Shown here piece by piece: positions 1 through 64,000 of a stretch of DNA of 64,000 bases. The notes beneath the pieces were generated by a model. The model saw only the letters and a list, made by a program, of their open reading frames with translations, was not told where the DNA came from and ran no database searches. The first letter of the stretch is position 1. The number at the start of each line of letters is the position of its first letter. The stretch covers positions 19,221 to 83,220 of the IMG/VR virus record IMGVR_UViG_3300037586_005524; one strand, written 5' to 3'. The DNA comes from a virus. Both the position numbers and the translations under genes were made by a program.

Positions 1-1
1 C

Positions 2-3000
2 GATGGCAAAAAAGTTAGTAGTGGGCCTTATATGTTTTGTAAAAACAATATCATCAGAATCTAAAATCTTCACCATATCAGAAGAATTGACATTCTCTGG
101 TATGTTTTGTTTTGCTGAATATATGTATTCCTTGCTTATAACAGATTTATTTGGAGAAAAGAAATCTCCTTTTCCTGTATGTTGTAAACTAGTGATTCCA
201 CTTATTGCTCCGTAACTTGAAGTAATATTTATAGAACCAGAAGACATGTCCGCAACTGAGAAACTAGCATTTTTATCACTAGTTCCATAATATGAATCGC
301 TATTTGCTGGGCCCGAACTAGATAATCCGGTAAAATCCCAATTTAAAGCAAGGGTTTCTATTTGGGGAACATATGGTTGAGTTATCCCTTCGTTTTCTCC
401 ATCGGATGGCATAACTTCAAACAAATATGCAGGCTTGTATGGATTTAATCGACCAATATTTTTTGGGTCTCTGGCGTGTGCTCGAATGGTTTCATTATCA
501 AGATAGTCTAACCAGCATCTTAATGAAGAAAACTTAATATCAGTTGGAGTTAAATAGGACCCAGTAAAATTAGTTCTATGTGCGCCTGCATAAGCTCGTT
601 TGGAGCTAGATAGAAAGTTTTCTCCTTGTGCTTGAGATAGATTTCCAGTAACTAAAAATTCATTATTTATAGTATTTAAATCATTATTAACACCATAAAA
701 CTCTATCACATATGCAAGAGGGCCATCCGCTTTCATCTTTTCGTCCATTTGAGAAAGAGTGCCAGATACGTAACTTGCTAATGGATGCTTTTCTGGTCTG
801 ACCCGAACGGCAAAATTCCATTTATTATTATCATATACTTCTTTAAACACACTGCTTGTTAGCTCTAAAGCGAATCCCTCATCCGAACTACTAAGCATAA
901 AAAATGCATCTTTATTTGTAAATCCGGCCGAGGACACGATATCGTCATTTAATGTCTTTCTACATGCATAAACTTGAAAATTTGCAGAGTCATCGCCGTG
1001 CCAAGTTAAATCATTATAGTTTTGTGCACTACTGGGAGGCTCTTCATAGTTTGTTTGCCTGGCAGTATGCATACCAAAAAGGGAGGCCGAAAGGTTTGAA
1101 AGCATAAAATAATTTTGATCCCGTGGAGATCCGGGATCTGGAAAAATAATCTCTGCTTCTGTTGTAAAAGGAATGGCGATACGAGTAAGCGAAGTGGATG
1201 TCGGTGTTGATTTTGAACCCGAAATAAAGGATACTGAGTTTGTATTTGCGCTAGATGTAAATTGATAAATTGTTCCATAAGCTCTGCCTGAATTACTAAA
1301 ATCAACACAATTCTTTTTAACGGTCACTGAAGAAAAATTATTTTCAAATGTATAGTCTGATTGATCCGCATATAAATTTAACTTTAAAATTTCATGATCA
1401 ATACCAAAACATCTAATTAAATTTCTAAATGCTTTTTCGGTGCCTTTAGACTTATAGATAAGAGATAAAGAATTATAAATATTTTGATATATTTGATTTT
1501 TTATATGATAAAGTTTTTTTTCAAATAACTCATTATTAGACTGATTTAAAAATTGTGCTAAAATGTCGGCATCTGCAAATATTTCTGACGTCACGAATCC
1601 TTTTGATTCCAAGGCATCTTTTATAAAATGGTGTGGCTTTTCATAACTTCCGCTTGGATAAACTACATTTTGCAAAGTAGGCAATTCTTGTATTTGTAAT
1701 TGCAAAGTATCAAAATAACTTGCCATTATTTGTGTTAGTTTTTTAAGTATTTCTCCATTTTCACCATCTTCATTTATTATCCAAGCAGGCAAAGAATTAT
1801 AAATGGCTGCATTATTTGAAAGATCGTGATGTTTTCCTTTGCTTATAGAAGAAGTCAAATAAGCATTTACATCTGGGTGTGTGCTATATAGAATCGGATC
1901 TTTAAACTCATAAGAGGCCGTTACTAAATTACTCAATGTAATAGCTGAACCGGTTTCTCTATGGCCAGAAGTATATCCTATCCAAGTTCCATTATTAACC
2001 CGTCCAGAATAGTCTAAAATTGTTGAATCTGTGGGATTTTCTCCTGTTACGCCCTCATTAAACTTATAATAAACGCCCAAATGTGTATTTGCATTGTCAG
2101 TATTTGTACCGCCGCCGACTTGCGTAAACCAATGTCGTCCAATTTGTTGAGAGTTTCTTTCTGTTTTCCAAAATCTAAATTCATCTAGCGCGCCGGAAAA
2201 CGGAGCCCAGCCTAATTGTGGCGTGCTATCGCCGCGCGGCGAAGTTGCAAGAACACCGATTGTTGCGAGCATGCCGCCGCTTACATAATCAACAGTTGCG
2301 CTTGACTGTTCTCTAATTAAATTAGTGGTGGTACCAACAATTGTATCATTGTGGGCTCCGTCGACATATAATTTTGCTTGTAAGTTTCCGGCCGCAAGAC
2401 TTCCGGAATTTGCAAATGTAAATGCATAATGATGCCACTTATCATCACTAAAATTACCTGTTATCCCTTGACCAATAGACGCTGTTTGAAAACCCACTCC
2501 GCCAGTGGTACCATCGGTGCTGCCACTTATATATGTAACTTGAAATTCTGGGTTGGCGGCGCCAGCACGGTAGATCTCTATGGCCATGCGACCATACCCA
2601 GCTTCAGCTTCTGTTGCATTCACGGTATAAGTGTCAAATACTACTTCTCGTGCTAGCCGAGTAGTATCTTCTTTTTTCATCCAAAATTCTACTGTATTGC
2701 CATCAACACCATCGATTTTTAAATTAGATTCTCTATTTTGAGATTGGTCATAAATATTGGAGTAACCACTTCTATAGTCGCCACTAGTATCGGTTACTTT
2801 TTTTCCTTTTCCGCGAGTGCTAGGATGTGGGCCGCCTCTAAATAAAATATATTCTGGGGTGGAAGAACTGAAATAATTATTTGAACTGGCGCCATCAAAA
2901 TAGCCAGAAGTGTCGCGAGCCGCAATGCGAATAAAACCATTTGTTCTAGGATATTCATTTTCAAAAACATAGTTATCTAGATAAGAAGAAGAAAGGTACC

Positions 3001-3259
3001 AAGAAGTTCTCTCATATAAAGAGCCATCATATGGATAAGTTTGATAAATTCTTTTAACGGCATCATTGTAATATTGTTCTGCAGAACCAAAAAATGCAAA
3101 ATTAGAAGCACTAGAAAAATCAATTCGAGGAACAAATCTTTCTTTTTCTTGGATATACGCGCCCATATATTCATAAGATTCAACTTCTTTTGCTAAAGAA
3201 TCGATATCTGCTGAACTTACTATAGTTTGTGGGTCATCAAAATATTTTTTTGTATCCAT
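2..3259 (-). CDS. Large virion structural protein with LamG/concanavalin-like domain and baseplate wedge-like region (runs off the left edge of the window)
   Basis: Absent from the ORF track, presumably because no stop falls inside the window. ATG at 3257-3259; my translation of the N-terminal ~650 codons gives MDTKKYFDDPQ..., LamG motifs TVEFW, KWHHYAFTF, LYVDG, FSGALDEFRFW, YYKFNEG and later YLYKSKGTEKAFRNLIRCFG (wedge-like KGT motif). Lies directly downstream of the baseplate genes. Confidence 0.75.
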   Translation of the reverse strand, partial: MDTKKYFDDPQTIVSSADIDSLAKEVESYEYMGAYIQEKERFVPRIDFSSASNFAFFGSAEQYYNDAVKRIYQTYPYDGSLYERTSWYLSSSYLDNYVFENEYPRTNGFIRIAARDTSGYFDGASSNNYFSSSTPEYILFRGGPHPSTRGKGKKVTDTSGDYRSGYSNIYDQSQNRESNLKIDGVDGNTVEFWMKKEDTTRLAREVVFDTYTVNATEAEAGYGRMAIEIYRAGAANPEFQVTYISGSTDGTTGGVGFQTASIGQGITGNFSDDKWHHYAFTFANSGSLAAGNLQAKLYVDGAHNDTIVGTTTNLIREQSSATVDYVSGGMLATIGVLATSPRGDSTPQLGWAPFSGALDEFRFWKTERNSQQIGRHWFTQVGGGTNTDNANTHLGVYYKFNEGVTGENPTDSTILDYSGRVNNGTWIGYTSGHRETGSAITLSNLVTASYEFKDPILYSTHPDVNAYLTSSISKGKHHDLSNNAAIYNSLPAWIINEDGENGEILKKLTQIMASYFDTLQLQIQELPTLQNVVYPSGSYEKPHHFIKDALESKGFVTSEIFADADILAQFLNQSNNELFEKKLYHIKNQIYQNIYNSLSLIYKSKGTEKAFRNLIRCFGIDHEILKLNLYADQSDYTFENNFSSVTVKKNCVDFSNSGRAYGTIYQFTSSANTNSVSFISGSKSTPTSTSLTRIAIPFTTEAEIIFPDPGSPRDQNYFMLSNLSASLFGMHTARQTNYEEPPSSAQNYNDLTWHGDDSANFQVYACRKTLNDDIVSSAGFTNKDAFFMLSSSDEGFALELTSSVFKEVYDNNKWNFAVRVRPEKHPLASYVSGTLSQMDEKMKADGPLAYVIEFYGVNNDLNTINNEFLVTGNLSQAQGENFLSSSKRAYAGAHRTNFTGSYLTPTDIKFSSLRCWLDYLDNETIRAHARDPKNIGRLNPYKPAYLFEVMPSDGENEGITQPYVPQIETLALNWDFTGLSSSGPANSDSYYGTSDKNASFSVADMSSGSINITSSYGAISGITSLQHTGKGDFFSPNKSVISKEYIYSAKQNIPENVNSSDMVKILDSDDIVFTKHIRPTTNFFAI

Positions 3260-3263
3260 GTGC

Positions 3264-4904
3264 CTACTCTATATCTGTTGAGTGTTTTTCTACTCTAAAT
3301 TTAAAAGTCTCTGGTTGCTCTACATATTTTCCATTCAAATAATATACAATTTTAATTCCGTACATATAATCGTTCTGAAGTATTGACATATCTAAATCAA
3401 AATAGCTTCCACTAACATCATATGAAGCTCTTGTGTGATTTAAACTACCTGTCCCATAATCAAGAACAGTTAAATTATCGTGCACTCTAAACACTTTATA
3501 ATAAACATCTTCAATAATAGAAGATGATATCTCTGTTGTTGCTTTTGTATATATATTTGGGCTCCAGTTTTTATTTCTGGCAAATAATCTAAATCTAGCA
3601 GTCTCCTCATTAGAATAAATTGATTTAAGATTTTTTATAGAAGTGGCATAAGTATCGTTAGGATTGTGCTCGTATGATTCAAAGCTTTTAACGGCTATAC
3701 CTGATCCTGTGTGAAATTCGATATAGCTGGCACCGGTGCCGCGATGAGTAGTGGCGCTTCCTGTTGACCAAACATCATAAATTGTAGTTTCCGAGCCCGT
3801 ATATGCGAATGAGGCGCTATAAGTACCTGAAGCAATATAAGAAGCAGTTATAACAAAAGCATTGTTAGCCGTTACACCTCCTCCTTCTGGTAGGGATTTT
3901 GCGTTACCATCAAGAGTAGCAAAAATCCTAACATCTAATTTTGTTTTTTGAACATTTTGTAAAGTTCCAGCATCGAGCCTAGCACCCGCTCCTCCTAAAT
4001 TTGGTATATCTTTTAATTGCCCTCTAATATAATTGTACAAATAAAGAGTATTCAAATTGTCGGCGCCGCTAGCTAAAGAACTACTTAAATAAAAATTTCC
4101 TCTATTGTCTTTTTTAGAAGAATCCCAACGAGCCTCAATTGCTGGTCGTTTAAAGAAATATTCAGACCCTCTAGCAAAAAACTTTTTAGTGTAATACGAA
4201 TCTGTAGAGCCAGTTGGATTTTTAAGCAGGCCATTTGTGCCATCAGTCATGTCTGTATTTTCATATTTGGCCTCTTGGCTGCTTGTTAAATGTACGCCAA
4301 ATCCATATCTCGCACTTGATTTGTCGCCTAGAACGTTTCCAGGAGAATGTAACCATTGTTCTACTAGCGTTGTCACATCTATCTCAAGATCTTCTGTCCC
4401 TTTTTCAAATGTTTGTTGAAAAGTAGAACCCTCCCCTGTATCATAGTCACCGCCGGGCCTTGTCCAGGTTGTTTTTTCTGTTGCCCTCATCCAATTCGAA
4501 CCTGTGCCATCATATGTTAGATCTCTATAACCTTCCATGTCGAGGCCGCGGCCTTCTTCCCAATCTTTAGTTACTGCAGATGCAGAAAGTGTGAAACTTC
4601 TTGGAACCGTAAATGGATGTTTGGCATTGAACATTCTTAAATAAAAACTTACGCTTCCGGAAGCAGGAATATCACCATTTGTTCTATCTGTGTTTATATC
4701 TGTAACTGGAAAATTAATAAGAACTCTTGATAGTTCTGCTGTTTTTGCTGCGTTAGAGCCACTAATTGTTTGTCCATATATTGAAAAAATCTCCAAAGAG
4801 TCCGACATCCCCATATTTGAGCCAGTGCCGCGTGTTGTTAAACCTGCTTTAAACGCATTTGTAATTGTTGTGTCTGCGTTTGCTGTATACCTTTTTATAG
4901 CCAT
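3264..4904 (-). CDS. Virion/baseplate-associated structural protein (beta-rich, DNRLRE-like N-terminus)
   Basis: 546 aa, Gly/Ser/Thr rich; ADTTI...NMG.SDSLEI...SRVLINF pattern; translationally coupled to the gp6-like gene. Confidence 0.55.
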   Translation of the reverse strand: MAIKRYTANADTTITNAFKAGLTTRGTGSNMGMSDSLEIFSIYGQTISGSNAAKTAELSRVLINFPVTDINTDRTNGDIPASGSVSFYLRMFNAKHPFTVPRSFTLSASAVTKDWEEGRGLDMEGYRDLTYDGTGSNWMRATEKTTWTRPGGDYDTGEGSTFQQTFEKGTEDLEIDVTTLVEQWLHSPGNVLGDKSSARYGFGVHLTSSQEAKYENTDMTDGTNGLLKNPTGSTDSYYTKKFFARGSEYFFKRPAIEARWDSSKKDNRGNFYLSSSLASGADNLNTLYLYNYIRGQLKDIPNLGGAGARLDAGTLQNVQKTKLDVRIFATLDGNAKSLPEGGGVTANNAFVITASYIASGTYSASFAYTGSETTIYDVWSTGSATTHRGTGASYIEFHTGSGIAVKSFESYEHNPNDTYATSIKNLKSIYSNEETARFRLFARNKNWSPNIYTKATTEISSSIIEDVYYKVFRVHDNLTVLDYGTGSLNHTRASYDVSGSYFDLDMSILQNDYMYGIKIVYYLNGKYVEQPETFKFRVEKHSTDIE

Positions 4905-6715
4905 TATTTAACAGTTCCTTTAATATCCAATTCCGGAAACTTTACTTCGAAAATAGCATTTTGTGGGATTGCCACATATCTTCCGTCCGGAGAAGTAAAT
5001 TCATCTATACTAAAACCAATTTGTGAATAATTGCTTGCATCTTTTTTAACAATTTTAACATTAACTGTGTCCGCAACTCCGCGTACGCGATTCAAAGTTG
5101 AGTATATCTCTGTGATGGAAAACGATTCCCCAATGGAAAGTACTTTTTCTTTGATTCTCTGTCTCAGGGCTCGTGATGCAACTTCTAAAGTATCGAATTT
5201 ATTTGCTGCAGAATGACTTACAATTTCAAACTCAATTCCAATATTAACAATTTCTGCATCTAAAATGTCTACTGTATCATTTATCATTTTGTAGCGGTTG
5301 ACCCAAGTTTTAAGATTCTGTTTTAGTGTGTCGTTTGCTTTTATTAATTTAGTGTTTGCATCTTCAGATAAAATGTATAAATTAAGATTTCTTTTAAAAG
5401 AGTCTACATCACGAATAACATGACATTTTTTAATGGCCCCAAATTGAGCAGGCAACCTATAAACTAAGCTTGAATAATCTTGTAAAGTTACTGCACGACT
5501 TTGGGCAGAAAATGTACTTTTAATTCTTTGTTTTATTTGTGTTACGCTGGGCGTGGTTATGTTACCCAAAATAGGTTCGTCGTTGTTTACTTCTAAAGAT
5601 GTTATAACCTCATTTAATTTTGAACTAACTAAGGTCGCACCATCCAATACAGAAGGAAATTCTAATCTAGCATCACGTTTGGCTACTAAAGTATTGGCGG
5701 CAGCATTCGTGTTTGATGCAGTATTAATACGATATCTAATAGTTAAAATAACATTGGATGGGCTAATTCCTAATTTATCTGTTGATAATAAATTAGTTGG
5801 ATCAAAAGATTCGTCTGTAATATAGTCTCTCCCGTGAATTTTTAATATTACTTGACTTGGATCTTGGACTGCTGCGACTTCTGGCGTTAATTGATCTTCA
5901 GAGCCGTATCCAAATTGTAATATAGTTGTTCCATATTCTTTTACAACAGTAAATCGTCTTGGTACTGCAACTGTTTTTAAGATAAAAGGAGTGTCTTTCC
6001 TGTCTGAATTTGTATTATTTATTGGAACATAGATTGTATCTTGGGAAAGCTCTTCTACTTCAGACCATTCATTTCCATCTTCGTCCGCTACGGAAATAAT
6101 TTCTGCCACATTTGCATTCTTTAATATTATCCTGCGAAATGGCTCGTGGTCTCCAACTGTTGCTACTTCACTTTCAAACTGGCCAGAGACTACAGAACCA
6201 TGGGCTTTGACTGCATAATGTGTTGTTAAGGAAGAGTCTTCATCAAATTTAGCTGCAATAATATCATTTTTGTTATTAGAAAAATCTATATTTTCTAATA
6301 AAGTAAAAATATTACCATTCGTTGAAATAAAAGTGCTCCCTCTTCTTAAAACAGGGATGTAATCAGAATCGACTCCAATACCATTTGAATTGGCTGGAAC
6401 TAAAATATAAAAAATTGCTGTGCCATAAGAAGATGGAGATGTTTCATATTTATATCCTAATTGTTTTCCCAATCTTATTACATTATTGTATTCAACCGCA
6501 GTGTCTAAAAAGGATTCATTTACTTGATAATCTAAATAAAAAGATAAAATGTCTCCAACATATGCTACGGTGTCAAGCATAAGCGCACCGAAGGAGGACT
6601 TATTAAAATCTTTGAAACTTTCAGGATAGTAAGTTTTTGCATATGATACTAAATCACTCTTAATTGAATTAAAATCTCGACTACTATATTTAATTGGTAT
6701 TTGTTTTTCAGACAT
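4904..6715 (-). CDS. Baseplate wedge subunit (T4 gp6 / baseplate J-like)
   Basis: N-terminal YSSRDFNSIKSDL...DFNKSSFGALMLDTVAYVGDILSFYLDYQVNESFLDTA and C-terminal QSRAVTLQDY are hallmark gp6 motifs. Confidence 0.9.
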   Translation of the reverse strand: MSEKQIPIKYSSRDFNSIKSDLVSYAKTYYPESFKDFNKSSFGALMLDTVAYVGDILSFYLDYQVNESFLDTAVEYNNVIRLGKQLGYKYETSPSSYGTAIFYILVPANSNGIGVDSDYIPVLRRGSTFISTNGNIFTLLENIDFSNNKNDIIAAKFDEDSSLTTHYAVKAHGSVVSGQFESEVATVGDHEPFRRIILKNANVAEIISVADEDGNEWSEVEELSQDTIYVPINNTNSDRKDTPFILKTVAVPRRFTVVKEYGTTILQFGYGSEDQLTPEVAAVQDPSQVILKIHGRDYITDESFDPTNLLSTDKLGISPSNVILTIRYRINTASNTNAAANTLVAKRDARLEFPSVLDGATLVSSKLNEVITSLEVNNDEPILGNITTPSVTQIKQRIKSTFSAQSRAVTLQDYSSLVYRLPAQFGAIKKCHVIRDVDSFKRNLNLYILSEDANTKLIKANDTLKQNLKTWVNRYKMINDTVDILDAEIVNIGIEFEIVSHSAANKFDTLEVASRALRQRIKEKVLSIGESFSITEIYSTLNRVRGVADTVNVKIVKKDASNYSQIGFSIDEFTSPDGRYVAIPQNAIFEVKFPELDIKGTVK

Positions 6716-6739
6716 ATTTAACGTATTTCCCTTATAATA

Positions 6740-7132
6740 TTAAATAGTGTCTTCAAAGAAGAATTCCACAACATCATAGATCCGTAATGGTTTGATAAGA
6801 TATTTAATTTGAAGTTTAAATAAATGAGGATCTCCATACTCTATTTCATCTGGGCCGAACATTGTTACCTTCACTTCTATAAATGGCATATATTTATTAA
6901 CTTGACTTATGATTCTTGTTTCTATTTCTTGGTACGTTAGCTCGTGATTTGGCTCAAATAAATAATTTCTTATTCCGACACCATATTCAGGATCCATAAT
7001 TCGTTCACCAGGTGCAGTTAAAACAAGCATTTTTAAATTTTGAGATACCATTTCTGCATAAGTTTTATTTAATGTATAGCCGTCGCTTGTATCTTCTTGT
7101 AATGGTAATTTTGGTGATAGCCCTGATGCCAT
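6740..7132 (-). CDS. Baseplate wedge/sheath initiator protein (gp25-like)
   Basis: QNLKMLVLTAPGERIMDPEYGVGIRNYLFEP is the GPW/gp25 signature; AAGGAG RBS upstream. Confidence 0.92.
   Translation of the reverse strand: MASGLSPKLPLQEDTSDGYTLNKTYAEMVSQNLKMLVLTAPGERIMDPEYGVGIRNYLFEPNHELTYQEIETRIISQVNKYMPFIEVKVTMFGPDEIEYGDPHLFKLQIKYLIKPLRIYDVVEFFFEDTI
6741..6748 (-). promoter_or_regulatory. Candidate phage late-promoter motif ACTATTTA (upstream of the gp6-like gene)
   Basis: Exact copy 25 nt upstream of the ATG at 6715. Confidence 0.5.
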
Positions 7133-7205
7133 AAAAATCTCTCCTTTAGTTATAATTACTTCTTTTTTATAAAATTGGGCCTATCTTTCTAAATTCTTTT
7201 TAATT

Positions 7206-10200
7206 TTAACAGAGTGCGTCTGTCCCTAGCACATCATAAGGGTCCCAAATCTTAGTGTCTAGACCATGAGTTACTGCAATTTGGCGGTTCCAGTTGCCTT
7301 CCATGAAGGCCACATCGAGATCGTCGATATCGCCCCCGGCAGCCACGTACTTCTCCCCGATCTGTGCGATCTCGGCTGGCGACAGGCCACTCTCGGTTAT
7401 TAAAGTGCCGGCGGGCGCTGTTAGCAGACCTGTTATATGTAATTCCACACCTCCACGGTTTCGGTTTGGGAGCGGCTTGCCGTCGAACCATTCACCGCCG
7501 GCGTCTTCAGCATTGCGATCAACCCACTGAATAGTTACAATATCCTGTAAATTATTTTGAGTTATGAACTCCTCGATGCTTTTCTTTATTGACCCGGCGA
7601 GATAGTTGAGTTCTCCACAACTACCATGGTCAACTGAAAATGCCCAGCCGCTGCCCGCGCTGGTGGTGTTTTCGCCGTAAACCCAGGAACTCCCCATATC
7701 TTTGACTGCAATCTTTGTAGATGTACTTCCATGCACGTTTGAGTCAGGATCATCTTTTTTCCATTTAATATAACCAAGGGTTTTATCACAAGTTGCCTCG
7801 TAAAAATGTTTTGGCCCATCTGGCTGGCCTACTACAAATGACAGAGTATTTCCGTCCAGGAAGTTCGGGCGGAAATACTCTCGTGTTTGAGCGCTCGGGT
7901 GATGCCAGTTTCCTTTACAGTTTGTACCCTCGTAATCTTCGTTAGTGTACGGGAACTTAATAACCCATGCCACCACAGGGCTGTCCTTAGTAATTTCTTC
8001 AAGCTTTTTCTGAATTTCTAGTTTTTTATCTCCTTTTTCAAATATAGAAACCTCTTCGCCGAGGAATGTTACCCTACTAAGCACTGGTTCCCACGTATCA
8101 CAGGCCTCATCGATACACCACTGGAAGTTCGACAAGCTTGGCAAATATGACGGTCCGGGGATTGTCTGCTGGCCGCCGGCGCTCAACACATCATTATAGA
8201 AGCCCTCAAGTATAAGAATTTGTTTTCTTGCTAATTCAAAGGTGGCCTTATTGTCGCATAAATCAACCAAGGTGTCTGAGACAGGGAAGGGCGAAGAATT
8301 GACACTTTCACAATTAAAATATAAAATATCTAAAAATCCCTGGCTTGAGCCTGGCAGAATCATGCTGTCTGCCACCCAAGCATTATTTATATAATAATCT
8401 TCGTTTTTTGTTAAATCGCTTATTACTCTTTTATATTTCTCAATATAATCAAATGCATGTCCTTCGACTTCTATGAGCGTATCATAATATTCTCTTAAAG
8501 TAGAAAATATTACTTCTAAGTTCATATCTGATGTCGCTTCTCCGGCTTTTTCTGCAGCTATCAGAGTATCAAATAACGCTGTGTCTGAAAACTTTCTATA
8601 TTGGTAGGCCCAATCGAACGACGCCCCGGGGTTGTCCCGAGGGAAAGCAGTTGAGTTAGAATTCCTCGCCTTATATTTTTGGCGGAGAATCCAATTGCGG
8701 TCATCTTCCATTATATTATAAGATTTCATCAACATGTCAAACATTTTTTCATCCGCCGTATATTCTTCTTTAGAAATTGTTGGATCTTCATCGACTGCGC
8801 TGTCGCATGCTTTAACCTCGGCGGCTTTCAATTGGTCAGGTGCTTTATTCCCGAACCAAATACCGCTCATTGTGTCGCCTAAATACTTTTCTAACATGCA
8901 CATAGTAAATCCTGCAGGGGTCCATGGGGTCATGAAAAATGGATTACATTTTTTCCATCCTGGATCAGTGGCTTGAACCATACCTTTCATAATACCAAGC
9001 GGAGTCATGGCAAAAATTTGAGAATAGCTTGGTGGGCTCCCAAGCATTAAAGTTTGAAATTTGTTCCACCAGCTATCCTCTCCTGTGTCTTCTGTTTGAC
9101 TGGTTTGTTCTTGACTGGCGGCTTCGGCGCCTCCTTTCAATGGATCCGCCGCTTGTGTATTAGAATAGAATAGAGATCTTAACATTCCTTTTGTTTCAGG
9201 AAACATGCCACCTTTTAATTCTGTTTCAGTGTCATAAACAGGAAGGCCGTTGCTGTCTTTATTGCCCGTGTCATATTCAGCCTGTGTTGTTTTCGTATAT
9301 TCATCTAGTTCGAAAGTCTGCATAAGAACATATAATGAAATCAATGTTTTATAATTATCAATCGGAAATATTCTTCCAAAAAGTTTTTCAAAATCACTTG
9401 TTTCTGTCATTAAACCAAGAAGCTTGTTAAGAGGGAATTCATCTTCAATTGAATCTTGATAAGAAAAATATCCCAAAGGCACTGCTTTTGTGTCCTGGGC
9501 CAACTTCACGAATCCGTCTGCAATAGTTTTTGCATCTTGGTCTGATTTTCCTTGTTCCTTCGCCTGGCTTTCATAAAAACTATGCAGTGCGCCTGTTTCT
9601 GCAAAATTAAGACCACCAACAGGGAGTTCAACCTCCATTAATGGTATTTCAATTATGGGCGGTGATATGTCGGCGCCTTCTTTTAAAGTTGTTAAAGCGC
9701 TTTCATACTCAACGAACATATATGTTCCAGTGTCAAGCTCTGCTTTTCTAAGCTTTTCATATAAAATATAAGCTTTTTTATTCAACAAATTTGGGCCTTC
9801 AATGGGCCCATTTATACTTGTATTAAAGGGCAGTAAAAGTTTATCAAGGTCGATCTTTACAGTCTTGTTAGTGTCGTCTGAGTTAAGTTTCCTTTTTACA
9901 GGTTCTTTTTCCAAACCCAGATAGATGGTATCGCCGGTGGAGGGATCGATCTGGATCGCCGGCGGGCCAACGCCGGAATATACAGGGGCATAATCATATC
10001 TAAGTGGCAGGACATAAACCAATCTTAAGCCATACATCCATGGATCAAAATAATTTGTATGTGGCTCGCTAGCTTGGACAGAATTTTTATATTTTGCTAC
10101 ACCAAAACTATCGGCCGTCATTGCTTCCCGCCATTGGTTTATATTAATATAAGCACCTGGCTTTTCATCAAGATTGTCAGGAGTGTGCCAAATATTTCCA

Positions 10201-13200
10201 AATTCAAGAGGGAGGTCATTGTGAACAGAAGGGTCGAGTTCAAAAGCCTTAGAATTCATAACATCATCATATTCGGACTGGGCCCTGGTCTTGACGTGGG
10301 CGGACCAGTGGTCTTTGACGCACTGGGCATCGCATGCGGTGCCGATGGTATACATTCCATACCATTTTTTATATTCGTCGTATACCAACGCCATGGCGGG
10401 AGTGAGCTGCTCTTTGAGGTTGTTGTCGGGGTAGTTGGGGTGGGCCGGCGTCTCAATCTCGCCTGGTGACATGCCGGCATAAGGGAACGCGAGCCAGCCC
10501 ATGATTGTGGTAAGTTTGCTCAGGGCAATTGCTTTTTTTTCATCAAGACTTGTTGGTGTTATTTTTATTATGGGATCTTCTATCTTTGTGTGTTGGTGCG
10601 CACGGATATAAGGTTGCAATATAAAACCGCCATTTGGGCCTATTTTTGAAATAGCAGAGAGAGTAGATGCAACGGTATCTGTACCTAGGTATTCAATGTC
10701 GACGTAGCGATTTGTGCCGGCGTCTCCGTGGCCGGTGAAGAAGGCGTTGATTATAGAGAGGGGCGCCGACATTCCCCCGAAAGCGGCATCAAACTCCAAC
10801 CACTCGCCCCCGTACCACGTGTCGGTAATGTATGCCTTGGCATTGGTGCGGTACCTGTTCATGAAATGTGAGTATAATCTTGGTTTGGTTAGGAAATGAG
10901 GATTTGGAGGTTGCCAGGCGTCGGAATCTTTATTCGTGTTATAATTTGGATCTATTTCGGCTATCTGCGGCATTAAATTAAAAATATTATCGTTGGGATC
11001 TGGGGATTGAACGTCCCCAACAAAGAAATCGTCAGTATTGTCCGACCCGCCAAAAAAGCTTTTCTCTTGACCCTCCCTGTATCCATAATCTCTATCCAGG
11101 TGGCGCCAAAGAAAAGAAGACAAAAAAGAATGTTTCCAACTTTTTATATCTATATCTAATCTAGCTTCAAACTCTTTTTCCATAAAATCGCTAACTGAGA
11201 TTATTTGTTCTTTGAGCAAATATTTTATACCACTTAAACTATAAGGATTGCGATCATATTCATATGGTTCCTCAGTTAGCGGATCTAATAATTTATATCC
11301 TCGTTTAGTTGCTTCCTTTATTTTTGCCCTTAATATCTTGTTGGCATAATAAACAACATGTGATTGGAACTTTGGCTCAAAATCGGCGCCATCTTTAGGA
11401 GCTATTACTTTTGTTGCCGGTTCATCGATAAATACATTTCTACTAAAGGGCCATGGCGTGCCACCAATTGGATTACTTATACGCTGTGGCCCAGCTTTTT
11501 CGTTAGGTGTCTGAAAATTTTCTTTTTCATCTCCAGTTGTGGTCTTGAACGTTTTTTGATAATCTAACATAGCCAGTTCATGTACCATATTAGAAACAAT
11601 AAGATTTATAATTGTTTCTGATTTGAGCACATCTTTTACTTTGAACATGGTAGAAACAGGCAAAAGACGGAGAAAAGTTTCAACAGTATATAAACGAGCT
11701 AATATATAAATTATACCTTCTGCTATTGAGCGCGAAAGATTGGGAGTGTCATTATCTATATCTGGTTCTTCTTCGCACTCAAGGGCCTCATTTCTTTCGC
11801 GAATATTTTGTTTTAGTTCTTCTATTTTTAAAAGAGAAACCTGTTTTATATCACACAGATCATCGGCGGGGAATATTTCTCTAGGAAAAAGGCCGGCAAA
11901 AAACTTTCTAAACATTTCTTTACCATCAGGATGAAAGGTTGGAGATCTCCGAAATGCATCAAGCAAATGATTTCCTAAATCTCGTGTTATAATATTAAAC
12001 ATTTTTTCTAAGCTTTTCTCCGTATCTTGCCCAAAATACATCCCGGGATAGAACTTTTTATTTAATACATTAAAAAATTCTTGTTCTAGCGGAGAATGGA
12101 ACCAATTATCTGAAGCGAGGGCTGCTTCGTCGATGCCAGACTGTTTGGCCTGCTCTGTTGGGCTCATCGCCCACCAGCCGCGTTTTATTTTTCCTTCTTT
12201 TATTTTTGCAGCGTTTTCAGTATATAAATATAAATATTTTCTTATTTGAGCTTCAAGATTATCAAACCATGGCGCGCCATTGTGTAAAATATTATAAAAA
12301 AAGAACCGATCTTTACCTACCCAATAGTCAGTTTCAATTATTTGTTTTCCGGGGTCAGCAACAGAAAGATAATATTCTAGCTTATCGTCAGTCGCGTACA
12401 CGGCGAGAGGGTTGGATGGATCGCTCCAGAGGAATCTTCGCTTTGGACTTTTTAATATAAAATTACTAAGGAGGTTATCAATGCTATAACCCGGGAGCCA
12501 TTGGAAAGGGGCGTTAAATGATTCTCGTATTATTGGTAAAAGGGCGCGGTCTGGTATATTTCCTGGGGTTTGCTTTTGGTTTTGCCAGGGTGTGTCGGAT
12601 TCGAAATTCGTGAGGCCGTCAAGTGGCGGAAAGCCAGATGGGTAGCCTGTTAGAAGTTTATTATGAAATATAAATATTTCACTTTTAAACCCAGGCTCAA
12701 TTGTTCTTAAATTTTGATCAATTAATGTATTGTTTATCAGATTCGTTGGATAGATGTCATGTGGAATTCTATCCGGGTTGCCACAATCATCTGCAGCTAG
12801 GGGCGACTCTGGATTGTACGCTTTGTCAAGTAAATTAAGAAGCTTTTCTATCCTGTCAAGTTTTGCTCTGTTGCAAACATTTTCAACTTGTTCTTTTGTT
12901 GCATGGCCATCCAATAACTCTCCGCAAAGTTCATGCACGTATGGTGGGATTTCACATTCACTATAAAGCTGCGTTGGTAATTTTTTTTGTATCTCTTCAC
13001 AATATGCAGGATCAATAACGCCTTCAAAACTCTTATGAAAAAATTCCTTAATCTTTTTATAAGAAAGAGTTTCATCATTCCCTTTTAATTGAGAATAGAG
13101 ATTTTCAAATGATGTCATTAATAAATTTTTAATAATCTTTGATACAGTGAGTGTCGCCTCGCCATTGTTAAAAAGTGCACAAAGTTCTGCTTGCGAAAGC

Positions 13201-16200
13201 ATGCTTTCCAAGGCTTCCATTAGGCCTAAAATATTATTAGCTAGATCAGGCTCTGTTAAGTCAACTCCTTGGGCGCTAAGTTTTTTGGCCAAATTTCTTG
13301 CGGCGGCGCCCGGTGTTAAATCCATTAAATCATCAAAACTTGCTTTTCCAGGAATGCGATTTTTATTTCCCGGGTCTTTCGGGTCAAGGCCATCCCAGAG
13401 AAAATTCTTGAGGGCTTGGCACGCTAGAATAACTTCATTTAAGGTTTTCTTAACAAAATATAATATTGCTGCGTGAGCTATTTGTGCACCAATGGCGCGC
13501 ATCACTTCATCTGCCTGTGAGCCAAATGTGGTGGTCTTGTCTCTCGGGCGTTCTACTGCTTCTTCTTCTTTGTATTTCCGCTGCCGTTTTGCTTCATCTT
13601 CTTTTTTGGCCACTTCTTCTGGGGTTGGATTAACTGATTTTCTTATGGGATCGACGATTAAAGATTGAATTAAGTCAATAGCATTCGCACTATAACTTAT
13701 TATATTTCTGCAAAGTTCCTTTTTAAAATTGGGATCAGTCATTTTCATTATTGATTTAGATATATCGCTCGCAGCTTCTGCCACTTCAGCATTAGTTACG
13801 CCCCCATATGATGAGGGCATATATGTTCCAGCGCTTCCTTCTACATAATTTGCATATGACGAATCCATTTCAACTTGACGTCTTCGGCCGATGGTATTGG
13901 CGATTTGTGTGTCTATTGCTTTTACATCTTTCGAAAGATTCTTCTCTTCTGGTGAGCCAGGTGTCGCGTTTTTAAGCTCGGATTCAACAACAACCTTTCT
14001 AGCAGTCAGTTCTTCAATTTGTGTGTTATATCTGTCTCTTTCGGACATAAGTTGTTGAAATTCTGCGTTTTGTACTCTTTTTTGTGCTTTGATTGTCTTA
14101 GCAGCATTGGCTACTTCTGTTGCAACTTGTGCAGTAGATTCTGCAATTAATTTGGTCAAAGTGCCGTCTTTGCTTATATTATCAAAAAAGTTGTCAGCAC
14201 CCATTTCTTTCATTGCATATCTACAAGCTATTTCAAGCCACTCGTTTGGATCTAGCCAACATTTTATTGCTTGTTTTACTAAAGTTTTAACGTCTGCCTG
14301 ACTTAAGACTCTCGTGAAAATCGAACTTACGGGGTTGGGCCCATCTTCGATCCGTAATCGATCTCTTGTTTCAGGCAAAGTTCGCCAAAAATCATCGGCC
14401 ACGTTGCGTACCCACTTTCGACTATAATGGGTATAATTTTCAGCCCAAGTTGGATCATTGGTCATTGCATTCGCGCTCATTCTTGATTTGTGTGATGCAA
14501 GTGGTCCATGATTGTTAGTTATATACTGTTCCTGGGCCTTTTTGGTTCCTTCAGGATGATCATGAAGAAACTTATGAGTATGCTGAATAGGTCCAATATA
14601 TTTTTCAATAAAACTAAGAAGATCCAACTTTGTCCTGGCTGTTTCTGGGTCTATGTTAAAATCTACTTTAGGGTTGCGGCTGGCGCGGTCATCAACTACA
14701 TCAAAACTATTTCCTTTGTGCATTGTAGATATAAAATATAATGTTCTTTCTGTGTCGGTCACAGTTCTGCGTAGTGTGCGCCGGAAGTCTTGAAAAGCGG
14801 GCTCTAAAGAAGCATTGAAGCCTCCTCCAAGGATTCTTGAATGTTCAACTTCACCCAGTCTTTGTATGCCAATTAAGCCAGGGGCCGTGCTATCTTCATT
14901 AAACTTAGTTTTCGGAGCGTATTCCCGTACATATGCAATATCCCAATCGGGTGCTGGGCCGTGAATTTTTTCTAGTTTTTTGTTTGATTTAGTAATGCCA
15001 ATTTCAATTAAGTTCTTATCTTTGCCCCATGTTTCTGGATATTTTGCCCACTCTTCTTGTGCTTCTGAGGTTGGCCTATCCCCGGAGAAAAATCCACTGG
15101 GGACTCCTTGGCCGCCGCCGGCGGTGGCATCTTTTAATAAAGTTTTTAGTGCTTCTCTGAAGTCCTCTATCTGGTCTGCTTCGTTATCAAGCGATATCGT
15201 GTCCCAGCTGCCAAGTGCTGTTCCTTTTGGCGCCGGAGTTGGGCCAATTTCAAGTGGCGGTATAGACTCCTTTTGGGCTTGCTGATATACCTTTAATGTT
15301 TTTGCTATTTCATCAAGATCGTCATCGATTGATCCAACTTTCATAATTATTGCCCTATCAGGCGCTAAAACTTCTAGATTGGCACCAGGATCCGCGTCCT
15401 GAAGAAGGAGCAGTGTGGCTGGTTTACTTATCCCAATAAGAAAAGTTAAGCCTGGGTTGAACATACTTTGGTTGTCTTCTATGTCCTCTATTTCGGCATT
15501 AATAGAAGCCAATTCAGCTTCTTGGAGACTATCTGGTGGCGGTGGCTGCGGTATTGCGTCTCTTTGTGCTTTAAGTTCTGCAAGTTTTTGTTTGTCTGCA
15601 GGCGCGTGAGCATCCTTTCTAGTTTCAATTGTATAGCCCCCAAATTCAACATAACCAGCTTTGATAAACTCTTCAACTTTGGGCCCAATCAAATTATAAT
15701 AATCTTCTCGGTTTGTTTGTCCTGGGCCAGTAATGGCGCCTTTGTGGGCTATATTAGCCTTGACAAATCTTCTACCCAACAATTCCAACGCAAGAGGAAG
15801 TGAAGCTTTAACCATATCGAACCAGGTTTCATACCCAATTTCAACACTGCCTTGGGCGAATTGTGCGATTGGATGTAAATTTTTATATGATCTATAATCA
15901 AATGTATAATAGTACCAATCACTATCTTCTAATAATTCAACAAATCCAAATGGCTTATCTTCTAACCCATCAGCCCCAACTGGTTCGACATCATGGATAT
16001 CAATAGCATGCTGTGTTGCTAAGTGTATAAAACTTTCTGGTACTAGTGCTTTGGTGCGTATATTTGAGTCGACTGTGACACTCTGCGGTGCTGGCGAGGC
16101 CTGCGTCATGGCGTAGAGACGGTCGCCGCCGATGATCGGTCCGCGCTTGGCGTCGTCTTCGTCCGCGGTGTAGAGATCCACCATTGCGTCGAATGGGTTG

Positions 16201-16328
16201 GTGGCGCCCTTTTTACCAAAGGTTTCCGCCGCGCCCTCACCAGTCCATAAATCATCGGTAGACCACTTTTCTTTAATTAGATCAATAACTTCTTGATATC
16301 TTTTGCTGCCGAAATAGCCTTCTTTCAC
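7206..16328 (-). CDS. Giant (3040 aa) putative virion protein of unknown function
   Basis: Uninterrupted 9.1-kb ORF, GTG start with GGAG RBS, between the gp5-like and gp25-like genes; coiled-coil segments; no recognisable catalytic motif. Confidence 0.7.
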   Translation of the reverse strand: MKEGYFGSKRYQEVIDLIKEKWSTDDLWTGEGAAETFGKKGATNPFDAMVDLYTADEDDAKRGPIIGGDRLYAMTQASPAPQSVTVDSNIRTKALVPESFIHLATQHAIDIHDVEPVGADGLEDKPFGFVELLEDSDWYYYTFDYRSYKNLHPIAQFAQGSVEIGYETWFDMVKASLPLALELLGRRFVKANIAHKGAITGPGQTNREDYYNLIGPKVEEFIKAGYVEFGGYTIETRKDAHAPADKQKLAELKAQRDAIPQPPPPDSLQEAELASINAEIEDIEDNQSMFNPGLTFLIGISKPATLLLLQDADPGANLEVLAPDRAIIMKVGSIDDDLDEIAKTLKVYQQAQKESIPPLEIGPTPAPKGTALGSWDTISLDNEADQIEDFREALKTLLKDATAGGGQGVPSGFFSGDRPTSEAQEEWAKYPETWGKDKNLIEIGITKSNKKLEKIHGPAPDWDIAYVREYAPKTKFNEDSTAPGLIGIQRLGEVEHSRILGGGFNASLEPAFQDFRRTLRRTVTDTERTLYFISTMHKGNSFDVVDDRASRNPKVDFNIDPETARTKLDLLSFIEKYIGPIQHTHKFLHDHPEGTKKAQEQYITNNHGPLASHKSRMSANAMTNDPTWAENYTHYSRKWVRNVADDFWRTLPETRDRLRIEDGPNPVSSIFTRVLSQADVKTLVKQAIKCWLDPNEWLEIACRYAMKEMGADNFFDNISKDGTLTKLIAESTAQVATEVANAAKTIKAQKRVQNAEFQQLMSERDRYNTQIEELTARKVVVESELKNATPGSPEEKNLSKDVKAIDTQIANTIGRRRQVEMDSSYANYVEGSAGTYMPSSYGGVTNAEVAEAASDISKSIMKMTDPNFKKELCRNIISYSANAIDLIQSLIVDPIRKSVNPTPEEVAKKEDEAKRQRKYKEEEAVERPRDKTTTFGSQADEVMRAIGAQIAHAAILYFVKKTLNEVILACQALKNFLWDGLDPKDPGNKNRIPGKASFDDLMDLTPGAAARNLAKKLSAQGVDLTEPDLANNILGLMEALESMLSQAELCALFNNGEATLTVSKIIKNLLMTSFENLYSQLKGNDETLSYKKIKEFFHKSFEGVIDPAYCEEIQKKLPTQLYSECEIPPYVHELCGELLDGHATKEQVENVCNRAKLDRIEKLLNLLDKAYNPESPLAADDCGNPDRIPHDIYPTNLINNTLIDQNLRTIEPGFKSEIFIFHNKLLTGYPSGFPPLDGLTNFESDTPWQNQKQTPGNIPDRALLPIIRESFNAPFQWLPGYSIDNLLSNFILKSPKRRFLWSDPSNPLAVYATDDKLEYYLSVADPGKQIIETDYWVGKDRFFFYNILHNGAPWFDNLEAQIRKYLYLYTENAAKIKEGKIKRGWWAMSPTEQAKQSGIDEAALASDNWFHSPLEQEFFNVLNKKFYPGMYFGQDTEKSLEKMFNIITRDLGNHLLDAFRRSPTFHPDGKEMFRKFFAGLFPREIFPADDLCDIKQVSLLKIEELKQNIRERNEALECEEEPDIDNDTPNLSRSIAEGIIYILARLYTVETFLRLLPVSTMFKVKDVLKSETIINLIVSNMVHELAMLDYQKTFKTTTGDEKENFQTPNEKAGPQRISNPIGGTPWPFSRNVFIDEPATKVIAPKDGADFEPKFQSHVVYYANKILRAKIKEATKRGYKLLDPLTEEPYEYDRNPYSLSGIKYLLKEQIISVSDFMEKEFEARLDIDIKSWKHSFLSSFLWRHLDRDYGYREGQEKSFFGGSDNTDDFFVGDVQSPDPNDNIFNLMPQIAEIDPNYNTNKDSDAWQPPNPHFLTKPRLYSHFMNRYRTNAKAYITDTWYGGEWLEFDAAFGGMSAPLSIINAFFTGHGDAGTNRYVDIEYLGTDTVASTLSAISKIGPNGGFILQPYIRAHQHTKIEDPIIKITPTSLDEKKAIALSKLTTIMGWLAFPYAGMSPGEIETPAHPNYPDNNLKEQLTPAMALVYDEYKKWYGMYTIGTACDAQCVKDHWSAHVKTRAQSEYDDVMNSKAFELDPSVHNDLPLEFGNIWHTPDNLDEKPGAYININQWREAMTADSFGVAKYKNSVQASEPHTNYFDPWMYGLRLVYVLPLRYDYAPVYSGVGPPAIQIDPSTGDTIYLGLEKEPVKRKLNSDDTNKTVKIDLDKLLLPFNTSINGPIEGPNLLNKKAYILYEKLRKAELDTGTYMFVEYESALTTLKEGADISPPIIEIPLMEVELPVGGLNFAETGALHSFYESQAKEQGKSDQDAKTIADGFVKLAQDTKAVPLGYFSYQDSIEDEFPLNKLLGLMTETSDFEKLFGRIFPIDNYKTLISLYVLMQTFELDEYTKTTQAEYDTGNKDSNGLPVYDTETELKGGMFPETKGMLRSLFYSNTQAADPLKGGAEAASQEQTSQTEDTGEDSWWNKFQTLMLGSPPSYSQIFAMTPLGIMKGMVQATDPGWKKCNPFFMTPWTPAGFTMCMLEKYLGDTMSGIWFGNKAPDQLKAAEVKACDSAVDEDPTISKEEYTADEKMFDMLMKSYNIMEDDRNWILRQKYKARNSNSTAFPRDNPGASFDWAYQYRKFSDTALFDTLIAAEKAGEATSDMNLEVIFSTLREYYDTLIEVEGHAFDYIEKYKRVISDLTKNEDYYINNAWVADSMILPGSSQGFLDILYFNCESVNSSPFPVSDTLVDLCDNKATFELARKQILILEGFYNDVLSAGGQQTIPGPSYLPSLSNFQWCIDEACDTWEPVLSRVTFLGEEVSIFEKGDKKLEIQKKLEEITKDSPVVAWVIKFPYTNEDYEGTNCKGNWHHPSAQTREYFRPNFLDGNTLSFVVGQPDGPKHFYEATCDKTLGYIKWKKDDPDSNVHGSTSTKIAVKDMGSSWVYGENTTSAGSGWAFSVDHGSCGELNYLAGSIKKSIEEFITQNNLQDIVTIQWVDRNAEDAGGEWFDGKPLPNRNRGGVELHITGLLTAPAGTLITESGLSPAEIAQIGEKYVAAGGDIDDLDVAFMEGNWNRQIAVTHGLDTKIWDPYDVLGTDALC

Positions 16329-16337
16329 TTCTTTCTC

Positions 16338-17414
16338 CTAATTTGTATTGTTATATTTGCTCTTGATGTAGCACTTTGGATTTTGTGGGTTAAGATATTT
16401 TGACTCGATTTTTCGAATATTCTTTGTGTGCCTCTTATAAGAAACAAATACTGTTGTCCCAATACCATTGCTAGCATCACAGCCACTATTTATATTTCGT
16501 GCGTCTTCTCGTACCGGAGTATATGGACATGCTGGCGGGTGCCCATGATTAGAATAATGGTCTAAAAATTGAACCAGATAATTAACTAATTTTTGATTTG
16601 TTGACATGATTTGTCTTATTTCATAAGAAATTTCGCGCAAGCATCCTTCCAAATTATCGCCTTTCACTAAAGGTTGCATGGTCGCACCTCTTTTCAAAAA
16701 TTTGTTTTCGCCGTCGCCGAGCTTTTCTGTCACTGTGGCGTTCTCTGGGTCTATGGCGATCAAATCAATTCCTTTGGCTGTGATGACTTCGCCATATGAG
16801 TTAACTTTATCGGGTCCGGTTATTAATTTAATTCCCTCATTTCCTATAATTCTTATTGCATCGGCTTTGATACCAATTCCAGACATATTAATAGATGGTT
16901 TGACTTTTCCTTCGGGAATCCCACGAAGCTTGGTGAGGCCAAAATTATCATCAATATCTGTTTTTTGACTAATATAAATTCTAGCTGCATCAGTTGCAAA
17001 TTTTACAGGCGCGGGGTTTTGCTTGTCTTCTTTCGGGGCATATGGAACTAGCATCGGATCGACCATCATGGAGCTTTCCGTATCGCCTTCGCCGGCATAC
17101 TTAAATTTTTCTATTGGCGTTGGGTGCATTCTTCCGACTACAAGATCAATCATTCCACATTGTGTGTCGCCTTTACCGCCATACCCTGAATATATCCCAC
17201 CTGGTCTATCTCGGCCTAGGACAATATAACTATTGTTTTTTCCAGGAATTACTGTTTCACAATCTGCCTTCACAAAATGAGGTATTGGTTCTCTAATATT
17301 TCCACAATTTAGGCCGGGGACTTTTTTAGTCTTTGACTGGTTCGTTTTGGCCTTTTGGAGATCCTTGGAGTCCATGCCGCTTTGGTTTATTGCTGGTACA
17401 TCGCCATTTGCCAT
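16338..17414 (-). CDS. Baseplate central spike-like protein (gp5/gpV C-terminal-like)
   Basis: Beta-strand repeats (IGIKADAIRIIG.EGIKLITG), QPLVKGDNL and a late HGH (HxH) motif typical of spike tips; position in the baseplate module. Confidence 0.6.
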   Translation of the reverse strand: MANGDVPAINQSGMDSKDLQKAKTNQSKTKKVPGLNCGNIREPIPHFVKADCETVIPGKNNSYIVLGRDRPGGIYSGYGGKGDTQCGMIDLVVGRMHPTPIEKFKYAGEGDTESSMMVDPMLVPYAPKEDKQNPAPVKFATDAARIYISQKTDIDDNFGLTKLRGIPEGKVKPSINMSGIGIKADAIRIIGNEGIKLITGPDKVNSYGEVITAKGIDLIAIDPENATVTEKLGDGENKFLKRGATMQPLVKGDNLEGCLREISYEIRQIMSTNQKLVNYLVQFLDHYSNHGHPPACPYTPVREDARNINSGCDASNGIGTTVFVSYKRHTKNIRKIESKYLNPQNPKCYIKSKYNNTN

Positions 17415-17415
17415 T

Positions 17416-19419
17416 TTATGTTTTCTCCATATAAGATGTTGCTTTAAACCACATTTTTTGTCCTTTTTCTAAATATTTATTTAAGGAAACGTCACCAAAA
17501 ACTGGTATTTTTGTTGGGCCATGACCTTTGCCCTTGTGAAGCTTTGGTATTGTTTCGGCTGCCGCGGCTAAAGTAATATACCAAGATTCTAAATGGCCAA
17601 AACCGAGTTGGCGCGTAAGAAGATAGTGTTCTAAAAATGGGCTGCTATCTGTTCCCCATCTAGAATAAGAAACTATTCCAGATATTGCAGAATTACCTTT
17701 ACTTTTTAAACCGTTTTTCCAAAATATTTCTGGTTTATTATATTTTTCGATTGGAAGAGGCCCTATTTTCCCCCATGGGAATCCGGGTTCAATATTGTGC
17801 CTATTCCCCCTTTTTTTAATAAAATGGCTGGTTGGATAGATATCCACGCCGCCTCCGGCGGCAGGAAAATTCCAAGCTAAAATATGTTTATGCCATGTAG
17901 GCTTCTTATACCCCCAGGAATATGTTGATCTCGGAGGCGTGTTGACAATACTTGACACCAATTCATATAAAGCCGCAGCCTGGTCAAGTGTCGGCAAAAA
18001 ATAATGCCCAGTAGGAGACCAAGTTATTCGACCTGACCAAAAATTATTATTTGAAATATCTAAAACTGGGGTATTCTGATTTGCATTTGGTCCTGTTCGC
18101 AGCCCGGGCGTTCCAAAAGGACCTAGTATAAATGGGAAAGAATTATCTGGTAATCTTTTGTCTGTAATCCAATTATGTAATTTATTTTTAAAATTAGAAA
18201 ATTTTTGACTTTTATTAATTTCTTTTATTGGCTTATGCGAAGCCCAAGTAGAGCTAGGTCCAAAAAAATGACGTCCATCAAATGGCGAAGAAACCATACA
18301 ACCAACAGAGGTACTAGAAAAAGTATTCTTTTCATTTATAACAAGGCCATATGGTACATTAACTCGAATTGTACAAAGTCTATGTTTATGGCCGTTCTTA
18401 TAATTTTCAAGACCAACATGAGAACCATCTAAAATAGAATTCATAGAAATTGTATAATGCATGGTAGGATTTGTGTGTATTTTTTTATATGTTTCTATAT
18501 GATTTCGACCAGATTCTCTTATTATAAAAAGTTTTGTTTCTTTTCTTTGTTTGATTTCTAAATCTGGAGGTAAGAAAAATAATTTATTTCCTGGTCTGTG
18601 TTGAATATATTTAAAATCAGAAAGCTCATCAGCCATGTCTTCGACATTTTTAATTATTGAAGATCCTGGAAGGATATCGTAATTTTTCATATTAGGATAA
18701 TCAAGCTCTTTATCAATATAAATTTCTCTGGTGAGGTGTGCCAAACTAGAAACCTCTAGCGTTTCAGCTGTTATTTCTCCTGGGGTAAAATACACATATT
18801 TATCTTCAAAAGGGCTCCCTTTATTTATATTTCCCTTTGCATTCTTATCATAGGCGTCTTGTGGCGAATCTATTGTAGGAAGTGGTATGAGGATTGGTCT
18901 AGTCTTATGAACTGGGCCTATATAAATTGGGTCAGTCCAAGTAGATGTATCCTGCGGGTCTGGCTTGTTTAGCCAGTCAACATAAACTAGCTCTCCCAGA
19001 TGAGGAACGTGTAAACATTCTTCTTTTGCAACAAATCTTGGAAGTGCGATAACGGCGTCTACCTCACCAGGCTCAAGATCCTCTCCTCCAGAATCTCCTG
19101 TTACATGATTAATTAAATATGAGGTGGGTTTTGGAGTGAGCGTAATACCATCAACATACCCATAAACTTTTACTTTTGGTATCATTGGAGTTTGTGTTAT
19201 CCTTCTCATCCGTGATTCGTCAGAAGTAGGATAGTCCCACGTGCTTGTACTGTCTAAACCAAATACGACAGCATAATATGGACCTGCTTGGGCAAGATTA
19301 ATATTAGTTTTATAGTCTTTTAATATTAACTTTACAAGTTCTCTGAAGGGATTGAAATTGCTTACATCAAATTCTCGGCTGGTTGGAAGATTGGTTGTTA
19401 TATTATCAACCATTTCCAT
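17416..19419 (-). CDS. Putative baseplate hub protein with degenerate amidase-like C-terminal domain
   Basis: N-terminal OB-fold-like VPHLGELVYV motif; C-terminal half follows Amidase_2 spacing (FIIRES / MHYTI / SVGCM / PTLDQAAALYELV) without the canonical His ligands. Confidence 0.45.
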   Translation of the reverse strand: MEMVDNITTNLPTSREFDVSNFNPFRELVKLILKDYKTNINLAQAGPYYAVVFGLDSTSTWDYPTSDESRMRRITQTPMIPKVKVYGYVDGITLTPKPTSYLINHVTGDSGGEDLEPGEVDAVIALPRFVAKEECLHVPHLGELVYVDWLNKPDPQDTSTWTDPIYIGPVHKTRPILIPLPTIDSPQDAYDKNAKGNINKGSPFEDKYVYFTPGEITAETLEVSSLAHLTREIYIDKELDYPNMKNYDILPGSSIIKNVEDMADELSDFKYIQHRPGNKLFFLPPDLEIKQRKETKLFIIRESGRNHIETYKKIHTNPTMHYTISMNSILDGSHVGLENYKNGHKHRLCTIRVNVPYGLVINEKNTFSSTSVGCMVSSPFDGRHFFGPSSTWASHKPIKEINKSQKFSNFKNKLHNWITDKRLPDNSFPFILGPFGTPGLRTGPNANQNTPVLDISNNNFWSGRITWSPTGHYFLPTLDQAAALYELVSSIVNTPPRSTYSWGYKKPTWHKHILAWNFPAAGGGVDIYPTSHFIKKRGNRHNIEPGFPWGKIGPLPIEKYNKPEIFWKNGLKSKGNSAISGIVSYSRWGTDSSPFLEHYLLTRQLGFGHLESWYITLAAAAETIPKLHKGKGHGPTKIPVFGDVSLNKYLEKGQKMWFKATSYMEKT

Positions 19420-19723
19420 TTCCTTGAATTAAATCAAATAGTTCATCTTTGTCTTCATTTGAAAGGGAGACGTCTTCCTGTTTAGAAAGTTGTTTGTGGA
19501 GCAAAGCAGTAATCTTTACCAATTGTTCATTAGACCTTTGTAAGGTTTCTACATACTTTGCAGCAATTTGTCCCAGATCTTTATGCGTGTCCGCAGTTGA
19601 TTGTGTCTTTTTTATCTCGATGACTAAATCTGAAAGTAAATTCGCAGTGATCGAGCGATCATTTTTAATGTTTTCTATTGCTTCTTGAATATATTCACTT
19701 ACATGTTTCAGTCCCGATTCCAT
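19406..19723 (-). CDS. Helical/coiled-coil hypothetical protein
   Basis: 105 aa, overlaps both neighbours in operon fashion. Confidence 0.65.
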   Translation of the reverse strand: MESGLKHVSEYIQEAIENIKNDRSITANLLSDLVIEIKKTQSTADTHKDLGQIAAKYVETLQRSNEQLVKITALLHKQLSKQEDVSLSNEDKDELFDLIQGNGNG

Positions 19724-20403
19724 TCTTTTTTAAACCCCCGATATCTTACTCTCAATTTATTAAGATTGTTGACTACTTGTTTTGTATTTAATCCTGTAAT
19801 TTCCCTTAGATATAAGTAAATAGCTTTTTTGTTGAAAATTTCAATATCTTCTGAGCTTTCGAATAAAATTTTTACTGCTTCTAAAACTTTTCTCTCGTTG
19901 GCTTTAAGATTTTCACCGCCCCAAGATTCAATGCGCAAATACAATGATTTCCAAAATTCTTTTTCATTTCGAGTTTCATAATAATTATTATAAGAAACTA
20001 AATGCTCTTGTTCTAGGCTTTGTTTTACATCATCTAGTTGCACTTCTCTTTTTGTTTGTTTTGAATTTTTCTTAACTTTATGAATAAACCAATTTTTTGT
20101 AATTACACTAAAATAAGAAAAAGCTTTTGAGCCTTTTTCTGGATCAAATTTATCTAATATAGTTGTAAGCCAAATCTTACATTCTTCTTTTAAATTATCG
20201 ATATTGGGTAAGTTTGTAAATTTATAAGTGTAAACTATCTTGTCTACCATTTCATCGAAAACGGGGCCTATATATTCAATATATAATTTTGTTCTAATTT
20301 TTATGTCATCTGTTTTTGCGTATTCTACAATAGCGTCTTGATGATCCTTGGTAAAATAATGATTTTTACGTTTCGCCATCTTCACCTTCCTCTTCTTCAT
20401 CAT
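19708..20403 (-). CDS. Phage RNA polymerase sigma factor (T4 gp55-like late sigma); true start probably MAKRKNHYF at 20379
   Basis: N-terminal HYF motif and sigma region 2 motif LDKFDPEKGSKAFSYFSVITKNWF. Confidence 0.8.
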   Translation of the reverse strand: MMKKRKVKMAKRKNHYFTKDHQDAIVEYAKTDDIKIRTKLYIEYIGPVFDEMVDKIVYTYKFTNLPNIDNLKEECKIWLTTILDKFDPEKGSKAFSYFSVITKNWFIHKVKKNSKQTKREVQLDDVKQSLEQEHLVSYNNYYETRNEKEFWKSLYLRIESWGGENLKANERKVLEAVKILFESSEDIEIFNKKAIYLYLREITGLNTKQVVNNLNKLRVRYRGFKKEWNRD

Positions 20404-20665
20404 ATACTAATGTATAAATCTCTTCATAAGCTTTTATCTCTTGTACTATTTCTTTTGAATACTCTAAGAGGCGTTCAATTGTTTCGTCTCCATAATATGT
20501 TTCCATATTATATATTGTTTCTATATATTCAGAATAGTCACTTAAAGTTTCTAAAAAGTCCGCTACGTTATCGGAAACAAATAGTAATTTTTTCAATAAG
20601 GTATATACATACCAAATAAAAAATAAATTAACTACTGCGGACACTATTAATAAAGTTAAAATCAT
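20366..20665 (-). CDS. Small membrane-anchored hypothetical protein
   Basis: N-terminal hydrophobic helix followed by an acidic helical domain. Confidence 0.65.
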   Translation of the reverse strand: MILTLLIVSAVVNLFFIWYVYTLLKKLLFVSDNVADFLETLSDYSEYIETIYNMETYYGDETIERLLEYSKEIVQEIKAYEEIYTLVYDEEEEGEDGET

Positions 20666-20931
20666 TCCTTATACTCCTGATTGCGCAAAATTTCTTTCTC
20701 TTTTTTAAGATCTTCTTTGTTGCTTTCAATAAAATCTTTTACTAGGCTCCCAACTTTGTGTGCTTGTTCTTGTTTTTTATGTTGTGCAGAAAAATTGCTT
20801 GGAATACGCTTTAAACTCCCGGATTCATTGCATTTTTTTACTTCATGGCAAGATGTATATTTTTCTTTAATTGAATGAAAAGCTTTAAATTCTTTTTCGC
20901 ACTTTTCACAAAAATATATGTAAATTGGCAT
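20662..20931 (-). CDS. FmdB-family zinc-ribbon protein
   Basis: MPIYIYFCEKC...C....C...LKR pattern. Confidence 0.8.
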   Translation of the reverse strand: MPIYIYFCEKCEKEFKAFHSIKEKYTSCHEVKKCNESGSLKRIPSNFSAQHKKQEQAHKVGSLVKDFIESNKEDLKKEKEILRNQEYKE

Positions 20932-20933
20932 TT

Positions 20934-21233
20934 TTATTTTTGTGCTGGCTGATCAGCAACTGCATCAATATCTTTTAAATCTTGAAATTGTTCTTCAGCT
21001 TCATCATCAAATTTAACCAAAGGCGGATTCATCACCATCAAACCATCCTCTGATAATCGAAATTTAAATTCTTTTAGCACCGGTACAATATCGCTTTGTT
21101 CCAGCAAAGATCTCTGTAGTGCCATCATAACTGCGCCAACTGCTTGATCTGTCATCGCCATGTTTTTATCTTCTGTCATTTTATTTTTCCTCCAATTCGT
21201 TTTTAAGTGATTTATAACATCGATGTATACCAT
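20934..21233 (-). CDS. Hypothetical protein (true start probably MTEDKN at 21179)
   Basis: GGAG-like RBS precedes the internal ATG right after the upstream stop codon. Confidence 0.6.
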   Translation of the reverse strand: MVYIDVINHLKTNWRKNKMTEDKNMAMTDQAVGAVMMALQRSLLEQSDIVPVLKEFKFRLSEDGLMVMNPPLVKFDDEAEEQFQDLKDIDAVADQPAQK

Positions 21234-22071
21234 TTTGGATATCCATCTCTGCCTTCCATCCTAATTCTTTAAGGGGCAATACGTTGCCTTGTGTATACAA
21301 TACATCGCCTTTTCTTTCTTCTATATAATCAAATGTTACATCTGGAAAATATTTTAGAACAATCTCTTTGATCTCGTTTAAAGAAATGTTACTGCCTGTC
21401 CCAATGTCAAAATGCCGTCCATTGAAATTTTCTTTGTGCTCCATTGCAAAAAGATTAGCCGATACAACATCGCCTAAATATGCCATATCTCTTCTTTGTT
21501 CACCATTCCCTGTGATAAAAGGATTTTTACCTTTTCTTATATGTTCCATCCAATTAGCAATTGCCGTGGCATATGGCCCTTGAGCTTCTTGGTCTTCTGA
21601 ATAAACATTAAAATATCGTAAACTAACTGTGTCTAAACCATATAAATCAGAATATAGTTTGCATTCCATTTCGGAAATTAATTTTTGTAGCCCATATGGA
21701 TTTGTGGGGCCGGATCCATTTCCATTTACAGATGAGGATCCGGAATAGATGACTCGTTTGACGCCAGCTTTTCTAGCAAAATTAAGAATATAGGTTGTTG
21801 CTAATACATTATTTTCCATTGTCTCTACTGGCTTTTCTACACTGTATGCAACTCTTGGAATACAAGCTAGGTGAAAAATATATTCTGGTTTGAAATCAAA
21901 ATAATGTGGGTGGAATCTTTGGCTGCCGTCTGAATATTCTTTAAGATCTTTTACAATATTGCATCCTTCAAAAAGATCGATTCCTTGTACTTCGTGTCCT
22001 AATTCTTGTAATTTTTTATATACGCGAGAGCCAATATATCCTCTATGCCCCGTCACCAAACATCTAGCCAT
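21181..22071 (-). CDS. NAD-dependent nucleotide-sugar epimerase/dehydratase (extended SDR)
   Basis: VTGHRGYIG Rossmann motif, SSS, YGLQK (YxxxK), LRYFNVY. Confidence 0.9.
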   Translation of the reverse strand: MARCLVTGHRGYIGSRVYKKLQELGHEVQGIDLFEGCNIVKDLKEYSDGSQRFHPHYFDFKPEYIFHLACIPRVAYSVEKPVETMENNVLATTYILNFARKAGVKRVIYSGSSSVNGNGSGPTNPYGLQKLISEMECKLYSDLYGLDTVSLRYFNVYSEDQEAQGPYATAIANWMEHIRKGKNPFITGNGEQRRDMAYLGDVVSANLFAMEHKENFNGRHFDIGTGSNISLNEIKEIVLKYFPDVTFDYIEERKGDVLYTQGNVLPLKELGWKAEMDIQNGIHRCYKSLKNELEEK

Positions 22072-22918
22072 TATTTTTTTCCTTTGTTACTGCACCTTCG
22101 ATATCTTTCCAATCATGCTCTTCTCTTACTTCAAGATTTTTTTGCCAAACGGACTTCATAACCTTTGGGTCAATGCCAATTTCTTCAAATAATCCAATAA
22201 ATGCATTTAAGTCTTTTGGAAAACATTTTCCTCCAAAACCAAGGGAGTCATCATGGCCAGGAACATCTAAATGAGAATTTCCAATTCTTCCATCAGAAAC
22301 AAATCCATGCATTGTGTCCTCCCAGCTTACATTAAGTTCATCTGCTGCTTGCTTCATTTCATTCATAAAAGAAACTTTAGTAGCAAAAAAACAATTTGCC
22401 ATATATTTTATAAACTGCGCAGTTGTTACATCTGTTTTAATAATTTTAATATACGGAAATCTACTCTTTATAAGCTTTTCTGCCTCATCAAGCAAATCTG
22501 GGCGGCCACCTAATATAATTCGAGAGGCATTAATAAAATCTAGCCGCGCGCTGCGCTCAGTTAAAAATTCTGGACTGTGTATAATATTAAGATTAGGATA
22601 TTTAAAAATCAAATCTTCCATGATGCCTGGTACAACGGTTGATTTAACTATAAAAATATTATCAGTTCTTTCATTTATTTCAGATATTTGATTGAAAGCA
22701 GAATACATAATATTTGTATCAATTTTTCCACCTAAAGCATCTTTCATCGGAGTTGGAACAGAAACAAAAATGAATTTTGAAGAGTTTATAACCTCACTCA
22801 TTGAGTGTGTAGACTTCTCTGGATTTATATCATATATTTTAATATTTGCATGGAGAGAAAACCCATGTGCGATAGCAGATCCTACAAAACCATTCCCTAT
22901 TATTCCTATATTGTACAT
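22064..22918 (-). CDS. UDP-glucose/GDP-mannose 6-dehydrogenase family (short form lacking the C-terminal domain)
   Basis: GNGFVG, VPTP, KSTVVPG, PEFL, KYMAN...K.SF.NE, GFGGKCFPKD catalytic Cys motif. Confidence 0.9.
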   Translation of the reverse strand: MYNIGIIGNGFVGSAIAHGFSLHANIKIYDINPEKSTHSMSEVINSSKFIFVSVPTPMKDALGGKIDTNIMYSAFNQISEINERTDNIFIVKSTVVPGIMEDLIFKYPNLNIIHSPEFLTERSARLDFINASRIILGGRPDLLDEAEKLIKSRFPYIKIIKTDVTTAQFIKYMANCFFATKVSFMNEMKQAADELNVSWEDTMHGFVSDGRIGNSHLDVPGHDDSLGFGGKCFPKDLNAFIGLFEEIGIDPKVMKSVWQKNLEVREEHDWKDIEGAVTKEKNNG

Positions 22919-22961
22919 TTATTCCTCGAAAACACTTACGCAGTTATTATTTTAGCACACT

Positions 22962-23720
22962 TTAGTTTATATGTTTAATAATAAATTTCTCAAATAATTT
23001 AACTGATTGATTTAAATTTAAGCTTTCAGTGTCAATAATTAAATCTGGGTCAATTGGCTCATCAAATGAATCAGAAATTCCAGTAAAATTGTATACTTTA
23101 CTTGGGTCTCCATCTGGAAGAAGGGCTCGCCTGTATAGGCCTTTGGTGTCTCTTCTTTTTAACTCTTCTAAGCTACACTTAACATAAACCAATTTTGATT
23201 TTGGAATTACTTTTCTAACATGCTGTCTTGTGGAATTATAAGGATTAATTGCAGACATAACGCAAACAACGTTATTTCGGCCTAACACCTTCCCCACAAA
23301 CGATAGCCTTTTTATATTTGTTTCGCGATCTTTTTTAGAAAATCCTAAATCTTTACAAAGGTTGTTTCTGTATTCGTCGCCGTCGATGATCTCTATTTTA
23401 ATGCCACGTTTTCTTATTTTTTTTTCAATAGATCTAGCTAGTGTTGTTTTGCCGGCGCCGCTCATACCTGTCATCTGAATATACAATCCTTTTGTTTTGC
23501 CCCACTTTACTTTATTCCAGACATGTTCGTGGGTCATAAATAAAACCAACATTAAAGCGTGATATATAATTGCAACAAACCCGGTTTCTTTTAAAGAACC
23601 CGTAATAATATAAGCTACTAATGAAAGCACCAAAAAACCTAGAAGTTTCCAACTAAGTGCTTTGCTGAAACTTCTTCTTGTAGAATCAATCAAAATAGAT
23701 CCTCCATTGTTTTTTCCCAA
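22962..23720 (-). CDS. cysC: Adenylyl-sulfate (APS) kinase with N-terminal DUF2061-like membrane domain
   Basis: TGMSGAGKTT P-loop, DGD, DLGFS..DR..NI.R, RDTKGLY, FTGISD.FD.P; N-terminal RSFSKALSW...HE..W with two hydrophobic helices. Confidence 0.9.
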   Translation of the reverse strand: MGKNNGGSILIDSTRRSFSKALSWKLLGFLVLSLVAYIITGSLKETGFVAIIYHALMLVLFMTHEHVWNKVKWGKTKGLYIQMTGMSGAGKTTLARSIEKKIRKRGIKIEIIDGDEYRNNLCKDLGFSKKDRETNIKRLSFVGKVLGRNNVVCVMSAINPYNSTRQHVRKVIPKSKLVYVKCSLEELKRRDTKGLYRRALLPDGDPSKVYNFTGISDSFDEPIDPDLIIDTESLNLNQSVKLFEKFIIKHIN

Positions 23721-24031
23721 CTCGTAAAGTGATACGCGCGGTCATCGATATATATCCTAGCTGGCACTTTTGTGTTTGTCACCTCGTCGAAGCAATCTTC
23801 TAGATCATATTTTTTAAGCCATTCATGAATAGGCTCTACAGGACGACTTGAAAATATAACCAATCTAAACCCTCTTTTTTTAAGTTCTCTTATGGACTCG
23901 GCCGCACCGTCGTGTGGCGGATCGTATGTATTATATAAACCCTGCCAGCCTTTAGAATATTTATGGATAACTCCATCAAAATCTATAGCAATTGTATTGT
24001 TTTTTATCTTGTACGATATCTCTTTTGGCAT
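23690..24031 (-). CDS. Small capless HAD-superfamily phosphatase
   Basis: AIDFDGVIH motif I, SSR motif II, K and YIDDRA motifs III/IV. Confidence 0.8.
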   Translation of the reverse strand: MPKEISYKIKNNTIAIDFDGVIHKYSKGWQGLYNTYDPPHDGAAESIRELKKRGFRLVIFSSRPVEPIHEWLKKYDLEDCFDEVTNTKVPARIYIDDRAYHFTSWEKTMEDLF

Positions 24032-24037
24032 TATTCT

Positions 24038-24853
24038 TTATTCTCCTAATATTTCTTTCTCAACGAATGATTTCCAATCACTATAAGTTGTCTTCTTACG
24101 TTTGAAATATCTATTATCTTTTTTTAGTGTGCCGCGGCCGAGATGCATAAAAATAATATTCCCTGAGTCGTCGACTGCGCGGTCTGTCGTAAGAAAAGTA
24201 AAAGAATTTGGTAATTCAAAATCAACATTATTATTAAAAGTGTTTTTACTACAAAAATACTTTAAGTTAAATTTATTACAATATGCAGTATATGCATCAC
24301 AAACGTCTATCTCGTCTTTAACATCTAAAGTTTTTCTTGTAGATTTTATTTCTTCTATTTTTTCTTTAGTTAATCCTTCTAACCTTGGATGGCCTTCTCT
24401 CAAGATTGGGAAACATGAAACTTTTTTAGCCAATTCTGTTGTCAACAACATACCTGATGAATGGACTGCATTTATTCTCGTATTATCTAAAAGCGTGCCC
24501 GCGATTGAATAGCCTTTTTGTATTTTCTCGTATAAATAATTCATCCAATTTTCATGACAAGCCGCAACGTCATTATGGCACATAAAAACTAAATCCGACT
24601 GTACATGTTCCAAACCAACTTCAATCGCCTCTGCGTGTGCTGCAGCCGCAAGATAACAACATTTTTGTTGATTTGAAACCCAAACAACATTTTCCGATAA
24701 AGATAAAATTTCGTCTTTATAAGATTCATCCGAAGCATTTTCTACTACAATATATCTAAATTCAAAATTGTTTTTATATTTTTCAAAAGAACGTATACAT
24801 AGAGATGTCAAGCCCTTAGAATGATAAGATGGTATAATAAAATCAATATTCAT
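24038..24853 (-). CDS. Glycosyltransferase, GT2/GT-A fold
   Basis: FIIPSY, VVENAS, HND in place of DxD. Confidence 0.75.
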   Translation of the reverse strand: MNIDFIIPSYHSKGLTSLCIRSFEKYKNNFEFRYIVVENASDESYKDEILSLSENVVWVSNQQKCCYLAAAAHAEAIEVGLEHVQSDLVFMCHNDVAACHENWMNYLYEKIQKGYSIAGTLLDNTRINAVHSSGMLLTTELAKKVSCFPILREGHPRLEGLTKEKIEEIKSTRKTLDVKDEIDVCDAYTAYCNKFNLKYFCSKNTFNNNVDFELPNSFTFLTTDRAVDDSGNIIFMHLGRGTLKKDNRYFKRKKTTYSDWKSFVEKEILGE

Positions 24854-24863
24854 TTTTTACTCC

Positions 24864-25958
24864 CTACAAAAAGTTGATATCTTTAGTTTCTTTTGGATGT
24901 GTTAAAAAGTCTATCAGTTTATTTGGTTCCGCCAGTTTACAGCACATTTGGCATTTTGTTTTATAATCCATGCTTCTAACATATTTAATTGCTTCTTTTC
25001 TTTGGTCTGATCCCCATATTTCTTTAAAAGAAGATTGATATATGTTTCCAAAAGATAATTTTTTATTCATGGGATGGTAGGTGCATACCTTAACTTCCCC
25101 AGTTGCATCTAAAATAGGTTCAAAAAAGTGCCCCTCACAGCTTCTAAAATTATATGCGGTGCCATTTTTAAGATCATGTCTTTTGTCGTCGCTTAAATTA
25201 ATTTTAACATTTTTAGCGTTATTATCTAAATAATTCCACACATCTACATTAATCTCGGCTGTACCAGTTTTTTTATACGCTGTTTCGGCTTCTTTATAAT
25301 ATCGTGGAAGAATTGGCCTAAACTGTAAATAAGCAATATCATCTGTTTCGCCTACCCAATCTATCAATTGTTTTGCATGCTCAATCGTTATATTGGGACC
25401 TACGTTACAATTGATTCCAATTTTAGCTGGGTATTGTGCTAACTCTTCTACATTTCTTTTGATTACTTTTACACCATCAACCTCTTTCCATTCTTTATAT
25501 TTTTCAGCATCAAGAGTGTCTAAAGAAATGCGCATCCATTCAAAATTTTCGCCTATTAATTTATTATACTTTTTCTTATAAACGGCATTTGTCATTAAAC
25601 CAAGTTGCAAACCCATTTCTTTAGCATACAATACAGCTTCTTCGAAGTGTGGGTAAAAAGTTGGCTCACCTTGCCCAGCATATGTAATCGCTTTGCCGCC
25701 CATTTCAGCAAAATCCTTAAGATATCTTTTAAGAGCCTCTATTTCCAAGTGGGCACCAAATTTATTATCTCTTCCATTTTCCGTAATGCACCAGTAACAA
25801 GCCATATTACACTTGTTTGTTAAGCCAACTTCCATAAAAATGGGACAATCTGTGTCTCCAGTGGAAAGATACTGGTGTAACTTATCAAAATGTAAAATTA
25901 ATTTTGCTTGTGTGCCAAATGGGTTTGCGCCTGAAAATCTTACGTATTCATTACTCAT
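24864..25958 (-). CDS. Radical SAM protein with SPASM/twitch-like C-terminal domain
   Basis: CNMACYWC (CxxxCxxC), GQGEP, ISLD, C-terminal C...GEVKVC...FGNI...EIW...CQMCC. Confidence 0.9.
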   Translation of the reverse strand: MSNEYVRFSGANPFGTQAKLILHFDKLHQYLSTGDTDCPIFMEVGLTNKCNMACYWCITENGRDNKFGAHLEIEALKRYLKDFAEMGGKAITYAGQGEPTFYPHFEEAVLYAKEMGLQLGLMTNAVYKKKYNKLIGENFEWMRISLDTLDAEKYKEWKEVDGVKVIKRNVEELAQYPAKIGINCNVGPNITIEHAKQLIDWVGETDDIAYLQFRPILPRYYKEAETAYKKTGTAEINVDVWNYLDNNAKNVKINLSDDKRHDLKNGTAYNFRSCEGHFFEPILDATGEVKVCTYHPMNKKLSFGNIYQSSFKEIWGSDQRKEAIKYVRSMDYKTKCQMCCKLAEPNKLIDFLTHPKETKDINFL

Positions 25959-25960
25959 CT

Positions 25961-26800
25961 TTAATATTCCTTTTGATTTTTAATTAACATTTCTATTCCA
26001 TCCCATATGCTATATTTTGGCTTAAACCCCAAATTATTTAATTTTGCAACGTCCAAATACATATCTTTAACTTGTACTGTTTTATGAAAATGTGGTGGTT
26101 CTACAGAAATAAAATTACTCTTTGAGTTTGTTCGTTGTTTAACATAATTCATCATATCTATAAACCTATGTGGTGTCCCGCTTCCAATATTAATAATTTC
26201 ATTTAAAGGAGCTTCTTTCACAACAAGATTTATCGCACGACATACATCTTCTACATGCATAAAATCTCTTATATCTTCACCAGAATTATATAAATTAATG
26301 TCTTTACTATTAACAACCTCTCCTATTAAATATTGTAATGCGTTTCTTTTTTTAGAAACTTTTTTATCTTCTATTCCATATATATTACAAAGTCTTAAAA
26401 TTCTATAATTAATATCAAATGTTTCGCAGTAAGATATTAATAATTGTTCAGCCGTCCTTTTAGTAATAGAGTAAAATCCTTTAGGGTTACAACAAGATTC
26501 TTCTTTAGCAGGAAGATCATCGGTCTTGCCATACACAAACCATGAACTAATAAAATTAAAGACTATATTTTCTTTATCTCTACATTTTTCCAGCACGCTA
26601 ACTAATAAATTTAAATTCGTATTAATATCCAAGTGTGGGTTCTCAAATACATTATAATTATTATTAGTACTTATAAAATATATAATATCCTTTGTTTCTG
26701 AAGAGAGTTGAAAACGTGGGACAGTCAAAGACTCAGTAGCATATATATTAGAGTACACGCTGCCTATAAATCCTGTGGCGCCAAAAATTGCTATCTTCAT
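25961..26800 (-). CDS. NAD-dependent nucleotide-sugar epimerase/dehydratase
   Basis: GATGFIG, SS..VYG, YSITK, RDFMHVED. Confidence 0.88.
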   Translation of the reverse strand: MKIAIFGATGFIGSVYSNIYATESLTVPRFQLSSETKDIIYFISTNNNYNVFENPHLDINTNLNLLVSVLEKCRDKENIVFNFISSWFVYGKTDDLPAKEESCCNPKGFYSITKRTAEQLLISYCETFDINYRILRLCNIYGIEDKKVSKKRNALQYLIGEVVNSKDINLYNSGEDIRDFMHVEDVCRAINLVVKEAPLNEIINIGSGTPHRFIDMMNYVKQRTNSKSNFISVEPPHFHKTVQVKDMYLDVAKLNNLGFKPKYSIWDGIEMLIKNQKEY

Positions 26801-27456
26801 GTTTCTTTCCTTTTATTACAAGACAATAAAATATATAATTGTGGTGGTGCGTTAGCCAATGTACCAGCTTTGATGTGGACAATCTCATCACTGGTACCGC
26901 CCCATAATGCCTTCATATTATATGATAAATCAAAATATTTTTTAATATATTTAATTGGCAAAATTTCTGGTATTTCTTCGTAAGCGGCTTTTTTAACGTC
27001 AAAATATTCATATTGTCTTACCCTTGATTCGAATAAGCTATATTCTTCATCTTTTAAAAAGGAGTCATCCCAAACACCAGACCAAAGATAATTATCATCT
27101 TCGTAGGCATATTCATGTTCTCCATCTTTAACCCATCCTATTTTATAATTTTCAAACCTCCAATGATCGCCTAAACCCCAATCAACATATAATTTTCCTC
27201 CATCATTAAGACTATTATAACAACGCTTTATAAAATCTTTTGGGTTTTTTGCAAAATAAGCAGTACGAGTACAGATAATAGTATCGTATTTCTTTTTTAG
27301 CTCCCAACTATCATTTATATTCCAGTTATTTAACTGTAGGTCATATAAATCCCCATCAAACCAATTATTATCAACAAAGCCCAATAAAGCAGCTTCTCCT
27401 TGTGGCTTAATATGCTCTTTATAAAAGTCATATATATATGGATCACTTCTTCCCAT
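26797..27456 (-). CDS. Divergent SAM-dependent methyltransferase-like protein (paralog of 33692-34309)
   Basis: YDTIIC and LNDGGKLYV post-motifs of class I methyltransferases; degenerate motif I. Confidence 0.55.
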   Translation of the reverse strand: MGRSDPYIYDFYKEHIKPQGEAALLGFVDNNWFDGDLYDLQLNNWNINDSWELKKKYDTIICTRTAYFAKNPKDFIKRCYNSLNDGGKLYVDWGLGDHWRFENYKIGWVKDGEHEYAYEDDNYLWSGVWDDSFLKDEEYSLFESRVRQYEYFDVKKAAYEEIPEILPIKYIKKYFDLSYNMKALWGGTSDEIVHIKAGTLANAPPQLYILLSCNKRKET

Positions 27457-27465
27457 GATAACCTC

Positions 27466-28140
27466 TCAAAATTCGTAATTAAACAAGTTTAAATCTTTTT
27501 CGTATAACTCTTCAATGATCTTTCTTGTATCGTCAGTGTAATATTTTTTATATTTATCCCTTTTCGGAGTTATATTAGTTTTATTTATAGACCTGGGAAG
27601 GGGCAAATTTAGCTGCTCAAATATATTTTGTAAATCAATGTCAAAATTTTGTAGTTTGCCAACATAATCAGGAATAAGTTTATTATTTTTATTATATGCA
27701 TAAAGATATTGAGGACATATATGATTTGGTTGTGTTCGACCCAGCCATTTATAATATTCTTTTGTATTAACAGCTTTTTTAACTTTTTGTACAAAATCGT
27801 CAAACGCTATATTAGACTCAATACCATATGTGTCTTGTGAATAGTGATAAACAGAAACAAGCCTATCAAATGGATTTCTAACAAATGTAAACTTCCAGGC
27901 ATTTGAAAAATCTTTTTCATTAAAAGTTTTCATGTTATAGTGCTGCTCTAATGTATAATGATGTGGCTTACAATGATATCCATATTTTTGGGCTCGCTCT
28001 CTTTGGTCGATATCATAGTCCCTACTTGACATAACTGCATCTAAATTATGCCAATCTTCATTTGGCAAATAACTATGAACTGTCGATCCTGCACATTTAG
28101 GGTTATGTAAAAAAATATATTTTCTCATGGGTTTACACAA
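27466..28140 (-). CDS. Sulfotransferase (Sulfotransfer_2, carbohydrate sulfotransferase-like)
   Basis: FLHNPKCAGST 5'-PSB motif; FVRNPFDRLVSVY 3'-PB motif; C-terminal LYEKDL..F.Y. Confidence 0.9.
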   Translation of the reverse strand: MCKPMRKYIFLHNPKCAGSTVHSYLPNEDWHNLDAVMSSRDYDIDQRERAQKYGYHCKPHHYTLEQHYNMKTFNEKDFSNAWKFTFVRNPFDRLVSVYHYSQDTYGIESNIAFDDFVQKVKKAVNTKEYYKWLGRTQPNHICPQYLYAYNKNNKLIPDYVGKLQNFDIDLQNIFEQLNLPLPRSINKTNITPKRDKYKKYYTDDTRKIIEELYEKDLNLFNYEF

Positions 28141-29096
28141 TTTTGTATTTTTGATTTTTCAAAAAAATCTTTAATTGTTCTCCATCCTTTAACTTTTAGT
28201 TCTCTAAACGACTCATCTGTAAAAAAGGCCGCATGTGGTGTTATACAAAACCTGCTTTTAATCCAAGGCTCCTTTTTTCTCCAAGCGCTAATAAGAGGAT
28301 GTTCTTCGGGAGGAGGTTCTATTTCTAAAACATCCATACCAGCAGCTTTAATTTTATTGTTTTTCAAAGCCCAATAAAGATCGTCTAAGCTTATTATCTC
28401 ACCTCTTGCTGTATTAATTAAGATACAATTTTCTTTCATTTGAGAAAATTGATCTTTGCCTATTAGTTCTTTTGTTTCTTCTGTTAAAGGAGTATGTATG
28501 GAAATGATATCATTATTTGAAAGAAGCTCATCAAAATCTACTTTTTCTACCCCCAATGATTTATCTATTCCAGCAGCAACATAAGGATCATAATATTGTA
28601 TATTTAAACCAAAAGCTTTTGCTCTTAAAGCAACTGCAATGCCAATGCGCCCTAAGCCAATTAAGCCAATATTTTTGCCACGCAACCTAAAAAGACTTTT
28701 TGGCAAAAATGGATCCCAAATATCGCTTTCATTATAAGAATTAATATTCCTCACAAGATTCAATAATAAGGCCATCGTATGATCTGCAACGACATCCGTG
28801 CCATAATCTGGTATATTAGAAACTACAATATTTTCTTTTTTCGCCCGCAATAAATCAATATTGTCATATCCAACGCCCATACGAACTATTATAGAACATT
28901 TTTCCATAGTGTCAAAAGATATGTTGCTTATAGGAATTTCATGCCACACAACAAGTGCGTCTGCATCTTTTATATAGGGCTGGATATCTTCTTCTGTTTC
29001 TGCATTTAAAAATATAACAGTATAAGGATCATCAAGTACTGCTATCTCCTCTTTTGTCCTTTCTGTAATAAAATCAGTAACTACGATTTTTTTCAT
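28125..29096 (-). CDS. D-isomer-specific 2-hydroxyacid dehydrogenase (CtBP/SerA-like)
   Basis: GVGYDNID, GLGRIG, INTARG, DVLEIEP, TPHAA (Arg/Glu/His triad). Confidence 0.92.
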   Translation of the reverse strand: MKKIVVTDFITERTKEEIAVLDDPYTVIFLNAETEEDIQPYIKDADALVVWHEIPISNISFDTMEKCSIIVRMGVGYDNIDLLRAKKENIVVSNIPDYGTDVVADHTMALLLNLVRNINSYNESDIWDPFLPKSLFRLRGKNIGLIGLGRIGIAVALRAKAFGLNIQYYDPYVAAGIDKSLGVEKVDFDELLSNNDIISIHTPLTEETKELIGKDQFSQMKENCILINTARGEIISLDDLYWALKNNKIKAAGMDVLEIEPPPEEHPLISAWRKKEPWIKSRFCITPHAAFFTDESFRELKVKGWRTIKDFFEKSKIQNCVNP

Positions 29097-29869
29097 TCCA
29101 ACTCCAATAAAAAAGATATATCATCGGTGATCTTTCTTGCAGCATTATATAACATATCACAATCTGCTCTATATGCCAAAAGTCTAACGCCATTGTTGAT
29201 TAAAAATTTGGCATACTTAATATCTTTTACAAAAGATCCTATGACAATATTTTTGCTTTCAGCTTGTTTGCAGCACTTTTCTATTAAATTTAATACCTTT
29301 AGATTTTCTATATCTCCTGGGCATCCTAAACTTTGAGAAAGGTCATATGGGCCAAGATAAATTATATCTATATTTTTGACATCTAATATTTCATTAAAGT
29401 TATTAATGCCCTCCTCTCCTTCAATAATAATTGAAGTCAAAATTTTATTGTTTGCTATGTTAGTATGATTTTCTACAGCAGTAAATCCGCCCGCCCTGGT
29501 AAAAGGAGAATATCCTCTATTGCCCTCTGGGAAATATCTACTACACTCTGCAACTTGTTTGGCGCTTTTAAAATCTACAACTTGTGGCACAATGACTCCG
29601 TGAGAGCCTATTTCCAAAGCTCGTAATATTAAATTTTCATTATTGTCGCCAACTCTAAATAATGCTGAAGCGCTGTTTACTTCACAAGCTCTAATCATAT
29701 TTTGTGCTGTTTCATAAGATGCTGGGCCGTGTTCTGCATCGACTACAATAAAGTCCATACCAGCAAATGTAAGAACATCAGCAACCGTTGGAGAAGGAAT
29801 AACCGACCATGTACCAATTACAGTTTTTCCAGAGTTTAGTTTATCTTTCAAAAAATTATTTTTATGCAT
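29093..29869 (-). CDS. HpcH/HpaI-family pyruvate aldolase
   Basis: DFIVVDAEHG, R.P.GNRG, IIE, GPYDLSQSLG. Confidence 0.92.
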   Translation of the reverse strand: MHKNNFLKDKLNSGKTVIGTWSVIPSPTVADVLTFAGMDFIVVDAEHGPASYETAQNMIRACEVNSASALFRVGDNNENLILRALEIGSHGVIVPQVVDFKSAKQVAECSRYFPEGNRGYSPFTRAGGFTAVENHTNIANNKILTSIIIEGEEGINNFNEILDVKNIDIIYLGPYDLSQSLGCPGDIENLKVLNLIEKCCKQAESKNIVIGSFVKDIKYAKFLINNGVRLLAYRADCDMLYNAARKITDDISFLLELE

Positions 29870-29871
29870 TT

Positions 29872-30612
29872 TTATTCCAAATAAGGAGTCGTGCTTTCAG
29901 AAAAGCCGTGTTTTTTAAGCCAATATTCAGCAACAGCTATTTGCCATTCAGCATCAATATCAAAGCCGAAGTCAACTTCTAAGCCATATGTTTTATTTCC
30001 CATCCACTTAAAAGGTAGTTTACCATTTTCAATATCTTCAAAACAAACAGGTCGTAAAACTTGTATTGATAAATCTGCGAAATATACGTCGCCTTGGCTA
30101 TCTCTTATTGATGAAACATCATCAAACACATTTAAATCTACAAAGGAATCAACGATATTGTTTTCTAACTTCCTTGCTCGTGTTGGGCTAAACATATTAT
30201 ATTTAACCACACTAAAACATGAATCTAATGTTTCGTCTTTCTTTAGCACTTCAATTGCTTCGGTTAGTTTATTACAATCCGTCATGGGAGTATTGGCAAA
30301 CAAAAGAACAATTATTTCAGGAACTTCGCCTAGATCTTTTATTATGAAATCATATGCATGTGTTAACACGTCTTCAGTTAATGATTCTGGTGTTGCTAAC
30401 TCCGGTGGTCTATTAATCACTGTAGCATTGTATGATAGTGCAGTCGATTTAATTGAAGGCGAATCTGTGGAAATATATAACTTGTTTATATGCTTACAAT
30501 TATGTGCTGCCATTAAAGAATACTCGTTTAATTGTCTGCCGAGCAATTTCATATAGTTTTTTCCAGGGCAGCCCATGCTTTTTTCTTTTCCAATTTGCAG
30601 TCCGACTATCAT
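29872..30612 (-). CDS. NeuA/KdsB-like acylneuraminate/ulosonate cytidylyltransferase
   Basis: S.G.PGKN N-terminal motif, ISTDS, RPPELA, C-terminal DID. Confidence 0.85.
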   Translation of the reverse strand: MIVGLQIGKEKSMGCPGKNYMKLLGRQLNEYSLMAAHNCKHINKLYISTDSPSIKSTALSYNATVINRPPELATPESLTEDVLTHAYDFIIKDLGEVPEIIVLLFANTPMTDCNKLTEAIEVLKKDETLDSCFSVVKYNMFSPTRARKLENNIVDSFVDLNVFDDVSSIRDSQGDVYFADLSIQVLRPVCFEDIENGKLPFKWMGNKTYGLEVDFGFDIDAEWQIAVAEYWLKKHGFSESTTPYLE

Positions 30613-31001
30613 TTATTTAATAATTCCTCTTTGAAAATAGATTCCCAATTTTTGAATCTTATTGCTTTATCATCAATATAACATACAGCATTTGGTTTTT
30701 CAAACGATACATCTTCAATATATTCGTCCATATTGTTTTCAGCTAACCATTCCCAAATTAATTCTTTTCCAGTTTTACCATTTATAAGAGGGCGTTTTGG
30801 ATTTGCTTTACAACTATAAACAATCAGTGTGTAATCTTGAGAAAGCTTTTTTAACGCTTCGTCCGAACCTTTTATTGGAGGATCATATACAGTACCATCA
30901 TGAAATCCTAAAGAACTTCTATGTATGACTCCATCAAAATCAATTGCTAATATTTTTTCTTCTTGTTCTGTAATGAGCTTTAAAAATTGTTCTTTATCCA
31001 T
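30609..31001 (-). CDS. Small capless HAD-superfamily phosphatase (paralog of 23690-24031)
   Basis: AIDFDGVIH, YDPP, KP, YIDDKA. Confidence 0.8.
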   Translation of the reverse strand: MDKEQFLKLITEQEEKILAIDFDGVIHRSSLGFHDGTVYDPPIKGSDEALKKLSQDYTLIVYSCKANPKRPLINGKTGKELIWEWLAENNMDEYIEDVSFEKPNAVCYIDDKAIRFKNWESIFKEELLNK

Positions 31002-31974
31002 TTAGCGCCATCCTAGCTACATCAAGTGCGCGTCGAGCATATGCCCACTCATTATCATACCAAACTACTAACTTTAATGTATTTTTATTTAATACTTTTA
31101 TCCACTGAGCGTCTAATATTGCTGAGTGTTCAGTCATTTTATAATCAACAGAGACTTTAGATTCTTCGTTAACTGTTAAGAAATCATTTTGTGAAGCTTT
31201 AAAAACTTCTAGCACTTCCTTTAAATTAAATTCGTTTTCACAAAATATAGTTATATCCGAACAAGTCACTACATCGGTTGGAACTCTAAAGGACATTGCA
31301 TCCAACTTTCCTTCTAATTCTGGTAAAATCTCTAGTACAGCTTTTGCGGCTGTTGTATTTTTAGGAATTAAGTTATTTACCGCAGAGCGTCCTAGTGAAT
31401 AGTCTTTCCAAATATTGCCAGGCTTTGAAACAGAGGAGACCGTTCCGTCAACTAAATTTTGGTAAGAAAGCCAGGGATGCAAAGTAGTAAAAAAACAATT
31501 TTTGATTTTCCACCTGTCGTTTACAATTTTTAAAACTTGCGCCACCGCATTGGCGTCACATATGCTAGATGAAACTAAATTATGGTTTTTTTTATCATAT
31601 TCTGACTCATTTGCGCCCATAATAATCGTTTTGTCCACATCATCAGAACAATGAGTTATTACTGCTTTGGCCAGCCTTTTCTCATCGAGCATTGTCTTTA
31701 GTTTTTTTACATTTTCAGATACACCTGTCGCATCTATAACAATATCCACCTCGTCGACCCATTCAATATTTTCTATATTTAATTCGGAAGTATATTTAGT
31801 CTCTTTAATATCCGCTTCAAATCTGCCATAAGTTGAATCGTATTTTAGCAGATAAGCCATGTTTTCTATATTATCTATATCATTAATCCCAACAACATTA
31901 AAAAAGCTGTGCTTTTGATTTATCTTAAATATGGCTCGGCCAATTCTTCCAAAGCCGTTAATTCCTAATTTCAT
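30994..31974 (-). CDS. Class I GAPDH/erythrose-4-phosphate dehydrogenase-like protein with atypical active site
   Basis: GINGFGRIGR, AYLLKYDSTYG, FRVPT, WYDNEWAY; catalytic loop SICDANA instead of ASCTTNC. Confidence 0.85.
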   Translation of the reverse strand: MKLGINGFGRIGRAIFKINQKHSFFNVVGINDIDNIENMAYLLKYDSTYGRFEADIKETKYTSELNIENIEWVDEVDIVIDATGVSENVKKLKTMLDEKRLAKAVITHCSDDVDKTIIMGANESEYDKKNHNLVSSSICDANAVAQVLKIVNDRWKIKNCFFTTLHPWLSYQNLVDGTVSSVSKPGNIWKDYSLGRSAVNNLIPKNTTAAKAVLEILPELEGKLDAMSFRVPTDVVTCSDITIFCENEFNLKEVLEVFKASQNDFLTVNEESKVSVDYKMTEHSAILDAQWIKVLNKNTLKLVVWYDNEWAYARRALDVARMALNG

Positions 31975-32981
31975 TTTTTTCCATCTAGTTCGTAAGCAGT
32001 TTTAATTATATTTTGACATACATTGTCGTTTTTTACAAGATATTTTTTAGTTGCATCGGCAAATTGTTCATCATAGTTTTTTTGTTTTAAATCGCTTATA
32101 GCTTTTCTTATGTCATCAATAGACATGTCTCCGGAAATCTTTTTATAAAAATCATAATCGTAAAAAAATCTAAAAACATCTCTAACAATTGGTCGATGCT
32201 TATTTATAAGATGAACATCCATATCTAAGAAAGGCTTGTTGAAAAATACTGCTTCCTTTATTGCAGAAGAGCTTTCGTGAGTCACAACTAAATCGACAAT
32301 TTTCATAAGCTCCATAGAAGTGTGAGGATGCCAAGATTCATCAAGAAAATAATGATCGCCACGATATTGTTTATTGTGAATAGGATTTTTACCTCTTGTT
32401 TTAACAATTATTTCGTATCCTTCTTCTTTTAAAGCAGTATACAAAAAATCTAGATTTACTTTTGCAGGATAATATCGTGCATCTGGATATATCATTATAG
32501 CTTTTTTAGCCTCTTTTTTTAAACCGTATTTTTTGCAAATAGAGTCTGCATCAAGTTCTATACTATATTTTGGAGACCCAAGATATAAATTTTTATCAGA
32601 AAGAGTTTTCCCATAAACTGCATATTCTTTACTAGGAAATATCGAGTAATCAATATTATCAATATAATCATGAAACATCACGACATAATCTGTACCATAT
32701 GAAAGAGAAAATATCGTTTGTTTCTTCTTATCTGGATATTTAGAACCTACCCCTTCGATACAAAAAATAGGACCGTGATGCTTTGTTATTTCTTTAATGC
32801 CATAAAAGTTAAAATTATAAGCCTCTAATAGCTTATTAAATTCTTTCACATTGTTAGATATGCTGTTATATTTGTTTATATTCCAAGAGAATAAACTAGA
32901 CTTTATTCCCATTTTGTTACCTTCTTCAATCAAAGGTATGAAATATTTTAAAAAGGTCATCTCTGGTATGATAAAGTTCAT
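31971..32981 (-). CDS. Putative GT-B-fold transferase (CDP-glycerol/ulosonate transferase-like)
   Basis: LGSPKY, IIVK.R, DLVVT..SS...EA....KP pattern of GT-B C-terminal domains; adjacent to the cytidylyltransferase module. Confidence 0.45.
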   Translation of the reverse strand: MNFIIPEMTFLKYFIPLIEEGNKMGIKSSLFSWNINKYNSISNNVKEFNKLLEAYNFNFYGIKEITKHHGPIFCIEGVGSKYPDKKKQTIFSLSYGTDYVVMFHDYIDNIDYSIFPSKEYAVYGKTLSDKNLYLGSPKYSIELDADSICKKYGLKKEAKKAIMIYPDARYYPAKVNLDFLYTALKEEGYEIIVKTRGKNPIHNKQYRGDHYFLDESWHPHTSMELMKIVDLVVTHESSSAIKEAVFFNKPFLDMDVHLINKHRPIVRDVFRFFYDYDFYKKISGDMSIDDIRKAISDLKQKNYDEQFADATKKYLVKNDNVCQNIIKTAYELDGKK

Positions 32982-32994
32982 TGGTCTCCCAAAT

Positions 32995-33699
32995 TTATAA
33001 TTCCCCTAAATAACAAAATTGAATTTCATTATTTTGTAGAAAGTCACCAAGTTCTTTTGTCTTCTGCTCACATAGATAATTTTTATCCCACTCGCAAGCA
33101 TGATAAACAATTTCTGTTTTTTCAAATAAACATAGAGGATGCACTGGTGGCATTACGTTGGCATATACAACTTTATCAAAATTTTTATCTTCGCCCGCAT
33201 ATACTTCTAAATATTCTTCTTGACCATCGTACAATCCTAAAGTTTCAATACCTTTGTCTTTACACGCTTTAAAAGTATCAGGCGACATGCGCCAAGCTGG
33301 TGGCCTAAAAATAGGTTTAAATATTTCTTTTAAATTTGCTCTTTCAACTATATCAAACATTAAATCAAATTTCTCACAAGCTTCTTCATAATTTAATGTC
33401 ATAAATTCATCATTATCGGTTTTACCTGGAATTCCGTGAAAAAGACCATGATAGCCAATTTCAAAATTTTGTTTTGGTAATTTTCTTAACTCTTCACAAA
33501 ATGAAGGATGTTCGGACAATATTAATGGTTTTTTTGTAGCTATATCATGACGGATTGTTCTCCAATAAGCAATTGGTACAAAAAGGGTAAATTTTATATC
33601 TTCAAACTTTTCTATCAAACTGTAACATCGTTTTAATACTTTCGTTGAAGAACGAGGGTGTGGAGAAACATCATCAATGCTAATATTCACTTTATACAC
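32995..33699 (-). CDS. Polysaccharide deacetylase-like protein (NodB/DUF2334)
   Basis: SIDDVSP, EIGYHGLFH, FRPPAW. Confidence 0.82.
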   Translation of the reverse strand: MYKVNISIDDVSPHPRSSTKVLKRCYSLIEKFEDIKFTLFVPIAYWRTIRHDIATKKPLILSEHPSFCEELRKLPKQNFEIGYHGLFHGIPGKTDNDEFMTLNYEEACEKFDLMFDIVERANLKEIFKPIFRPPAWRMSPDTFKACKDKGIETLGLYDGQEEYLEVYAGEDKNFDKVVYANVMPPVHPLCLFEKTEIVYHACEWDKNYLCEQKTKELGDFLQNNEIQFCYLGEL

Positions 33700-34309
33700 T
33701 TTTATTCCAAAACGCGTAAGTAATCAAATCCTTCTTGTAATTATTAAATCTATTAATCATCACACTAGCACTAATGTTGTTTGTTTTAAATGTTTCTTCC
33801 GTAGCACAATTGGTCATTGTAGCATTAAAATAATTTTGCCAATCTGGTATGTCGCTATGAAAATCAACGGTGTTCGGCAGATCGCGAAAATCAAACTTTG
33901 CAGTTAAGCTAGGAGGCGTTCTTGTTGAACCATAGTCATCTAATAGTCCAGCATATAAAGTAAAATCAAATATAACATTTTCATTCTTAGATACACATTC
34001 TTTCAACTGCTTTATAAAAAAATCTATATTTTTAACATACATTGTTGTGCGGTGACAAACAACAATATCATAATTTTCAATCTCCCACTCATCATCAATA
34101 TTCCAGTTTTCCAATACAATATCATATAAATCATGTTGCGCATCTGGAAATAAATGCTTATAATGAGCAACTGTTTCATTTGTATTAGAATTCCCCAAAT
34201 ATGCTATCTTAGATACTTGTTCATTATCGTTTACTATATAATCATTTTCTAACAAAAAGTTTATAAAAGCTTTCTGCTGTGGTAATACAATAAAATCTGA
34301 CATTCCCAT
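33692..34309 (-). CDS. Divergent methyltransferase-like protein (paralog of 26797-27456)
   Basis: Shares MGxSD, DLYD..L.NWNI.D.WE, YD...C.RT and KN..FIK with 26797-27456. Confidence 0.5.
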   Translation of the reverse strand: MGMSDFIVLPQQKAFINFLLENDYIVNDNEQVSKIAYLGNSNTNETVAHYKHLFPDAQHDLYDIVLENWNIDDEWEIENYDIVVCHRTTMYVKNIDFFIKQLKECVSKNENVIFDFTLYAGLLDDYGSTRTPPSLTAKFDFRDLPNTVDFHSDIPDWQNYFNATMTNCATEETFKTNNISASVMINRFNNYKKDLITYAFWNKSV

Positions 34310-34337
34310 AAATTGATTCTCCCGTTTTTATAATATA

Positions 34338-35246
34338 TTATATGTTTGCAATAATTTTCTCATATTCTTTCAATGTATCATCAATTGTTCTTGTATAACT
34401 CATTGCTTTTTCTTTATAGCTATCATAATTTGCTTTCATTTCTTTTATTGAGTTTAACAACCCATCAAAATCTGAGTACTCTAATCCATACTCACAACAA
34501 TAATTATTTATACTTCCACCATTGCTGTGGTAAATAACAGGTAAACCTGCAGCTAGTGCCTCTAAAACATGATTGGCGCCTGCTTCTTCTTCTGACGCGG
34601 TTAAATATATATCACTTTCTGATATTTCTTTAGCTAAATACTCATTATCTCCTGTTGGGTCAACATGATTAGAATTATTAAAATAAAAATTCTTTGGAAG
34701 TCTACCAATAAAAGTAAAATTTATATTTTCGGCGACGTGATCATCCAACAGTTTATAATATTCAAACCCTTTTTTTGGATTTGTTGACCAATGATGGGTT
34801 ATTATATTAAGGGTATCATTTAATTTGTTGCTTTTTTTATATTTATGAAATATTTTTAATGGTCCATTGTGAACAATGTTGTAATTTTTTCCTCCATAAT
34901 CAACATATTCTTTGGCCCACTCGCTTGGAAAAATTAAATGATCTGATGTTAATATTGTTTGTTTAATAAGATTAGTTAATTCCGGTTTCCCGTGAGTCCC
35001 AAGATCTCCAACTCTTTGAATTATTTTTGTTCGAGGCCGGGAATTTTTATAATTTAAAAAATGTTGGTACCACTCACCATTTTTGTTTGGTCTGGGATCA
35101 AAACAAAAAATCATATCAATATTATCCTCCAACCGAAAAGTAACTTGATGGCCTGTTTTCTCCAATGTTTCAGAAAGTTTAGTCACTGTTTTGTTTCCAC
35201 CGCCCCATGGCCCTTTTAACGGTTGTCTATTAAGATAAATTTTCAT
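34338..35246 (-). CDS. Glycosyltransferase, GT4/GT-B fold
   Basis: GPWGGG, EAGANHVLEALAAGLPV (Ex7E). Confidence 0.88.
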   Translation of the reverse strand: MKIYLNRQPLKGPWGGGNKTVTKLSETLEKTGHQVTFRLEDNIDMIFCFDPRPNKNGEWYQHFLNYKNSRPRTKIIQRVGDLGTHGKPELTNLIKQTILTSDHLIFPSEWAKEYVDYGGKNYNIVHNGPLKIFHKYKKSNKLNDTLNIITHHWSTNPKKGFEYYKLLDDHVAENINFTFIGRLPKNFYFNNSNHVDPTGDNEYLAKEISESDIYLTASEEEAGANHVLEALAAGLPVIYHSNGGSINNYCCEYGLEYSDFDGLLNSIKEMKANYDSYKEKAMSYTRTIDDTLKEYEKIIANI

Positions 35247-35256
35247 TTGTCATTCT

Positions 35257-36243
35257 TTACAAAAACTTAGAATCAAGAATTGGATTCGCACCATAATATT
35301 CAGAATACCATGAAATGGTTTTTTTGAGACCTTCATCTATATTATATTTTGGGCTAAAGCCTGTAGCTTCTCTTAAAAGTGTTAAGTCTGGGCAACGACG
35401 TTGTACACTTCCCTCTGGAGGTTGTTTAATATCAAATTTAGGATTATAATTAAAATATTTAACTACTTTTTCAGCTAAATTCATTATTGGCATTTCCTCT
35501 TTATCATTGCCAATATTAAATACTCCTTTTTTATCACTTAATGCCAGGTTCATAGAGGCTCGTACGGCGTCACTGACATAACAAAAAGATCTTGTTTGAG
35601 TTGCTCCGTATATATTAAATGGGTCTTCTTTGAAATATGCTCTTTTAATAAACTGAGGTATGACATGCTTAAACCCCATTCGTGGGCCATAAATATTATT
35701 ATATCTAATAATTTGAAACTCTAAATCATGTTGATGAGAAAAATTAGCAACAAGAAGCTCCCCTGTTATTTTGCTCCCACCATATGAATATCGAGGATTG
35801 AAAATATCGTCAATACATAATTCAACTGTTTCTGGGGTTGGGATAAGATCTTTTCTAAATTTAAAAGTACAAGAATATGTTTCTGAGGAGGAGGAATAAA
35901 CAAATTTGGTTTGACAGCCTTTAAAATATTCTAATAAATTCATGGTGGACAAAATATTAACACGCATTACATCATAAGGAATTGTATAAAAATTTTCTGT
36001 TCCATTGATGGCGGCCAAATGAAAAATAATATCATAATCTTTATCTAATTTTATTATTTCATCCATTTTTGTGAGATCGCATTTTATAAATTTGGAGCCG
36101 CGCGAAATTAAGCCGTCTATAAAAGCATCTTTGACCCCTCTTAGATTATTATCACAAATATGGACAATATTGCTGTTTTCCAATGCGTAATCTGCTAAAT
36201 AGGCGCCGATGAAACCACTACCACCAGTAATTAAAATTTTCAT
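35257..36243 (-). CDS. NAD-dependent epimerase/dehydratase (UDP-glucuronate decarboxylase-like)
   Basis: ITGGSGFIG, SSSETY, PRYSYGGSK, NIYGPRM, QTRSFCYVSD, RRCPD. Confidence 0.9.
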   Translation of the reverse strand: MKILITGGSGFIGAYLADYALENSNIVHICDNNLRGVKDAFIDGLISRGSKFIKCDLTKMDEIIKLDKDYDIIFHLAAINGTENFYTIPYDVMRVNILSTMNLLEYFKGCQTKFVYSSSSETYSCTFKFRKDLIPTPETVELCIDDIFNPRYSYGGSKITGELLVANFSHQHDLEFQIIRYNNIYGPRMGFKHVIPQFIKRAYFKEDPFNIYGATQTRSFCYVSDAVRASMNLALSDKKGVFNIGNDKEEMPIMNLAEKVVKYFNYNPKFDIKQPPEGSVQRRCPDLTLLREATGFSPKYNIDEGLKKTISWYSEYYGANPILDSKFL

Positions 36244-37007
36244 TTATTACCTCTATATTTGCAAACATACATTATTTTATAATCCTTGAAGCTAGCTTGT
36301 TTTTCAATATCATAAGATTTATTAATCTCCACTACATCAAAATTATATTCATTTAGTAACTCTTTTAAAATAAAAGGAGTCCATAAAACGTGGTCTAAAT
36401 CATAGTCGAAGCTGTTAACCAGTTCTCCGTCTTTGAATATTTCTACATAATTTTTCATTTTTATAAAAGAGTTTAATAAGTCTGTGTTGGCAATACACTT
36501 TGTTATTATTTTGTTTTTATCATCAGCGTATCTCTCTCTGGTTGAAGAATAGGGCGGCTCTTTAATTGCAGCAATGCCATTCCAAGTATCAAAAATAAGA
36601 AGTGCATTTTTATTAAGCTTGTCAGAGGCTAGCTGTAAAAATTCTTTTAACTGTTTAAAGCTGGTTAAATGATTAACCACATAAAACATACTGATCATCA
36701 AATCAAAACTCTTGTCACTTAAATCCTCTTTTGTATTAGTAAAAAAGCATAAATTATTTTCAATTGATTTTTGTTTTGCAATTTTTATCATATCAGAAGA
36801 ACAATCATAACCGACCACATTTGTATTAGTTTTCTCAGATAAATAAGAAGCATGATTTCCTGTCCCACATCCAAAATCTAATATGGATTCAAGTGGAGCT
36901 TTTGAGTGTTTATTATATGCTTTAAAAACATAATCCACTTCTTGTGAATATTGTTTTTTTGAAAATATTTTATCGTAATATTCTACAAAATTACCAGAAT
37001 AACTCAA
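36240..37007 (-). CDS. Class I SAM-dependent methyltransferase (sugar N/O-methyltransferase-like)
   Basis: YYD.IF..K.Y..E, ILDFGCGTG, D.S..M...A. Confidence 0.88.
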   Translation of the reverse strand: MSYSGNFVEYYDKIFSKKQYSQEVDYVFKAYNKHSKAPLESILDFGCGTGNHASYLSEKTNTNVVGYDCSSDMIKIAKQKSIENNLCFFTNTKEDLSDKSFDLMISMFYVVNHLTSFKQLKEFLQLASDKLNKNALLIFDTWNGIAAIKEPPYSSTRERYADDKNKIITKCIANTDLLNSFIKMKNYVEIFKDGELVNSFDYDLDHVLWTPFILKELLNEYNFDVVEINKSYDIEKQASFKDYKIMYVCKYRGNK

Positions 37008-37008
37008 C

Positions 37009-37509
37009 TTAATTTACCTCCCAATATTTCTGAGAGACAATAGAATGGTGATACCTGTAGTCATCTGCTAGCGCTTCTTTGTATGTAAGATTGCTCAAAA
37101 ATATTATATTTGTATTTTCTTCCAAACTCATCCAACCATTCGCACGATAAGGAGGGATTACCAAAACTTTAGGTGAACGATAACTCAATACATAACTTGA
37201 AATATAGCTTGGATTTGCTTTTAAAAATTCTTTTATAGCCAGCTCATCGTTATTATCAACTAAATCCTCCGGTATATCAACGCTTAAAAATTTTGCTGCC
37301 CCCGTAAGAACAGTATATATCTTCCATTCTTTTTTATGATAATGCACACCACGTATCACGCCCCTGCCATAATCTCCAACAAAACACGCTCGATTGATTA
37401 AGTCAGGATCTATATCATCTGTAAGAGGAGATAAAAAACCTCTTTGGTCATTTAAAACTAAAGTATTTATTAATTTTGTTTCTTTGAGGTCTTTGTTTAT
37501 TTTATACAT
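37009..37509 (-). CDS. RmlC/FdtA-like cupin (nucleotide-sugar 3,5-epimerase or 3,4-ketoisomerase)
   Basis: DQRGFL, GVIRGVHYH, LVIPP..ANG. Confidence 0.82.
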   Translation of the reverse strand: MYKINKDLKETKLINTLVLNDQRGFLSPLTDDIDPDLINRACFVGDYGRGVIRGVHYHKKEWKIYTVLTGAAKFLSVDIPEDLVDNNDELAIKEFLKANPSYISSYVLSYRSPKVLVIPPYRANGWMSLEENTNIIFLSNLTYKEALADDYRYHHSIVSQKYWEVN

Positions 37510-38608
37510 AAAAATCTTTTATGACCTCACAAACATAATTAATTTGTTCTTCGCTAATATTAACAAAAGAAGGCAAACAAATTCCATTATCATAGGACTT
37601 TTCTGCCACTGGAAAGTGCTCTCTATTATAACGAGGATCTTTCTTCCAATATTCAAAGGCCGGCTGTAAGTGCAACGGATAAAAAAACATTCTTGGTTCT
37701 ACATCGTTTTCTCGCATATGTTGCATTAAGTCTTCAGCTTCATCTTTTTTAGTTTTCAAAATAACTCTAAAAGGAATGTAAGGGCATACCTCTTCTGGAG
37801 GTTGATAAATATCAACATGCTTAAACTCAGAAAAAGCTTCTGTATACTTTTTATGAATAAAATTTTTCTTTTCTACTAGGGTATCAAACTTTTTCATTTG
37901 AGCTAAACCAATTGCGCATTGAATATCAGTCATTCTGAAATTATAGCCCACTTGAGGATGAACAAAAGTTCCTCTTCCTCTTCTTCCTTGATTTCTAAGA
38001 TACAAAAGCTTCTCATAGACCTCTTCATTGTTTGTGGTTACAAAGCCGCCTTCGGCAGTTGTAAGGGTTTTATCTGCGAAAAAAGAAAAACAACCAACAT
38101 CTCCAAAACTGCCGCAACCTTTGCCTTTCCATTTTATACCAAGCGCTTGGGCTGCATCTTCAATTACCAGCAAATTATGTTTTCTTGCATATGCCATTAC
38201 TTGATCCATATTAGAAGTAAATCCAAAAAGATGAACTGGCATGATTGCTTTTGTTTTTTCTGTTAAAACGCGGTCGCAATCTTCTACGTTAATTTGTAAA
38301 TTTTCACAAACATCAACAAATACAGGCTTTGCGCCTAAAAATTCGACAGAAGTGGCGGAAGCAAAAAATGTAACATCCGGCACAATAACTTCGTCGCCCG
38401 GGCCTATTCCTAGTGCTTTTAAGCCCAAAATCAATGCCAGCGTGCCATTTGGTGCATAAACCCCATATTTCACGCCAATTTTTTCACACAACTTTTGATT
38501 AAATTCTTTAGCTAATGGACCTTCTGTTATCCAATTTGTTTCAAAACATTGTTTTATTGCTTCATATTCTTCCATCCCAACGAATGGCATAAACTGTGGT
38601 ACTTTCAT
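37502..38608 (-). CDS. DegT/DnrJ/EryC1/StrS-family PLP-dependent sugar aminotransferase
   Basis: GPGDEVIVP..TF.AS, IEDAAQA, FSFFADKTLTTAEGG, GYNFRM. Confidence 0.95.
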   Translation of the reverse strand: MKVPQFMPFVGMEEYEAIKQCFETNWITEGPLAKEFNQKLCEKIGVKYGVYAPNGTLALILGLKALGIGPGDEVIVPDVTFFASATSVEFLGAKPVFVDVCENLQINVEDCDRVLTEKTKAIMPVHLFGFTSNMDQVMAYARKHNLLVIEDAAQALGIKWKGKGCGSFGDVGCFSFFADKTLTTAEGGFVTTNNEEVYEKLLYLRNQGRRGRGTFVHPQVGYNFRMTDIQCAIGLAQMKKFDTLVEKKNFIHKKYTEAFSEFKHVDIYQPPEEVCPYIPFRVILKTKKDEAEDLMQHMRENDVEPRMFFYPLHLQPAFEYWKKDPRYNREHFPVAEKSYDNGICLPSFVNISEEQINYVCEVIKDFYV

Positions 38609-40224
38609 TTTTTCCTCACTAATAAATTTACATCATAAAAATACAGATAGTCAATGTTTGTTCTCAAAAAACAATCTAGTGCATGTTCTGCTGTTTCACA
38701 AATTGGTTCCCTATCATTAAAGCTTGTATTCAAAACAATTGGGACTCCAGATTTATTATACCATTTTTTAATAAAATTATAATACCATTTATTATCATTT
38801 TCTGTGACAGTCTGCAATCTAGCAGTTCCATTTAAATGCACAACTGCTGGTACTTTATTTTTTGCCTCTTCTTTGAACTCCAAAACAAAGCTCATATATG
38901 GACTATTTTTATCTTTTGTGAACCAATTTTTGACTTCTTCGCGAAGAATAGATGGTGCGAAAGGCCTAAACCACTGTCTATGTTTTACTTTTTCATTAAT
39001 GAGGTCCTTCATATTAGGACTTCTAGGATCTGCCAAAATGCTTCTATTCCCCAAAGCTCTTCGTCCGGACTCTGAGCCTCCTCCAAAAACTGCAACAATT
39101 TTTTGTTCATCCAGCAAATCAACTACTTTATCGTCGGTACACTTCTCATATAAAATATTATCCTGTTTTTTTAAGGCTTCTTCGACATTGTTATATCCAA
39201 AACCAAGATAAGGCGTGAAGTTGTCCTTCCACTCAATTCGTGGATTGTCCAGCACTTGATGCCAAAGATATTGGGCTGCACCAATTGTTAGACCGCCATC
39301 ATGAGGAGTTGGTGTTACATATATACTTTTTATTTGTGGGAACCAATCAAACATTTTTCCTACAGCTACCGAATTTAAGCTTACGCCACCAGAAAGACAA
39401 ATATTTTCAATGCCCTCTATCTGATTTAAAAGGCTTTCAAACATTTCTCTAATATAATCTTCTGTGGCTCTTTGAAGACCTGCGGCTAAATCAAATTTAG
39501 CTTGTTCGCTTTCTTTTGCTATTTCTGCCCATTTATTTAAGTAAGGGTGTGCAGGGTCATTTCCAGTGTTTGCCCCACGAGGTTGATCTGCGGGCTTATG
39601 AGTTGCTGCAGCAAGGTCGAAAGTAAGCATTCTAAAGAAATCGTTTTTATACTTTTCTGGGTTTCCCATCGCGGCCATGGCCATGACTGTTCCGGCTTGA
39701 TGTCCTCGGGGCCAACCAGATTGAAGATTAAAAATATAGCGCGTGCACCTTGTCCAAACTCCTCCAATATTTACCAAGTTAATTGGATAAGTGTGCACAT
39801 GCTCTATTTTGTTTCCCTTCCCTTTCCACACCGTAAAAGCTGTTGCGAAATTATCTTTTGACTCAAAGCCTCCGCCATCGATGGTTACAATTAAGGCGTT
39901 GTCTAGGTTACTAGAAAAAAATGCATTGGCTGCATGGCATTGATGGTGCCCATAAACATGTAAATGGCCGCCATTTTTCTCAGCAGTCTCCATTATTTTT
40001 TGATATGATTCTTCATAGCTTTTTAGTTTTTTTACAGAATAACAAGTCGCAAAATGTTGAATCTCGTTATAATTTTCATATTCATCAAATAAAAATTGTG
40101 CACTATCTCCTGCAGGCTCTTTTTCTCTAATATATCTTTCATATTCTGCATGTACAAGAGGTTTTCCATCTTCCAATACGCAAAATGAACAATCATGCCC
40201 AGACCATATACCAGCTATTTTCAT
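38605..40224 (-). CDS. O-carbamoyltransferase (NodU/CmcH/TobZ family)
   Basis: GHD, HHQCHA, DGGG, LSGGVSLN, RRALGNRSILADP, RPFAP, LNTSFN. Confidence 0.95.
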   Translation of the reverse strand: MKIAGIWSGHDCSFCVLEDGKPLVHAEYERYIREKEPAGDSAQFLFDEYENYNEIQHFATCYSVKKLKSYEESYQKIMETAEKNGGHLHVYGHHQCHAANAFFSSNLDNALIVTIDGGGFESKDNFATAFTVWKGKGNKIEHVHTYPINLVNIGGVWTRCTRYIFNLQSGWPRGHQAGTVMAMAAMGNPEKYKNDFFRMLTFDLAAATHKPADQPRGANTGNDPAHPYLNKWAEIAKESEQAKFDLAAGLQRATEDYIREMFESLLNQIEGIENICLSGGVSLNSVAVGKMFDWFPQIKSIYVTPTPHDGGLTIGAAQYLWHQVLDNPRIEWKDNFTPYLGFGYNNVEEALKKQDNILYEKCTDDKVVDLLDEQKIVAVFGGGSESGRRALGNRSILADPRSPNMKDLINEKVKHRQWFRPFAPSILREEVKNWFTKDKNSPYMSFVLEFKEEAKNKVPAVVHLNGTARLQTVTENDNKWYYNFIKKWYNKSGVPIVLNTSFNDREPICETAEHALDCFLRTNIDYLYFYDVNLLVRKK

Positions 40225-40239
40225 TATTACACCTTTTCC

Positions 40240-41172
40240 TTAAGATATTATTTCATAAGATACATTTTCTGTTTCAATAGGCCAATTAATTGGGTTCTTC
40301 TTCCAGTTGCCGCACTCATCAATTGGTAACTCCCAATCGCCATTTGCGATTGCTATTTCTTCAATAGAAAATGGTCTATGATCGTGAAATACAAAATCTT
40401 TTTTATCAACCCATTGATAATATAAATTGTCTTTTAGTGCTTCCCAATATAATCCATATCTAACATTTCCTCTCACGCGGCCTTGAGTCCCTCGCGGGTC
40501 TGTAAATATGGCAACAGAAGCTGGAAACCAGGGAACAAAAACTTTTTTACGACCATGAAAATGTGCGTTCCCCATTGTGGAAAAAAGATCTTCAGCATTG
40601 ATGTTTCCATCAACTTTCCAACCTCCCATTGTATCCAAACATTCTTTATTATAAAAACAATCTCCTGCTCCTGGAATAACTTTATGTTTTTGTATTGCAA
40701 AAATAGAATTACTCATTTTATGTTTTTCGTACTGTTCATTTTCTAAACGAACTTTACGTTGGGCGTCTAGCATTACAACAAAAACATCATCCCGAGAATC
40801 TAAGAAGTCAACATATTCATTTAACCAGCCTTTTCTGATAAATTGTGTATCTCCTTGTAACGGGACAATATATTCGCCACTTGCAGTTTGATGAAACAAA
40901 TTTAGTGCTGCTGAGAACTCATCGATAACGTCTTTTATTTTTCCAATATCTTTTTTTTCTTTAGATCTGGTTTCTTCTTGATTAATAATTGTCCAGCCGC
41001 GATCTTTTAATGTTTGCAAATATTCTTGTGTACCCTTTTCTTTACTATTGTCGTCAATGCAGATAAATTCTAATTCATCATCATAATCTTTTACTGACTC
41101 CATTAAAGATTCGGCACAGCTTTTTAAATAAAAAAGTCTGTTATAGTTAACGATCCCAAAAGAAATTTTCAT
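40240..41172 (-). CDS. Glycosyltransferase, GT2/GT-A fold
   Basis: IVNYNR..YLK....SL, IDDNS..GT. Confidence 0.8.
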   Translation of the reverse strand: MKISFGIVNYNRLFYLKSCAESLMESVKDYDDELEFICIDDNSKEKGTQEYLQTLKDRGWTIINQEETRSKEKKDIGKIKDVIDEFSAALNLFHQTASGEYIVPLQGDTQFIRKGWLNEYVDFLDSRDDVFVVMLDAQRKVRLENEQYEKHKMSNSIFAIQKHKVIPGAGDCFYNKECLDTMGGWKVDGNINAEDLFSTMGNAHFHGRKKVFVPWFPASVAIFTDPRGTQGRVRGNVRYGLYWEALKDNLYYQWVDKKDFVFHDHRPFSIEEIAIANGDWELPIDECGNWKKNPINWPIETENVSYEIIS

Positions 41173-41173
41173 A

Positions 41174-42001
41174 TCACTCCTCTCTCATCCCCTCAAATAC
41201 CGTTGTTTTATACTTTGAATTTTCTTCTAATAACATTTCAAAAAATCCTACATCTAGTTTTAAATTTTTTACCATGGCTGCTATAGTTCTTGTATCTTTT
41301 GGCAAACACGGCCCACCAAAACCTCTAAAATCTTCATTGCAGTTCAAATAAACATCATTAATATGATTTCTTTGTGTTATTGTGTTTTTTATTTTAGTAT
41401 AATCGGCGCCGGCGGCCTTGCATACTTCATAAAAGCTATTTGCAAAAGTTACCAAAGTTGCATTATAAATATTATTGAAATATTTAATAAATTCTGCTTC
41501 TAAAGGAGATAGTTGTACAAACTTTTTTGGATAATATCCATGTACATTTTTTAACATTTCATATGTCGAGAAATTATCAGTGCCTATAACACACAAATCA
41601 TGATTATCAATAAAATCTGCAACTGCACATCTTTCTCTAAGAAATTCCGGAATAAAGCATAATTCTAAGTTTGGATACGTTTTTGAAAATTTATTTATAG
41701 TTCCAGGAGCAACTGTAGATTTTATAGCAACAATTCCTTCATAATTATATTCATTTAAATCATCTACTACCATTTCAACAATGTCAGTGTCGCACTCTCC
41801 ATTTTCTTTAGATGGAGTTGGAACACAAACAAAACAGATATCAGTATCAAGCACATCTCTAATAGAAGAATCATATTTTATATCATGCACTCTCATATTA
41901 TGACCTAATTTTTTTAATCCTTCATGGACGGCGGCGCCAACTATGCCGGCGCCAATAATACCAATTTTCATATTATTTTTCTCCAGAAATTTTTGTAACA
42001 A
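41174..42001 (-). CDS. UDP-glucose/GDP-mannose 6-dehydrogenase family, second short-form copy (true start probably MKIGIIG)
   Basis: GAGIVG, CVPTP, KSTVAPG, PEFLRE, GFGGPCLPKD. Confidence 0.9.
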   Translation of the reverse strand: MLQKFLEKNNMKIGIIGAGIVGAAVHEGLKKLGHNMRVHDIKYDSSIRDVLDTDICFVCVPTPSKENGECDTDIVEMVVDDLNEYNYEGIVAIKSTVAPGTINKFSKTYPNLELCFIPEFLRERCAVADFIDNHDLCVIGTDNFSTYEMLKNVHGYYPKKFVQLSPLEAEFIKYFNNIYNATLVTFANSFYEVCKAAGADYTKIKNTITQRNHINDVYLNCNEDFRGFGGPCLPKDTRTIAAMVKNLKLDVGFFEMLLEENSKYKTTVFEGMREE

Positions 42002-42935
42002 TAAAAGTATAAGGACTTGGATGTGAATAAACTATTTTAAGACCTATACTCTGAACAAAATAAGAAATTTCACTAGGATCATAAGTCCATATATATGGAG
42101 TTGTACAATCTTCTAAATGTAGTGCTTCTTCAATTTTTTTTATAGAATATTTTTTACATAATTTTTTAAGGCCGCTTATCATATTCGAGTATTTTGTGTC
42201 TTTAACCAAAAGCATATCTTTTAAGCTTTTTTGTTTTTTTTCATAATGCCATAATTTTCCTATAATTTTTAAAAACTCATAAGTGTTTTCTAAACTTTCA
42301 TTTAAAAATATTTCTCTTATATCCCAAGTGATTTGTGGGACATCGTTATCAGTAAAAAAATTAAAAATTAAAAACCCATTTGGTTTCAGTAAGTGTGACA
42401 AATCTTTTAATGTTTTTTTATAATCGCGTTGATGGTGTAGCGCCATATGATGAATAATCACATCAAATTGTTCTGAATTAAATACATTTGTAATCTCTTC
42501 TATATCTGTCTGCAAAAAACAAAAATTCTCTAAAGGGTTTTTTAAATTATTTAAATTAATAATATTATTAAAAAAAATATTTTCTTCTTTTCTATAAGGA
42601 ATTCTTTTATTTTTAAGGGCCTCGTGGGTCATTTTTGGACCAACATAAGAGCCATCTGCTGCGCACACAAATTTGGCGCCTAATTCAGCCGCAACTATAG
42701 AAAATCTACCAAGGCCCGAGCATGCATCTAAAACTACTTTATCTTTAAAATTTATATTTCCTCCGGAAAACCGCAAAAACTTTTGAATTCGAGATTTTCC
42801 CCAAGAGTCATCAAGGAAATCTCTTGATTGCAGTTCCCACATTCTATCATACAAATCATTATTTTTAGCCTTATTGTTTACATAAACGCCTTTACAATTT
42901 TTTAAAGAATCAAAATCTTTAAATATATTAATCAT
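41973..42935 (-). CDS. Class I SAM-dependent methyltransferase
   Basis: VLDACSGLGRF, FDVII....LHH, LLKPNG. Confidence 0.85.
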   Translation of the reverse strand: MINIFKDFDSLKNCKGVYVNNKAKNNDLYDRMWELQSRDFLDDSWGKSRIQKFLRFSGGNINFKDKVVLDACSGLGRFSIVAAELGAKFVCAADGSYVGPKMTHEALKNKRIPYRKEENIFFNNIINLNNLKNPLENFCFLQTDIEEITNVFNSEQFDVIIHHMALHHQRDYKKTLKDLSHLLKPNGFLIFNFFTDNDVPQITWDIREIFLNESLENTYEFLKIIGKLWHYEKKQKSLKDMLLVKDTKYSNMISGLKKLCKKYSIKKIEEALHLEDCTTPYIWTYDPSEISYFVQSIGLKIVYSHPSPYTFIVTKISGEK

Positions 42936-43857
42936 TTTGTTCTCCTATAGTTTTTGTGAACAAGCCTGCGTACTCTTCAACGAGATTGTGCATGTCATAT
43001 CTTTTAACGTTATTATAGCAAATATTTATATCATTATTAATTGGAAAATACATATTTTTAGGTATATCTACCACACAATTTTTGTTTAAAACCGCAGTAG
43101 CCATGCCCACATCCCTCGATATTATAGGGATTTTCATTGCAGAGGCTTCTAAAATTGCTTGTGGACCTCCCTCTACTCTCGATGCAACTATATATAAATC
43201 ACAACAAGCATACATATCTTTTAATGTTTCTAGTGGCGCCATCTCTATAAAGTGAAAATTAATATTTTCTTCTTCGAGGCGATTAATTATATATTGTCTT
43301 CTCCAACCGCCTAACAACACAAATAAATTGTCTTTATTAATTTTTTTAAGAGTCTCAACGAATAAATCTGGGCCTTTTTCGAGTTTTGGGCTTATTAAGT
43401 CTGAGCCTTCTGTATCCCTCTGAAAGCTTCCAACAACATAAGCATCAGCAGGAATTTTTAATTCTTCTCTAGCTTTATATTTGTCAGTCGGGCTCCATAT
43501 TTTTGAATTATACCAATATCCAATAACCTCTACTGGTTTTTTTGTCATTTTAGAAATAAAATCCTTGGTTTTTTGACAAGGAGTGTGATAACAATCTACA
43601 TATTTGTCTCTTACAAGAAACTCACGAAGAGAGTCTTTACTAAACTTTTCAGGCACAACGTGGTGAATAGTAACTACAACTTTCTTTTCAATAAGAAATT
43701 TTGCTGGTATATTCCTCCAAAGCCACGGACTAATAATCCACAACAAATTTGCATTGTTTAAATTATCTGTATGATATTGTGGTTTAAGTTCTCGCCATTC
43801 CTTGACAATTCTATCAAGAATCCAATTTTCTTTTGGTGCTAGTGAAAAAATCTTCAT
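42928..43857 (-). CDS. Glycosyltransferase, GT4/GT-B fold
   Basis: KGPD, DLYIVASRVEGGPQAILEA. Confidence 0.88.
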   Translation of the reverse strand: MKIFSLAPKENWILDRIVKEWRELKPQYHTDNLNNANLLWIISPWLWRNIPAKFLIEKKVVVTIHHVVPEKFSKDSLREFLVRDKYVDCYHTPCQKTKDFISKMTKKPVEVIGYWYNSKIWSPTDKYKAREELKIPADAYVVGSFQRDTEGSDLISPKLEKGPDLFVETLKKINKDNLFVLLGGWRRQYIINRLEEENINFHFIEMAPLETLKDMYACCDLYIVASRVEGGPQAILEASAMKIPIISRDVGMATAVLNKNCVVDIPKNMYFPINNDINICYNNVKRYDMHNLVEEYAGLFTKTIGEQND

Positions 43858-44719
43858 ATTTTTTTGCTACTTTCCTCATATCATAATCGCTATCATGATT
43901 ATTTTTTATTTTTTTTGTAAAGTCCATTGGTGGTGGTTCATATAATTTTACGGGCTCGAAGTCCCACTCGTCTTCTTTAATAATAATGGCGTTTGGACCT
44001 GCTATTTCTTTTGTTCCACCTGCAGAAGAACATATGATTTGACATCCACTTGCACGAGCATCAACAACAACATTTGGACAGTGATCAAGCCACGCTAAAT
44101 GTATGAAATATTTAGATCTTTTATATAAAGAAATAAGTTGTAAAATGTTTGTGTTGCCAATATAAAAGATTCTATCATCTTTTAAAATATCTTCGTTCTT
44201 TTCGCCGGCGATTACTAAACAATCTTTTTCAGAAGAGTGTTCTAAAAAATAATTCATATTCTCCGACAATCTTTTGTGTGGGCGCCAAGATGAAGCACAG
44301 CACCATACATTTTCATATTTATCTAATCGCGAATTAAAAGAGTGTGGCACTTTATCAATGTATTCAATATCAGCGCCATTGTGTATAACAATGGAATTTT
44401 TATGTTCTCCAAAATATTTTGTTATAAGCTGCTTATTAAAATTTGATTGAAAAATGGCGCCATCAGCACCGTCATAAGTCCTTTTTATGTTTGTATTCCG
44501 TATTCTGTAATTTTGCGCTGTGTTGAAATATATGCCGTCTAATCTTTGAAATAATGGTATATTATCAAAAGTACTTCTATAAGATTCTATAAAACATAAT
44601 CTTGCATCCGGGGCTTTATTTATATCAAAAGTCGTATCTAAGTATTTCATCAATTTTGAAGCAAAGTGGTTTGGCCCAGATGTGCTTCGCAAATCAACGT
44701 TTTCTAAGTGTATATTCAT
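43814..44719 (-). CDS. Glycosyltransferase, GT4/GT-B fold
   Basis: SGPNHF, IHNG, RPHKR, DHCPNVVVDARASG...I....GG..E. Confidence 0.85.
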   Translation of the reverse strand: MNIHLENVDLRSTSGPNHFASKLMKYLDTTFDINKAPDARLCFIESYRSTFDNIPLFQRLDGIYFNTAQNYRIRNTNIKRTYDGADGAIFQSNFNKQLITKYFGEHKNSIVIHNGADIEYIDKVPHSFNSRLDKYENVWCCASSWRPHKRLSENMNYFLEHSSEKDCLVIAGEKNEDILKDDRIFYIGNTNILQLISLYKRSKYFIHLAWLDHCPNVVVDARASGCQIICSSAGGTKEIAGPNAIIIKEDEWDFEPVKLYEPPPMDFTKKIKNNHDSDYDMRKVAKKYEDFFTSTKRKLDS

Positions 44720-46332
44720 ATTCTTGTGTATGGTTTCTTATTTCTGATTATTTGTGCTAATTCAGATTGTTTCTGTGCTTTGATTTTATCTATATTCAAG
44801 GGATTTTCTTTATTATATACGTGCAAAACCTCTGGAATATATTTAGAACGCTCTGAGGCCATTTCTAAAAGTGGCAGCATTATTGCCTGATCGTAGGTCA
44901 TTTCATAATATTTGTTATTGTCTTTCAAATCATTTTTATCTAAATTTTTCCATAGCTTATATTTAAAAGTTCTTAGGTGCGAAGCTCTCCATTGATCTTC
45001 TCTGAAAGAATTTGTTTTAATAACTTCTTCTGGGTATTTAGATGGTTCTACGCCTTGTTGTCCACCTGGATTGTAGATATAGCTACCATAAGTCATTAAT
45101 GTATTATCTTCGTATGCATTGTAAAGCCTGTCTAGGGTTCTAGACGATGCAAACCAATCGTCGCCATCAAGCAAAATATTTACATCGTTATCGTCGCACT
45201 CTAAGCTATCAATTCCTGCTACGATGTTTGCTAATGCATATTTTTTAGTTTTATTTATAATGAGCTTAAATCGATTATCCCCAGATATTTCATCTTTTAC
45301 AATATTTTTTGAATTGTCGGTTGATACATCGTCGATAAGTACACAAGTAAAATTTTTATATTTTTGTTTTTTAATGCTTTTTATACATTTTTTAATCCAT
45401 TTTTCGCAATTATAAAAAGGAACAATAATATTAAATTTAGTTAGACTATCGTTTGCCGTATCTTTTGGCAAATTTAGATAATCTTTTGCAATTTTTTCAA
45501 TCTCATCCCAAAAAATGCTTGTTCTTTGTTTCAAATAGTCTAAAGTTGATTCTTTGTTAGAGAACCATTCTTCATCTTTATGTTGTACATTGGTGTTTAA
45601 AATAAGGTTACAGTTTAAAAGTCTAGCTTCGATGGTCATTCTTGGACAAGTGTCGCCGGCTTTTGGAAAAAATATTATTCCTTTTGATTTGGCCAGCTTC
45701 TTAAGAAGTTCTTTGTGTTCTAGGCCCCAAACTAATTCATAATTTAAATTATTTTTTTCTGCGTATTCTACAGCGTCTTCAACACCTTTAATCCATGATG
45801 AAGAGTTTAATATTAAATACTTATCTTCTTTTTCGCTAACATCAAGCGATTTGATATGTCTTAATGTATTCTCAGAAAAAACAGAACTTAATACTTTATT
45901 ATTAGATTTTTTTAAAAATGGAAAGATTTCTTGATATCTATTCTTTTGTTTGTGTGACATCCACCAGGTCATTTTTGAATTATATAAAAATAAAGAAACA
46001 ATTTTTCCGTTTTTACTATCATGGCAATTGCACTCTCCACCTAAAGAAACATGTTTCCCTGGTGATCGAAAATCACAATATTTATAATCATACTCTAGTA
46101 CGCTATAATTTAAATGTTTGGCAGCATATAATAGACAGTCTTTTGGAACAAACGCAAAGTTTCCAAAAATCCAAAAGGCTTCTTTATGTTTTTCCATCAA
46201 ATGTAGTAGATTTGAGCTTTGGGAGTTTATCCTATTACAAGGAAGTAAACTATCTAGTATTATTGCTTCCGTGGTTAATTCGGCGCCGCCCTCATATTGG
46301 CTAGCAAACATATCTGCTACAAATATGATCAT
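44716..46332 (-). CDS. Two-domain glycosyltransferase (N-terminal GT-B-like plus C-terminal GT2)
   Basis: N-terminal GGAE...KG...DTCPRMTIEA; C-terminal IIVPFYN, IDDVSTD, LDGDD. Confidence 0.85.
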   Translation of the reverse strand: MIIFVADMFASQYEGGAELTTEAIILDSLLPCNRINSQSSNLLHLMEKHKEAFWIFGNFAFVPKDCLLYAAKHLNYSVLEYDYKYCDFRSPGKHVSLGGECNCHDSKNGKIVSLFLYNSKMTWWMSHKQKNRYQEIFPFLKKSNNKVLSSVFSENTLRHIKSLDVSEKEDKYLILNSSSWIKGVEDAVEYAEKNNLNYELVWGLEHKELLKKLAKSKGIIFFPKAGDTCPRMTIEARLLNCNLILNTNVQHKDEEWFSNKESTLDYLKQRTSIFWDEIEKIAKDYLNLPKDTANDSLTKFNIIVPFYNCEKWIKKCIKSIKKQKYKNFTCVLIDDVSTDNSKNIVKDEISGDNRFKLIINKTKKYALANIVAGIDSLECDDNDVNILLDGDDWFASSRTLDRLYNAYEDNTLMTYGSYIYNPGGQQGVEPSKYPEEVIKTNSFREDQWRASHLRTFKYKLWKNLDKNDLKDNNKYYEMTYDQAIMLPLLEMASERSKYIPEVLHVYNKENPLNIDKIKAQKQSELAQIIRNKKPYTRI

Positions 46333-47615
46333 TTATTATTTTCTGCCATTAATTGGGTGAATAGAGCATCAACTTCTTGATCTTCTGCGTCGTTTGAAAT
46401 TAAAGATTTTACTATATCCGTAACTTTTTTGTATTGTTTTTCTGATGTAAAGTTATTGCATATATGCTTTTTAAGTTTTTCTGCTTGCGATTTAAACCTG
46501 CCATAGTCTTTATATACTTCTCTTAATCTCATTTTATATGAACCTTGTTTGGGATAACACCACATTGAATCTTCCACCAATACATTTTTCCAAACAACTT
46601 CTTTTTGAACCGGAGCTAAATCATAATCAACTTTTGCGTAATAAGGTTTATTTTTAATCTTGCCTTTCTTATCCTTTACGGGTATATATAAATAATCTAT
46701 ATGACCGCTCCAATCAGGTGCAATAACTGGTAATCCGTTATACGCCGCTTCAAATATTGGGAGGCCAAATCCTTCTCCATGCGCTAAAGATATTAAAGCT
46801 TTTATTTTATTATGAAAATATAAAGAATTCATTTCCTCTGCAGTAAGATCCCCATGAAGTAAATAAATTTTGCATTTCTTTTGCGGATAATTTTTACTTA
46901 TATTTTTAATTCTCATTTCCGTTTCACGATAATCTATCATGGAGTTATTAACAATATTTACTTTTAATATTAATCCAACTTCTTGATCTATAAATTCTTC
47001 AATAAACCAAGATATTGTATTCTCTAAGTTTTTTCTTGGCGACCATTGTGCATTTACTAAAAAATTAAAATCTGTAGTTAAATTTAAGTTAATTTCTTTC
47101 ACATCAGTTTGTCTAACTGGATAGTGTACTACTTCAATTGGAGTTGTGCAGTGAAAACTCTTATTAACTATTTGCCCTGTTTGATCATTTGTTACTGTAT
47201 AGTTCGTATTAGCATATGAATATTTTGAAAATTGAGAAATTGTGATAATTTGATCGACAAGATTCCCCTTCTCAATCCACACGGGGGCGACGCGAGTTGT
47301 CTCAATGCCGGCAGTAACTCCAATATTTACTGGTGCCGCTTTCTCCCACTCATTTGGTATTGTAACTTGTATCGACATGTCGTAATTTGATGTCGGTGTT
47401 TGTTGTTGATAAGCTGCCGTTTTTGCTATAATAGAATCTAACCAGCGTCTTTCTTCTGTGTCTTCGTATATCCAACCAGTATTACCCCAATTAACAGGAA
47501 TCATATATATATCAAATAAATCTTCGTGTTGTCTTAAAGACCTTAAAATAAAACGAGTGTGTTCACCATACCCACTTCTGGTCAACGCTGGACCTCTTAC
47601 TAAAACTTTTTTCAT
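46329..47615 (-). CDS. Glycosyltransferase, GT4/GT-B fold
   Basis: SGYG, RKN, HGEGFGLPIFEAAYNGLPVIA. Confidence 0.9.
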   Translation of the reverse strand: MKKVLVRGPALTRSGYGEHTRFILRSLRQHEDLFDIYMIPVNWGNTGWIYEDTEERRWLDSIIAKTAAYQQQTPTSNYDMSIQVTIPNEWEKAAPVNIGVTAGIETTRVAPVWIEKGNLVDQIITISQFSKYSYANTNYTVTNDQTGQIVNKSFHCTTPIEVVHYPVRQTDVKEINLNLTTDFNFLVNAQWSPRKNLENTISWFIEEFIDQEVGLILKVNIVNNSMIDYRETEMRIKNISKNYPQKKCKIYLLHGDLTAEEMNSLYFHNKIKALISLAHGEGFGLPIFEAAYNGLPVIAPDWSGHIDYLYIPVKDKKGKIKNKPYYAKVDYDLAPVQKEVVWKNVLVEDSMWCYPKQGSYKMRLREVYKDYGRFKSQAEKLKKHICNNFTSEKQYKKVTDIVKSLISNDAEDQEVDALFTQLMAENNK

Positions 47616-48895
47616 ATTACCTCTTTAAATTCCCATGATTTATAATTTTTTCTGTTTTCCCATGATCCCATTTCATTATAAATGTATGTAAAAAGATTGT
47701 CCCACTTTTTCATAATTTTTTCGCGATTATAAGCAGTAATAACATGTTGGCGGCCTTTTTTGCCCATCTTTTCTCTTTCTTCTTTTGTCATATTATACAT
47801 TTTTTCCATCGCATCAGCTACCTCTTTACCATCAAGACGATCTTCATAAATCCATGGAATTTCTTGAGATCCAATTATTGCTTTTGAAGAAGGTTCGATG
47901 CCGATACCAAACCAATTTTCTCCGTCTGTGACTTGCTCTTGAAGGCCTCCAGTCATTGTTACAATTATTGGTGTCTCGCATGCCAGCGATTCGAATGTTG
48001 CTAAACCAAACCCTTCTGCGTCGGCTATATTAATTGTGCAATCAGCTAAATTATATAATTTGGCTAAAACCTCTGGAGGATACTTTTGTGTAGAAAACAT
48101 TACTTCGCTATTTACCAACCCTATTTCATTTATTATTGCTTCTAAATCTTGACCGTGTTTATCTCTTACATCGGTGTGCATGATTAGTGAGGCTTTATCG
48201 TGGCCCACTCTATCCAAGAAGTCTTTAAACCAAAATATTATACTCCCGCTTTGTTTTCTTCGGGCGTTTCTGTTGTTCCAGAAAAATATAAATTTTTTCT
48301 CGCCATCATTACCGATAAAATTGTTTTTTTCAACTAGGCCGGAGCTTTTAAGATCATCAACTTCTTCTTCAGAGTATTTTTTAAAGATATTTTCATCAAT
48401 AACGTGAGGAATATATTCTTTTTTAACACTAGGTGCAACAATACCAACAACTTTATCGGTAACTTTAGAAATAGTTGCAATATAATCGTTTGATTCATAA
48501 TATTGTTTGTTGAAAGTTGGCGCAGGAAAATTGTCCCAAACATGATAATACACCATTGGAGCAAGAGATCTAATTTCATGTTCCATATGCCAAAGCCAGC
48601 CCCAAAATCGTGGATCAGTCATGAACCACACTATATCTGGTTTTTCAAGCCGAAGTATGCTACGTACCATTTCTTGATTTCCATAGCCATCAATAGGATG
48701 GATCACCCAATCGTCTCCCCATTCTTGCGTTTTCACTATATCATAATTTTCATGCTTCATGGCGCCGCCTAAACTAATAAAACTATATTTTCCAGTTTTT
48801 AGCATGGCTTCAATAATATATTTTGTTTGTGTACCGATACCTGATGGGGAAAAGGGATGGTCACTTAAAGTTAAAATTTTAATTTTTTTATCCAT
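47612..48895 (-). CDS. Glycosyltransferase, GT4/GT-B fold
   Basis: SDHP..PSG, NRNARRK, AEGFGLATFESLACETPII. Confidence 0.9.
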   Translation of the reverse strand: MDKKIKILTLSDHPFSPSGIGTQTKYIIEAMLKTGKYSFISLGGAMKHENYDIVKTQEWGDDWVIHPIDGYGNQEMVRSILRLEKPDIVWFMTDPRFWGWLWHMEHEIRSLAPMVYYHVWDNFPAPTFNKQYYESNDYIATISKVTDKVVGIVAPSVKKEYIPHVIDENIFKKYSEEEVDDLKSSGLVEKNNFIGNDGEKKFIFFWNNRNARRKQSGSIIFWFKDFLDRVGHDKASLIMHTDVRDKHGQDLEAIINEIGLVNSEVMFSTQKYPPEVLAKLYNLADCTINIADAEGFGLATFESLACETPIIVTMTGGLQEQVTDGENWFGIGIEPSSKAIIGSQEIPWIYEDRLDGKEVADAMEKMYNMTKEEREKMGKKGRQHVITAYNREKIMKKWDNLFTYIYNEMGSWENRKNYKSWEFKEVI

Positions 48896-48904
48896 ATATA
48901 CCTC

Positions 48905-49693
48905 TTATGTGCAGTGTTTTGTTTTATAAAATTCACACGTGCCAAATCTTCCATGACAAGACAGCCTGTTTTTAATAAAAATACTTTTATCAATATTATA
49001 AAGCACCTTATTTAAAAAATTAATAGCATTTTGAGTTTTTTTAGGCCCGCTTGTTGCTTTAAAAAGTTCAATATTGTTATTTTTTGCGGTTCTTTTAACT
49101 AGCCCAAAGTATGTTTCAATATTTTTTGGATCTATATTATGTTTTAAAGCAAAATAATATTTGTAAAATGTTAATTGATAAGTGATCATTTTATCTGTTT
49201 TTTTTCTAGAATCCCAACCCCACGAACATGTTTTCCAATCAATAACATGATATTTGCCGTCTTTAGTTTTCAAAACTAAATCAATGAATCCTTTAAAATT
49301 ATATTCTTCTTTTAAAGAAGCTTTTATGGGTTCATATAATTTTTCTTCTACGGAAACAACTTCAAAGTCTCCAAAATATTCTTTCAAAGCATCCATAGAT
49401 AAAGGAGCTAAAATATCTCCTTGTTTTCTTAATTTATCAACTAGTTCTTTATTAAGGTTGTTTTTAACTTCTTCTGGTAATGTCCTCAACTCTTCTAGAA
49501 ATTTATTTTGAAAATATTCTTTTTCATTTATATTTTCTTTAAGTAAAACTTTTTCATATGTCGAATGAATTGCCGTTCCAAAAGCTGTGTATTCATTTCC
49601 TTCAAAACTTTTAATTTTATCAAAATATGTAAGTTTATGCTTCCATGGGCATTCTTTCCAAATTTTCATTTCTGAATAAGATACATGAGCCAT
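48905..49693 (-). CDS. PD-(D/E)XK nuclease (RecB/AddB/Cas4-like, probable Fe-S staple)
   Basis: SYS...CP, GTAIH, GFIDL...VIDWKT, QL.FY, three C-terminal Cys. Confidence 0.88.
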   Translation of the reverse strand: MAHVSYSEMKIWKECPWKHKLTYFDKIKSFEGNEYTAFGTAIHSTYEKVLLKENINEKEYFQNKFLEELRTLPEEVKNNLNKELVDKLRKQGDILAPLSMDALKEYFGDFEVVSVEEKLYEPIKASLKEEYNFKGFIDLVLKTKDGKYHVIDWKTCSWGWDSRKKTDKMITYQLTFYKYYFALKHNIDPKNIETYFGLVKRTAKNNNIELFKATSGPKKTQNAINFLNKVLYNIDKSIFIKNRLSCHGRFGTCEFYKTKHCT

Positions 49694-49702
49694 ATTTGCC
49701 TC

Positions 49703-50164
49703 TTATTTGTTTCCTTTGTTATATGCTTCTAAAATTTCTTTTGTGGTTTGTTTTTTGGCAGGCTTTGGGGCGGCCTTTTTCTTAGTTGTCACACTTTTTG
49801 GGGCGGGTTTCTCTTTTACTGCAGGCTTTTCTTTTACTGCAGGCTTTTCTTTTACTGCAGGCTTTTCTTTTACTGCAGGTTTTGTTTCTTCAACAGGCTC
49901 TTCTTGCGCCTTTGAAAATCTAAATACCCACCTTCCAGTAAAGAAATCGCCATTCCCATTGTCGCTGCGTAAAACATATTTGTTGGGATGTTTGCAATCT
50001 TTTTGTTTAAGATTATATCCTTGTTTATTAAGTTCTTCGAGCACTTTTGTTGTGTCATAATATATTATTCCTTTCCACTCTGGTTGTGCGCGCACAACCA
50101 CATCGGCGTATAATAATTTTTTTTCTGTGTCGATACTAACTTCAAATTTATTTTTCTTTTCCAT
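49703..50164 (-). CDS. Hypothetical protein with Lys/Pro/Ala-rich histone-H1-like tail
   Basis: (KPAVKE)x4 plus KKKAAPKPAKK; AGGAG RBS. Confidence 0.75.
   Translation of the reverse strand: MEKKNKFEVSIDTEKKLLYADVVVRAQPEWKGIIYYDTTKVLEELNKQGYNLKQKDCKHPNKYVLRSDNGNGDFFTGRWVFRFSKAQEEPVEETKPAVKEKPAVKEKPAVKEKPAVKEKPAPKSVTTKKKAAPKPAKKQTTKEILEAYNKGNK
49813..49884. repeat. In-frame 18-bp tandem repeat, about 4 copies
   Basis: cttttactgcaggctttt exact at 49813, 49831 and 49849, near-exact at 49867. Confidence 0.95.
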
Positions 50165-50175
50165 TGTTTTCTCCT

Positions 50176-50898
50176 TTAGTGAAGCATGTCCGTAAGTTTG
50201 TTATATAGCTTCGGGCTTATATTGCTTAAATATTTTCTGTCCCCAATAAAATAATGTTCAAATCCATTTGCAAAATATTCTCTTAACGAAGTTGCAGCAT
50301 ATGGCGAATAAAAAAGACCCATTACTATATTTGTTAGTGTTTCATACCCAACTTCTTGATATAAAAACCAATCAAATTTATCATCATATTCTGGCTGAAG
50401 GCAAGTGCTGGGTGGAATATTATACCCTTCGGAGTTTAATAAACTACACAGCCTCTGCCTTTTGCCTATAAATTCTCTTTCGATCTCCCCATCAAAATAA
50501 ATTTCCTCATTCATTAACTCTTCTACTGAGTGTGCTATTTCATGTATAATATCGTCTATCATGTCTTCTTCGTTCGTTTGATCATTGGTGACATATATTG
50601 CATCATCTTTATACAATGCATTAATATTTTTTTTATTTAAAAAGTCAAAATTCCCCACATAAATAGAATCAACAAAGTGCATCAAATGAGAAGGAATCTG
50701 TTTTTCAACATATTTTATTACAGAATCTGTATCAATATCGTTTGGAAGGGGGTCTTGTATATAAAATAGTTTCCCATGTAAAGACTTTTCTTTATTTTCT
50801 TTTAAAACTTTGTTACGAGATTTCTTAATATATTCACTGTCCATTTTGTTTTTATCTTTTTGTTGCTTCTTCTTCCCAAGCTTTTTGACCTTCTTCAA
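50176..50898 (-). CDS. Zincin-like metallopeptidase (true start probably MDSEY)
   Basis: IIHEIAH (HExxH) and downstream REYFANGFE third-ligand motif. Confidence 0.7.
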   Translation of the reverse strand: MKKVKKLGKKKQQKDKNKMDSEYIKKSRNKVLKENKEKSLHGKLFYIQDPLPNDIDTDSVIKYVEKQIPSHLMHFVDSIYVGNFDFLNKKNINALYKDDAIYVTNDQTNEEDMIDDIIHEIAHSVEELMNEEIYFDGEIEREFIGKRQRLCSLLNSEGYNIPPSTCLQPEYDDKFDWFLYQEVGYETLTNIVMGLFYSPYAATSLREYFANGFEHYFIGDRKYLSNISPKLYNKLTDMLH

Positions 50899-51148
50899 CG
50901 TCTAATAAAGCTTGTTGATAACCTCTAATAAAGTTTTCTTCCGCTAATGGTAAAAGAAATTCTGGAAATTCCTTAGCCATTGTTTTAAGAATCATTTCAA
51001 CATTAACTTCTCCATTTTCTGGCTGTTCTTTTTTGCCAACATACTCAATGAGCCACTCTTTCATTTCCGTGTCTGGCTCTAGTGGTTTAAGCAAGTCTGG
51101 GTTTTCATTGTTATAATCATCTTTTACTTCTACATTATTCTCTTTCAT
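50852..51148 (-). CDS. Acidic hypothetical protein
   Basis: 98 aa; GGAGG RBS 6 nt before the ATG. Confidence 0.7.
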   Translation of the reverse strand: MKENNVEVKDDYNNENPDLLKPLEPDTEMKEWLIEYVGKKEQPENGEVNVEMILKTMAKEFPEFLLPLAEENFIRGYQQALLDVEEGQKAWEEEATKR

Positions 51149-51175
51149 TATATACCTCCATTATTCGTTTGTCAA
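51147..51175 (-). promoter_or_regulatory. Consensus sigma70 promoter TTGACA-N17-TATAAT
   Basis: -35 at 51170-51175, -10 at 51147-51152, exact 17-nt spacer; points toward the nuclease and glycan cluster. Confidence 0.8.
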
Positions 51176-51183
51176 TAAAAAAA

Positions 51184-52506
51184 TTAAAGTACTTTTGCTG
51201 CCAATGTCGCAACTTTTGAACGTTCACCTTTAACAAGTGTTATATGGCCAGATAATTCGTAACTTTTAAATTTTTCTATTGCATATGTTAATCCATTTGA
51301 TGTTTCATCTACATAAATGTTATCAATTTGTTCAATATCTCCTGTCAAAACAATTTTGGTGTTTTCTCCAACTCTTGTAATAATTGTCTTAAGCTCGTGA
51401 GCAGATAAATTTTGAGCTTCATCAATTATAATAAAAGAGTTTGCAATAGATCGCCCTCTTATATATGTTAAAGCTTCTATTTCTATTGTACCATCATCTG
51501 TATACATTTTAAGAGTTTCTTTATCATTCCCCATTAAAAATTGTAAATTATCTTGTATGGGCATTAACCAAGGGCTCATTTTTTCTTCCATTGTTCCTGG
51601 TAAATATCCAATATCTTTTCCCATTGGTTGAATCGGCCTAGATACTACTAATCTTCTATATGTGACTGCCGATTGGTCTTCAACAACTTGCGCTAAGCCA
51701 GCGGCAATTGCCATCAATGTTTTTCCACTTCCTGCCTGGCCAACTAATGTAACAATAGGCACATTTGGATCCATTAACAAATCAAACGCAAAATTTTGTT
51801 CTTTGTTTCTTGGGCGCACACTCCATACTCCTTGTTTATGTTCTCCGTTAATTCTTTTTAAAGGTTTCGAATAGTTATAAAATCTTGCAAGCGCTGTCTT
51901 CTTTTCACTTGAATTTGATACAAGCATAATATATTCATTTGGGTAAAGTTTTATTTCGTCTTTTTCTAAATATATTGGCTCGCTATTATAAAATTGTTCT
52001 ATTAGTTCATCATCTACTAGGTGAGTTCGAAACCCTTTATATAAGGCACCTGTATCTTTAACAACTTGGTTTACTGCATAATCTTCACATAATAATCCCA
52101 ATGCATCACACTTAACGCGCATATTAATATCGCGAGAGACCAGAATAACTTTTCGATTTGTATGTTTTTTTCTTTCATTCAGCGCTACACCAATAATTTC
52201 ATTATCAGGGACTCTGAAGTCAAAGTCTTCGGGAAGGTCAGATTTATCGCAACTTTTGGCAAATAACACTCCTTTCCCTTTGCCGATCCTAACTCCTTTG
52301 TATAAACTTCCTTTTTCTCTCAGGGAGTCTAGTGTGCGTATTATACGGCGTGCATTGGATCCAACGCTGTCTTGGCGCTTTTTATGATTATCAATCTCTT
52401 CTAAAACTTTAAGAGGGACTATGATGTCATTATTTTGATAAGCAAATATGGAACTTGCATCAGTTAAATAAACACTAGTATCTAAGACATATATTTTTTT
52501 TGCCAT
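51184..52506 (-). CDS. phoH: PIN-PhoH (PhoH2-like) ribonuclease/ATPase
   Basis: PIN: VLDTSV, EEID, DNEII, SRDINMR.K; PhoH: GQAGSGKT, YIRGRS, IIDEAQN, TGD..QID. Confidence 0.93.
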   Translation of the reverse strand: MAKKIYVLDTSVYLTDASSIFAYQNNDIIVPLKVLEEIDNHKKRQDSVGSNARRIIRTLDSLREKGSLYKGVRIGKGKGVLFAKSCDKSDLPEDFDFRVPDNEIIGVALNERKKHTNRKVILVSRDINMRVKCDALGLLCEDYAVNQVVKDTGALYKGFRTHLVDDELIEQFYNSEPIYLEKDEIKLYPNEYIMLVSNSSEKKTALARFYNYSKPLKRINGEHKQGVWSVRPRNKEQNFAFDLLMDPNVPIVTLVGQAGSGKTLMAIAAGLAQVVEDQSAVTYRRLVVSRPIQPMGKDIGYLPGTMEEKMSPWLMPIQDNLQFLMGNDKETLKMYTDDGTIEIEALTYIRGRSIANSFIIIDEAQNLSAHELKTIITRVGENTKIVLTGDIEQIDNIYVDETSNGLTYAIEKFKSYELSGHITLVKGERSKVATLAAKVL

Positions 52507-52518
52507 AAATCTTCATAA

Positions 52519-52526
52519 TAAATAGT
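52519..52526 (-). promoter_or_regulatory. Candidate phage late-promoter motif ACTATTTA (upstream of phoH)
   Basis: Exact copy 12 nt upstream of the ATG at 52506, at the head of a divergent transcription unit. Confidence 0.55.
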
Positions 52527-52608
52527 TCTTTATATACATTAGAATAAAAAAATAAAAAAAGAACGATTGATATTTTATTTTCATAATTAATTATAGGAGA
52601 AACCTATT

Positions 52609-53412
52609 ATGTTTAAAAAAATAAGGGCTATTATTTTCTTTGTTGTATTGCTTTTGACATTATTTTCTTGTGCACATTGTCAAAAAAACGTTGAAGATAC
52701 ATTACCGCGTGAAGCATTTGTTCATTTGCGCAAAACATTAACAGTCGCATCTTGTAATGATGATCATTGTATATCAATGAATTTTAATTCATCCGCTTCA
52801 GGATTTGTAATAAATAAGCAGAACGATGGGGCTTTTATTTTAACAGCTGCCCATTTTTGTGAAGATTCCATACCTGCATCAAAAGAAGGATCAACCACAC
52901 TTTCTACATACAAAGTAAGAAATTTATATGGAGAAGAATACGATGGCGCGCTCTTACATTACAAACAAGATGTTGATATCTGCCTTATGTTTGTTGCAGG
53001 AATGACAAACGACATAGTAGAAATAGAATTATCGCCGAATGGGCCAACACCAGGTGAAAAAATATTTAATATTGGGGCCCCTTTAAGCATTTTTGGGCCT
53101 GACATGGTTCCTATACTAGAGGGTCGTTTTAATGGAAATCTTGGAGGAAGAGCTTTTTATTCTTTACCGGCGGCGCCGGGAAGTTCTGGTTCAATGATTA
53201 TCAATGAAGACGGTGAACTGATTGGAATAGTTCAAGCTGTCTATATTCGTTTCAATACTATATCCATTTCCATAACTCATGAAGATTTAACAAACTATAT
53301 TGATACTTTTGTAAGCAAATATATATCATATAAAAATGTAATGGAAGAGTTGGGTTTGAAAAATATTTTTATTGTACCTGAACCTGTAGAATCAAGGCCT
53401 GCTCCATATTAA
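52609..53412 (+). CDS. Trypsin-like serine protease, probable lipoprotein
   Basis: LTAAHFC (His), D, PGSSGS (Ser); signal peptide ending LFSC (lipobox); AGGAG RBS; only convincing plus-strand gene. Confidence 0.88.
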   Translation: MFKKIRAIIFFVVLLLTLFSCAHCQKNVEDTLPREAFVHLRKTLTVASCNDDHCISMNFNSSASGFVINKQNDGAFILTAAHFCEDSIPASKEGSTTLSTYKVRNLYGEEYDGALLHYKQDVDICLMFVAGMTNDIVEIELSPNGPTPGEKIFNIGAPLSIFGPDMVPILEGRFNGNLGGRAFYSLPAAPGSSGSMIINEDGELIGIVQAVYIRFNTISISITHEDLTNYIDTFVSKYISYKNVMEELGLKNIFIVPEPVESRPAPY

Positions 53413-53724
53413 TTTTCCAAGTTTGTTCGAAACTTTTTTTAAATCTCTATATGCTCTTAAAGCGGCCATATAATTATCTGTATAGTCGTATAAGTCATCT
53501 TCTGTATACAACAAAAAGGCTGTACAGAATCTTTTAACATAATTTTCATACTCTTTTTCTTTTGTTGGAAAATCTTCAAATCTAAACGAGGATTTTTTAG
53601 CTATTTTATCCCCTACTTTTAAACTAATGAATAATCTTCTAGAATTAACTGGTAATTCTACCTCAATTGTTATATCTCTTGGTTCGCAAACATAGGTGGC
53701 TTTTCTTACTATATTTACAGGCAT
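53392..53724 (-). CDS. Hypothetical protein
   Basis: 110 aa ORF starting 3 nt after the upstream stop, with AGGAG RBS. Confidence 0.6.
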   Translation of the reverse strand: MPVNIVRKATYVCEPRDITIEVELPVNSRRLFISLKVGDKIAKKSSFRFEDFPTKEKEYENYVKRFCTAFLLYTEDDLYDYTDNYMAALRAYRDLKKVSNKLGKLIWSRP

Positions 53725-53727
53725 ACT

Positions 53728-54780
53728 CTAGATCTCCTTAAATAAGTAGGAGTCAAAATATTTCATGTATTTTTTATATGAGTTTCTATGAATATGATTC
53801 ATAGTCGCCGCAACACTACTTAAAAGGGAATTTCCATCTTGTGGCGTAAAACAGAAGCCGGAAATCTCAGTTGTTCCATTTAAACGATTGGTGTGTAAAG
53901 ATGGCACTGAAAGTACAGTGTGATTAAATATCCTCCCGTAGTACCCATGATCTCTACCAAATGAAAAAACCTTATTTGCAAGAGCTTTGTATGTAATCGC
54001 AGTAAATGGATTGCTTTCAAATCTTCTAATAATATCTTTTTCTGCAATGTGTCCTTTTATTTTCATATTAAATCGTATGATGTGCATATATTGAGAATTA
54101 ACTTTCATAGCGCTTGAAAATATATTAGGGCATTGGTTTATTGTTCTAAAAAGATCATATGCATCTCGGGCATGGTGGGTACCAAAATTAAAATCTTTAT
54201 GTTTACCAATTTCCGGAGATGCGATAAAACTACCTTCTTGGCTTATATCGTTGGCACGCCTAATACATACAAAATCTCCTTTTATAAAATCTTTCTGTGT
54301 TGGTGGTATTAATTTTATTAAAGAAGCTATATTATGTGTGTTACAGCTTACAACTTGAATAAAAGATGGCTTTTTATCAAGCACTTCATCATTAATTCCG
54401 TATGCATATGGTACCCCAAAACCCTTTTCGCTCCCTTGCGCTATAAAAGTTTTGCCTGGGTATTTTACGTAATGCTTCTTTTTGTGTACATTGCCAGCGG
54501 GAGTACAGTCAATTACAACGTGCGCCGCCTTTAAAGCTGTTTGGAGATCATATTTTACATCGTGGCCTAATTTTTCGAACGCTGTGACCAGATCCTCGTT
54601 TACAGCTAGTCGTGCGCCTCTTTTTATTAGGCTATCGACTTTTGCCACTTCGTCTATTAGAGGAGTTCTTTTGTGGAAAATCACATGTCCAATATTTATT
54701 TTTTCTCTGAAATCTGCCAACAAGCCAATTAATGGCTCTCCAATTGTGCCTGTGCCAATTATTAAAATGTTTTTTCTCAT
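53728..54780 (-). CDS. Archaeal-type (class II) glyceraldehyde-3-phosphate dehydrogenase-like protein
   Basis: GTGTIG, VIDCTPAG, AQGSEK, QVVSCNTH, IRRAND, HHA.D and MH match class II GAPDH motifs (GYGTIG, D.TP.G, QGGEK, VVSCNTT, RR..D, HH..D). Confidence 0.8.
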   Translation of the reverse strand: MRKNILIIGTGTIGEPLIGLLADFREKINIGHVIFHKRTPLIDEVAKVDSLIKRGARLAVNEDLVTAFEKLGHDVKYDLQTALKAAHVVIDCTPAGNVHKKKHYVKYPGKTFIAQGSEKGFGVPYAYGINDEVLDKKPSFIQVVSCNTHNIASLIKLIPPTQKDFIKGDFVCIRRANDISQEGSFIASPEIGKHKDFNFGTHHARDAYDLFRTINQCPNIFSSAMKVNSQYMHIIRFNMKIKGHIAEKDIIRRFESNPFTAITYKALANKVFSFGRDHGYYGRIFNHTVLSVPSLHTNRLNGTTEISGFCFTPQDGNSLLSSVAATMNHIHRNSYKKYMKYFDSYLFKEI

Positions 54781-54998
54781 TAAGATTTCTTTTTATATTG
54801 TATTGAAACTTCTGATGGTAATACAAAATCAATTTTTTTATTTTTGTTTTTTTGATCTAATAAGGTTAGATATTGGTTTCTATTCCAATTCAAATATTGA
54901 ATTTCTTCGACAAGATAATTTAAATTTTTATATTTAACGAGACTGCCAATATAGATTTTTTTATCATTCTTGTCTATTGCGTATCTTCTTGTTGACAT
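54780..54998 (-). CDS. Small hypothetical protein (SH3/YopX-like beta pattern)
   Basis: DKNDKKIYIGSLVKY pattern; operon-coupled. Confidence 0.5.
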   Translation of the reverse strand: MSTRRYAIDKNDKKIYIGSLVKYKNLNYLVEEIQYLNWNRNQYLTLLDQKNKNKKIDFVLPSEVSIQYKKKS

Positions 54999-55269
54999 TT
55001 TTTTGAGACTTCCTATTGGACTTTTTGTTTTGTGGGGCCGGCGGGTTCCAACATTTCACTCTAAAGACTTCTCCGCCTTTTTGTCCACGCTTAATTTTAA
55101 CAGTTTCATACTTATTTTTAAGCTCATTTCTTTTTGCAGCCGCTTCCTCGAAAGTTAAAAATGTTCCATGTGTAATCCATTTCTTAGTTTTTGCTGTTTC
55201 TGTCATCTTTTTCCTTGTTTGTATCCTCTTCTGCATTTGTAGAAGGAGGCTCCACTGTAAAAGTTGCAA
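54964..55269 (-). CDS. Basic hypothetical protein (true start probably MTETAK)
   Basis: GTFLTFEEA...R pattern; overlaps neighbours. Confidence 0.55.
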   Translation of the reverse strand: MQLLQWSLLLQMQKRIQTRKKMTETAKTKKWITHGTFLTFEEAAAKRNELKNKYETVKIKRGQKGGEVFRVKCWNPPAPQNKKSNRKSQKNVNKKIRNRQE

Positions 55270-55372
55270 CTGCTTCAGCTATAGCACTAGCTTCTTTTAG
55301 ATTATAGGCGCCGCGTGATTGACCAACGGCTGCTGCTTGTAGCAACACCTTTAAAGCTTGATTTTGTTCCAT
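55184..55372 (-). CDS. Small helical hypothetical protein
   Basis: AAGGAG RBS; amphipathic QALKVLLQAA..GQSRGAYNLKEA. Confidence 0.65.
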   Translation of the reverse strand: MEQNQALKVLLQAAAVGQSRGAYNLKEASAIAEAVATFTVEPPSTNAEEDTNKEKDDRNSKN

Positions 55373-55401
55373 TATTTTCTCCTTATTTTAAATAATATTA
55401 T

Positions 55402-56466
55402 TTACATTCCACCTAATAAAGTTAAGGCAATCAGACCAGGAAGTTCGCTTCTAACATATACACCAGAAAATAAAGTATCTGCTCTTCCACCTACATATGA
55501 AAAAGCGGCTTCTAATCGATTACTAACTGCTGGATCGTCAGCCATTTCTGGGGTGGCAATTAAAAGAAGTGCTCCTGTTTTTGATTTGGTTGCTGGTGTT
55601 GGGCAAGGCGAAGATTTTAAACAGCCCTGAAATATCAAAGAACCTAAATCTGTTTTTGAAGGATCCCTTACAACAGTGCTGCCTAATAATATTCTACCTG
55701 GGGTGTTAAGACATCTTTCTAAATCTTTCGAATCAAAAGCTTGGATTGGCGAAGGTTCGTTCGCCAATTTTAGAATTTGTGTTAATAGTTTTGCAAAATT
55801 TTTATTTGCTGCAGGGTACATATTTAACATTCCAACTTTGCCACGTAATAATTGTAATTGTTTTTCATTATCAATTACAATACGTGTATGTTTATTTATG
55901 TCTCTCAATAACATTTCACAATTAGATTTAATTGTTGGATTTAAAAGTTCTTGTGACGATGGAGTACTAACAATATAGACAACTTTTCCACTAGCACCGC
56001 TAGAAGATAAATAACGACTAATGGCTTTATGTAAAACATGACTAGCACTTCCTGTTCCCCCGCCTGCCCCTGCACATACAAATACCCAATCGACTTTACC
56101 AACGCGAGTTCGAAGAGCGTCTTCAACTAATGCACTATTATTTGCTAAAATTTCTTTTCCCAATTTAACATCTTTGCCAACACCATCTGCTCCTGGGATT
56201 AAAATAAAATTCTCTGGATTGACTCCAGATGGTTGATCTTTTTCTGTTGTGTTCACAAGGAGCGTCTTGTTAAACCCAAGATCCATAAATGCTTTGGCTA
56301 ATTTACCGCCGCCGCCGCCAATACCAATAAAAGCACAATTAATTGCACTTGCAGCAGTATTTTCTTCTAGCATTTTTTCATCTATAGATGGCTCATCATC
56401 ATAAGCCTCTACGAAATCAAAATCATTTGGCGGGCTTTCTGGTAAGTCCCAATTTTCTTCACTCAT
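55402..56466 (-). CDS. Tubulin/FtsZ-superfamily GTPase (PhuZ/TubZ/CetZ-like)
   Basis: GIGGGGGK (T1), VNT...D (T2), GADGVGKD...G (T3), GAGGGTGS signature (T4), IDNE, FDSKDL (T7-like). Confidence 0.92.
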   Translation of the reverse strand: MSEENWDLPESPPNDFDFVEAYDDEPSIDEKMLEENTAASAINCAFIGIGGGGGKLAKAFMDLGFNKTLLVNTTEKDQPSGVNPENFILIPGADGVGKDVKLGKEILANNSALVEDALRTRVGKVDWVFVCAGAGGGTGSASHVLHKAISRYLSSSGASGKVVYIVSTPSSQELLNPTIKSNCEMLLRDINKHTRIVIDNEKQLQLLRGKVGMLNMYPAANKNFAKLLTQILKLANEPSPIQAFDSKDLERCLNTPGRILLGSTVVRDPSKTDLGSLIFQGCLKSSPCPTPATKSKTGALLLIATPEMADDPAVSNRLEAAFSYVGGRADTLFSGVYVRSELPGLIALTLLGGM

Positions 56467-56486
56467 AATTACAGTCTCCCTGTAAA

Positions 56487-56494
56487 TAAATAGT
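56487..56494 (-). promoter_or_regulatory. Candidate phage late-promoter motif ACTATTTA (upstream of the tubulin gene)
   Basis: Same 8-mer sits 12-26 nt upstream of several start codons (also 6741, 52519, 58407; variant at 63904). Confidence 0.55.
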
Positions 56495-56514
56495 TAACAT
56501 TTGTGTTATTTCTT

Positions 56515-56895
56515 TGGTGGAGGCGCGGGGAATCGAACCCCGGTCCAAAATAGATTAATTATTTTGTCATTCACAAGAATAGGCACATTCACCGCCGAAG
56601 TGCCAGCCACCTGATAAATCAGGGAATCCATTTACCAACTTAAGGTGTTGGCTACCAAATTTATATAGTTTCCTATATAATAAAAATCCGCTTGCGCGTA
56701 CCACCAGCTTTTTTTAAAACTGAAAACAATTAGTATTTGTTAAGAAAGTCACTAACAACTTCCGATTATGCAGCTAAGGCGTAATCAAATTCAACGTTAT
56801 CGTTGGCATTTATAAAGTTTAAGTATTTTTACTGTGATACTTACACAGTCTTGCACAAAACAATCTCCTTACTCTGTCGAAACCATTTCGCCCCC
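56515..56895 (-). ncRNA. ssrA: tmRNA (transfer-messenger RNA), one-piece, tag ANDNVEFDYALAA
   Basis: 5' GGGGGCGAAATGGTTTCGAC; 3' GGACCGGGGTTCGATTCCCCGCGCCTCCACCA with T-arm, encoded CCA and G3:U alanine identity pair; tag ORF GCC AAC GAT AAC GTT GAA TTT GAT TAC GCC TTA GCT GCA TAA at 56766-56807; 381 nt. Confidence 0.97.
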
Positions 56896-56901
56896 ATACT
56901 T

Positions 56902-57078
56902 TTAAAGAACAAATTCTACGAAGGGTGTTAATTCTTCACACTAACAACGCTAGACTCCTTATAACTGGAAACGGTCTTTCTTTCAACCGTTATTTTACAT
57001 CCCCTTCAAGAGAGTCATTGAAGGTGTTCGTAGTACATTCAAATTCTAGTTTAGCACCTTCGTAGTCTAGAACTTTAA
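56902..57078 (-). ncRNA. Candidate structured RNA / tmRNA leader of unknown family
   Basis: Nested complementarity: 57051-57065 with 56916-56931; 57045-57049 with 56950-56954; hairpins 57003-57024 and 56970-56991; terminal TTAAAG/CTTTAA. Confidence 0.5.
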
Positions 57079-57133
57079 CCTCATTTTTATTAACAACTAT
57101 AATGAACCACACTGGGCTCAAAATATATATATA

Positions 57134-57162
57134 ACTATAATCAATTATATACTAATTGTCAA
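57134..57162 (-). promoter_or_regulatory. Sigma70-type promoter TTGACA-N17-TATAGT upstream of the leader RNA and tmRNA
   Basis: -35 at 57157-57162, -10 at 57134-57139, 17-nt spacer. Confidence 0.8.
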
Positions 57163-57523
57163 GCTTTTTAATATCATTTTCGAAAAAAGTTTCTGTATCA
57201 TACTTTTTAATTAAATTATTAAAGTTCTGCCTCCTCATTCCTAAAAATCTAGCTGCTTCTCTTTTAGTTTTACACGCTGAGAGGGCATATTTTAATACAG
57301 CATCTTGTACAATTTCTTTCATTGATTTCCAGATTGGTAGCCCATATGGCTTTCCACCAAAAACCTTCGAAGCCAATTCTAATTTAAGTCCGATCACTTC
57401 TTCTAATGACAGTCGATTTAACATGATTTCAAATTCTTCAGTTGATTTGTTTTCTTCACGAAGCTTTTTTATCAAACTGTACCGTTCATTTTTTCCTTTA
57501 ATTTTCTTTTTGTTCCAGGTCAT
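57152..57523 (-). CDS. Fis-like helix-turn-helix DNA-binding protein
   Basis: C-terminal VLKYALSACKTKREAARFLGMRRQNF..LIKKY resembles the Fis/HTH_8 motif. Confidence 0.75.
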   Translation of the reverse strand: MTWNKKKIKGKNERYSLIKKLREENKSTEEFEIMLNRLSLEEVIGLKLELASKVFGGKPYGLPIWKSMKEIVQDAVLKYALSACKTKREAARFLGMRRQNFNNLIKKYDTETFFENDIKKLDN

Positions 57524-57623
57524 TTTTCTTCTTAAATTTTCTTCAAAAATCTGATACCCTTGGTCGGGTGGATGGCAATTGATTCTTCAATTCTTTTTTT
57601 CTTTTCCATTCTTTTCACAACAC

Positions 57624-57652
57624 ATTTTATCATTTTTTTTCATTTCTTTAAA
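57624..57652 (-). promoter_or_regulatory. Possible extended -10 sigma70 promoter (TTTAAA-N17-TAAAAT with TGn)
   Basis: TGA-TAAAAT at 57624-57632 in the intergenic region upstream of the Fis-like gene. Confidence 0.4.
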
Positions 57653-57686
57653 GATCTTTTGATCTGATCAATTGGGGGGTAATCTA

Positions 57687-58382
57687 TTATAAAGGAGAAG
57701 CTTCAACCTTTTTCGTTTCTTTGGCTTGAATTGCTTCTTCCCACTCTTTAAAATGTCCAGTGGTGTTGAAAATTAAATATTCTCGAAATTGAGCTAGATC
57801 TCTCGGATCAAAGGTTATTGTTAATTCATTTAGAATTAATTTTTTAAGTACGGCCCATGATCTTTCTGCTGTTGCGGCGCCGGTTTCATCCATCCCTGGT
57901 ATCATTTTAAATTTTTCTTCTTGTTCGGTTTCTAATTCTCTTTCTTCTTTTGTTTCTTTATCTACAACATTTAAATCAAAACCAGTTTCAGGTGTTGCTT
58001 TTAAGCTGGTTTCTTCTTGTCCGGATTCATCGTCTTCTTGTCGATTCAGTTTGTCCCTAGACAACATCGCTTCCATAGCGTGTAAAATATGTGCTGCATA
58101 AGATCTTCTTTGTTCTGGGCTGGTTCTTAAAGAGTGATAACTAGTTCGTAATTCATCAAGAAAATTAGTACTAGTAAATAAGTGCTCTAAAAAATTTCCA
58201 GCAGTTGTATCATGTACTTTTACTTTCGAAGCTTCTGAAATAAGTTTTCTAACAATTTGACGAAGTGTGCTTTCTTCTTTTAGTCTTTTGGATTCTATAA
58301 ATCGAATTGCTTCCCTTATTGTTTCGCGCAATTCCATTTCTTGTTTGATATCATTTAAGAAATCTTGTCTTTTTATTTGCAT
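57687..58382 (-). CDS. Acidic hypothetical protein, putative internal head protein
   Basis: Repeated amphipathic motifs ELRETIREAI and LRQIVRKLISEA ending in [LI]xE. Confidence 0.65.
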   Translation of the reverse strand: MQIKRQDFLNDIKQEMELRETIREAIRFIESKRLKEESTLRQIVRKLISEASKVKVHDTTAGNFLEHLFTSTNFLDELRTSYHSLRTSPEQRRSYAAHILHAMEAMLSRDKLNRQEDDESGQEETSLKATPETGFDLNVVDKETKEERELETEQEEKFKMIPGMDETGAATAERSWAVLKKLILNELTITFDPRDLAQFREYLIFNTTGHFKEWEEAIQAKETKKVEASPL

Positions 58383-60629
58383 TTATATTACTCCAGCTCC
58401 ATTATTTAAATAGTTTACAATATTTTCAATAAGCTCTTCATCTTCTTCTAAGCGCACTTTTCTTGCTTCATCCTCGTTCTCTTTCTTAACATCCATGCCA
58501 ACAAAAGCGCTCCCTGCGGAACCGGGCCCTTGTACACTTTGGCCGGCAACCGATGATGCTTCTTCTAGTTCTTCCTCACCTTCTGCAACATGTTTCATGC
58601 GATCTGGATCTGGTTCTTCATTTTTTTCCATATTTTCTTGTGCTTCTTCGTTCCATGTTAAAGCATCTAATGGAGAAAGAGTTTTATATGCTTGGCCTGC
58701 AATTGCATGGAATGAAGAGGGGGTTTGCCATTCATTTATAGCTTGTTCAACTAGCCCGAGAAAAATGCCCAACGGAAGTGGGCGATCCTCCTGTAATTGT
58801 TCTTGTGGTTCTTCTTGTGGCTCTTCTTGTGGCTCTTCAATCGTGCCATTGCCAAGTGTAGTGAATATTTTTTCGGCATCGCTTAAGCTGTTATCTGGAA
58901 TGTAACTTTTAAATGTTTCAAGATCTCCTCTTTCTACACTATCCCGCATATTGCGCGCACTTAGTGGGTTTCCATCATTGTCTATCATATTTGGGGCCGG
59001 AGTTGTTTCTATTTCAAGGCCCCGGGGATTATTTCTAGGGTCTGCCATTATTTTTGGCCATCGATCTTCATCTTTTTCTCCTGCTCCCAAAAGAATAATT
59101 TGATCTTCTGGAGCTTGGTCACGAACATAATCAATAATTGGTGCAATAGGCCCTGCTCCTTCGACATTTTGAAATTCTATTCTATTACTTGGCCAGGGAA
59201 TAGAAGGTTCATTTCTCAAGTATATATCCCAGATTTCCATTGAATCTTGTGCAGTTATTGTTCTACCGTTTATTGTTCTAGGTTCTTGCCCACCGCTACC
59301 AAGAAGTATAATTACCTTTCCATTTGGGCCTACTTGTTGATTATAAAATTTGACCATTTCTAAATGGCCTTTATGTGGCGGCTTGAAACCTCCTGCTAAA
59401 AGCGCAAGTTTTGGTTTTTCTATTTGTACATCTATATCTACTTGTTGCGTTAATTCTTGTTTTGTTGTGTCGCCGTGCGTGCTTGTCAACCCTTCTAGAA
59501 TAAATTCTCCTGTGATCTTGACAGGTTTTTCACCAAATTTAGGATCTCTTAGAATAGTTCCTTCGTGATTAATCACATCATCGAACTTAGGATCCCAACC
59601 AAGCATCCCTGAGACGTCTTCAGAGACCCGTAGAGAGCCTTTAACAGCGTTGCCCAACTCTTTTGTTGCATGATAGAAAACGGCGCCGTTTATGGCCATT
59701 TCTACATCTTCTTGAGATTCTAGCCAATTGATTAATGGTGAGCCATTTAAAGCGGCAATGTATACCTGTTTGCTTAGTGCTCCAATGTCTTTGCCCTCAT
59801 TGGTCATGATTCTTGCATCTCTAGGATTGACAGCATCTCTAAGCCATGCTCTAATTGAAAAATTTTCTACATTGTCTTCTGATAGTTTGATTGAGAAATT
59901 AGTATCTAAAACAGATTCATAATCAATAGGCGCAACATTTTCGGTTGGGGTGTCTCCAAGAATTGAAAAATCATATTTTGCAGCTATAGGTTGAACTTTT
60001 TGGATTAATGCGTTTAGTGCATCTCGATCATAATCAATTTCTATACTTTTATCTTGTATTGGTTTTTCACGCCCTTTCTCATCAACAAAGGTGGGACGCG
60101 GCAATCCTGGTCGGTCCATACCAGTACCTTGTCTTAGTCTGTGAGGTTGCGCCTTTTTCTCATAAAACTGATTAATACCATGTATGGCTAAAATATTTAT
60201 ACCATATTGAATCACGTTGCTGCCGCCTCTTCCTATATATTCAGTATTAAAAAGCTTTGTAGGATCATCCCACATCCCCAAAGCCTTTAGCTCTGGTTCT
60301 ATTTTCGGGAGAGCTTCATTAAATATAGCCAACAATTTTTCAATTGCAACTGGCATGCCGTGGCCTTCTTTCCATTTTGTATAAGCTTGCTCAGCAGTCA
60401 TGCCGATAACAGACATTGGCTCTTGATTTCCGCGATCCGCGCGGAAATCTTTTCTACCATTTTCATCTGTGATTAATTTGAAGCTTGTATTTACGCCGTC
60501 CCACTTGATACTACCGGATTTTGTCTGTAAAAATTCTGCGGCGTCTAAAAAGAAGTTTATTAAATCTTCGCCTGTATTAACCCAATCTATATCGAACGGG
60601 TGATTCATGTGTCCTGCAGCGCCGCCCAT
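58383..60629 (-). CDS. Multidomain protein with HxGH cytidylyltransferase-like nucleotidyltransferase domain
   Basis: LLAGGFKPPHKGHL, GAGEKD, LSARNMR; N-terminal GGAAGHMNHPFD...KWDG.N domain; acidic tail with EEPQ repeats. Confidence 0.8.
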   Translation of the reverse strand: MGGAAGHMNHPFDIDWVNTGEDLINFFLDAAEFLQTKSGSIKWDGVNTSFKLITDENGRKDFRADRGNQEPMSVIGMTAEQAYTKWKEGHGMPVAIEKLLAIFNEALPKIEPELKALGMWDDPTKLFNTEYIGRGGSNVIQYGINILAIHGINQFYEKKAQPHRLRQGTGMDRPGLPRPTFVDEKGREKPIQDKSIEIDYDRDALNALIQKVQPIAAKYDFSILGDTPTENVAPIDYESVLDTNFSIKLSEDNVENFSIRAWLRDAVNPRDARIMTNEGKDIGALSKQVYIAALNGSPLINWLESQEDVEMAINGAVFYHATKELGNAVKGSLRVSEDVSGMLGWDPKFDDVINHEGTILRDPKFGEKPVKITGEFILEGLTSTHGDTTKQELTQQVDIDVQIEKPKLALLAGGFKPPHKGHLEMVKFYNQQVGPNGKVIILLGSGGQEPRTINGRTITAQDSMEIWDIYLRNEPSIPWPSNRIEFQNVEGAGPIAPIIDYVRDQAPEDQIILLGAGEKDEDRWPKIMADPRNNPRGLEIETTPAPNMIDNDGNPLSARNMRDSVERGDLETFKSYIPDNSLSDAEKIFTTLGNGTIEEPQEEPQEEPQEQLQEDRPLPLGIFLGLVEQAINEWQTPSSFHAIAGQAYKTLSPLDALTWNEEAQENMEKNEEPDPDRMKHVAEGEEELEEASSVAGQSVQGPGSAGSAFVGMDVKKENEDEARKVRLEEDEELIENIVNYLNNGAGVI

Positions 60630-60632
60630 TAT

Positions 60633-62768
60633 TTACTCCTCCGCTTCTTTTGACCACACGTGCTTTATTCCTTCGAAAAGAGTATTGTAATAATCATTGG
60701 TTGGCTCAGAAGCTTCATATAATTCTTCCCAAAGGGTTGGCGCCATATGAAAGTCATCTCGTTTTGGAGTTTCTTCTTCTTCCGGTGGTTTCAACCCTAG
60801 CCGCTCCAAATCTTGTTGATAAAAATACCAATCTTCGGGGCCTGATATTACTAAAATATTACCTAATTCTCCTCGAATAGCTTTATCTTGCATATTTTTT
60901 AAGCGCTCAAATTCAGCGTCATCTTTTCCAGACATCTCCCATAAATCAACATCCGGACGCCATTCTACCACGTCTTCCATACCAGCGTCTTTTAAATATT
61001 CTAAAGCTTCTGCGCGGTCTGCCCACTCTTCTTCTGTTTCCATAGGACCCTTTTCAGGGTAAAAATATTCTGCAAGCCCTCCAGGCTTATCTGCAGCAGT
61101 CGAGAGGGCTTTGTGGGCTCCATAACCCGCTAAAGGAAGCCACAAAAGCTGTCCCTTAAATACGCTTGGAAAAGACTCAAATGTTCCGCCAGTTCTTCCT
61201 AAAAGAAAGTCTTTGCCGGCGCCCGCCATTTCTTTTGTGCCTTTCGCGATATTCTTTAATGTAGGTCGACCTAGGCCTGCAGCCAATTCATCGGCCAACG
61301 CCGTTTCAGTTGGTACTAGATCTGCGGCTTGATCAAGTGTTCTTGATGCCCTTGCAGCATCATCTAATCCTTGGGCCATCTCATCCGTTAATTGTATGCC
61401 CATAGATCTTGCTTCCTTAGAAGTTAATCCTAATTGATATGCATCATCTATTGTTCCTGTGCCTTTAGGAACTGCCGCTTCAACGGCTTCGTCAGCTAAT
61501 TTCTGCCATTTAGGTTTAAATAATTTTGAGAGGCCCCGTCCAACACCTTTGAGACCGGCGCCTATACCAAGAGCGTCTATTGCTGTATATGGAGTTATAT
61601 CAATTGGGATATCGCCACGCCAATCGTCATATTGACCAAAATATAGTGGGGAAGATTCATGGTATCCTAGATTCGCCGGATCTTGTTGCATTGTTGGCAC
61701 AAATTGTTTCCAATGATACCACGGCAATCCAGCTTCCGTAGCATGTTGTGAGCCAAGTTGGCGTTGATGCAGCAAATCAGTATATTTATCTCTTGCACTG
61801 GGCGGTTCGCGATGTACTGGATCTTCTCGTTGCTGTTTTGCGGAGAGTGAATATAGGCCTGGTGGTTTCCATTCCGATTCGTCTTGGACAAACCATGGTT
61901 TATACCATCCTTCTGTTTCCTTCATCTCGTCTGGTGACAAGCCGGCATAATCTGGTTCGTGTACAGTCCAAGTTGCGCCGGCTGGCATATGAGCGTACTT
62001 AGCTGCCAACTCCTGTTCCGTCAGTTCCTCTTGTAAAAGCTGTGCGATATCGTTGTGAAGAGTTGTTAAAGATTCATTTGTAGACTCAGACTCGTCGCTA
62101 CTATCATCTTCTTCGTCGTCGTCCTCGCCGCCGTCATCGTCATCTTCATCTTCATTTATTTGTTTCTCATATGTAGTATCTTCTACAAATGTAATTGAAT
62201 CTGATTCACCAGATTTTGCTTCTCTGGTTAATCCAAATTTTTCCATCAATCTAGAATTGATTTCATTGTCTTTCCATTCTTTCAGTGGCGTTTTTTTGGA
62301 CATATCTTCTCCTCCGTCCTCAGTTATAACTGTTTCATAATAAATAGATTCCTGTAATTGTTTCTTCCTTCCATCTTCCCAATCTCTAAAACAAAGATTG
62401 CCTTCTCGATAGGCCTCGCCTTCCATATCTCTCATATGAGGGTCTTCTTGAGCATATCCTAATGCTGTAGAAACCATATCTGAAAAGTCTCCCCTTTCGT
62501 TTTGATTATGATGCACTAATTCGTGAGACAAAGACCTTAAAATGTCTTTAGGGTGTCTTCCTGATACATAGATTGCAACTTCCATATTATCAGGATTATA
62601 ACCACCTGTTTTGCCTAGAGGATTTGCGGCATTTTCTTCATCTCCTAATAAAAATAATTTCGGAGGGTGCTGAAACCCATGTCTTTCTTGTGCAAAAGGC
62701 ATAAATTCTTGAATTAATTCTTCTAAGGGTCCTAAATCTAATCCTGATTGGTTAAAAATATCAAGCAT
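60633..62768 (-). CDS. Large acidic protein with N-terminal zincin (HExxH) domain, putative internal head protein
   Basis: RSLSHELVHHNQ...MEGEAY; poly-Asp/Glu tract; glycine-rich hydrophobic segments. Confidence 0.7.
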   Translation of the reverse strand: MLDIFNQSGLDLGPLEELIQEFMPFAQERHGFQHPPKLFLLGDEENAANPLGKTGGYNPDNMEVAIYVSGRHPKDILRSLSHELVHHNQNERGDFSDMVSTALGYAQEDPHMRDMEGEAYREGNLCFRDWEDGRKKQLQESIYYETVITEDGGEDMSKKTPLKEWKDNEINSRLMEKFGLTREAKSGESDSITFVEDTTYEKQINEDEDDDDGGEDDDEEDDSSDESESTNESLTTLHNDIAQLLQEELTEQELAAKYAHMPAGATWTVHEPDYAGLSPDEMKETEGWYKPWFVQDESEWKPPGLYSLSAKQQREDPVHREPPSARDKYTDLLHQRQLGSQHATEAGLPWYHWKQFVPTMQQDPANLGYHESSPLYFGQYDDWRGDIPIDITPYTAIDALGIGAGLKGVGRGLSKLFKPKWQKLADEAVEAAVPKGTGTIDDAYQLGLTSKEARSMGIQLTDEMAQGLDDAARASRTLDQAADLVPTETALADELAAGLGRPTLKNIAKGTKEMAGAGKDFLLGRTGGTFESFPSVFKGQLLWLPLAGYGAHKALSTAADKPGGLAEYFYPEKGPMETEEEWADRAEALEYLKDAGMEDVVEWRPDVDLWEMSGKDDAEFERLKNMQDKAIRGELGNILVISGPEDWYFYQQDLERLGLKPPEEEETPKRDDFHMAPTLWEELYEASEPTNDYYNTLFEGIKHVWSKEAEE

Positions 62769-62783
62769 AATTAATTATTTCTT

Positions 62784-63482
62784 TTAGCCGCGTGCTTCTT
62801 GCGGATAAGTTTGATCTGGATCCATGGCCATGACGTCATCGAGGAATGATGTTTCGAATGCATCTTCGGATGCCCATTTTCGGCCACCTGCGGCACCCAT
62901 AGCGTTGACTACAGTACCCACAATATTTAAAACTAGTTCACCAAGCTGCTCTTGGGTTTTTAAGCCTCCGATGTCCCTTTGAAGAGCGTTAAATACTTCA
63001 TCCCCAACATTTTCAATATTAGTTCTGAATTCTACGGGCGCATTTTGAGTAATATTAACAAGTTCTTGTTGGAAATGTGTTGGCAAAGCTGCGGTTTCTG
63101 CGCCGGGGACTGCAACATCAGTTGCGACTTCTTCTGGTGTGCCCTCAGCAGGAGCTTCGAGCGCTGGTTGTCCAAAAGATCCATATCCTTGTCGCGTACG
63201 TACATCTGCCCAAGATTCTCCTGGCTGTGCTTCATCTTCTTCTTCTGAAGCCCTTATACCTCTTCTCATTTTATTAGCGCTAGACCATGGATTCATATAT
63301 GATGTGAGATTTTCTGTGCCTAATTGTTCGTCTAATGTTCCCTCTTTAATTAAAGTTTGAATTACTTGTTTATAAATGGCCTGATTAATATAGGCCTCTT
63401 TACTCTTGACTTCTTTTAAAATATCTAAATATTCCTTGCTGATAATTTTCTTAAGTTGTTCCTTTTTGATTTTAGTAACCAT
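62784..63482 (-). CDS. Acidic hypothetical protein, putative internal head protein
   Basis: N-terminal KIKKEQLKKIISKEY..ILKE motif; AGGAG RBS. Confidence 0.65.
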   Translation of the reverse strand: MVTKIKKEQLKKIISKEYLDILKEVKSKEAYINQAIYKQVIQTLIKEGTLDEQLGTENLTSYMNPWSSANKMRRGIRASEEEDEAQPGESWADVRTRQGYGSFGQPALEAPAEGTPEEVATDVAVPGAETAALPTHFQQELVNITQNAPVEFRTNIENVGDEVFNALQRDIGGLKTQEQLGELVLNIVGTVVNAMGAAGGRKWASEDAFETSFLDDVMAMDPDQTYPQEARG

Positions 63483-63496
63483 TATTAATCTCCTAT

Positions 63497-63886
63497 TTAA
63501 GACATCTCTTTTTGTAAATCTTTACCAGTTTGTCCTAGCTCGTCGCTTATGTCCCCAAGAAAATCTTCGATACCGATTTCTTGATTTGCTAAATCAGACA
63601 TAATAGCTGCGATATCACGTATATGTACATCCGCTATTTGACCACCAGAATCACCGGCATCTCGTGCTTGAACCAGCATTGTTCCAAATTCGGCCATTAC
63701 TGGGGCCATGTTCTGGCGTACTATCATAATTTCTTGTTCTTTCCGCTGTGCTTCTGCTTCTGCTCGTGCTTGATCTTCTGCTGCTGTTTGTGCCATGGCC
63801 TCAGCATCGGCTTGTTCATTTAAAAATTTATACCAATTATTAAAATAAGTGTATGATTCATCGTAAAAAAGTTTAGGGGTGGACAT
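63497..63886 (-). CDS. Acidic helical hypothetical protein
   Basis: NNWYKFLNEQ N-terminal motif; GAGG RBS; ACTAATTA at 63904-63911 upstream. Confidence 0.65.
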   Translation of the reverse strand: MSTPKLFYDESYTYFNNWYKFLNEQADAEAMAQTAAEDQARAEAEAQRKEQEIMIVRQNMAPVMAEFGTMLVQARDAGDSGGQIADVHIRDIAAIMSDLANQEIGIEDFLGDISDELGQTGKDLQKEMS

Positions 63887-64000
63887 AGAATAAACCTCTG
63901 AGGTAATTAGTTTATTTTATGTCTTTATTCCTTAAATAAACCAATTATTTAGACATTGATAGATCAAAATATTTTGGTGCACCACAAAGACATACTTCTT

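Follow-up and report, generated by a model that had tools for sequence, protein, structure and literature searches.

Clusters of sugar genes have been described in several large marine myoviruses. The Prochlorococcus phage P-SSM2 has 24 'LPS' genes in two clusters (PMC1079782), the cyanomyovirus S-SCSM2R has 22 such genes, 13 of which encode glycosyltransferases (GTs) (PMC12801897), and pelagimyophages carry LPS-like genes within hypervariable regions (PMC7029224). In mycobacteriophages, as summarized in two later papers, soluble phage GTs glycosylate the phages' own structural proteins in the cytoplasm; these systems have one to four GT genes, and their acceptors are the C-terminal ends of capsid and tail-tube subunits (Freeman et al. 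2023, cited in PMC12619734 and PMC12801897). We analysed a window of 64,000 nucleotides from an 83-kb viral contig. It contains 31 genes that together represent a large allele of a glycan island; the island is a constant feature of a marine lineage of ~190-kb myoviruses and varies from strain to strain.

The 31 ORFs are all on the minus strand, as are all other features given here, and span positions 21181-48895 of the window (~28 kb). Their junctions comprise 18 overlaps, 11 gaps of at most 15 nt and larger gaps of 43 and 28 nt, and the ORF listing bears out the co-oriented, mostly overlap-coupled run of the original prediction. One flank holds baseplate wedge proteins and a gp55-like late sigma factor that forms a conserved island boundary (19708..20403; PHROG 234; hundreds of relatives, 63-78% identity); the other holds PhoH and a PD-(D/E)XK exonuclease, the second conserved boundary (48905..49693; PHROG 1218/69; 101 relatives). 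The predicted placement among phage genes thus agrees with the PHROG annotations on both sides. Searches of Pfam, PHROGs, NCBIfam and the Atlas matched the families of the predicted enzyme set: nine transferases, three SDR enzymes, two short sugar dehydrogenases, four methyltransferase-like proteins, and one each of aminotransferase, carbamoyltransferase, sulfotransferase, APS kinase, radical SAM enzyme, cupin and DUF2334 protein. The last had been called a deacetylase; its match (32995..33699; Pfam DUF2334, 48.7 bits) is deacetylase-like, but no deacetylase family was matched. A CMP/CDP-sugar-acid module of six genes also lies inside the island.

The nine transferases fall into three families. 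Five are GT4 (GT-B) enzymes: cGT2, directly after the nuclease gene (47612..48895; PHROG 2170, E 2.8e-23), cGT1 (46329..47615), and three that match Pfam Glycos_transf_1 (43814..44719, 31.8 bits; 42928..43857, 53.1 bits; 34338..35246, 30.7 bits). Three are GT2 enzymes that match Pfam Glycos_transf_2 (44716..46332, 78.7 bits over residues 302-436; 40240..41172, 50 bits; 24038..24853, 25.5 bits, barely above the cut-off). The first of these has an additional N-terminal domain of ~290 aa and is semi-conserved, with a full-length cluster in eight loci and occurrences on mis-binned MAG contigs. The ninth is a TagF-like transferase of the Glyphos_transf fold (31971..32981; no Pfam match; Atlas 0.96, TM 0.80 to PF04464 clusters), which probably uses a CDP/CMP-activated donor.

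Genes for sugar synthesis are distributed along the run. The SDR enzymes, all matching Pfam Epimerase, are an NDP-sugar epimerase/4,6-dehydratase (35257..36243, 152 bits), a compact epimerase/dehydratase with an N-terminal GATGFIG motif (25961..26800, 110 bits) and an NDP-sugar epimerase (21181..22071, 157 bits; 74% identical to its ortholog in the relative G005). The two short NDP-sugar dehydrogenases match Pfam UDPG_MGDP_dh_N and the central domain, with no match to the C-terminal UDP-binding domain in either; they cover positions 68-305 (41174..42001) and 67-298 (22064..22918, 170 bits; a 285-aa ortholog in G005) of the 413 in NCBIfam TIGR03026. A DegT-family PLP sugar aminotransferase (37502..38608; Pfam DegT_DnrJ_EryC1, 368 bits) is LegC/PseC-like, scoring 277 bits for LegC and 262 bits for PseC in NCBIfam, each under its own cut-off, and is followed by a cupin resembling RmlC/FdtA sugar epimerases or isomerases (37009..37509; Pfam dTDP_sugar_isom, 34.7 bits). 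Six genes are additional to those predicted: a GAPDH/erythrose-4-P-dehydrogenase-like gene (30994..31974; Pfam Gp_dh_C and Gp_dh_N; TIGR01534 247.5 bits, under cut-off), a PseF/KdsB-like cytidylyltransferase of the CMP-sugar-acid type (29872..30612; Pfam CTP_transf_3, 47.1 bits; PseF-like E 2.8e-18), an HpcH/HpaI class II pyruvate aldolase (29093..29869; Pfam HpcH_HpaI, 99.4 bits; HpaI/GarL-like in NCBIfam), a D-2-hydroxyacid/phosphoglycerate dehydrogenase (28125..29096; Pfam 2-Hacid_dh_C, 168.5 bits; PGDH-like, 228 bits), a small HAD-like hydrolase (23690..24031; Pfam Hydrolase, 32.6 bits) and a small HAD-like protein in the same BLAST cluster (30609..31001; no Pfam match).

Tailoring functions are also represented. 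Two class I SAM methyltransferases (41973..42935, Pfam Methyltransf_31, 52.4 bits; 36240..37007, Methyltransf_25, 54.3 bits) are accompanied by a methyltransferase-like protein (33692..34309; no Pfam match; Atlas feature score 0.93 to class I methyltransferase clusters) and its paralog (blastp E 1.3e-11), a weak methyltransferase-like protein (26797..27456; Methyltransf_12 E 3.6e-4, under cut-off). The run further includes a NodU/CmcH-type carbamoyltransferase (38605..40224; Pfam Carbam_trans_C, 209.8 bits, and Carbam_trans_N; NodU-like E 5.7e-41), a sulfotransferase (27466..28140; Sulfotransfer_2, 62.8 bits), an APS kinase for PAPS supply fused to an N-terminal DUF2061 (22962..23720; APS_kinase 151 bits, DUF2061 37.8 bits), and a radical SAM/SPASM enzyme that reached no NCBIfam equivalog (24864..25958; Radical_SAM 73 bits, SPASM 35.4 bits).

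In the lineage the island site is fixed, always between the nuclease and gp55-like sigma genes, and the length varies from 10 to 29 kb (10.0-28.7 kb in 14 contigs). The only conserved island genes are the two GT4 genes next to the nuclease: among nuclease-anchored loci with enough downstream sequence, cGT2 is present in 67 of 68 and cGT1 in 65 of 66. The interior is hypervariable; 1325 pooled island-side ORFs form 436 clusters, 267 of them singletons, and relatives also carry NeuB, CMP-transferases, GT11 and RfaE-like genes. The order nuclease-GT-GT-sugar genes recurs in cultured phages of Flavobacterium and Microcystis (immuto and Mel-JY01), and Immutovirus and Mel-JY01, not cyanophages or HTVC008M, are the isolates closest to the lineage. 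Among 185,579 species genomes, close homologs are confined to contigs with this phage gene order, which had been binned into taxonomically inconsistent MAGs. The view that such a pathway would be highly unusual for a bacteriophage was therefore overstated: the island is standard in its own lineage, and the sugar clusters of P-SSM2, S-SCSM2R and pelagimyophages are published.

Both core GTs are predicted by AF2 to adopt a GT-B fold (pLDDT 87 for cGT2 and 92 for cGT1), and both have invariant glutamates with GT4 EX7E-like spacing (E294 and E302 in cGT2; E281 and E289 in cGT1). The best fold match of cGT2 is chlorovirus B736L (3oy2), to which cGT1 aligns with a VIA-align Z of 31.5, about 3 units over the next matches; sequence identity of the core GTs to B736L is only 16-19%. 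Their other structural neighbours include BshA, MshA, sucrose-phosphate synthase and TreT, which use small-molecule acceptors. The fold matches are uninformative on the acceptor because that of B736L itself is not known (PMC9614988).

A Kyte-Doolittle scan found no polytopic membrane ORF on the whole 83-kb contig, as had been predicted for the 31 genes; only the DUF2061 N-terminus of the APS kinase has two hydrophobic helices (residues 21-39 and 43-61). The lack of export and priming genes extends past the window and is no artefact of it. Five complete relatives (186-191 kb, CheckV 100%) contain no Bac_transf, WecA/MraY-type, Wzx or Wzy_C families, and priming transferases, flippases and polymerases/ligases were not found in them. 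Across 160 related loci, just one of 1267 island-side ORFs (145 aa) has at least three hydrophobic segments. A PAP2 lipid-phosphate phosphatase is encoded in three of the five complete relatives.

From the family assignments, the island enzymes would make uronic, amino-deoxy and CMP/CDP-activated acidic sugars, which may be tailored by methylation, carbamoylation, deacetylation and PAPS-dependent sulfation. Eight Leloir glycosyltransferases and the TagF-like transferase would then assemble the glycan in the cytoplasm, with cGT2 and cGT1 beginning the chain on a conserved acceptor and the variable interior genes lengthening and decorating it, so that strains would carry different glycans. We tentatively propose, at a little short of an even chance, that the acceptor is the phage's own distal tail proteins. 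Ser/Thr residues within their hydrophobic-[ST]-[GAS]-S motifs would receive O-linked glycans either ahead of virion assembly or while it proceeds, giving the host-recognition apparatus a variable sugar coat.

A virion target is plausible because this motif is enriched in distal tail proteins. The candidate acceptors are a 546-aa protein whose gene comes right after that of the gp6-like baseplate wedge protein (3264..4904; 16 motifs against 3.0 expected, z 7.7) and a 3064-aa tail-module protein with a Laminin_G_3 domain, whose N-terminal 1086 aa are encoded at 2..3259 and the remainder upstream of the window (41 motifs against 12.5 expected in the whole protein, z 8.6). Relative to composition-matched shuffles, four tail-module proteins are enriched in [ST][GAS]S (z 4.8-8.6), and a 3040-aa protein in the same comparison lacks it; residue -1 is hydrophobic at 51 of 79 sites. 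With the hydrophobic residue included, the enrichment is 3-5 times in the distal tail proteins of this phage, of its relatives and of the two cultured phages with the GT pair. Tail orthologs in G004 and G005, including those of the 546-aa protein, are motif-enriched (z 4.6-11.2), as are distal tail proteins of immuto (gp169: 60 observed, 20 expected, z 9.7) and Mel-JY01 (z up to 7.0). Two negative controls, T4 gp34-38 and cyanophage Syn1 proteins at the matching position, have no enrichment. At ~50% identity, about 40% of the motif sites keep their position, as would also be expected of sites with a structural role, and the enrichment might reflect a fibre structure peculiar to the clade. Its association with the GT pair is not phylogenetically independent, because all phages with the pair share one deep clade. 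Neither Maf-like proteins nor any other family dedicated to protein glycosylation were identified.

A host lipid-linked acceptor is a serious rival of the tail-protein reading, and we consider it possible, with a substantial minority share of the probability. Soluble enzymes would extend a host-primed acceptor of the Und-PP-GlcNAc or lipid A-core type at the inner membrane face, and host Wzx/Wzy, ABC or MsbA/Lpt machinery would export the product; LPS or capsule would be altered in infection, which might block superinfection or the sticking of progeny to debris. Comparable clusters in P-SSM2, S-SCSM2R and pelagimyophages have been read as envelope remodelling (PMC1079782, PMC12801897, PMC7029224). 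The repertoire is O-antigen-like in its amino-deoxy sugars and uronic acids and, in relatives, its NeuB, CMP-transferase, GT11 and RfaE-like genes. The hydrophobic DUF2061 anchor and PAP2 hint at membrane-associated chemistry, against a virion target. LOS-type loci, too, generally lack dedicated flippase and priming genes. Of the original prediction, a soluble and phage-borne cluster is supported, but the absence of export genes does not prove a cytoplasmic acceptor, since host machinery could export host-primed, lipid-linked sugars extended by soluble enzymes. However, the absence of initiating transferase, flippase, polymerase and ligase alike from five complete genomes and 160 islands argues against host remodelling, and host flippases and polymerases usually discriminate in favour of their own units. 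GTs conserved across hosts could be accounted for by a conserved lipid-linked primer, yet host-surface morons are seldom as conserved as this GT pair, which is a near-universal core in a virulent-looking lineage and is shared with phages that infect Bacteroidota and Cyanobacteria; the motif-laden tail proteins are left unexplained as well.

Another cytoplasmic acceptor, such as an off-contig capsid or decoration protein, a host protein, or a small molecule (compatible solute or cofactor), is rather unlikely. The head genes do lie outside the 83-kb fragment, and apart from B736L the neighbours of the core GTs include small-molecule enzymes; nine transferases and heavy tailoring, however, suit an oligosaccharide or polysaccharide rather than a simple glycoside, and the hypervariable interior is suggestive of a product that is exposed and subject to diversifying selection. 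DNA, the other acceptor originally offered, is an unlikely target, and glycosylation like that of T4 (glucosyl-hmC) or of arabinosyl-hmC phages is highly improbable. We know of no DNA modification that combines sulfation, carbamoylation and nine transferases. Although DNA hypermodification by phage GTs is known (reviewed in PMC9614988; PMC6024577) and the island adjoins replication genes, the five complete relatives have no ThyA-like hydroxymethylase or TGT/DpdA, Tet/JBP was not found in a search that had no positive control, and LC-UV-MS of immuto_2-6A DNA listed dA, dC, dT and fdPreQ1 only (PMC10516641). An assembly chimera, or a bacterial O-antigen locus misjoined to phage DNA, has a negligible probability: the contig is a metagenomic fragment with relatives mis-binned into bacterial and archaeal MAGs, but its flanks and both core GTs are syntenic with complete genomes bearing terminal repeats, four marine runs yield nearly identical contigs that tile 22501-42500 with even depth (the listed pieces leave the junction near 38773 not formally bridged), 16 runs each contain half or more of the words sampled from 40000-49700, and GC is a uniform 30-38% over island and flanks. 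The contig is phage, an 83-kb piece of the marine lineage.

The island has partial parallels among known systems. Like the clusters of P-SSM2, S-SCSM2R and pelagimyophages, the island has many epimerase, dehydrogenase, aminotransferase and glycosyltransferase genes, is hypervariable and lies near tail genes in a big marine myovirus (PMC1079782, PMC12801897, PMC7029224); host O-chain modification is the published reading there. It differs in its phage lineage (nearest isolates Immutovirus and Mel-JY01), in that its 31 genes form a single uninterrupted run, at a locus that is fixed and anchored by two core GT4 genes, and in including sulfation, carbamoylation and a radical SAM enzyme. Bacterial O-antigen, capsule and LOS loci share its enzyme families, conserved flanks and hypervariable interior, whereas neither the island nor the complete relatives have an initiating phosphoglycosyltransferase, Wzx, Wzy/WaaL, Wzz or ABC permease. 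Compared with the mycobacteriophage systems as cited, the island has 31 genes, full sugar-nucleotide synthesis and, as candidate acceptors, internal motifs in distal tail proteins. As in chloroviruses and other giant viruses, soluble GTs and nucleotide-sugar pathways are virus-encoded and the glycans would be methylated (PMC9614988, PMC4691112), and both core GTs are structurally closest to B736L of chlorovirus NY-2A, although this is a tailed virus of a bacterial host. In immuto and Mel-JY01 a homologous GT pair (34-37% identity to cGT2) lies right after the PD-(D/E)XK nuclease, followed by GT2, aminotransferase, methyltransferase and epimerase genes, and the distal tail proteins are motif-rich; their interior gene sets differ, their hosts are known, and annotated sugar genes in the stretches viewed extend over ~11 kb in immuto (continuing past the viewed end) and ~6 kb in Mel-JY01.

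The window covers bases 19221-83220 of an 83,220-bp virus record. Its 31-gene sugar island (window 21181-48895) lies between a gp55-like late sigma factor gene and a PD-(D/E)XK exonuclease gene, and the flanks also have genes for gp25/gp6-like baseplate wedge proteins, for PhoH and for a PhuZ-like tubulin. Nearly all window genes are on the minus strand in the ORF listing. Relatives of the sigma and nuclease genes number in the hundreds among marine IMG/VR contigs, the longest of them ~191 kb, at identities of 50-93%. Five related contigs are complete by CheckV, two of them with terminal repeats. Four marine runs yield near-identical contigs that together cover 22501-42500 at even depth, and sixteen marine runs contain half or more of the words sampled from 40000-49700; the public runs listed include no RNA run. 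At a junction near 38773 the contigs of all four runs break, and the listed pieces do not formally bridge it; depth is even on both sides of it, which argues against a chimera. A chimeric contig is very unlikely given this even tiling and the synteny of the window flanks with complete related genomes. Contig breaks or loose ends recur in several independent marine runs at window ~34439, 38080, 38326, 38773 and 41803. This recurrence suggests that strains differing within the island occur together and that recombination has breakpoints in its aminotransferase and carbamoyltransferase genes. The tubulin homolog (window 55402-56466, minus strand) has a weak match to PHROG 4733, and its relatives occur in only 6 fetched loci.

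The island contains exactly 31 ORFs, tightly packed (18 overlaps, 11 gaps of at most 15 nt, and two wider gaps, 43 and 28 nt long). Nine transferases, of which three are GT2, five GT4/GT-B and one TagF-like, are identified with Pfam, PHROGs, NCBIfam and the protein Atlas. The other genes include those for three SDR epimerase/dehydratases and a pair of NDP-sugar dehydrogenases, together with a cupin, a DegT aminotransferase and a NodU-like carbamoyltransferase. Four methyltransferase-like proteins and a DUF2334 protein are encoded as well, as are a sulfotransferase, an APS kinase and a radical SAM/SPASM enzyme. The gene list of the original prediction is thereby borne out almost item by item, the deacetylase named there being the DUF2334 protein. 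The list was incomplete, having left out a second HAD-like gene and a six-gene module at 28125-32981 (TagF-like transferase, GAPDH-like dehydrogenase, HAD-like protein, PseF/KdsB-like cytidylyltransferase, HpcH aldolase and 2-hydroxyacid dehydrogenase). The exact sugars cannot be named because no island enzyme reaches the NCBIfam equivalog cut-off. Both NDP-sugar dehydrogenases (22064-22918 and 41174-42001) are ~280 aa long, and neither matches the C-terminal UDP-binding domain. Relatives keep this short form too (285 aa in the complete relative G005), so the shortness does not stem from a local truncation.

Soluble enzymes and missing export and priming genes had been predicted for the island, and both features extend across the lineage. 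There is no polytopic ORF on the 83-kb contig, and a single 145-aa ORF with three hydrophobic segments was found among 1267 island-side ORFs (160 related loci, 1.15 Mb). The 31 island ORFs have no Pfam match to an initiating transferase of the WbaP/PglC (Bac_transf) or WecA/MraY type. PF02397 and PF00953 are missing from the five complete relatives, as are Wzx (PF01943) and Wzy_C/WaaL (PF04932), with positive controls matched in each case; the absence of flippase and polymerase rests partly on these relatives, ~44% of the window's own genome being present. Nor does the island, or any of 160 related ones, have a polytopic ORF that could be a Wzm-type permease; as to its partner ATPase Wzt, the only ABC_tran match comes from the P-loop of the APS kinase and falls below threshold. 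The 31 products are soluble except for one N-terminal DUF2061, with two hydrophobic helices, that is fused to the APS kinase (22962-23720) and is the sole membrane-like element of the island. This fusion is kept in 6 related loci. In the fully scanned relatives G004 and G005, the only polytopic proteins are a 996-aa tape-measure-like protein and a PAP2 phosphatase, neither of which is a flippase or polymerase. The PAP2-family lipid-phosphate phosphatase (~210 aa) is encoded outside the island in three of the five complete relatives (G005:C1:140454-140879, G002:C1:155333-155755 and G001:C1:87324-87755), and the G005 copy has five predicted TM helices. Its presence may be a sign that these phages act on undecaprenyl-PP, lipid A or phospholipids.

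The island is a lineage-wide feature of ~190-kb marine myoviruses, with a fixed position and a core of two GT4 genes. In 14 contigs with both anchors, the sigma-to-nuclease gap is 10.0-28.7 kb, and the window (28.5 kb) is near the upper end. The only conserved island genes are the two GT4 genes adjoining the nuclease gene, cGT2 (47612-48895; 67/68 loci) and cGT1 (46329-47615; 65/66 loci). In each product two glutamates are invariant, at the spacing of the GT4 EX7E signature. The interior is hypervariable: 1325 pooled island-side ORFs fall into 436 clusters, 267 of them singletons, and the interiors of relatives include NeuB, CMP-transferases, GT11 and RfaE-like genes. A fixed position, a conserved edge and a hypervariable interior are also the pattern of O-antigen loci. 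Among cultured phages, vB_FspM_immuto of Flavobacterium and Mel-JY01 of Microcystis are nearest, and both have the same order nuclease-GT-GT-sugar genes; farther relatives are Rhodothermus phage RM378 and an uncultured phage of 484 kb.

The folds of the core enzymes do not identify the acceptor. Both have the generic GT4 GT-B fold, and the nearest structure to both is chlorovirus B736L (3oy2; Z 31.5 for cGT1). The acceptor of B736L is itself not established, so the match says nothing on target (PMC9614988). The protein O-GlcNAc transferases GtfA/B and SdgB are in the Foldseek top 10 for cGT1 and outside the VIA-align re-ranked top 50; given this and the generic fold, no acceptor can be inferred.

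A candidate acceptor is suggested by the tail module. Against composition-preserving shuffles, four proteins of the tail module on this contig have an excess of the tripeptide [ST][GAS]S (z 6.4, 4.8, 8.6 and 7.7), and in 51/79 sites it is preceded by a hydrophobic residue. The hydrophobic-[ST]-[GAS]-S motif is 3-5 times enriched in these four proteins, located in the window at 2-3259 (part of a protein that continues beyond the window) and 3264-4904 and, in genome coordinates, at C1 1702-3273, 3292-4461 and 13285-22479. The tripeptide is wholly missing from the neighbouring 3040-aa protein (7206-16328), where 4.5 are expected. Enrichment recurs in the orthologs of two complete relatives (z 4.6-11.2), in the distal tail proteins of immuto (60 observed vs 20 expected in gp169, z 9.7) and in Mel-JY01, where z reaches 7.0. 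No enrichment (z <=1.6) is seen in T4 gp34-38 or in cyanophage Syn1 proteins at the corresponding position. The five phages with enrichment all have the GT pair and belong to one deep clade, and they are not phylogenetically independent. At ~50% identity, ~40% of motif sites are positionally conserved, so a structural role for the motif is also possible. Pfam and PHROGs searches of the motif-rich proteins gave no family except a Laminin_G_3 domain.

These circumstantial observations make the phage's own virion proteins a plausible target of the glycan, and we place this at a little below even confidence. How the coat might be made is proposed more tentatively. cGT1 and cGT2 would begin O-glycans on hydrophobic-[ST]-[GAS]-S sites of distal tail proteins, and the hypervariable island of 10-29 kb would supply each strain's own glycan, giving a serotype-like sugar coat. 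That of the window is predicted to be sulfated, carbamoylated and methylated, with an acidic sugar. The product would be a virion 'O-antigen' on the host-recognition apparatus in this abundant marine lineage and its cultured relatives Immutovirus and Mel-JY01.

Alternatively, the soluble phage enzymes may extend host-primed Und-PP-sugars or lipid A-core, the product being exported by host machinery. Comparable clusters of P-SSM2, S-SCSM2R and pelagimyophages were interpreted in this way (PMC1079782; PMC12801897; PMC7029224), and the DUF2061 anchor of the APS kinase and the PAP2 of some relatives lean toward it; we regard a host-envelope target as the main rival, somewhat less likely than virion proteins. 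Some other cytoplasmic acceptor seems rather improbable. Of the two cytoplasmic acceptors originally predicted, virion proteins and phage DNA, the latter is not upheld: DNA is a very unlikely target, since the ThyA-like hydroxymethylase (PF00303; controls matched) and TGT/DpdA are missing from the five complete relatives and immuto_2-6A DNA holds dA, dC, dT and fdPreQ1 only (PMC10516641). Tet/JBP (PF12851) also has no match in the five complete relatives, but its positive control matched nowhere either, so this negative carries no weight.

Neither MAG labels nor the tmRNA tag point to a host. Close cGT2 homologs in 185,579 species genomes are found only on contigs with the same phage synteny. 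The MAGs in which lineage contigs have been placed bear the labels Pelagibacter, Woesearchaeota, Maricaulis, Flavobacteriales, Gammaproteobacteria and, for one 'chromosome', WOR-3, and all these contigs show the order PhoH-nuclease-cGT2-cGT1. Because the labels are mutually inconsistent and the synteny is that of the phage, the contigs appear to be mis-binned phage DNA, and the labels were rejected as host evidence. The window also has a phage tmRNA (56515-56895, minus strand; Rfam RF00023, 120.7 bits) with the tag peptide ANDNVEFDYALAA. The degenerate tag-coding pattern has 0 matches in the same species genomes, and the tag therefore points to no host.

A glycan on the virion would give large marine phages strain-variable sugar coats as complex as bacterial O-antigens, with bearing on host recognition, on resistance to host defences and to losses by grazing or adsorption, and on the diversification of phage 'serotypes'. 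If it is on the host, this would be a large, lineage-wide case in which lytic phages alter the cell surface with no export genes of their own. In both cases the locus, fixed in position and with its two core GT4 genes, gives a clear genetic handle, and the question is directly testable in the cultured relatives vB_FspM_immuto (Flavobacterium) and Mel-JY01 (Microcystis). In the papers searched we found no description of such a locus with an O-antigen-like variable interior at the lineage level, of export genes being wholly missing from complete genomes of such phages, or of co-occurring motif-laden tail proteins, reaching two cultured phages.

Among known systems, the island differs from Wzx/Wzy-dependent O-antigen and capsule loci in having neither an initiating transferase nor a flippase with polymerase or ligase, and from ABC-transporter-dependent loci in having no Wzm permease and Wzt ATPase. 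Flagellin-type O-glycosylation islands carry a Maf protein glycosyltransferase, and Maf (MptE-like, PF01973) has no match among the 31 island ORFs or in the five complete relatives. T4-type DNA glycosylation uses a ThyA-like dCMP/dUMP hydroxymethylase to provide the attachment point, and this enzyme has no match in the five complete relatives. In the mycobacteriophage system the acceptors are reported to be C-terminal tails, whereas here the motifs are internal to distal tail proteins and the capsid genes are off-contig. Like the autonomous glycosylation of giant viruses, which bypasses host ER, Golgi and membrane machinery, the island combines soluble viral glycosyltransferases with nucleotide-sugar synthesis; the similarity is in the way of working, not in common descent. 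The original view that such a pathway would be highly unusual for a bacteriophage was too strong, as large sugar-gene clusters in marine myoviruses are already published. The island matches the 'LPS/cell-wall gene' clusters described in P-SSM2, S-SCSM2R and pelagimyophages (PMC1079782; PMC7029224; PMC12801897) by its gene content, its hypervariable interior at a fixed locus and its marine metagenome origin.

What the first reader, a model, noticed from the sequence alone, without database searches (positions are those of the whole stretch)
28125..32981. Six-gene sub-module predicting an unusual CMP-activated 2-keto-3-deoxy sugar acid made by an aldolase route
Seen, in transcription order: GT-B-like transferase, atypical GAPDH/Epd-like dehydrogenase, HAD phosphatase, NeuA/KdsB-like cytidylyltransferase, HpcH/HpaI aldolase, D-2-hydroxyacid dehydrogenase, each overlapping or within 2 nt of the next. 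No NeuB or KdsA PEP-dependent synthase is in the window. Established: NeuA/KdsB enzymes activate ulosonic acids, and HpcH/HpaI aldolases join pyruvate to aldehydes to give 2-keto-3-deoxy acids. Inference: the two dehydrogenases and the phosphatase make a short oxidised aldehyde, the aldolase extends it to a ulosonic/ulosaric acid (possibly Dha-like), it is CMP-activated, and 31971-32981 transfers it. The product cannot be determined from sequence.
Basis: inference. Interest (0 to 1): 0.8.

Follow-up and report, generated by a model that had tools for sequence, protein, structure and literature searches.

The report
Phage aldolase cassette for CMP-acid sugar
A large marine phage carries a bacterial five-gene cassette, built around a pyruvate aldolase, in the genome slot where its sister phages keep the usual sialic-acid-type synthase and CMP-activating enzyme. 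This suggests the cassette is an undescribed way to make an activated acidic sugar.

Summary
Six overlapping minus-strand genes sit at the stated coordinates with the stated families.

**Context.** The window is part of an 83-kb IMG/VR phage record. The genes lie inside a ~28-kb phage glycan cluster.

**Conservation.** Five of the genes form a cassette: rewired GAPDH-like, HAD, a distinct CTP_transf_3 clade, HpcH aldolase, and CtBP-like 2-hydroxyacid dehydrogenase. It keeps the same order in marine bacteria of six or more phyla: 46/51, 49/63 and 47/54 loci. This scan had already flagged the cassette on bacterial DNA. I found no paper on it.

**New here.**
- In 25 of 26 related phage contigs, the homologue of the GT-B gene 31971-32981 sits beside a canonical cytidylyltransferase and a NeuB-family synthase.
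- In this phage and one confirmed relative (L017; a 54-kb contig is probably a second), that slot holds the aldolase cassette, and no NeuB or KdsA is present.
- The GT-B proteins linked to the cassette form one clade.
- The bacterial HAD has been replaced by a phage-type mini-HAD.

**Reading.** This supports an aldolase route to a CMP-activated 2-keto acid sugar. The sugar's identity and the roles of the two dehydrogenases remain unknown. It is also unresolved whether the GT-B protein is the transferase (TagF-like) or a NeuC/PseG-like hydrolase.

The parts
31971..32981 (-). GT-B-fold protein of a mostly phage family, distantly TagF/TagB-like. It is either the transferase for the CMP-activated product or a NeuC/PseG-like nucleotide-sugar hydrolase.
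   Evidence: No Pfam hit on the protein itself. Of 34 homologues, 7 hit PF04464 (best E 2e-6) and 3 hit PF02350. The AlphaFold model has pLDDT 93.8. VIA-align gives Z 20.6-20.3 to UDP-GlcNAc 2-epimerases including NeuC, Z 19.5 to TagF and Z 18.1 to TarL. The nearest ESM clusters are all viral, followed by PF04464 clusters. Its homologue lies beside CTP_transf_3 and NeuB genes in 25 of 26 viral loci. Cassette-linked members form one clade with SH-aLRT 100.
30994..31974 (-). GAPDH-family dehydrogenase of a distinct subfamily. The catalytic Cys, His and Arg231 are kept, and the inorganic-phosphate site is rewired.
   Evidence: Pfam Gp_dh_N and Gp_dh_C are hit. TIGR01534 scores 247 bits against a cut-off of 367, and Epd models also fall below cut-off. 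Alignment to PDB GAPDH and to 8 cassette orthologues shows invariant S-I-C-D-A (S148I, T150D, T151A), H-P-W-L (T179L), a 9-11 residue insertion, and IPKxT(T/S)A. The gene lies upstream of the cytidylyltransferase in 46 of 51 loci.
30609..31001 (-). Minimal capless HAD-type phosphatase of phage type. It occupies the position of the ~230-aa HAD in the bacterial cassette.
   Evidence: It has the DFDGV motif and is 35% identical (E 6e-19) to 23690-24031, which hits Pfam Hydrolase at E 1e-7. It shows no detectable similarity to the bacterial cassette HAD. It is conserved at 58% identity in the same position in L017.
29872..30612 (-). CTP_transf_3 (NeuA/KdsB/PseF-type) cytidylyltransferase of a cassette-specific clade.
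   Evidence: PF02348 at E 3e-12. PseF scores 66 bits and KdsB 30 bits or less, both far below their cut-offs. The clade separates from canonical CTP_transf_3 genes of the same loci with support 100. S12, K18, N19, R68 and D218 are shared with canonical members. The QxTSP and NGAIY sugar-site motifs are replaced by F(A/C)N(T/N)P and DLSIQ.
29093..29869 (-). HpcH/HpaI class II (metal-dependent) 2-keto-acid aldolase.
   Evidence: PF03328 at E 2e-28. The HpaI, GarL and RhmA equivalog models score below cut-off. H47, R72, E151 and D177 align with HpaI H45, R70, E149 and D175. The gene lies directly downstream of the cytidylyltransferase in 49 of 63 loci.
28125..29096 (-). D-isomer-specific 2-hydroxyacid dehydrogenase. 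Its nearest solved relatives are CtBP proteins, followed by phosphoglycerate dehydrogenase and glyoxylate reductase.
   Evidence: PF02826 at E 1e-49. PGDH scores 228 bits against a cut-off of 454. The gene lies downstream in 47 of 54 loci and stays linked to the cytidylyltransferase even in variants without the aldolase.
27466..28140 (-). Carbohydrate sulfotransferase, overlapping the end of the module. It may act on the same glycan or sugar.
   Evidence: PF03567 at E 7e-17. A homologue is present in the second cassette-type phage, L017 (44% identity), but in none of the 26 NeuB-type viral loci.

Best explanation
The module is a phage-borne copy of a widespread, uncharacterised bacterial cassette. 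The cassette most likely makes a CMP-activated 2-keto (ulosonic-type) acidic sugar.

**Proposed steps**
1. The class II aldolase forms the carbon chain by joining a pyruvate-type 2-keto acid to an aldehyde, probably a phosphorylated one.
2. The HAD phosphatase removes the phosphate.
3. The specialised NeuA/KdsB-type cytidylyltransferase attaches CMP.
4. The product is then used on the glycan that the ~28-kb phage cluster builds, most likely by the adjacent GT-B protein.

**The two dehydrogenases**
The GAPDH-like enzyme (aldehyde to acid, apparently without phosphate) and the 2-hydroxyacid dehydrogenase (2-hydroxy acid to 2-keto acid) resemble the Epd-PdxB and GAPDH-SerA pairs. They probably prepare one of the aldolase substrates from a central metabolite, for example hydroxypyruvate or 3-phosphohydroxypyruvate.

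**Shown versus inferred**
- Shown: gene families, catalytic residues, conserved linkage, and replacement of a NeuB plus cytidylyltransferase pair at the same locus in sister phages.
- Inferred: every chemical step, the order of steps, and the identity of the sugar.
For: - **Families and catalytic residues** are intact.
- **Conserved order.** The five-gene order holds in SAR86, Arcobacter, Pelagibacteraceae, Marinimicrobia, Bacteroidota, Thermodesulfobacteriota and many metagenome contigs: 46/51, 49/63 and 47/54.
- **Independence from NeuB.** The cassette often stands with no NeuB within about 10 kb (12 of 19 long loci).
- **Separate enzyme clade.** The cassette cytidylyltransferase is a clade of its own.
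- **Natural swap.** Twenty-six related viral contigs share the syntenic glycan cluster. In 25 of them the GT-B gene is next to, or within a few genes of, CTP_transf_3 (E 3e-26) and NeuB (E 1e-29). The window and L017 carry the cassette there instead and have no NeuB or KdsA.
- **Co-varying partner.** The GT-B proteins linked to the cassette form a single clade, support 100.
- **The phosphatase step is kept.** It is retained by non-orthologous replacement.
- **Precedent.** TagB-type GT-B enzymes act as transferases for CMP-nonulosonic acids in Tannerella forsythia (PMC5420450).
Against: - No step has been tested biochemically, and the product is unknown.
- In 13 loci the aldolase is not directly downstream. 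It lies elsewhere on the contig in L040. It is replaced by an FAA-hydrolase-family gene in L061 and by a RuBisCO-like protein in the Pelagibacter type. In several others it is not on the fetched stretch. The cytidylyltransferase-2HADH pair is therefore the tighter unit.
- A dedicated 2-hydroxyacid dehydrogenase has no role in any known CMP-ulosonate pathway.
- The GAPDH-like enzyme lacks the usual phosphate-site residues, so its substrate may not be G3P or E4P.
- In a few bacterial loci (Arcobacter, L011, L049) a NeuB-like gene is present with no second cytidylyltransferase within 10 kb. There the cassette enzyme could serve NeuB's product.
- The viral record is only about 46% complete, so a NeuB gene elsewhere in the genome cannot be excluded.
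Confidence: 0.6

Rival explanations
1. The GT-B protein 31971-32981 is not the transferase. It is a NeuC/LegG/PseG-like nucleotide-sugar hydrolase or 2-epimerase that releases a free aldose. That sugar is condensed by NeuB in sister phages and by the aldolase here. The product would then be a nonulosonic-type (about C9) acid made by an aldolase route, and another glycosyltransferase of the cluster would transfer it.
For: - The best structural matches are UDP-GlcNAc 2-epimerases, including NeuC: Z 20.6-20.3, with rmsd 3.5 A for NeuC. These are effectively tied with TagF at Z 19.5.
- The conserved phage trio of GT-B, CTP_transf_3 and NeuB looks like neuC/pseG-neuA-neuB.
- Only 1 of 26 relatives has a separate Epimerase_2 gene to feed NeuB.
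- Three of 34 homologues hit PF02350 weakly.
Against: - Sequence evidence favours the TagF-like family. Seven of 34 homologues hit PF04464 down to E 2e-6, against 1.8e-3 for PF02350, and ESM feature neighbours are PF04464 clusters.
- Tandem paralogues in L085 and L087 are more typical of transferases.
- The bacterial five-gene cassette travels without any such protein.
- The recalled Epimerase_2 motifs (HVEAG, PEE) were not seen by eye. This rests on my own knowledge and was not tested rigorously.
Confidence: 0.3
2. The cytidylyltransferase activates a standard nonulosonic acid or Kdo, supplied by the host or by a NeuB gene elsewhere. The other four enzymes make a side-group or modify that sugar. 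One possibility is a glyceroyl-type acyl group derived from glyceraldehyde-3-phosphate: the rewired GAPDH-like enzyme would pass its thioester to an amine, and the HAD would then remove the phosphate.
For: - Seven of 19 long bacterial cassette loci have NeuB-like genes nearby. In Arcobacter, L011 and L049 no second cytidylyltransferase is seen within 10 kb.
- The altered site in the GAPDH-like enzyme is the one where the attacking nucleophile (phosphate) normally binds.
- The genetics of N-glyceroyl groups on nonulosonic acids is unknown (PMC5378307).
- The phage record is incomplete.
Against: - Twelve of 19 long cassette loci, the 83-kb record and L017 all lack NeuB.
- Five loci carry a canonical second cytidylyltransferase beside the cassette one.
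- The cassette enzyme's sugar-site motifs differ from canonical enzymes.
- In sister phages the cassette takes the place of NeuB together with the cytidylyltransferase.
- This reading leaves the aldolase and the 2HADH without a role.
Confidence: 0.15
3. This is a teichoic-acid-like scheme. The aldolase and 2HADH would make an acyclic phospho-hydroxy acid by the same logic as CDP-ribitol synthesis (keto sugar phosphate, then reduction, then cytidylylation). The cytidylyltransferase would make a CDP-linked donor, and the TagF-like GT-B would add the phospho-acid to the glycan, releasing CMP.
For: - The GT-B family is nearest by sequence to CDP-glycerol and CDP-ribitol phosphotransferases.
- The trio of aldolase, 2HADH and cytidylyltransferase is the constant core in other variants reported by this scan.
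- The nearest relatives of the 2HADH (CtBP) reduce 2-keto acids (substrate from my own knowledge).
Against: - To my knowledge, all characterised PF02348 enzymes attach CMP to the anomeric hydroxyl of 2-ulosonic acids, not to phosphate esters.
- A conserved phosphatase inside the cassette would destroy the phosphate that a CDP donor needs.
- In sister phages the same GT-B family is paired with NeuB-type chemistry.
Confidence: 0.1
4. The genes are auxiliary metabolic genes for central carbon metabolism (glycolysis, serine or glyoxylate branch) and are not a glycan pathway.
For: GAPDH-, PGDH- and aldolase-like annotations taken in isolation.
Against: - All score below the equivalog cut-offs.
- The GAPDH phosphate site is rewired.
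- The genes are always embedded in glycan clusters and tied to a cytidylyltransferase.
Confidence: 0.03

Closest known systems
Nonulosonic acid pathways (NeuC/LegG/PseG hydrolase, NeuB/LegI/PseI PEP-dependent synthase, NeuA/LegF/PseF CMP-synthetase)
   Same: Both end in a PF02348 cytidylyltransferase and include a C-C bond-forming enzyme that makes a 4-hydroxy-2-keto acid. A GT-B protein sits next to both. This is the module found at the same genomic slot in 25 of 26 sister phage contigs.
   Different: There is no NeuB-family synthase. A metal-dependent HpcH aldolase is present instead, so pyruvate-type rather than PEP chemistry. Three extra enzymes are present: GAPDH-like, HAD and 2HADH. The cytidylyltransferase is a separate clade with different sugar-site motifs.
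Kdo pathway KdsD-KdsA-KdsC-KdsB, and the Bacteroides Kdn pathway (Kdn-9-P synthase, HAD phosphatase, CMP-Kdn synthetase; own knowledge)
   Same: The logic matches: sugar-phosphate aldehyde plus a C3 unit, then a keto-deoxy acid phosphate, then a HAD phosphatase, then a CMP-activated ulosonic acid. The phosphatase is capless or small.
   Different: There is no KdsA/DAHP-synthase family gene and no SIS isomerase in the module. KdsB models score 30 bits or less against cut-offs of about 200-250. Two dehydrogenases are present that the Kdo and Kdn pathways do not use.
Pyruvate aldolases acting on ulosonic acids: NanA (Neu5Ac lyase), KDO aldolase, and HpcH-family YfaU/GarL/HpaI and hydroxyketoacid aldolases (PDB 2vws, 1dxe, 4b5s, 6r62)
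   Same: The fold and catalytic residues match the HpcH family. Known members reversibly join pyruvate, and some join hydroxypyruvate, to aldehydes (PMC10099721 and PMC7610986, listed; otherwise own knowledge).
   Different: Known members are catabolic or promiscuous. To my knowledge none is tied to a cytidylyltransferase or assigned to glycan biosynthesis. All equivalog models score below cut-off.
Epd-PdxB (erythrose-4-P to 4-phosphoerythronate to the 2-keto acid) and GAPDH/SerA (3-phosphoglycerate to 3-phosphohydroxypyruvate), followed by the HAD phosphatase SerB
   Same: The same pairing is present: a GAPDH-family aldehyde dehydrogenase with a D-2-hydroxyacid dehydrogenase, plus a HAD phosphatase.
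   Different: The Epd, PdxB and SerA models all score below cut-off. The GAPDH-like enzyme has Ile148, Asp150, Ala151 and Leu179 in place of the phosphate-site Ser, Thr, Thr and Thr. The 2HADH is closest to CtBP. No aminotransferase follows.
TagF/TagB/TarL CDP-polyol phosphotransferases and the TagB-like Pse/Leg transferases of Tannerella forsythia (PMC5420450)
   Same: GT-B fold with Z 19.5 to TagF and 18.1 to TarL. Some homologues hit PF04464. The partner is an enzyme that makes a cytidine-nucleotide donor.
   Different: The window protein itself does not reach any Pfam threshold. The catalytic His of TagF could not be mapped. The fold is equally close to NeuC-type epimerases.
Bacterial copies of the same cassette noted earlier in this scan (e1-2302181 in SAR86; related variants e1-2027027, e1-2403821, e1-1184949, e1-4789513, e1-801566, e1-3217033, e1-4568179)
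   Same: The five genes and their order match the SAR86 note. I re-found the SAR86 loci independently (L005, L006).
   Different: This copy lies in a phage. Its HAD has been replaced by a phage-type mini-HAD, and it is fused into a phage glycan cluster at the position of a NeuB module.

Membership tests
PF02348 CTP_transf_3 (CMP-ulosonic acid synthetases) | Profile match above the curated cut-off | tested here: met
   47.1 bits against a cut-off of 22.6, E 3e-12.
PF02348 CTP_transf_3 (CMP-ulosonic acid synthetases) | N-terminal GSK...KN nucleotide motif and the C-terminal acidic DxD-type residue | tested here: met
   S12, K18, N19, R68 and D218 align with canonical members of the same loci. 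Arg of 'ARGGSK' is replaced by Lys.
PseF / KdsB / NeuA equivalogs | Score above the NCBIfam equivalog cut-off, and canonical sugar-site motifs (QxTSP, NGAIY) | tested here: not met
   PseF scores 66.4 against a cut-off of 205.7. KdsB subfamilies score 30 or less against 193-255. The motifs are replaced by F(A/C)N(T/N)P and DLSIQ. The protein belongs to a separate clade.
HpcH/HpaI class II aldolase (PF03328) | Profile match, plus the catalytic His and Arg and the metal ligands Glu and Asp | tested here: met
   99.4 bits against a cut-off of 25. H47, R72, E151 and D177 align with HpaI H45, R70, E149 and D175.
HpaI / GarL / RhmA equivalogs | Score above the equivalog cut-off | tested here: not met
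   139, 133, 129 and 114 bits against cut-offs of 369-441.
Type I GAPDH / Epd | Catalytic Cys149 and His176, with both Pfam domains | tested here: met
Type I GAPDH / Epd | Phosphate-site residues Ser148, Thr150, Thr179 and Thr208-Gly209, and a score above the equivalog cut-off | tested here: not met
   S148I, T150D, T151A, T179L and G209T are invariant in 9 cassette members. TIGR01534 scores 247 against 367, and Epd scores 181 against 539.
D-2-hydroxyacid dehydrogenase (PF02826/PF00389) | Both domains above cut-off | tested here: met
   168.5 and 84.4 bits.
SerA / PdxB / GhrB equivalogs | Score above the equivalog cut-off | tested here: not met
   PGDH scores 228 against 454, PdxB 82 against 434, and GhrB 135 against 492. 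The closest solved relatives are CtBP proteins.
HAD phosphatase superfamily | Motif I DxDx(T/V), later motifs, and a profile match | tested here: inconclusive
   The 130-aa protein has no Pfam, NCBIfam or PDB sequence hit. It has DFDGV and a C-terminal DD, and it is a clear paralogue of 23690-24031, which hits PF00702 at E 1e-7.
GT-B glycosyltransferase superfamily | Two Rossmann-like domains, with a fold match covering the whole protein | tested here: met
   pLDDT 93.8. Z 20.6-16 over about 300 residues to many GT-B proteins.
TagF/TagB-like (PF04464) | Profile match, and the catalytic His residues of TagF | tested here: inconclusive
   The window protein has no hit. Seven of 34 homologues hit at E down to 2e-6. 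Z is 19.5 to TagF. The catalytic residues were not mapped.
Sialyl-/Kdo-transferases (GT30, GT38, GT52, GT80, GT107) | Fold or sequence match closer than to other GT-B families | tested here: inconclusive
   None appears in the top 50 of either fold search. Absence from a list does not exclude the family.
Canonical NulO or Kdo pathway | A PEP-dependent synthase (NeuB PF03102 or KdsA PF00793) | tested here: not met
   No match in the 83-kb record or in six-frame searches of the window and L017. The record is about 46% complete.

The most novel reading that the evidence does not exclude
A large marine phage lineage has replaced its sialic-acid-type module with a self-contained pathway. This pathway turns central metabolites (a triose or tetrose phosphate plus a pyruvate-type keto acid) into a so far unknown class of CMP-activated acidic sugar, for example a 3-hydroxy or branched ulosonic or ulosaric acid. 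The sugar is then sulfated or built into the glycan that the phage makes. The rewired GAPDH-like enzyme and the CtBP-like dehydrogenase would be new biosynthetic activities, and the cassette would be a third way, after the NeuB and KdsA types, to make CMP-sugar acids.
Probability: 0.3. Interest if true: 0.85.

Novelty: new variant of a known kind. Interest (0 to 1): 0.72.

Why it matters
To my knowledge, every characterised route to CMP-activated acidic sugars (sialic, legionaminic and pseudaminic acids, Kdn, Kdo) uses a PEP-dependent synthase.

This cassette is common in abundant marine bacteria such as SAR86, SAR11 relatives, Marinimicrobia and Arcobacter. It would be a different, aldolase-based route to a sugar that nobody has identified, on cell surfaces that matter for phage recognition and grazing.

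The phage copy adds comparative evidence that the bacterial copies alone do not give. Evolution has exchanged the NeuB module for this cassette at one locus. That points to equivalent function and gives a compact six-gene set for reconstitution.

It also shows that large phages carry and swap whole acidic-sugar modules inside ~28-kb glycan clusters, here together with sulfation genes.

Tried and rejected
Gene neighbourhoods of the closest protein hits (P0002, P0012, P0078 and others) could not be read directly. I used the search for related loci instead.
- **Single-protein scan of viral contigs** with the cytidylyltransferase found nothing. The profile scan found only two distant loci without the cassette.
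- **Link between the phage GT-B and the bacterial cassette.** There is no tblastn hit. hhalign against the recurrent bacterial 350-aa family gave probability 1.9%. That bacterial family is itself a divergent GT-B, nearest GT9 at Z 12.0.
- **PDB sequence searches** for the 130-aa protein and for the GT-B profile were uninformative.
- **Literature.** Seven full-text searches returned no paper on the aldolase/cytidylyltransferase/GAPDH/2HADH combination. Three papers on nonulosonic acid clusters do not mention such genes.
- **Identifying the sugar from active sites.** I considered pyruvate, hydroxypyruvate and 3-phosphohydroxypyruvate as nucleophile, and 3-phosphohydroxypyruvate as ketone acceptor giving a branched acid. 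I also considered E4P-derived routes and a Dha-like diacid. Sequence data cannot separate these.
- **Promoter and terminator scan.** It found no more sites than in shuffled sequence, so no operon boundary can be drawn around the six genes.
- **Direction of the swap.** The GT-B tree is unrooted. That the cassette state is derived rests only on its restriction to one clade.

Full report
**1. Observation**

Neighbouring genes overlap by 4, 8, 4 and 4 nt or are 2 nt apart.

Pfam and NCBIfam confirm four of the families:
- a GAPDH-family protein, with both domains;
- a CTP_transf_3 cytidylyltransferase;
- an HpcH/HpaI aldolase;
- a D-2-hydroxyacid dehydrogenase.

All four score well below the cut-offs of every named equivalog: GAPDH, Epd, PseF, KdsB, HpaI, GarL, RhmA, SerA, PdxB and GhrB.

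The 336-aa protein has no Pfam hit but folds with high confidence (pLDDT 93.8) as a GT-B protein.

The 130-aa protein also has no family hit. It carries DFDGV and is a clear paralogue (35% identity, E 6e-19) of another small ORF in the window, 23690-24031, which does hit the HAD profile.

**2. Context**

The window is bases 19221-83220 of an 83,220-base IMG/VR virus record rated 46% complete. Phage genes flank the sugar genes on both sides:
- a baseplate wedge protein and a 3040-aa ORF on one side;
- a late sigma factor at 19708-20403;
- a PD-(D/E)XK nuclease, PhoH, a PhuZ-like tubulin and a tmRNA on the other side.

Between about 21.2 and 48.9 kb every gene is on the minus strand and belongs to glycan synthesis. 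The set includes GT1, GT2 and GT4 enzymes, epimerases, an aminotransferase, a carbamoyltransferase, methyltransferases, a radical-SAM enzyme, an APS kinase and a sulfotransferase.

GC content of the module (0.30-0.335) matches the phage backbone. The record contains no initiating phosphoglycosyltransferase of the Bac_transf type and no Wzx-type flippase.

**3. The five biosynthetic genes are a conserved bacterial cassette**

The cytidylyltransferase has hundreds of relatives, mostly from marine samples. Profile-guided scans gave 13 genome loci and 61 metagenome loci. The genome loci come from SAR86, Arcobacter/Aliarcobacter, Pelagibacteraceae, Marinimicrobia, a Marinoscillum MAG, Thermodesulfobacteriota, a Simkania-labelled SAG and others.

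Among loci with enough flanking DNA:
- a GAPDH-like gene lies just upstream in 46 of 51;
- the aldolase lies directly downstream in 49 of 63;
- the 2-hydroxyacid dehydrogenase follows in 47 of 54.

Most loci have a ~230-aa HAD-like gene between the GAPDH-like gene and the cytidylyltransferase. Identities to the phage proteins are 41-47%, 49-55%, 37-44% and 35-45%.

The cassette cytidylyltransferases form a clade clearly separate from the canonical CTP_transf_3 genes that sometimes lie in the same loci.

Of 19 long cassette loci, 12 have no NeuB-like gene within about 10 kb.

Earlier notes of this scan had flagged the same cassette in SAR86 and related variants elsewhere. I re-derived the SAR86 case independently.

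**4. The phage lineage and the swap (new here)**

The GT-B protein has no relative in the bacterial loci. It belongs to a mostly viral family.

A scan of viral contigs with its profile gave 26 loci on contigs of up to 476 kb. These are the same kind of phage. Many of the window's glycan genes have 50-83% identical homologues there. The cluster ends in the same small ORFs and late sigma factor, and begins near the same nuclease and PhoH.

In 25 of the 26 loci, the GT-B gene lies close to two other genes:
- a short CTP_transf_3 gene (E 3e-26), immediately adjacent in 18 loci and within six genes in the rest;
- a short NeuB-family synthase (E 1e-29).

The window has the five-gene cassette directly after the GT-B gene instead. 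So does a second contig, L017, which carries all six genes in the same order at 46-74% identity. A 54-kb JGI contig that appears to carry both P0002 and P0123 probably does too.

The window and L017 contain no NeuB-like ORF in any frame. The GAPDH-like, aldolase and 2HADH genes have no homologue in any of the 26 NeuB-type loci.

In L017 the cassette is the only thing between the GT-B gene and the conserved end of the cluster.

The GT-B proteins linked to the cassette form one clade with support 100. All other rows but one come from NeuB-type loci or from proteins whose context I could not read; the exception is a 6-kb contig, L101, that has neither gene.

This is a natural exchange of [cytidylyltransferase + PEP-dependent synthase] for [GAPDH-like, HAD, cytidylyltransferase, aldolase, 2HADH]. 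It is the best available evidence that the cassette delivers the same kind of product, a CMP-activated 2-keto acid sugar.

The bacterial HAD was replaced in the phage by a copy of the phage's own mini-HAD at the same position. This argues that a phosphatase step is required.

**5. The enzymes**

*Aldolase.* The His, Arg, Glu and Asp of HpaI are all in place.

*Cytidylyltransferase.* It keeps the nucleotide-binding Ser, Lys and Asn, Arg68 and the C-terminal Asp. The motifs that line the sugar site in canonical enzymes are replaced.

*GAPDH-like enzyme.* It keeps Cys149, His176 and Arg231. In all nine cassette members aligned it has:
- Ile148, Asp150 and Ala151 around the cysteine;
- Pro-Trp-Leu after the histidine;
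- a 9-11 residue insertion;
- a changed 207-209 loop.

These are the residues that hold inorganic phosphate and part of the substrate phosphate in GAPDH (own knowledge). The enzyme is therefore probably non-phosphorylating, and its aldehyde substrate is open.

*2HADH.* It is closest to CtBP proteins, then to phosphoglycerate dehydrogenases and glyoxylate reductases.

**6. The GT-B protein**

By sequence it leans towards the TagF/TagB family. Seven of 34 homologues hit PF04464 down to E 2e-6, against three weak PF02350 hits. ESM feature neighbours agree.

By fold it is tied between UDP-GlcNAc 2-epimerases including NeuC (Z 20.6-20.3) and TagF (Z 19.5) or TarL (Z 18.1).

TagB-like GT-B enzymes are the genetically supported transferases for CMP-pseudaminic and CMP-legionaminic acid derivatives in Tannerella forsythia (PMC5420450). 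A transferase role therefore has precedent.

However, the trio of GT-B, cytidylyltransferase and NeuB also looks like neuC/pseG-neuA-neuB, and only one of the 26 relatives has a separate Epimerase_2 gene.

I put the transferase reading at about 55% and the nucleotide-sugar hydrolase reading at about 30-35%. Either way the protein is functionally tied to the CMP-sugar module.

**7. Mechanism**

Shown:
- the gene families and catalytic residues;
- the conserved linkage;
- the swap with a NeuB module;
- retention of a phosphatase.

Inferred: the aldolase joins a 2-keto acid to an aldehyde, the HAD dephosphorylates an intermediate, and the cytidylyltransferase makes the CMP-sugar.

The pairing of a GAPDH-family aldehyde dehydrogenase with a 2-hydroxyacid dehydrogenase mirrors Epd-PdxB and GAPDH-SerA (own knowledge). 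This suggests a sequence from aldehyde to acid to 2-keto acid. That sequence would supply hydroxypyruvate, 3-phosphohydroxypyruvate or a tetrose-derived keto acid as an aldolase substrate. Such a scheme uses only central metabolites, which fits a cassette that moves between phyla and into phages. It remains a guess.

Some points cut against a simple picture:
- The cytidylyltransferase-2HADH pair persists where the aldolase is absent.
- A RuBisCO-like protein stands next to the cytidylyltransferase in Pelagibacter-type loci.
- An FAA-hydrolase-family gene occupies the aldolase slot in L061.

**8. Comparison and novelty**

The module works like the Kdo, Kdn and nonulosonic acid pathways. It fails their defining test, a PEP-dependent synthase, and it adds two dehydrogenases.

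I found no publication on it in seven full-text searches and three targeted reads. That library lacks most subscription journals.

I class it as a new variant of a known kind. The cassette itself was seen before in this scan on bacterial DNA. The phage copy, the swap with NeuB and the HAD replacement are new.

**9. Limits**

- No biochemical data exist.
- The viral record is incomplete.
- The trees are quick, unrooted analyses.
- Metagenome loci are not taxonomically assigned.

Noticed in passing
window 28888-28915 (minus strand): A perfect sigma-70 consensus (TTGACA, 16 nt spacer, TATAAT; 12 of 12) lies inside the 2-hydroxyacid dehydrogenase gene on the coding strand. It is the only 12/12 site in 19 kb. 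It could be an internal promoter for the sulfotransferase and downstream genes.
   Followed up: no
window 21181-48895; loci L078-L103: The ~28-kb glycan cluster is syntenic across at least 26 IMG/VR contigs of up to 476 kb. It has conserved ends: nuclease and PhoH on one side, small ORFs and a late sigma factor on the other. The middle is variable. In relatives the middle holds NeuB, a PIG-L deacetylase, a formyltransferase, an AsnB-like amidotransferase and FkbM methyltransferases.
   Followed up: partly
window 27466-28140 and L017:2872-3531: The carbohydrate sulfotransferase occurs in both cassette-type phages and in none of the 26 NeuB-type loci. Sulfation may therefore be coupled to the cassette sugar.
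   Followed up: partly
window 22064-22918 and 41174-42001: Two UDP-glucose/GDP-mannose dehydrogenase-like genes are short (284 and 275 aa). They lack the C-terminal UDP-binding domain and part of the N-terminal domain. Homologues occur in 15 related viral loci each, up to 76-79% identical, and the best match to 22064-22918 has the same length. This looks like a conserved short form, not a pseudogene.
   Followed up: no
L012:10755-11948 (Candidatus Pelagibacter sp. Uisw_094), also L069: In the Pelagibacter-type variant, which lacks the aldolase and the GAPDH-like gene, a RuBisCO-like protein (PF00016, E 5e-43) lies next to the cassette cytidylyltransferase. The 2HADH, HAD genes, HldE-like, GmhA-like and GT9 genes are nearby.
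   Followed up: no
L061:10743-11348: A fumarylacetoacetate-hydrolase-family gene (PF01557, E 2e-38) sits exactly in the aldolase slot, between the cytidylyltransferase and the 2HADH. Both families handle pyruvate-enolate and 2-keto-4-substituted acids (own knowledge).
   Followed up: no
L044:5339-6394, L007:7278-8369, L005:17375-18403 and 8 more: A Pfam-less protein family of about 350 aa recurs near bacterial cassettes, directly after the cytidylyltransferase in L044. It models as a divergent GT-B, nearest the GT9 heptosyltransferases (pLDDT 86, Z 12.0). It is a candidate for the bacterial transferase.
   Followed up: partly
window 23690-24031: A second mini-HAD (113 aa) overlaps the start of the APS kinase gene 22962-23720. 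It is a paralogue of the cassette mini-HAD, and homologues are rare in related phages.
   Followed up: no
window 58383-60629: A 748-aa ORF outside the glycan cluster has a weak PHROG 'cytidyltransferase' match at residues 547-613, E 3.5e-6.
   Followed up: no

Follow-up and report, generated by a model that had tools for sequence, protein, structure and literature searches.

Bacteriophage T4 encodes two stable RNAs, rnaC and rnaD (species 1 and 2), within its tRNA cluster, which are co-transcribed with tRNA-type genes and then freed by the tRNA-processing enzymes of the host. To our knowledge, the function of rnaC and rnaD has stayed obscure for decades. Pistol ribozymes (RF02679), common in environmental and phage sequence, combine a 6-bp pseudoknot between a loop and a junction with an A-rich junction, hairpins and a closing helix. 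In bacteria and phages, well-supported pseudoknots with invariant junctions belong mostly to riboswitches, ribozymes and the cores of RNA-protein machines, and a compact fold with these features typifies riboswitches and ribozymes more than small RNAs that act by base pairing. An uncatalogued element with a fold of this kind is therefore a candidate for new biochemistry.

A structured RNA joined to a phage tmRNA has been described in marine myophages of the Melnitz type, where a glutamine riboswitch (glnA motif) is linked to the tmRNA gene (PMC9004378). The Melnitz tmRNA is a two-piece molecule, and the riboswitch was reported in the 3' domain of ssrA (PMC9004378). The structured-RNA catalogue made from IMG/VR holds 8,495 unnamed candidates (PMC10690425). 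Here we describe an element that lies directly upstream of a one-piece tmRNA in a marine virus. It belongs to a real family of pseudoknotted RNAs, as its fold, its relatives and their genomic arrangements attest, and we rate it as a new family, not a member or variant of any known one.

Results

Setting and anatomy of the element

The window that we analyzed is a stretch of 64,000 nt from an 83-kb IMG/VR viral record (IMGVR_UViG_3300037586_005524), estimated to be 46% complete, with a G+C content of about 33-40%. On the minus strand, a gene for a helix-turn-helix (HTH) protein of 123 aa (57152-57523, weak HTH_29 match) is followed by a sigma-70-type promoter, TTGACA-17-TATAGT (57134..57162, 11 of 12 consensus matches), which overlaps the end of the HTH gene. 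About 240 nt without an annotated gene separate the promoter from a one-piece tmRNA (56515..56895; called by ARAGORN, 120.7 bits with Rfam RF00023) with the tag ANDNVEFDYALAA, and a tubulin/FtsZ-family gene comes next (55402-56466). The tmRNA gene is complete and lies downstream of the element in the same predicted transcription unit. An initial sequence-only reading had proposed that the promoter and the tmRNA flank a structured RNA that lacks annotation, and this holds, as both relatives and shuffled controls support the fold. The stretch of 177 nt that it had singled out (56902-57078) folds at -43.9 kcal/mol, which is better than all of 200 dinucleotide shuffles (z = -2.8).

The core of the element spans about 150 nt (56916-57065, minus strand). 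Upstream of it, just past the predicted start of the transcript, a stem-loop was called at 57103..57120 (P0); relatives such as L048, L052, L042 and L061 fold a hairpin of other sequence in its place. The core is closed by P1, in which CUACGAAGG (57057..57065) pairs with CCUUCGUAG (56916..56924). The junction between P1 and P2 (57025..57056), which is kept within the tmRNA-linked group of relatives, contains the conserved GUGCUAAACUAGAAU and, ahead of P2, a run rich in A. P2 (57003..57024) is the hairpin CCUUCAA-UGACUCUC-UUGAAGG, which is nearly invariant in relatives. It is followed by P3 (56967..57002), a variable hairpin with the base GGA/UCC and an inner stem AACGGU/ACCGUU (56991-56970), and by a second junction (56953..56966), in which CAGUUAUAA leads to the hexamer GGAGUC (56958-56953). 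This hexamer forms a pseudoknot with GACUCU in the P2 loop (57016-57011), with which it covaries. P4 (56926..56946) is the hairpin UGUUAGU-GUGAAGA-AUUAACA with a purine-rich loop; it and P3 are both marked by covariation. From P1, the U-rich linker AAUUUGUUCUUUAAAAGUAU (56896..56915) runs to the 5' end of the tmRNA. It has 8 U in its first 12 nt, and the corresponding number in relatives ranges from 2 to 10.

Marine metatranscriptome contigs match parts of the window phage's tmRNA, some of them at 100% identity, and one contig of a relative extends 20 nt into that relative's leader. None of the contigs from four marine metatranscriptomes spans the element, and contigs of this kind cannot show absence, ends or levels.

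Relatives and extent of the family

A search with the tubulin gene returned 34 related viral loci, in most of which a tmRNA immediately precedes that gene. The 330 nt ahead of each tmRNA were read, and only three of these loci (L002, L008, L011) contained the element. Locus L010 has the same promoter, the tmRNA and the last ~15 nt of the leader, including the linker part GUUCUUUAAAA, and no element, so that about 25 nt lie between its -10 box and its tmRNA. In nine further loci the HTH gene ends directly at the tmRNA and the element is absent as well, and in more distant loci an Hc1-type gene takes the place of the HTH gene.

Further copies were retrieved from viral contigs and marine metagenomes with the conserved hairpin as an exact pattern. 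A covariance model built from the tmRNA-linked copies recovered all of them and also detected divergent copies in whole viral records. Together, the family comprises 34 distinct sequences from marine viral and metagenome contigs, 17 of them linked to a tmRNA and 17 elsewhere, and the RNAs measure approximately 110-180 nt. Most members were found by a pattern that fixes P2, so that the family's diversity is under-sampled and the apparent invariance of P2 stems in part from the way in which the sequences were collected. Close relatives make up many of the tmRNA-linked sequences. The looser patterns GGCGCGAYRAGRACAGC and GAAGRAYYAACACCCTT gave mostly chance matches, yet they yielded the variants L132, L184, L112 and L195. 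Discarded as chance matches were L043-45, L053, L056/64, L058, L079/85, L281-283, L285-287 and L088, and so was a match within the window (15225-15370), which lies inside an ORF of 3040 aa.

Beyond marine viral and metagenome sequence, the exact 20-mer core was matched only three times in 185,579 species-representative prokaryote genomes, always in coding-like sequence and each time without the downstream pseudoknot partner. Cultured phages gave no real match, either in blastn searches with the region and with the GC-rich form described below, or in tblastn searches with the tubulin and with a neighbour protein of 220 aa.

Four forms in different genomic contexts

The members fall into four forms. 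In the first form, represented by the 17 tmRNA-linked sequences, a promoter, a variable 5' hairpin, the element, a U-rich linker of 15-22 nt and the tmRNA follow each other. A promoter of the same kind as in the window ends 51-93 nt before P1 in 14 of these 17; the scan found none in L038 and L055, and L057 has ATGACA. The sequence of P4 and the segment GUGCUAAACUAGA are conserved features of this group's own.

The second form (11 sequences) is free-standing and carries a conserved 3' module, CUGGUnAUGUGGCGCGACGAGGACAGCGGC, with a P1 that consists of an A-tract plus a G/C-rich stem and runs into U-tracts. Two of its members, L087 and L077, have TTGACA-17-TATTAT at 50-64 nt upstream of P1 (about 64 nt in L087), and L087 also has a U-rich tail. 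The third form (4 sequences) is likewise free-standing and is distinguished by a TG-extended -10 box that ends about 12 nt before P1, by U6-U7 directly past P1, and by a consensus promoter of the next gene that starts 19 nt later. In L065, for example, the TG-extended -10 box lies about 12 nt before P1, U-rich sequence comes right after P1, and the next promoter follows 19 nt later. The fourth form (2 sequences) is GC-rich, with an enlarged P3 region and the 3' module of the second form, and its RNA follows its neighbour gene instead of preceding it. Outside the tmRNA locus, the RNA thus has the layout of a free-standing small-RNA gene, with a U-tract and no conserved ORF and, in several copies, its own promoter.

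ARAGORN found no tRNA or tmRNA gene beside any of the 17 free-standing copies. The genes downstream of these copies encode diverse small proteins that belong to no single functional class. Both arrangements can occur in related or even the same genomes. In record G002, from a phage closely related to that of the window (tubulin 83% identical), a free-standing copy lies about 45 kb from the tubulin locus, and record G010 (185 kb, 84% complete) contains a tmRNA-linked and a free-standing copy, 153 kb apart and with different pseudoknot sequences. The 220-aa neighbour protein of free-standing copies has only 16 homologues and a confident AlphaFold model (pLDDT 89.6). It belongs to no Pfam or PHROG family, has no PDB match at an E-value of 0.001, and gave weak structure matches to small KOW/Tudor-like beta-barrels only. 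As it is absent from the 83-kb record of the window phage, it provides no functional lead for the window.

Comparative support for the fold

In a MAFFT alignment of 15 tmRNA-linked sequences, 93% of the cells that should pair do so and 11 pairs show double changes, values that were not reached in any of 500 shuffles. When the partners were slid by 1-3 columns, pairing fell to 42-58%. P4 is 100% paired in the 15 sequences, with three covarying pairs, and its loop is conserved as GARGA-like sequence in the other forms. It is tempting to speculate that this purine-rich loop may dock on the sequence-conserved inner stem of P2. P3 varies in length and sequence and is missing in L037, with covariation in the pairs at its base and in its inner pairs. 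P1 has two pairs with compensatory changes within the tmRNA-linked group.

The evidence for P1 is broader across the whole family. The covariance-model alignment across forms mis-aligns P1 of the free-standing copies, so P1 was counted by script from the ends, with boundaries defined by the best helix and backed by shuffling and by the constant position beside P4 and the U-tract. The 34 members have 23 different 5' strands, some of them unrelated to each other (for example GAAAAGCGG, AAAAAGGCAG, ACGGAACAA, GAGAAGUCGA and CCCGUGAGGGG), and all members pair contiguously over 9-14 bp with the exception of L041, where the run is broken after 3 bp. For 10 out of 15 representatives, the observed helix score was attained by no more than 8 of 300 shuffles.

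In P2, five of the seven pairs of the stem do not vary among 31 aligned members, the closing pair covaries between C-G, G-C and U-A, and the stems diverge in the GC-rich form and in L296. Its loop has 8-10 nt, six of which join the pseudoknot. The combination of GACUCU in the loop and GGAGUC as partner is found in 28 of the 34 members, including the window. The others are GAUUCU with GGAAUC in L087, GAUUCU with AGAAUC in L296, GAUACU with GGUAUC in L184, GAUGCU with GGCAUC in L132, and GCCGCG or GCCGUG with CGCGGC in the GC-rich form (L195 and L112). These variants come from copies found by patterns that leave the partner free. On the model-based alignment, P2 and the pseudoknot together are 97% paired, a score reached by none of 500 shuffles. 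G-U pairs, 9 at one position of P1 and 31 in the pseudoknot, indicate an RNA on the strand of the tmRNA. As the pseudoknot variants destroy the Shine-Dalgarno-like AAAGGAG, it is the pairing that is conserved, not ribosome binding.

The pairings listed in the sequence-only reading are all present in the window where it had placed them, and they fared differently in the comparison. The hairpin at 57024-57003 is the nearly invariant P2, whose closing pair covaries, and the hairpin at 56991-56970 marks a covarying position of variable length. The long stem stands in its outer 9 bp (57065-57057 with 56924-56916), which are P1, but not in its inner part GCUAA/UUAAC, because UUAAC belongs to P4. The enclosed CUAGA/UCUAG is 80% paired; the MAFFT alignment contains no compensatory change for it, and two of its bases are also claimed by the pseudoknot. 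By eye, L038 has UUAGA with UCUAA, and the helix is possible for the tmRNA-linked group. The outer closure UUAAAG/CUUUAA had to be abandoned, being at chance level against shuffles in 15 relatives (mean z 0.06); CUUUAA is kept even in L010, which has no partner for it. About half of the anatomy had been seen correctly, while P4 and the pseudoknot were missed.

Comparison with catalogued RNA families

Rfam scans were run on the window at gathering thresholds, on 56300-57400 at E-values up to 10, and on six loci of the other forms. They returned only the tmRNA and its side-effect match to a permuted model, so no Rfam family explains the element. The permuted model, RF04321 for the acceptor piece of two-piece tmRNA, scores 51.4 bits at 56766-57011 and thereby exceeds its gathering score of 47. 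An acceptor piece carries a T-arm and a 3' acceptor strand with a terminal CCA, and lies upstream of the coding piece. We rejected this assignment, since the score stems from the 5' half of the true tmRNA (GGGGGCGAAAUGG through the tag frame). Further upstream, the alignment has lost the T-arm, with 5 bases opposite 15 model positions, it contains four non-standard pairs, and it places the CCA end on CCGUUUCCAGUUA inside P3; moreover, the element is followed by a complete one-piece tmRNA that has a tRNA-like 3' end of its own. A model that rises above threshold for the wrong reason may lead to mis-annotation at such loci.

The size of the RNA had suggested a likeness to 6S RNA to the sequence-only reading. 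This comparison is not supported, as no 6S family of Rfam matches at E-values up to 10 and the fold is branched and pseudoknotted, whereas 6S RNA forms a long, irregular and largely double-stranded rod whose central bubble resembles an open promoter. The glutamine riboswitches (glnA, Downstream-peptide), which are built on a conserved three-stem junction with an E-loop and a pseudoknot, have no match at E-values up to 10 in the window region or in the loci of the other forms, and cmscan at E-values up to 10 or 1 detected none of the known ribozymes (hammerhead, twister, twister-sister, pistol, hatchet, HDV-like). Judged as a generic riboswitch, the element has covarying P1, P3 and P4 together with conserved junctions and a conserved P2 loop, but it lacks a constant leader position before one class of genes, and two conserved, mutually exclusive folds were not found. 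None of the papers searched contained the core sequence. The RNA family is uncatalogued in the sense that it lies outside Rfam; the IMG/VR structured-RNA catalogue (PMC10690425) may list it as one of its unnamed candidates.

Discussion

On balance, we consider the element to be probably a modular, stand-alone noncoding RNA, which in the window is co-transcribed with the tmRNA and released from it by RNase P. A separate noncoding RNA was one of two explanations offered by the sequence-only reading, and we favour it because some copies elsewhere have their own promoter and U-tract, because close relatives have the tmRNA without the RNA, and because the neighbours of the free-standing copies are diverse. 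The promoter would give rise to a single precursor that holds both the element and the tmRNA, since the gap of 20 nt between the two has no room for a second promoter. The 5' end of tmRNA is made by RNase P. Given this established maturation, a cut at the same place would free a leader of about 230 nt, consisting of P0 and the element, as a separate stable RNA. In the window, tmRNA processing would thus generate the 3' end of the leader, and in the free-standing copies the U-tract directly past P1 would end the transcript; before the tmRNA, the element's terminator would have become leaky. The modular distribution further suggests that the element would act in trans, as a protein- or ligand-binding RNA and not as a switch specific to the tmRNA. 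Against this reading, the features that are specific to the tmRNA-linked group and the coexistence with a free-standing copy in one genome fit a specialised role that is related to the tmRNA.

What also counts against a stand-alone RNA, besides a compact fold that is more usual in riboswitches and ribozymes, is that P1 and the U-rich tract before the tmRNA also look like an attenuator acting in cis. The element could then be a conditional terminator, either a riboswitch or an attenuator that responds to a factor, and gate the tmRNA or the next gene: when fully folded, with pseudoknot and P1 formed, transcription would stop at the U-rich tract, and with P1 open it would read through. We regard this main alternative as possible though not probable. 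Most members have 7-10 U in the first 12 nt past P1, and in the tmRNA-linked L038, L083 and L051 a run of U6-U7 follows P1 directly. As no promoter fits into the gap of 15-22 nt between P1 and the tmRNA, all tmRNA transcription crosses the element, which favours such a mechanism, and the compact, pseudoknotted, junction-conserved fold is aptamer-like. There is precedent in the tmRNA-linked glutamine riboswitch of Melnitz-type phages (PMC9004378), and past the free-standing L041, L063, L081, L132 and L184 an ORF follows at a distance of 20-30 nt, without an intervening promoter.

However, many tmRNA-linked copies have a degenerate U-tract (L040, L055 and L288 keep 2-5 U), no conserved anti-terminator was found in the family, and it is unusual for a terminator stem to enclose a multibranch domain longer than 100 nt. 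The free-standing copies speak against gating as well. Their downstream genes encode diverse small proteins, and in the copies with a TG-extended -10 box and several others the next gene has its own promoter right past the U-tract. The RNA's own promoter lies about 5 nt before P1, which is the layout of an RNA gene and not of a leader, and the RNA of the GC-rich form comes after its neighbour gene. In its most specific version, the conditional terminator would represent a new class of ligand- or factor-sensing aptamer, with P1 as terminator stem, that ties the synthesis of tmRNA to the condition of the infected cell and elsewhere gates neighbouring early genes or exists as an orphan sensor RNA. 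We find this version doubtful.

A self-cleaving ribozyme, or an RNA-processing module that trims the tmRNA precursor or its own transcript, appears improbable. The size, the pseudoknot between loop and junction and the invariant junction nucleotides do recall small self-cleaving ribozymes of the pistol and twister classes, and copies are scattered over phage intergenic regions without a constant neighbour. Yet even at E-values up to 10 no ribozyme family of Rfam matches, no conserved candidate cleavage dinucleotide was found, and the helix order is unlike that of pistol, as the closing stem encloses the pseudoknot hairpin and P3 is interposed. Furthermore, the 5' end of the tmRNA is already accounted for by RNase P.

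The other explanation of the sequence-only reading was a conformational switch that controls tmRNA production, in which the 5' strand of P1 alternates between the 3' strand of P1 and CACCUUC at the foot of P2. We consider such a bistable switch very improbable, because the alternative helix GAAGGUG:CACCUUC is not conserved across the family. The alternative duplex is strong in the window (-11.5 kcal/mol, against -14.2 kcal/mol for P1) and in several tmRNA-linked relatives (-8 to -10 kcal/mol), but drops to -4.8 kcal/mol in L038 and L083, to -1.3 kcal/mol in L289, and to values between -0.8 and -5.7 kcal/mol in free-standing forms, which retain the rest of the fold. It is supported by no compensatory change. 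The alternative pairing exists because the 3' strand of P1 and the 5' strand of P2 share CCUUC, not because it is conserved separately.

Least credible of all is a small coding gene (the 43-codon TTG ORF at 57121-56990 that the sequence-only reading had raised, or a mini-ORF behind AAGGAG) or a protein-binding palindrome at the DNA level: P2 is indeed a 7-bp inverted repeat and AAAGGAG resembles a Shine-Dalgarno sequence, but the ORF, intact in just the window and L048 as its nearest relative, is absent from most other tmRNA-linked copies, no frame is common to the 16 tmRNA-linked sequences tested, candidate start codons are lost or frame-shifted between members, the Shine-Dalgarno-like bases become GGAAUC, GGUAUC, GGCAUC or CGCGGC, always together with the P2 loop, and the G-U pairs and long-range compensatory changes are strand-specific signals at the RNA level.

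The RNA lends itself to further study. The element is short enough for probing and crystallisation, and natural compensatory variants are at hand. Its contexts are informative too, as it is found free-standing, fused before a tmRNA, and in both arrangements in one genome.

Comparison with known systems

In the manner of its discovery, the element resembles the orphan structured RNAs GOLLD, ROOL, raiA and HEARO of phages and bacteria and the uncharacterised IMG/VR candidates (PMC10690425), which share with it comparative identification, strong support by covariation and a phage or mobile-element context. It is much smaller than GOLLD and ROOL, however, and has no Rfam match to GOLLD, ROOL, raiA or HEARO. 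With pistol ribozymes it shares a 6-bp pseudoknot between a hairpin loop and a junction downstream of it, as well as an A-rich junction, additional hairpins and a closing helix. Unlike pistol, it is two to three times larger, has another order of helices and no Rfam match, and lacks known catalytic core nucleotides.

The riboswitch of Melnitz-type phages is, like the element, a compact structured RNA that is joined to a marine phage tmRNA behind an early-type promoter. The differences are that the tmRNA is here a one-piece molecule, that the element is a 5' unit which is also found without a tmRNA, and that it matches neither glnA nor Downstream-peptide. If the element were to gate the tmRNA, it would be a second, independent case after Melnitz of RNA-level control over ribosome rescue in marine phages. 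The RNAs rnaC and rnaD of T4 are, like the element, structured small RNAs of a phage that are joined to tRNA-type genes, and the release of the element, as we infer it, would parallel theirs. The element differs in that its partner is a tmRNA and in that it also occurs free-standing, where P1 leads into a U-tract. Were the element to act in trans, it would join the very small set of phage stable RNAs that are made together with tRNA-type genes.

Sequence between the element and the tmRNA

The final ~15 nt 5' of the tmRNA (GUUCUUUAAAA followed by 2-3 nt) are kept with or without the structured element, at 56896-56912 on the minus strand of the window and at 3479-3495 on the plus strand of L010, a relative that has the same promoter and tmRNA and lacks the element. 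Conservation that is independent of the element's presence suggests that this segment has a role in the processing of the tmRNA precursor, and not in the element itself. One tmRNA-linked copy (L002, the same as L040) has an insertion in the interval between element and tmRNA, a very stable extra hairpin of ~14 bp that begins AAGGAGUGUGGUAC (L002:1334-1394, plus strand).

Genes around the tmRNA and the free-standing copies

In the more distant of the tubulin-linked relatives, the HTH protein gene is replaced by a gene for an Hc1-type histone H1-like protein (PF07432, 36 bits) immediately 5' of the tmRNA (L017:3276-3470, plus strand; equivalent position in L019-L033). L006 and L007, the viral record G002 and a relative, are closely related to the window phage, with which they share 83% tubulin identity, and ARAGORN detected no tmRNA in the 4 kb upstream of their tubulin genes. 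The tmRNA has therefore been gained or lost inside this phage group.

Free-standing copies of the RNA adjoin a gene for a ~220-aa protein (L065:5744-6412, minus strand; L041:672-1331, plus strand; L284:6534-7190, minus strand; also L112, L195, L060 and L119). The RNA precedes the gene in two forms, and the order is reversed in the GC-rich form. Pfam and PHROG assign the protein to no family. Its AlphaFold model is confident (pLDDT 89.6) and predicts an N-terminal helical domain and a small beta-barrel, whose only structural matches are weak and KOW/Tudor-like. The protein is absent from the 83-kb record of the window phage. Arrays of small paralogous genes, whose products of 50-90 aa begin M(K/Q/E)(V/I)GDLV, also flank free-standing copies (L036, L037, L065, L078, L087, L284).

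Matches to covariance models

A covariance-model match at 15225-15370 is false; it falls inside a single ORF of 3040 aa (7206-16328, minus strand) that has no match in Pfam.

RF04321, the Rfam model of permuted tmRNA, scores 51.4 bits (gathering score 47) at 56766-57011 on the minus strand. The matched stretch consists of ordinary one-piece tmRNA and unrelated RNA upstream of it, and the score stems from the 5' half of the tmRNA, so that this above-threshold match could lead to the wrong annotation of a two-piece tmRNA.
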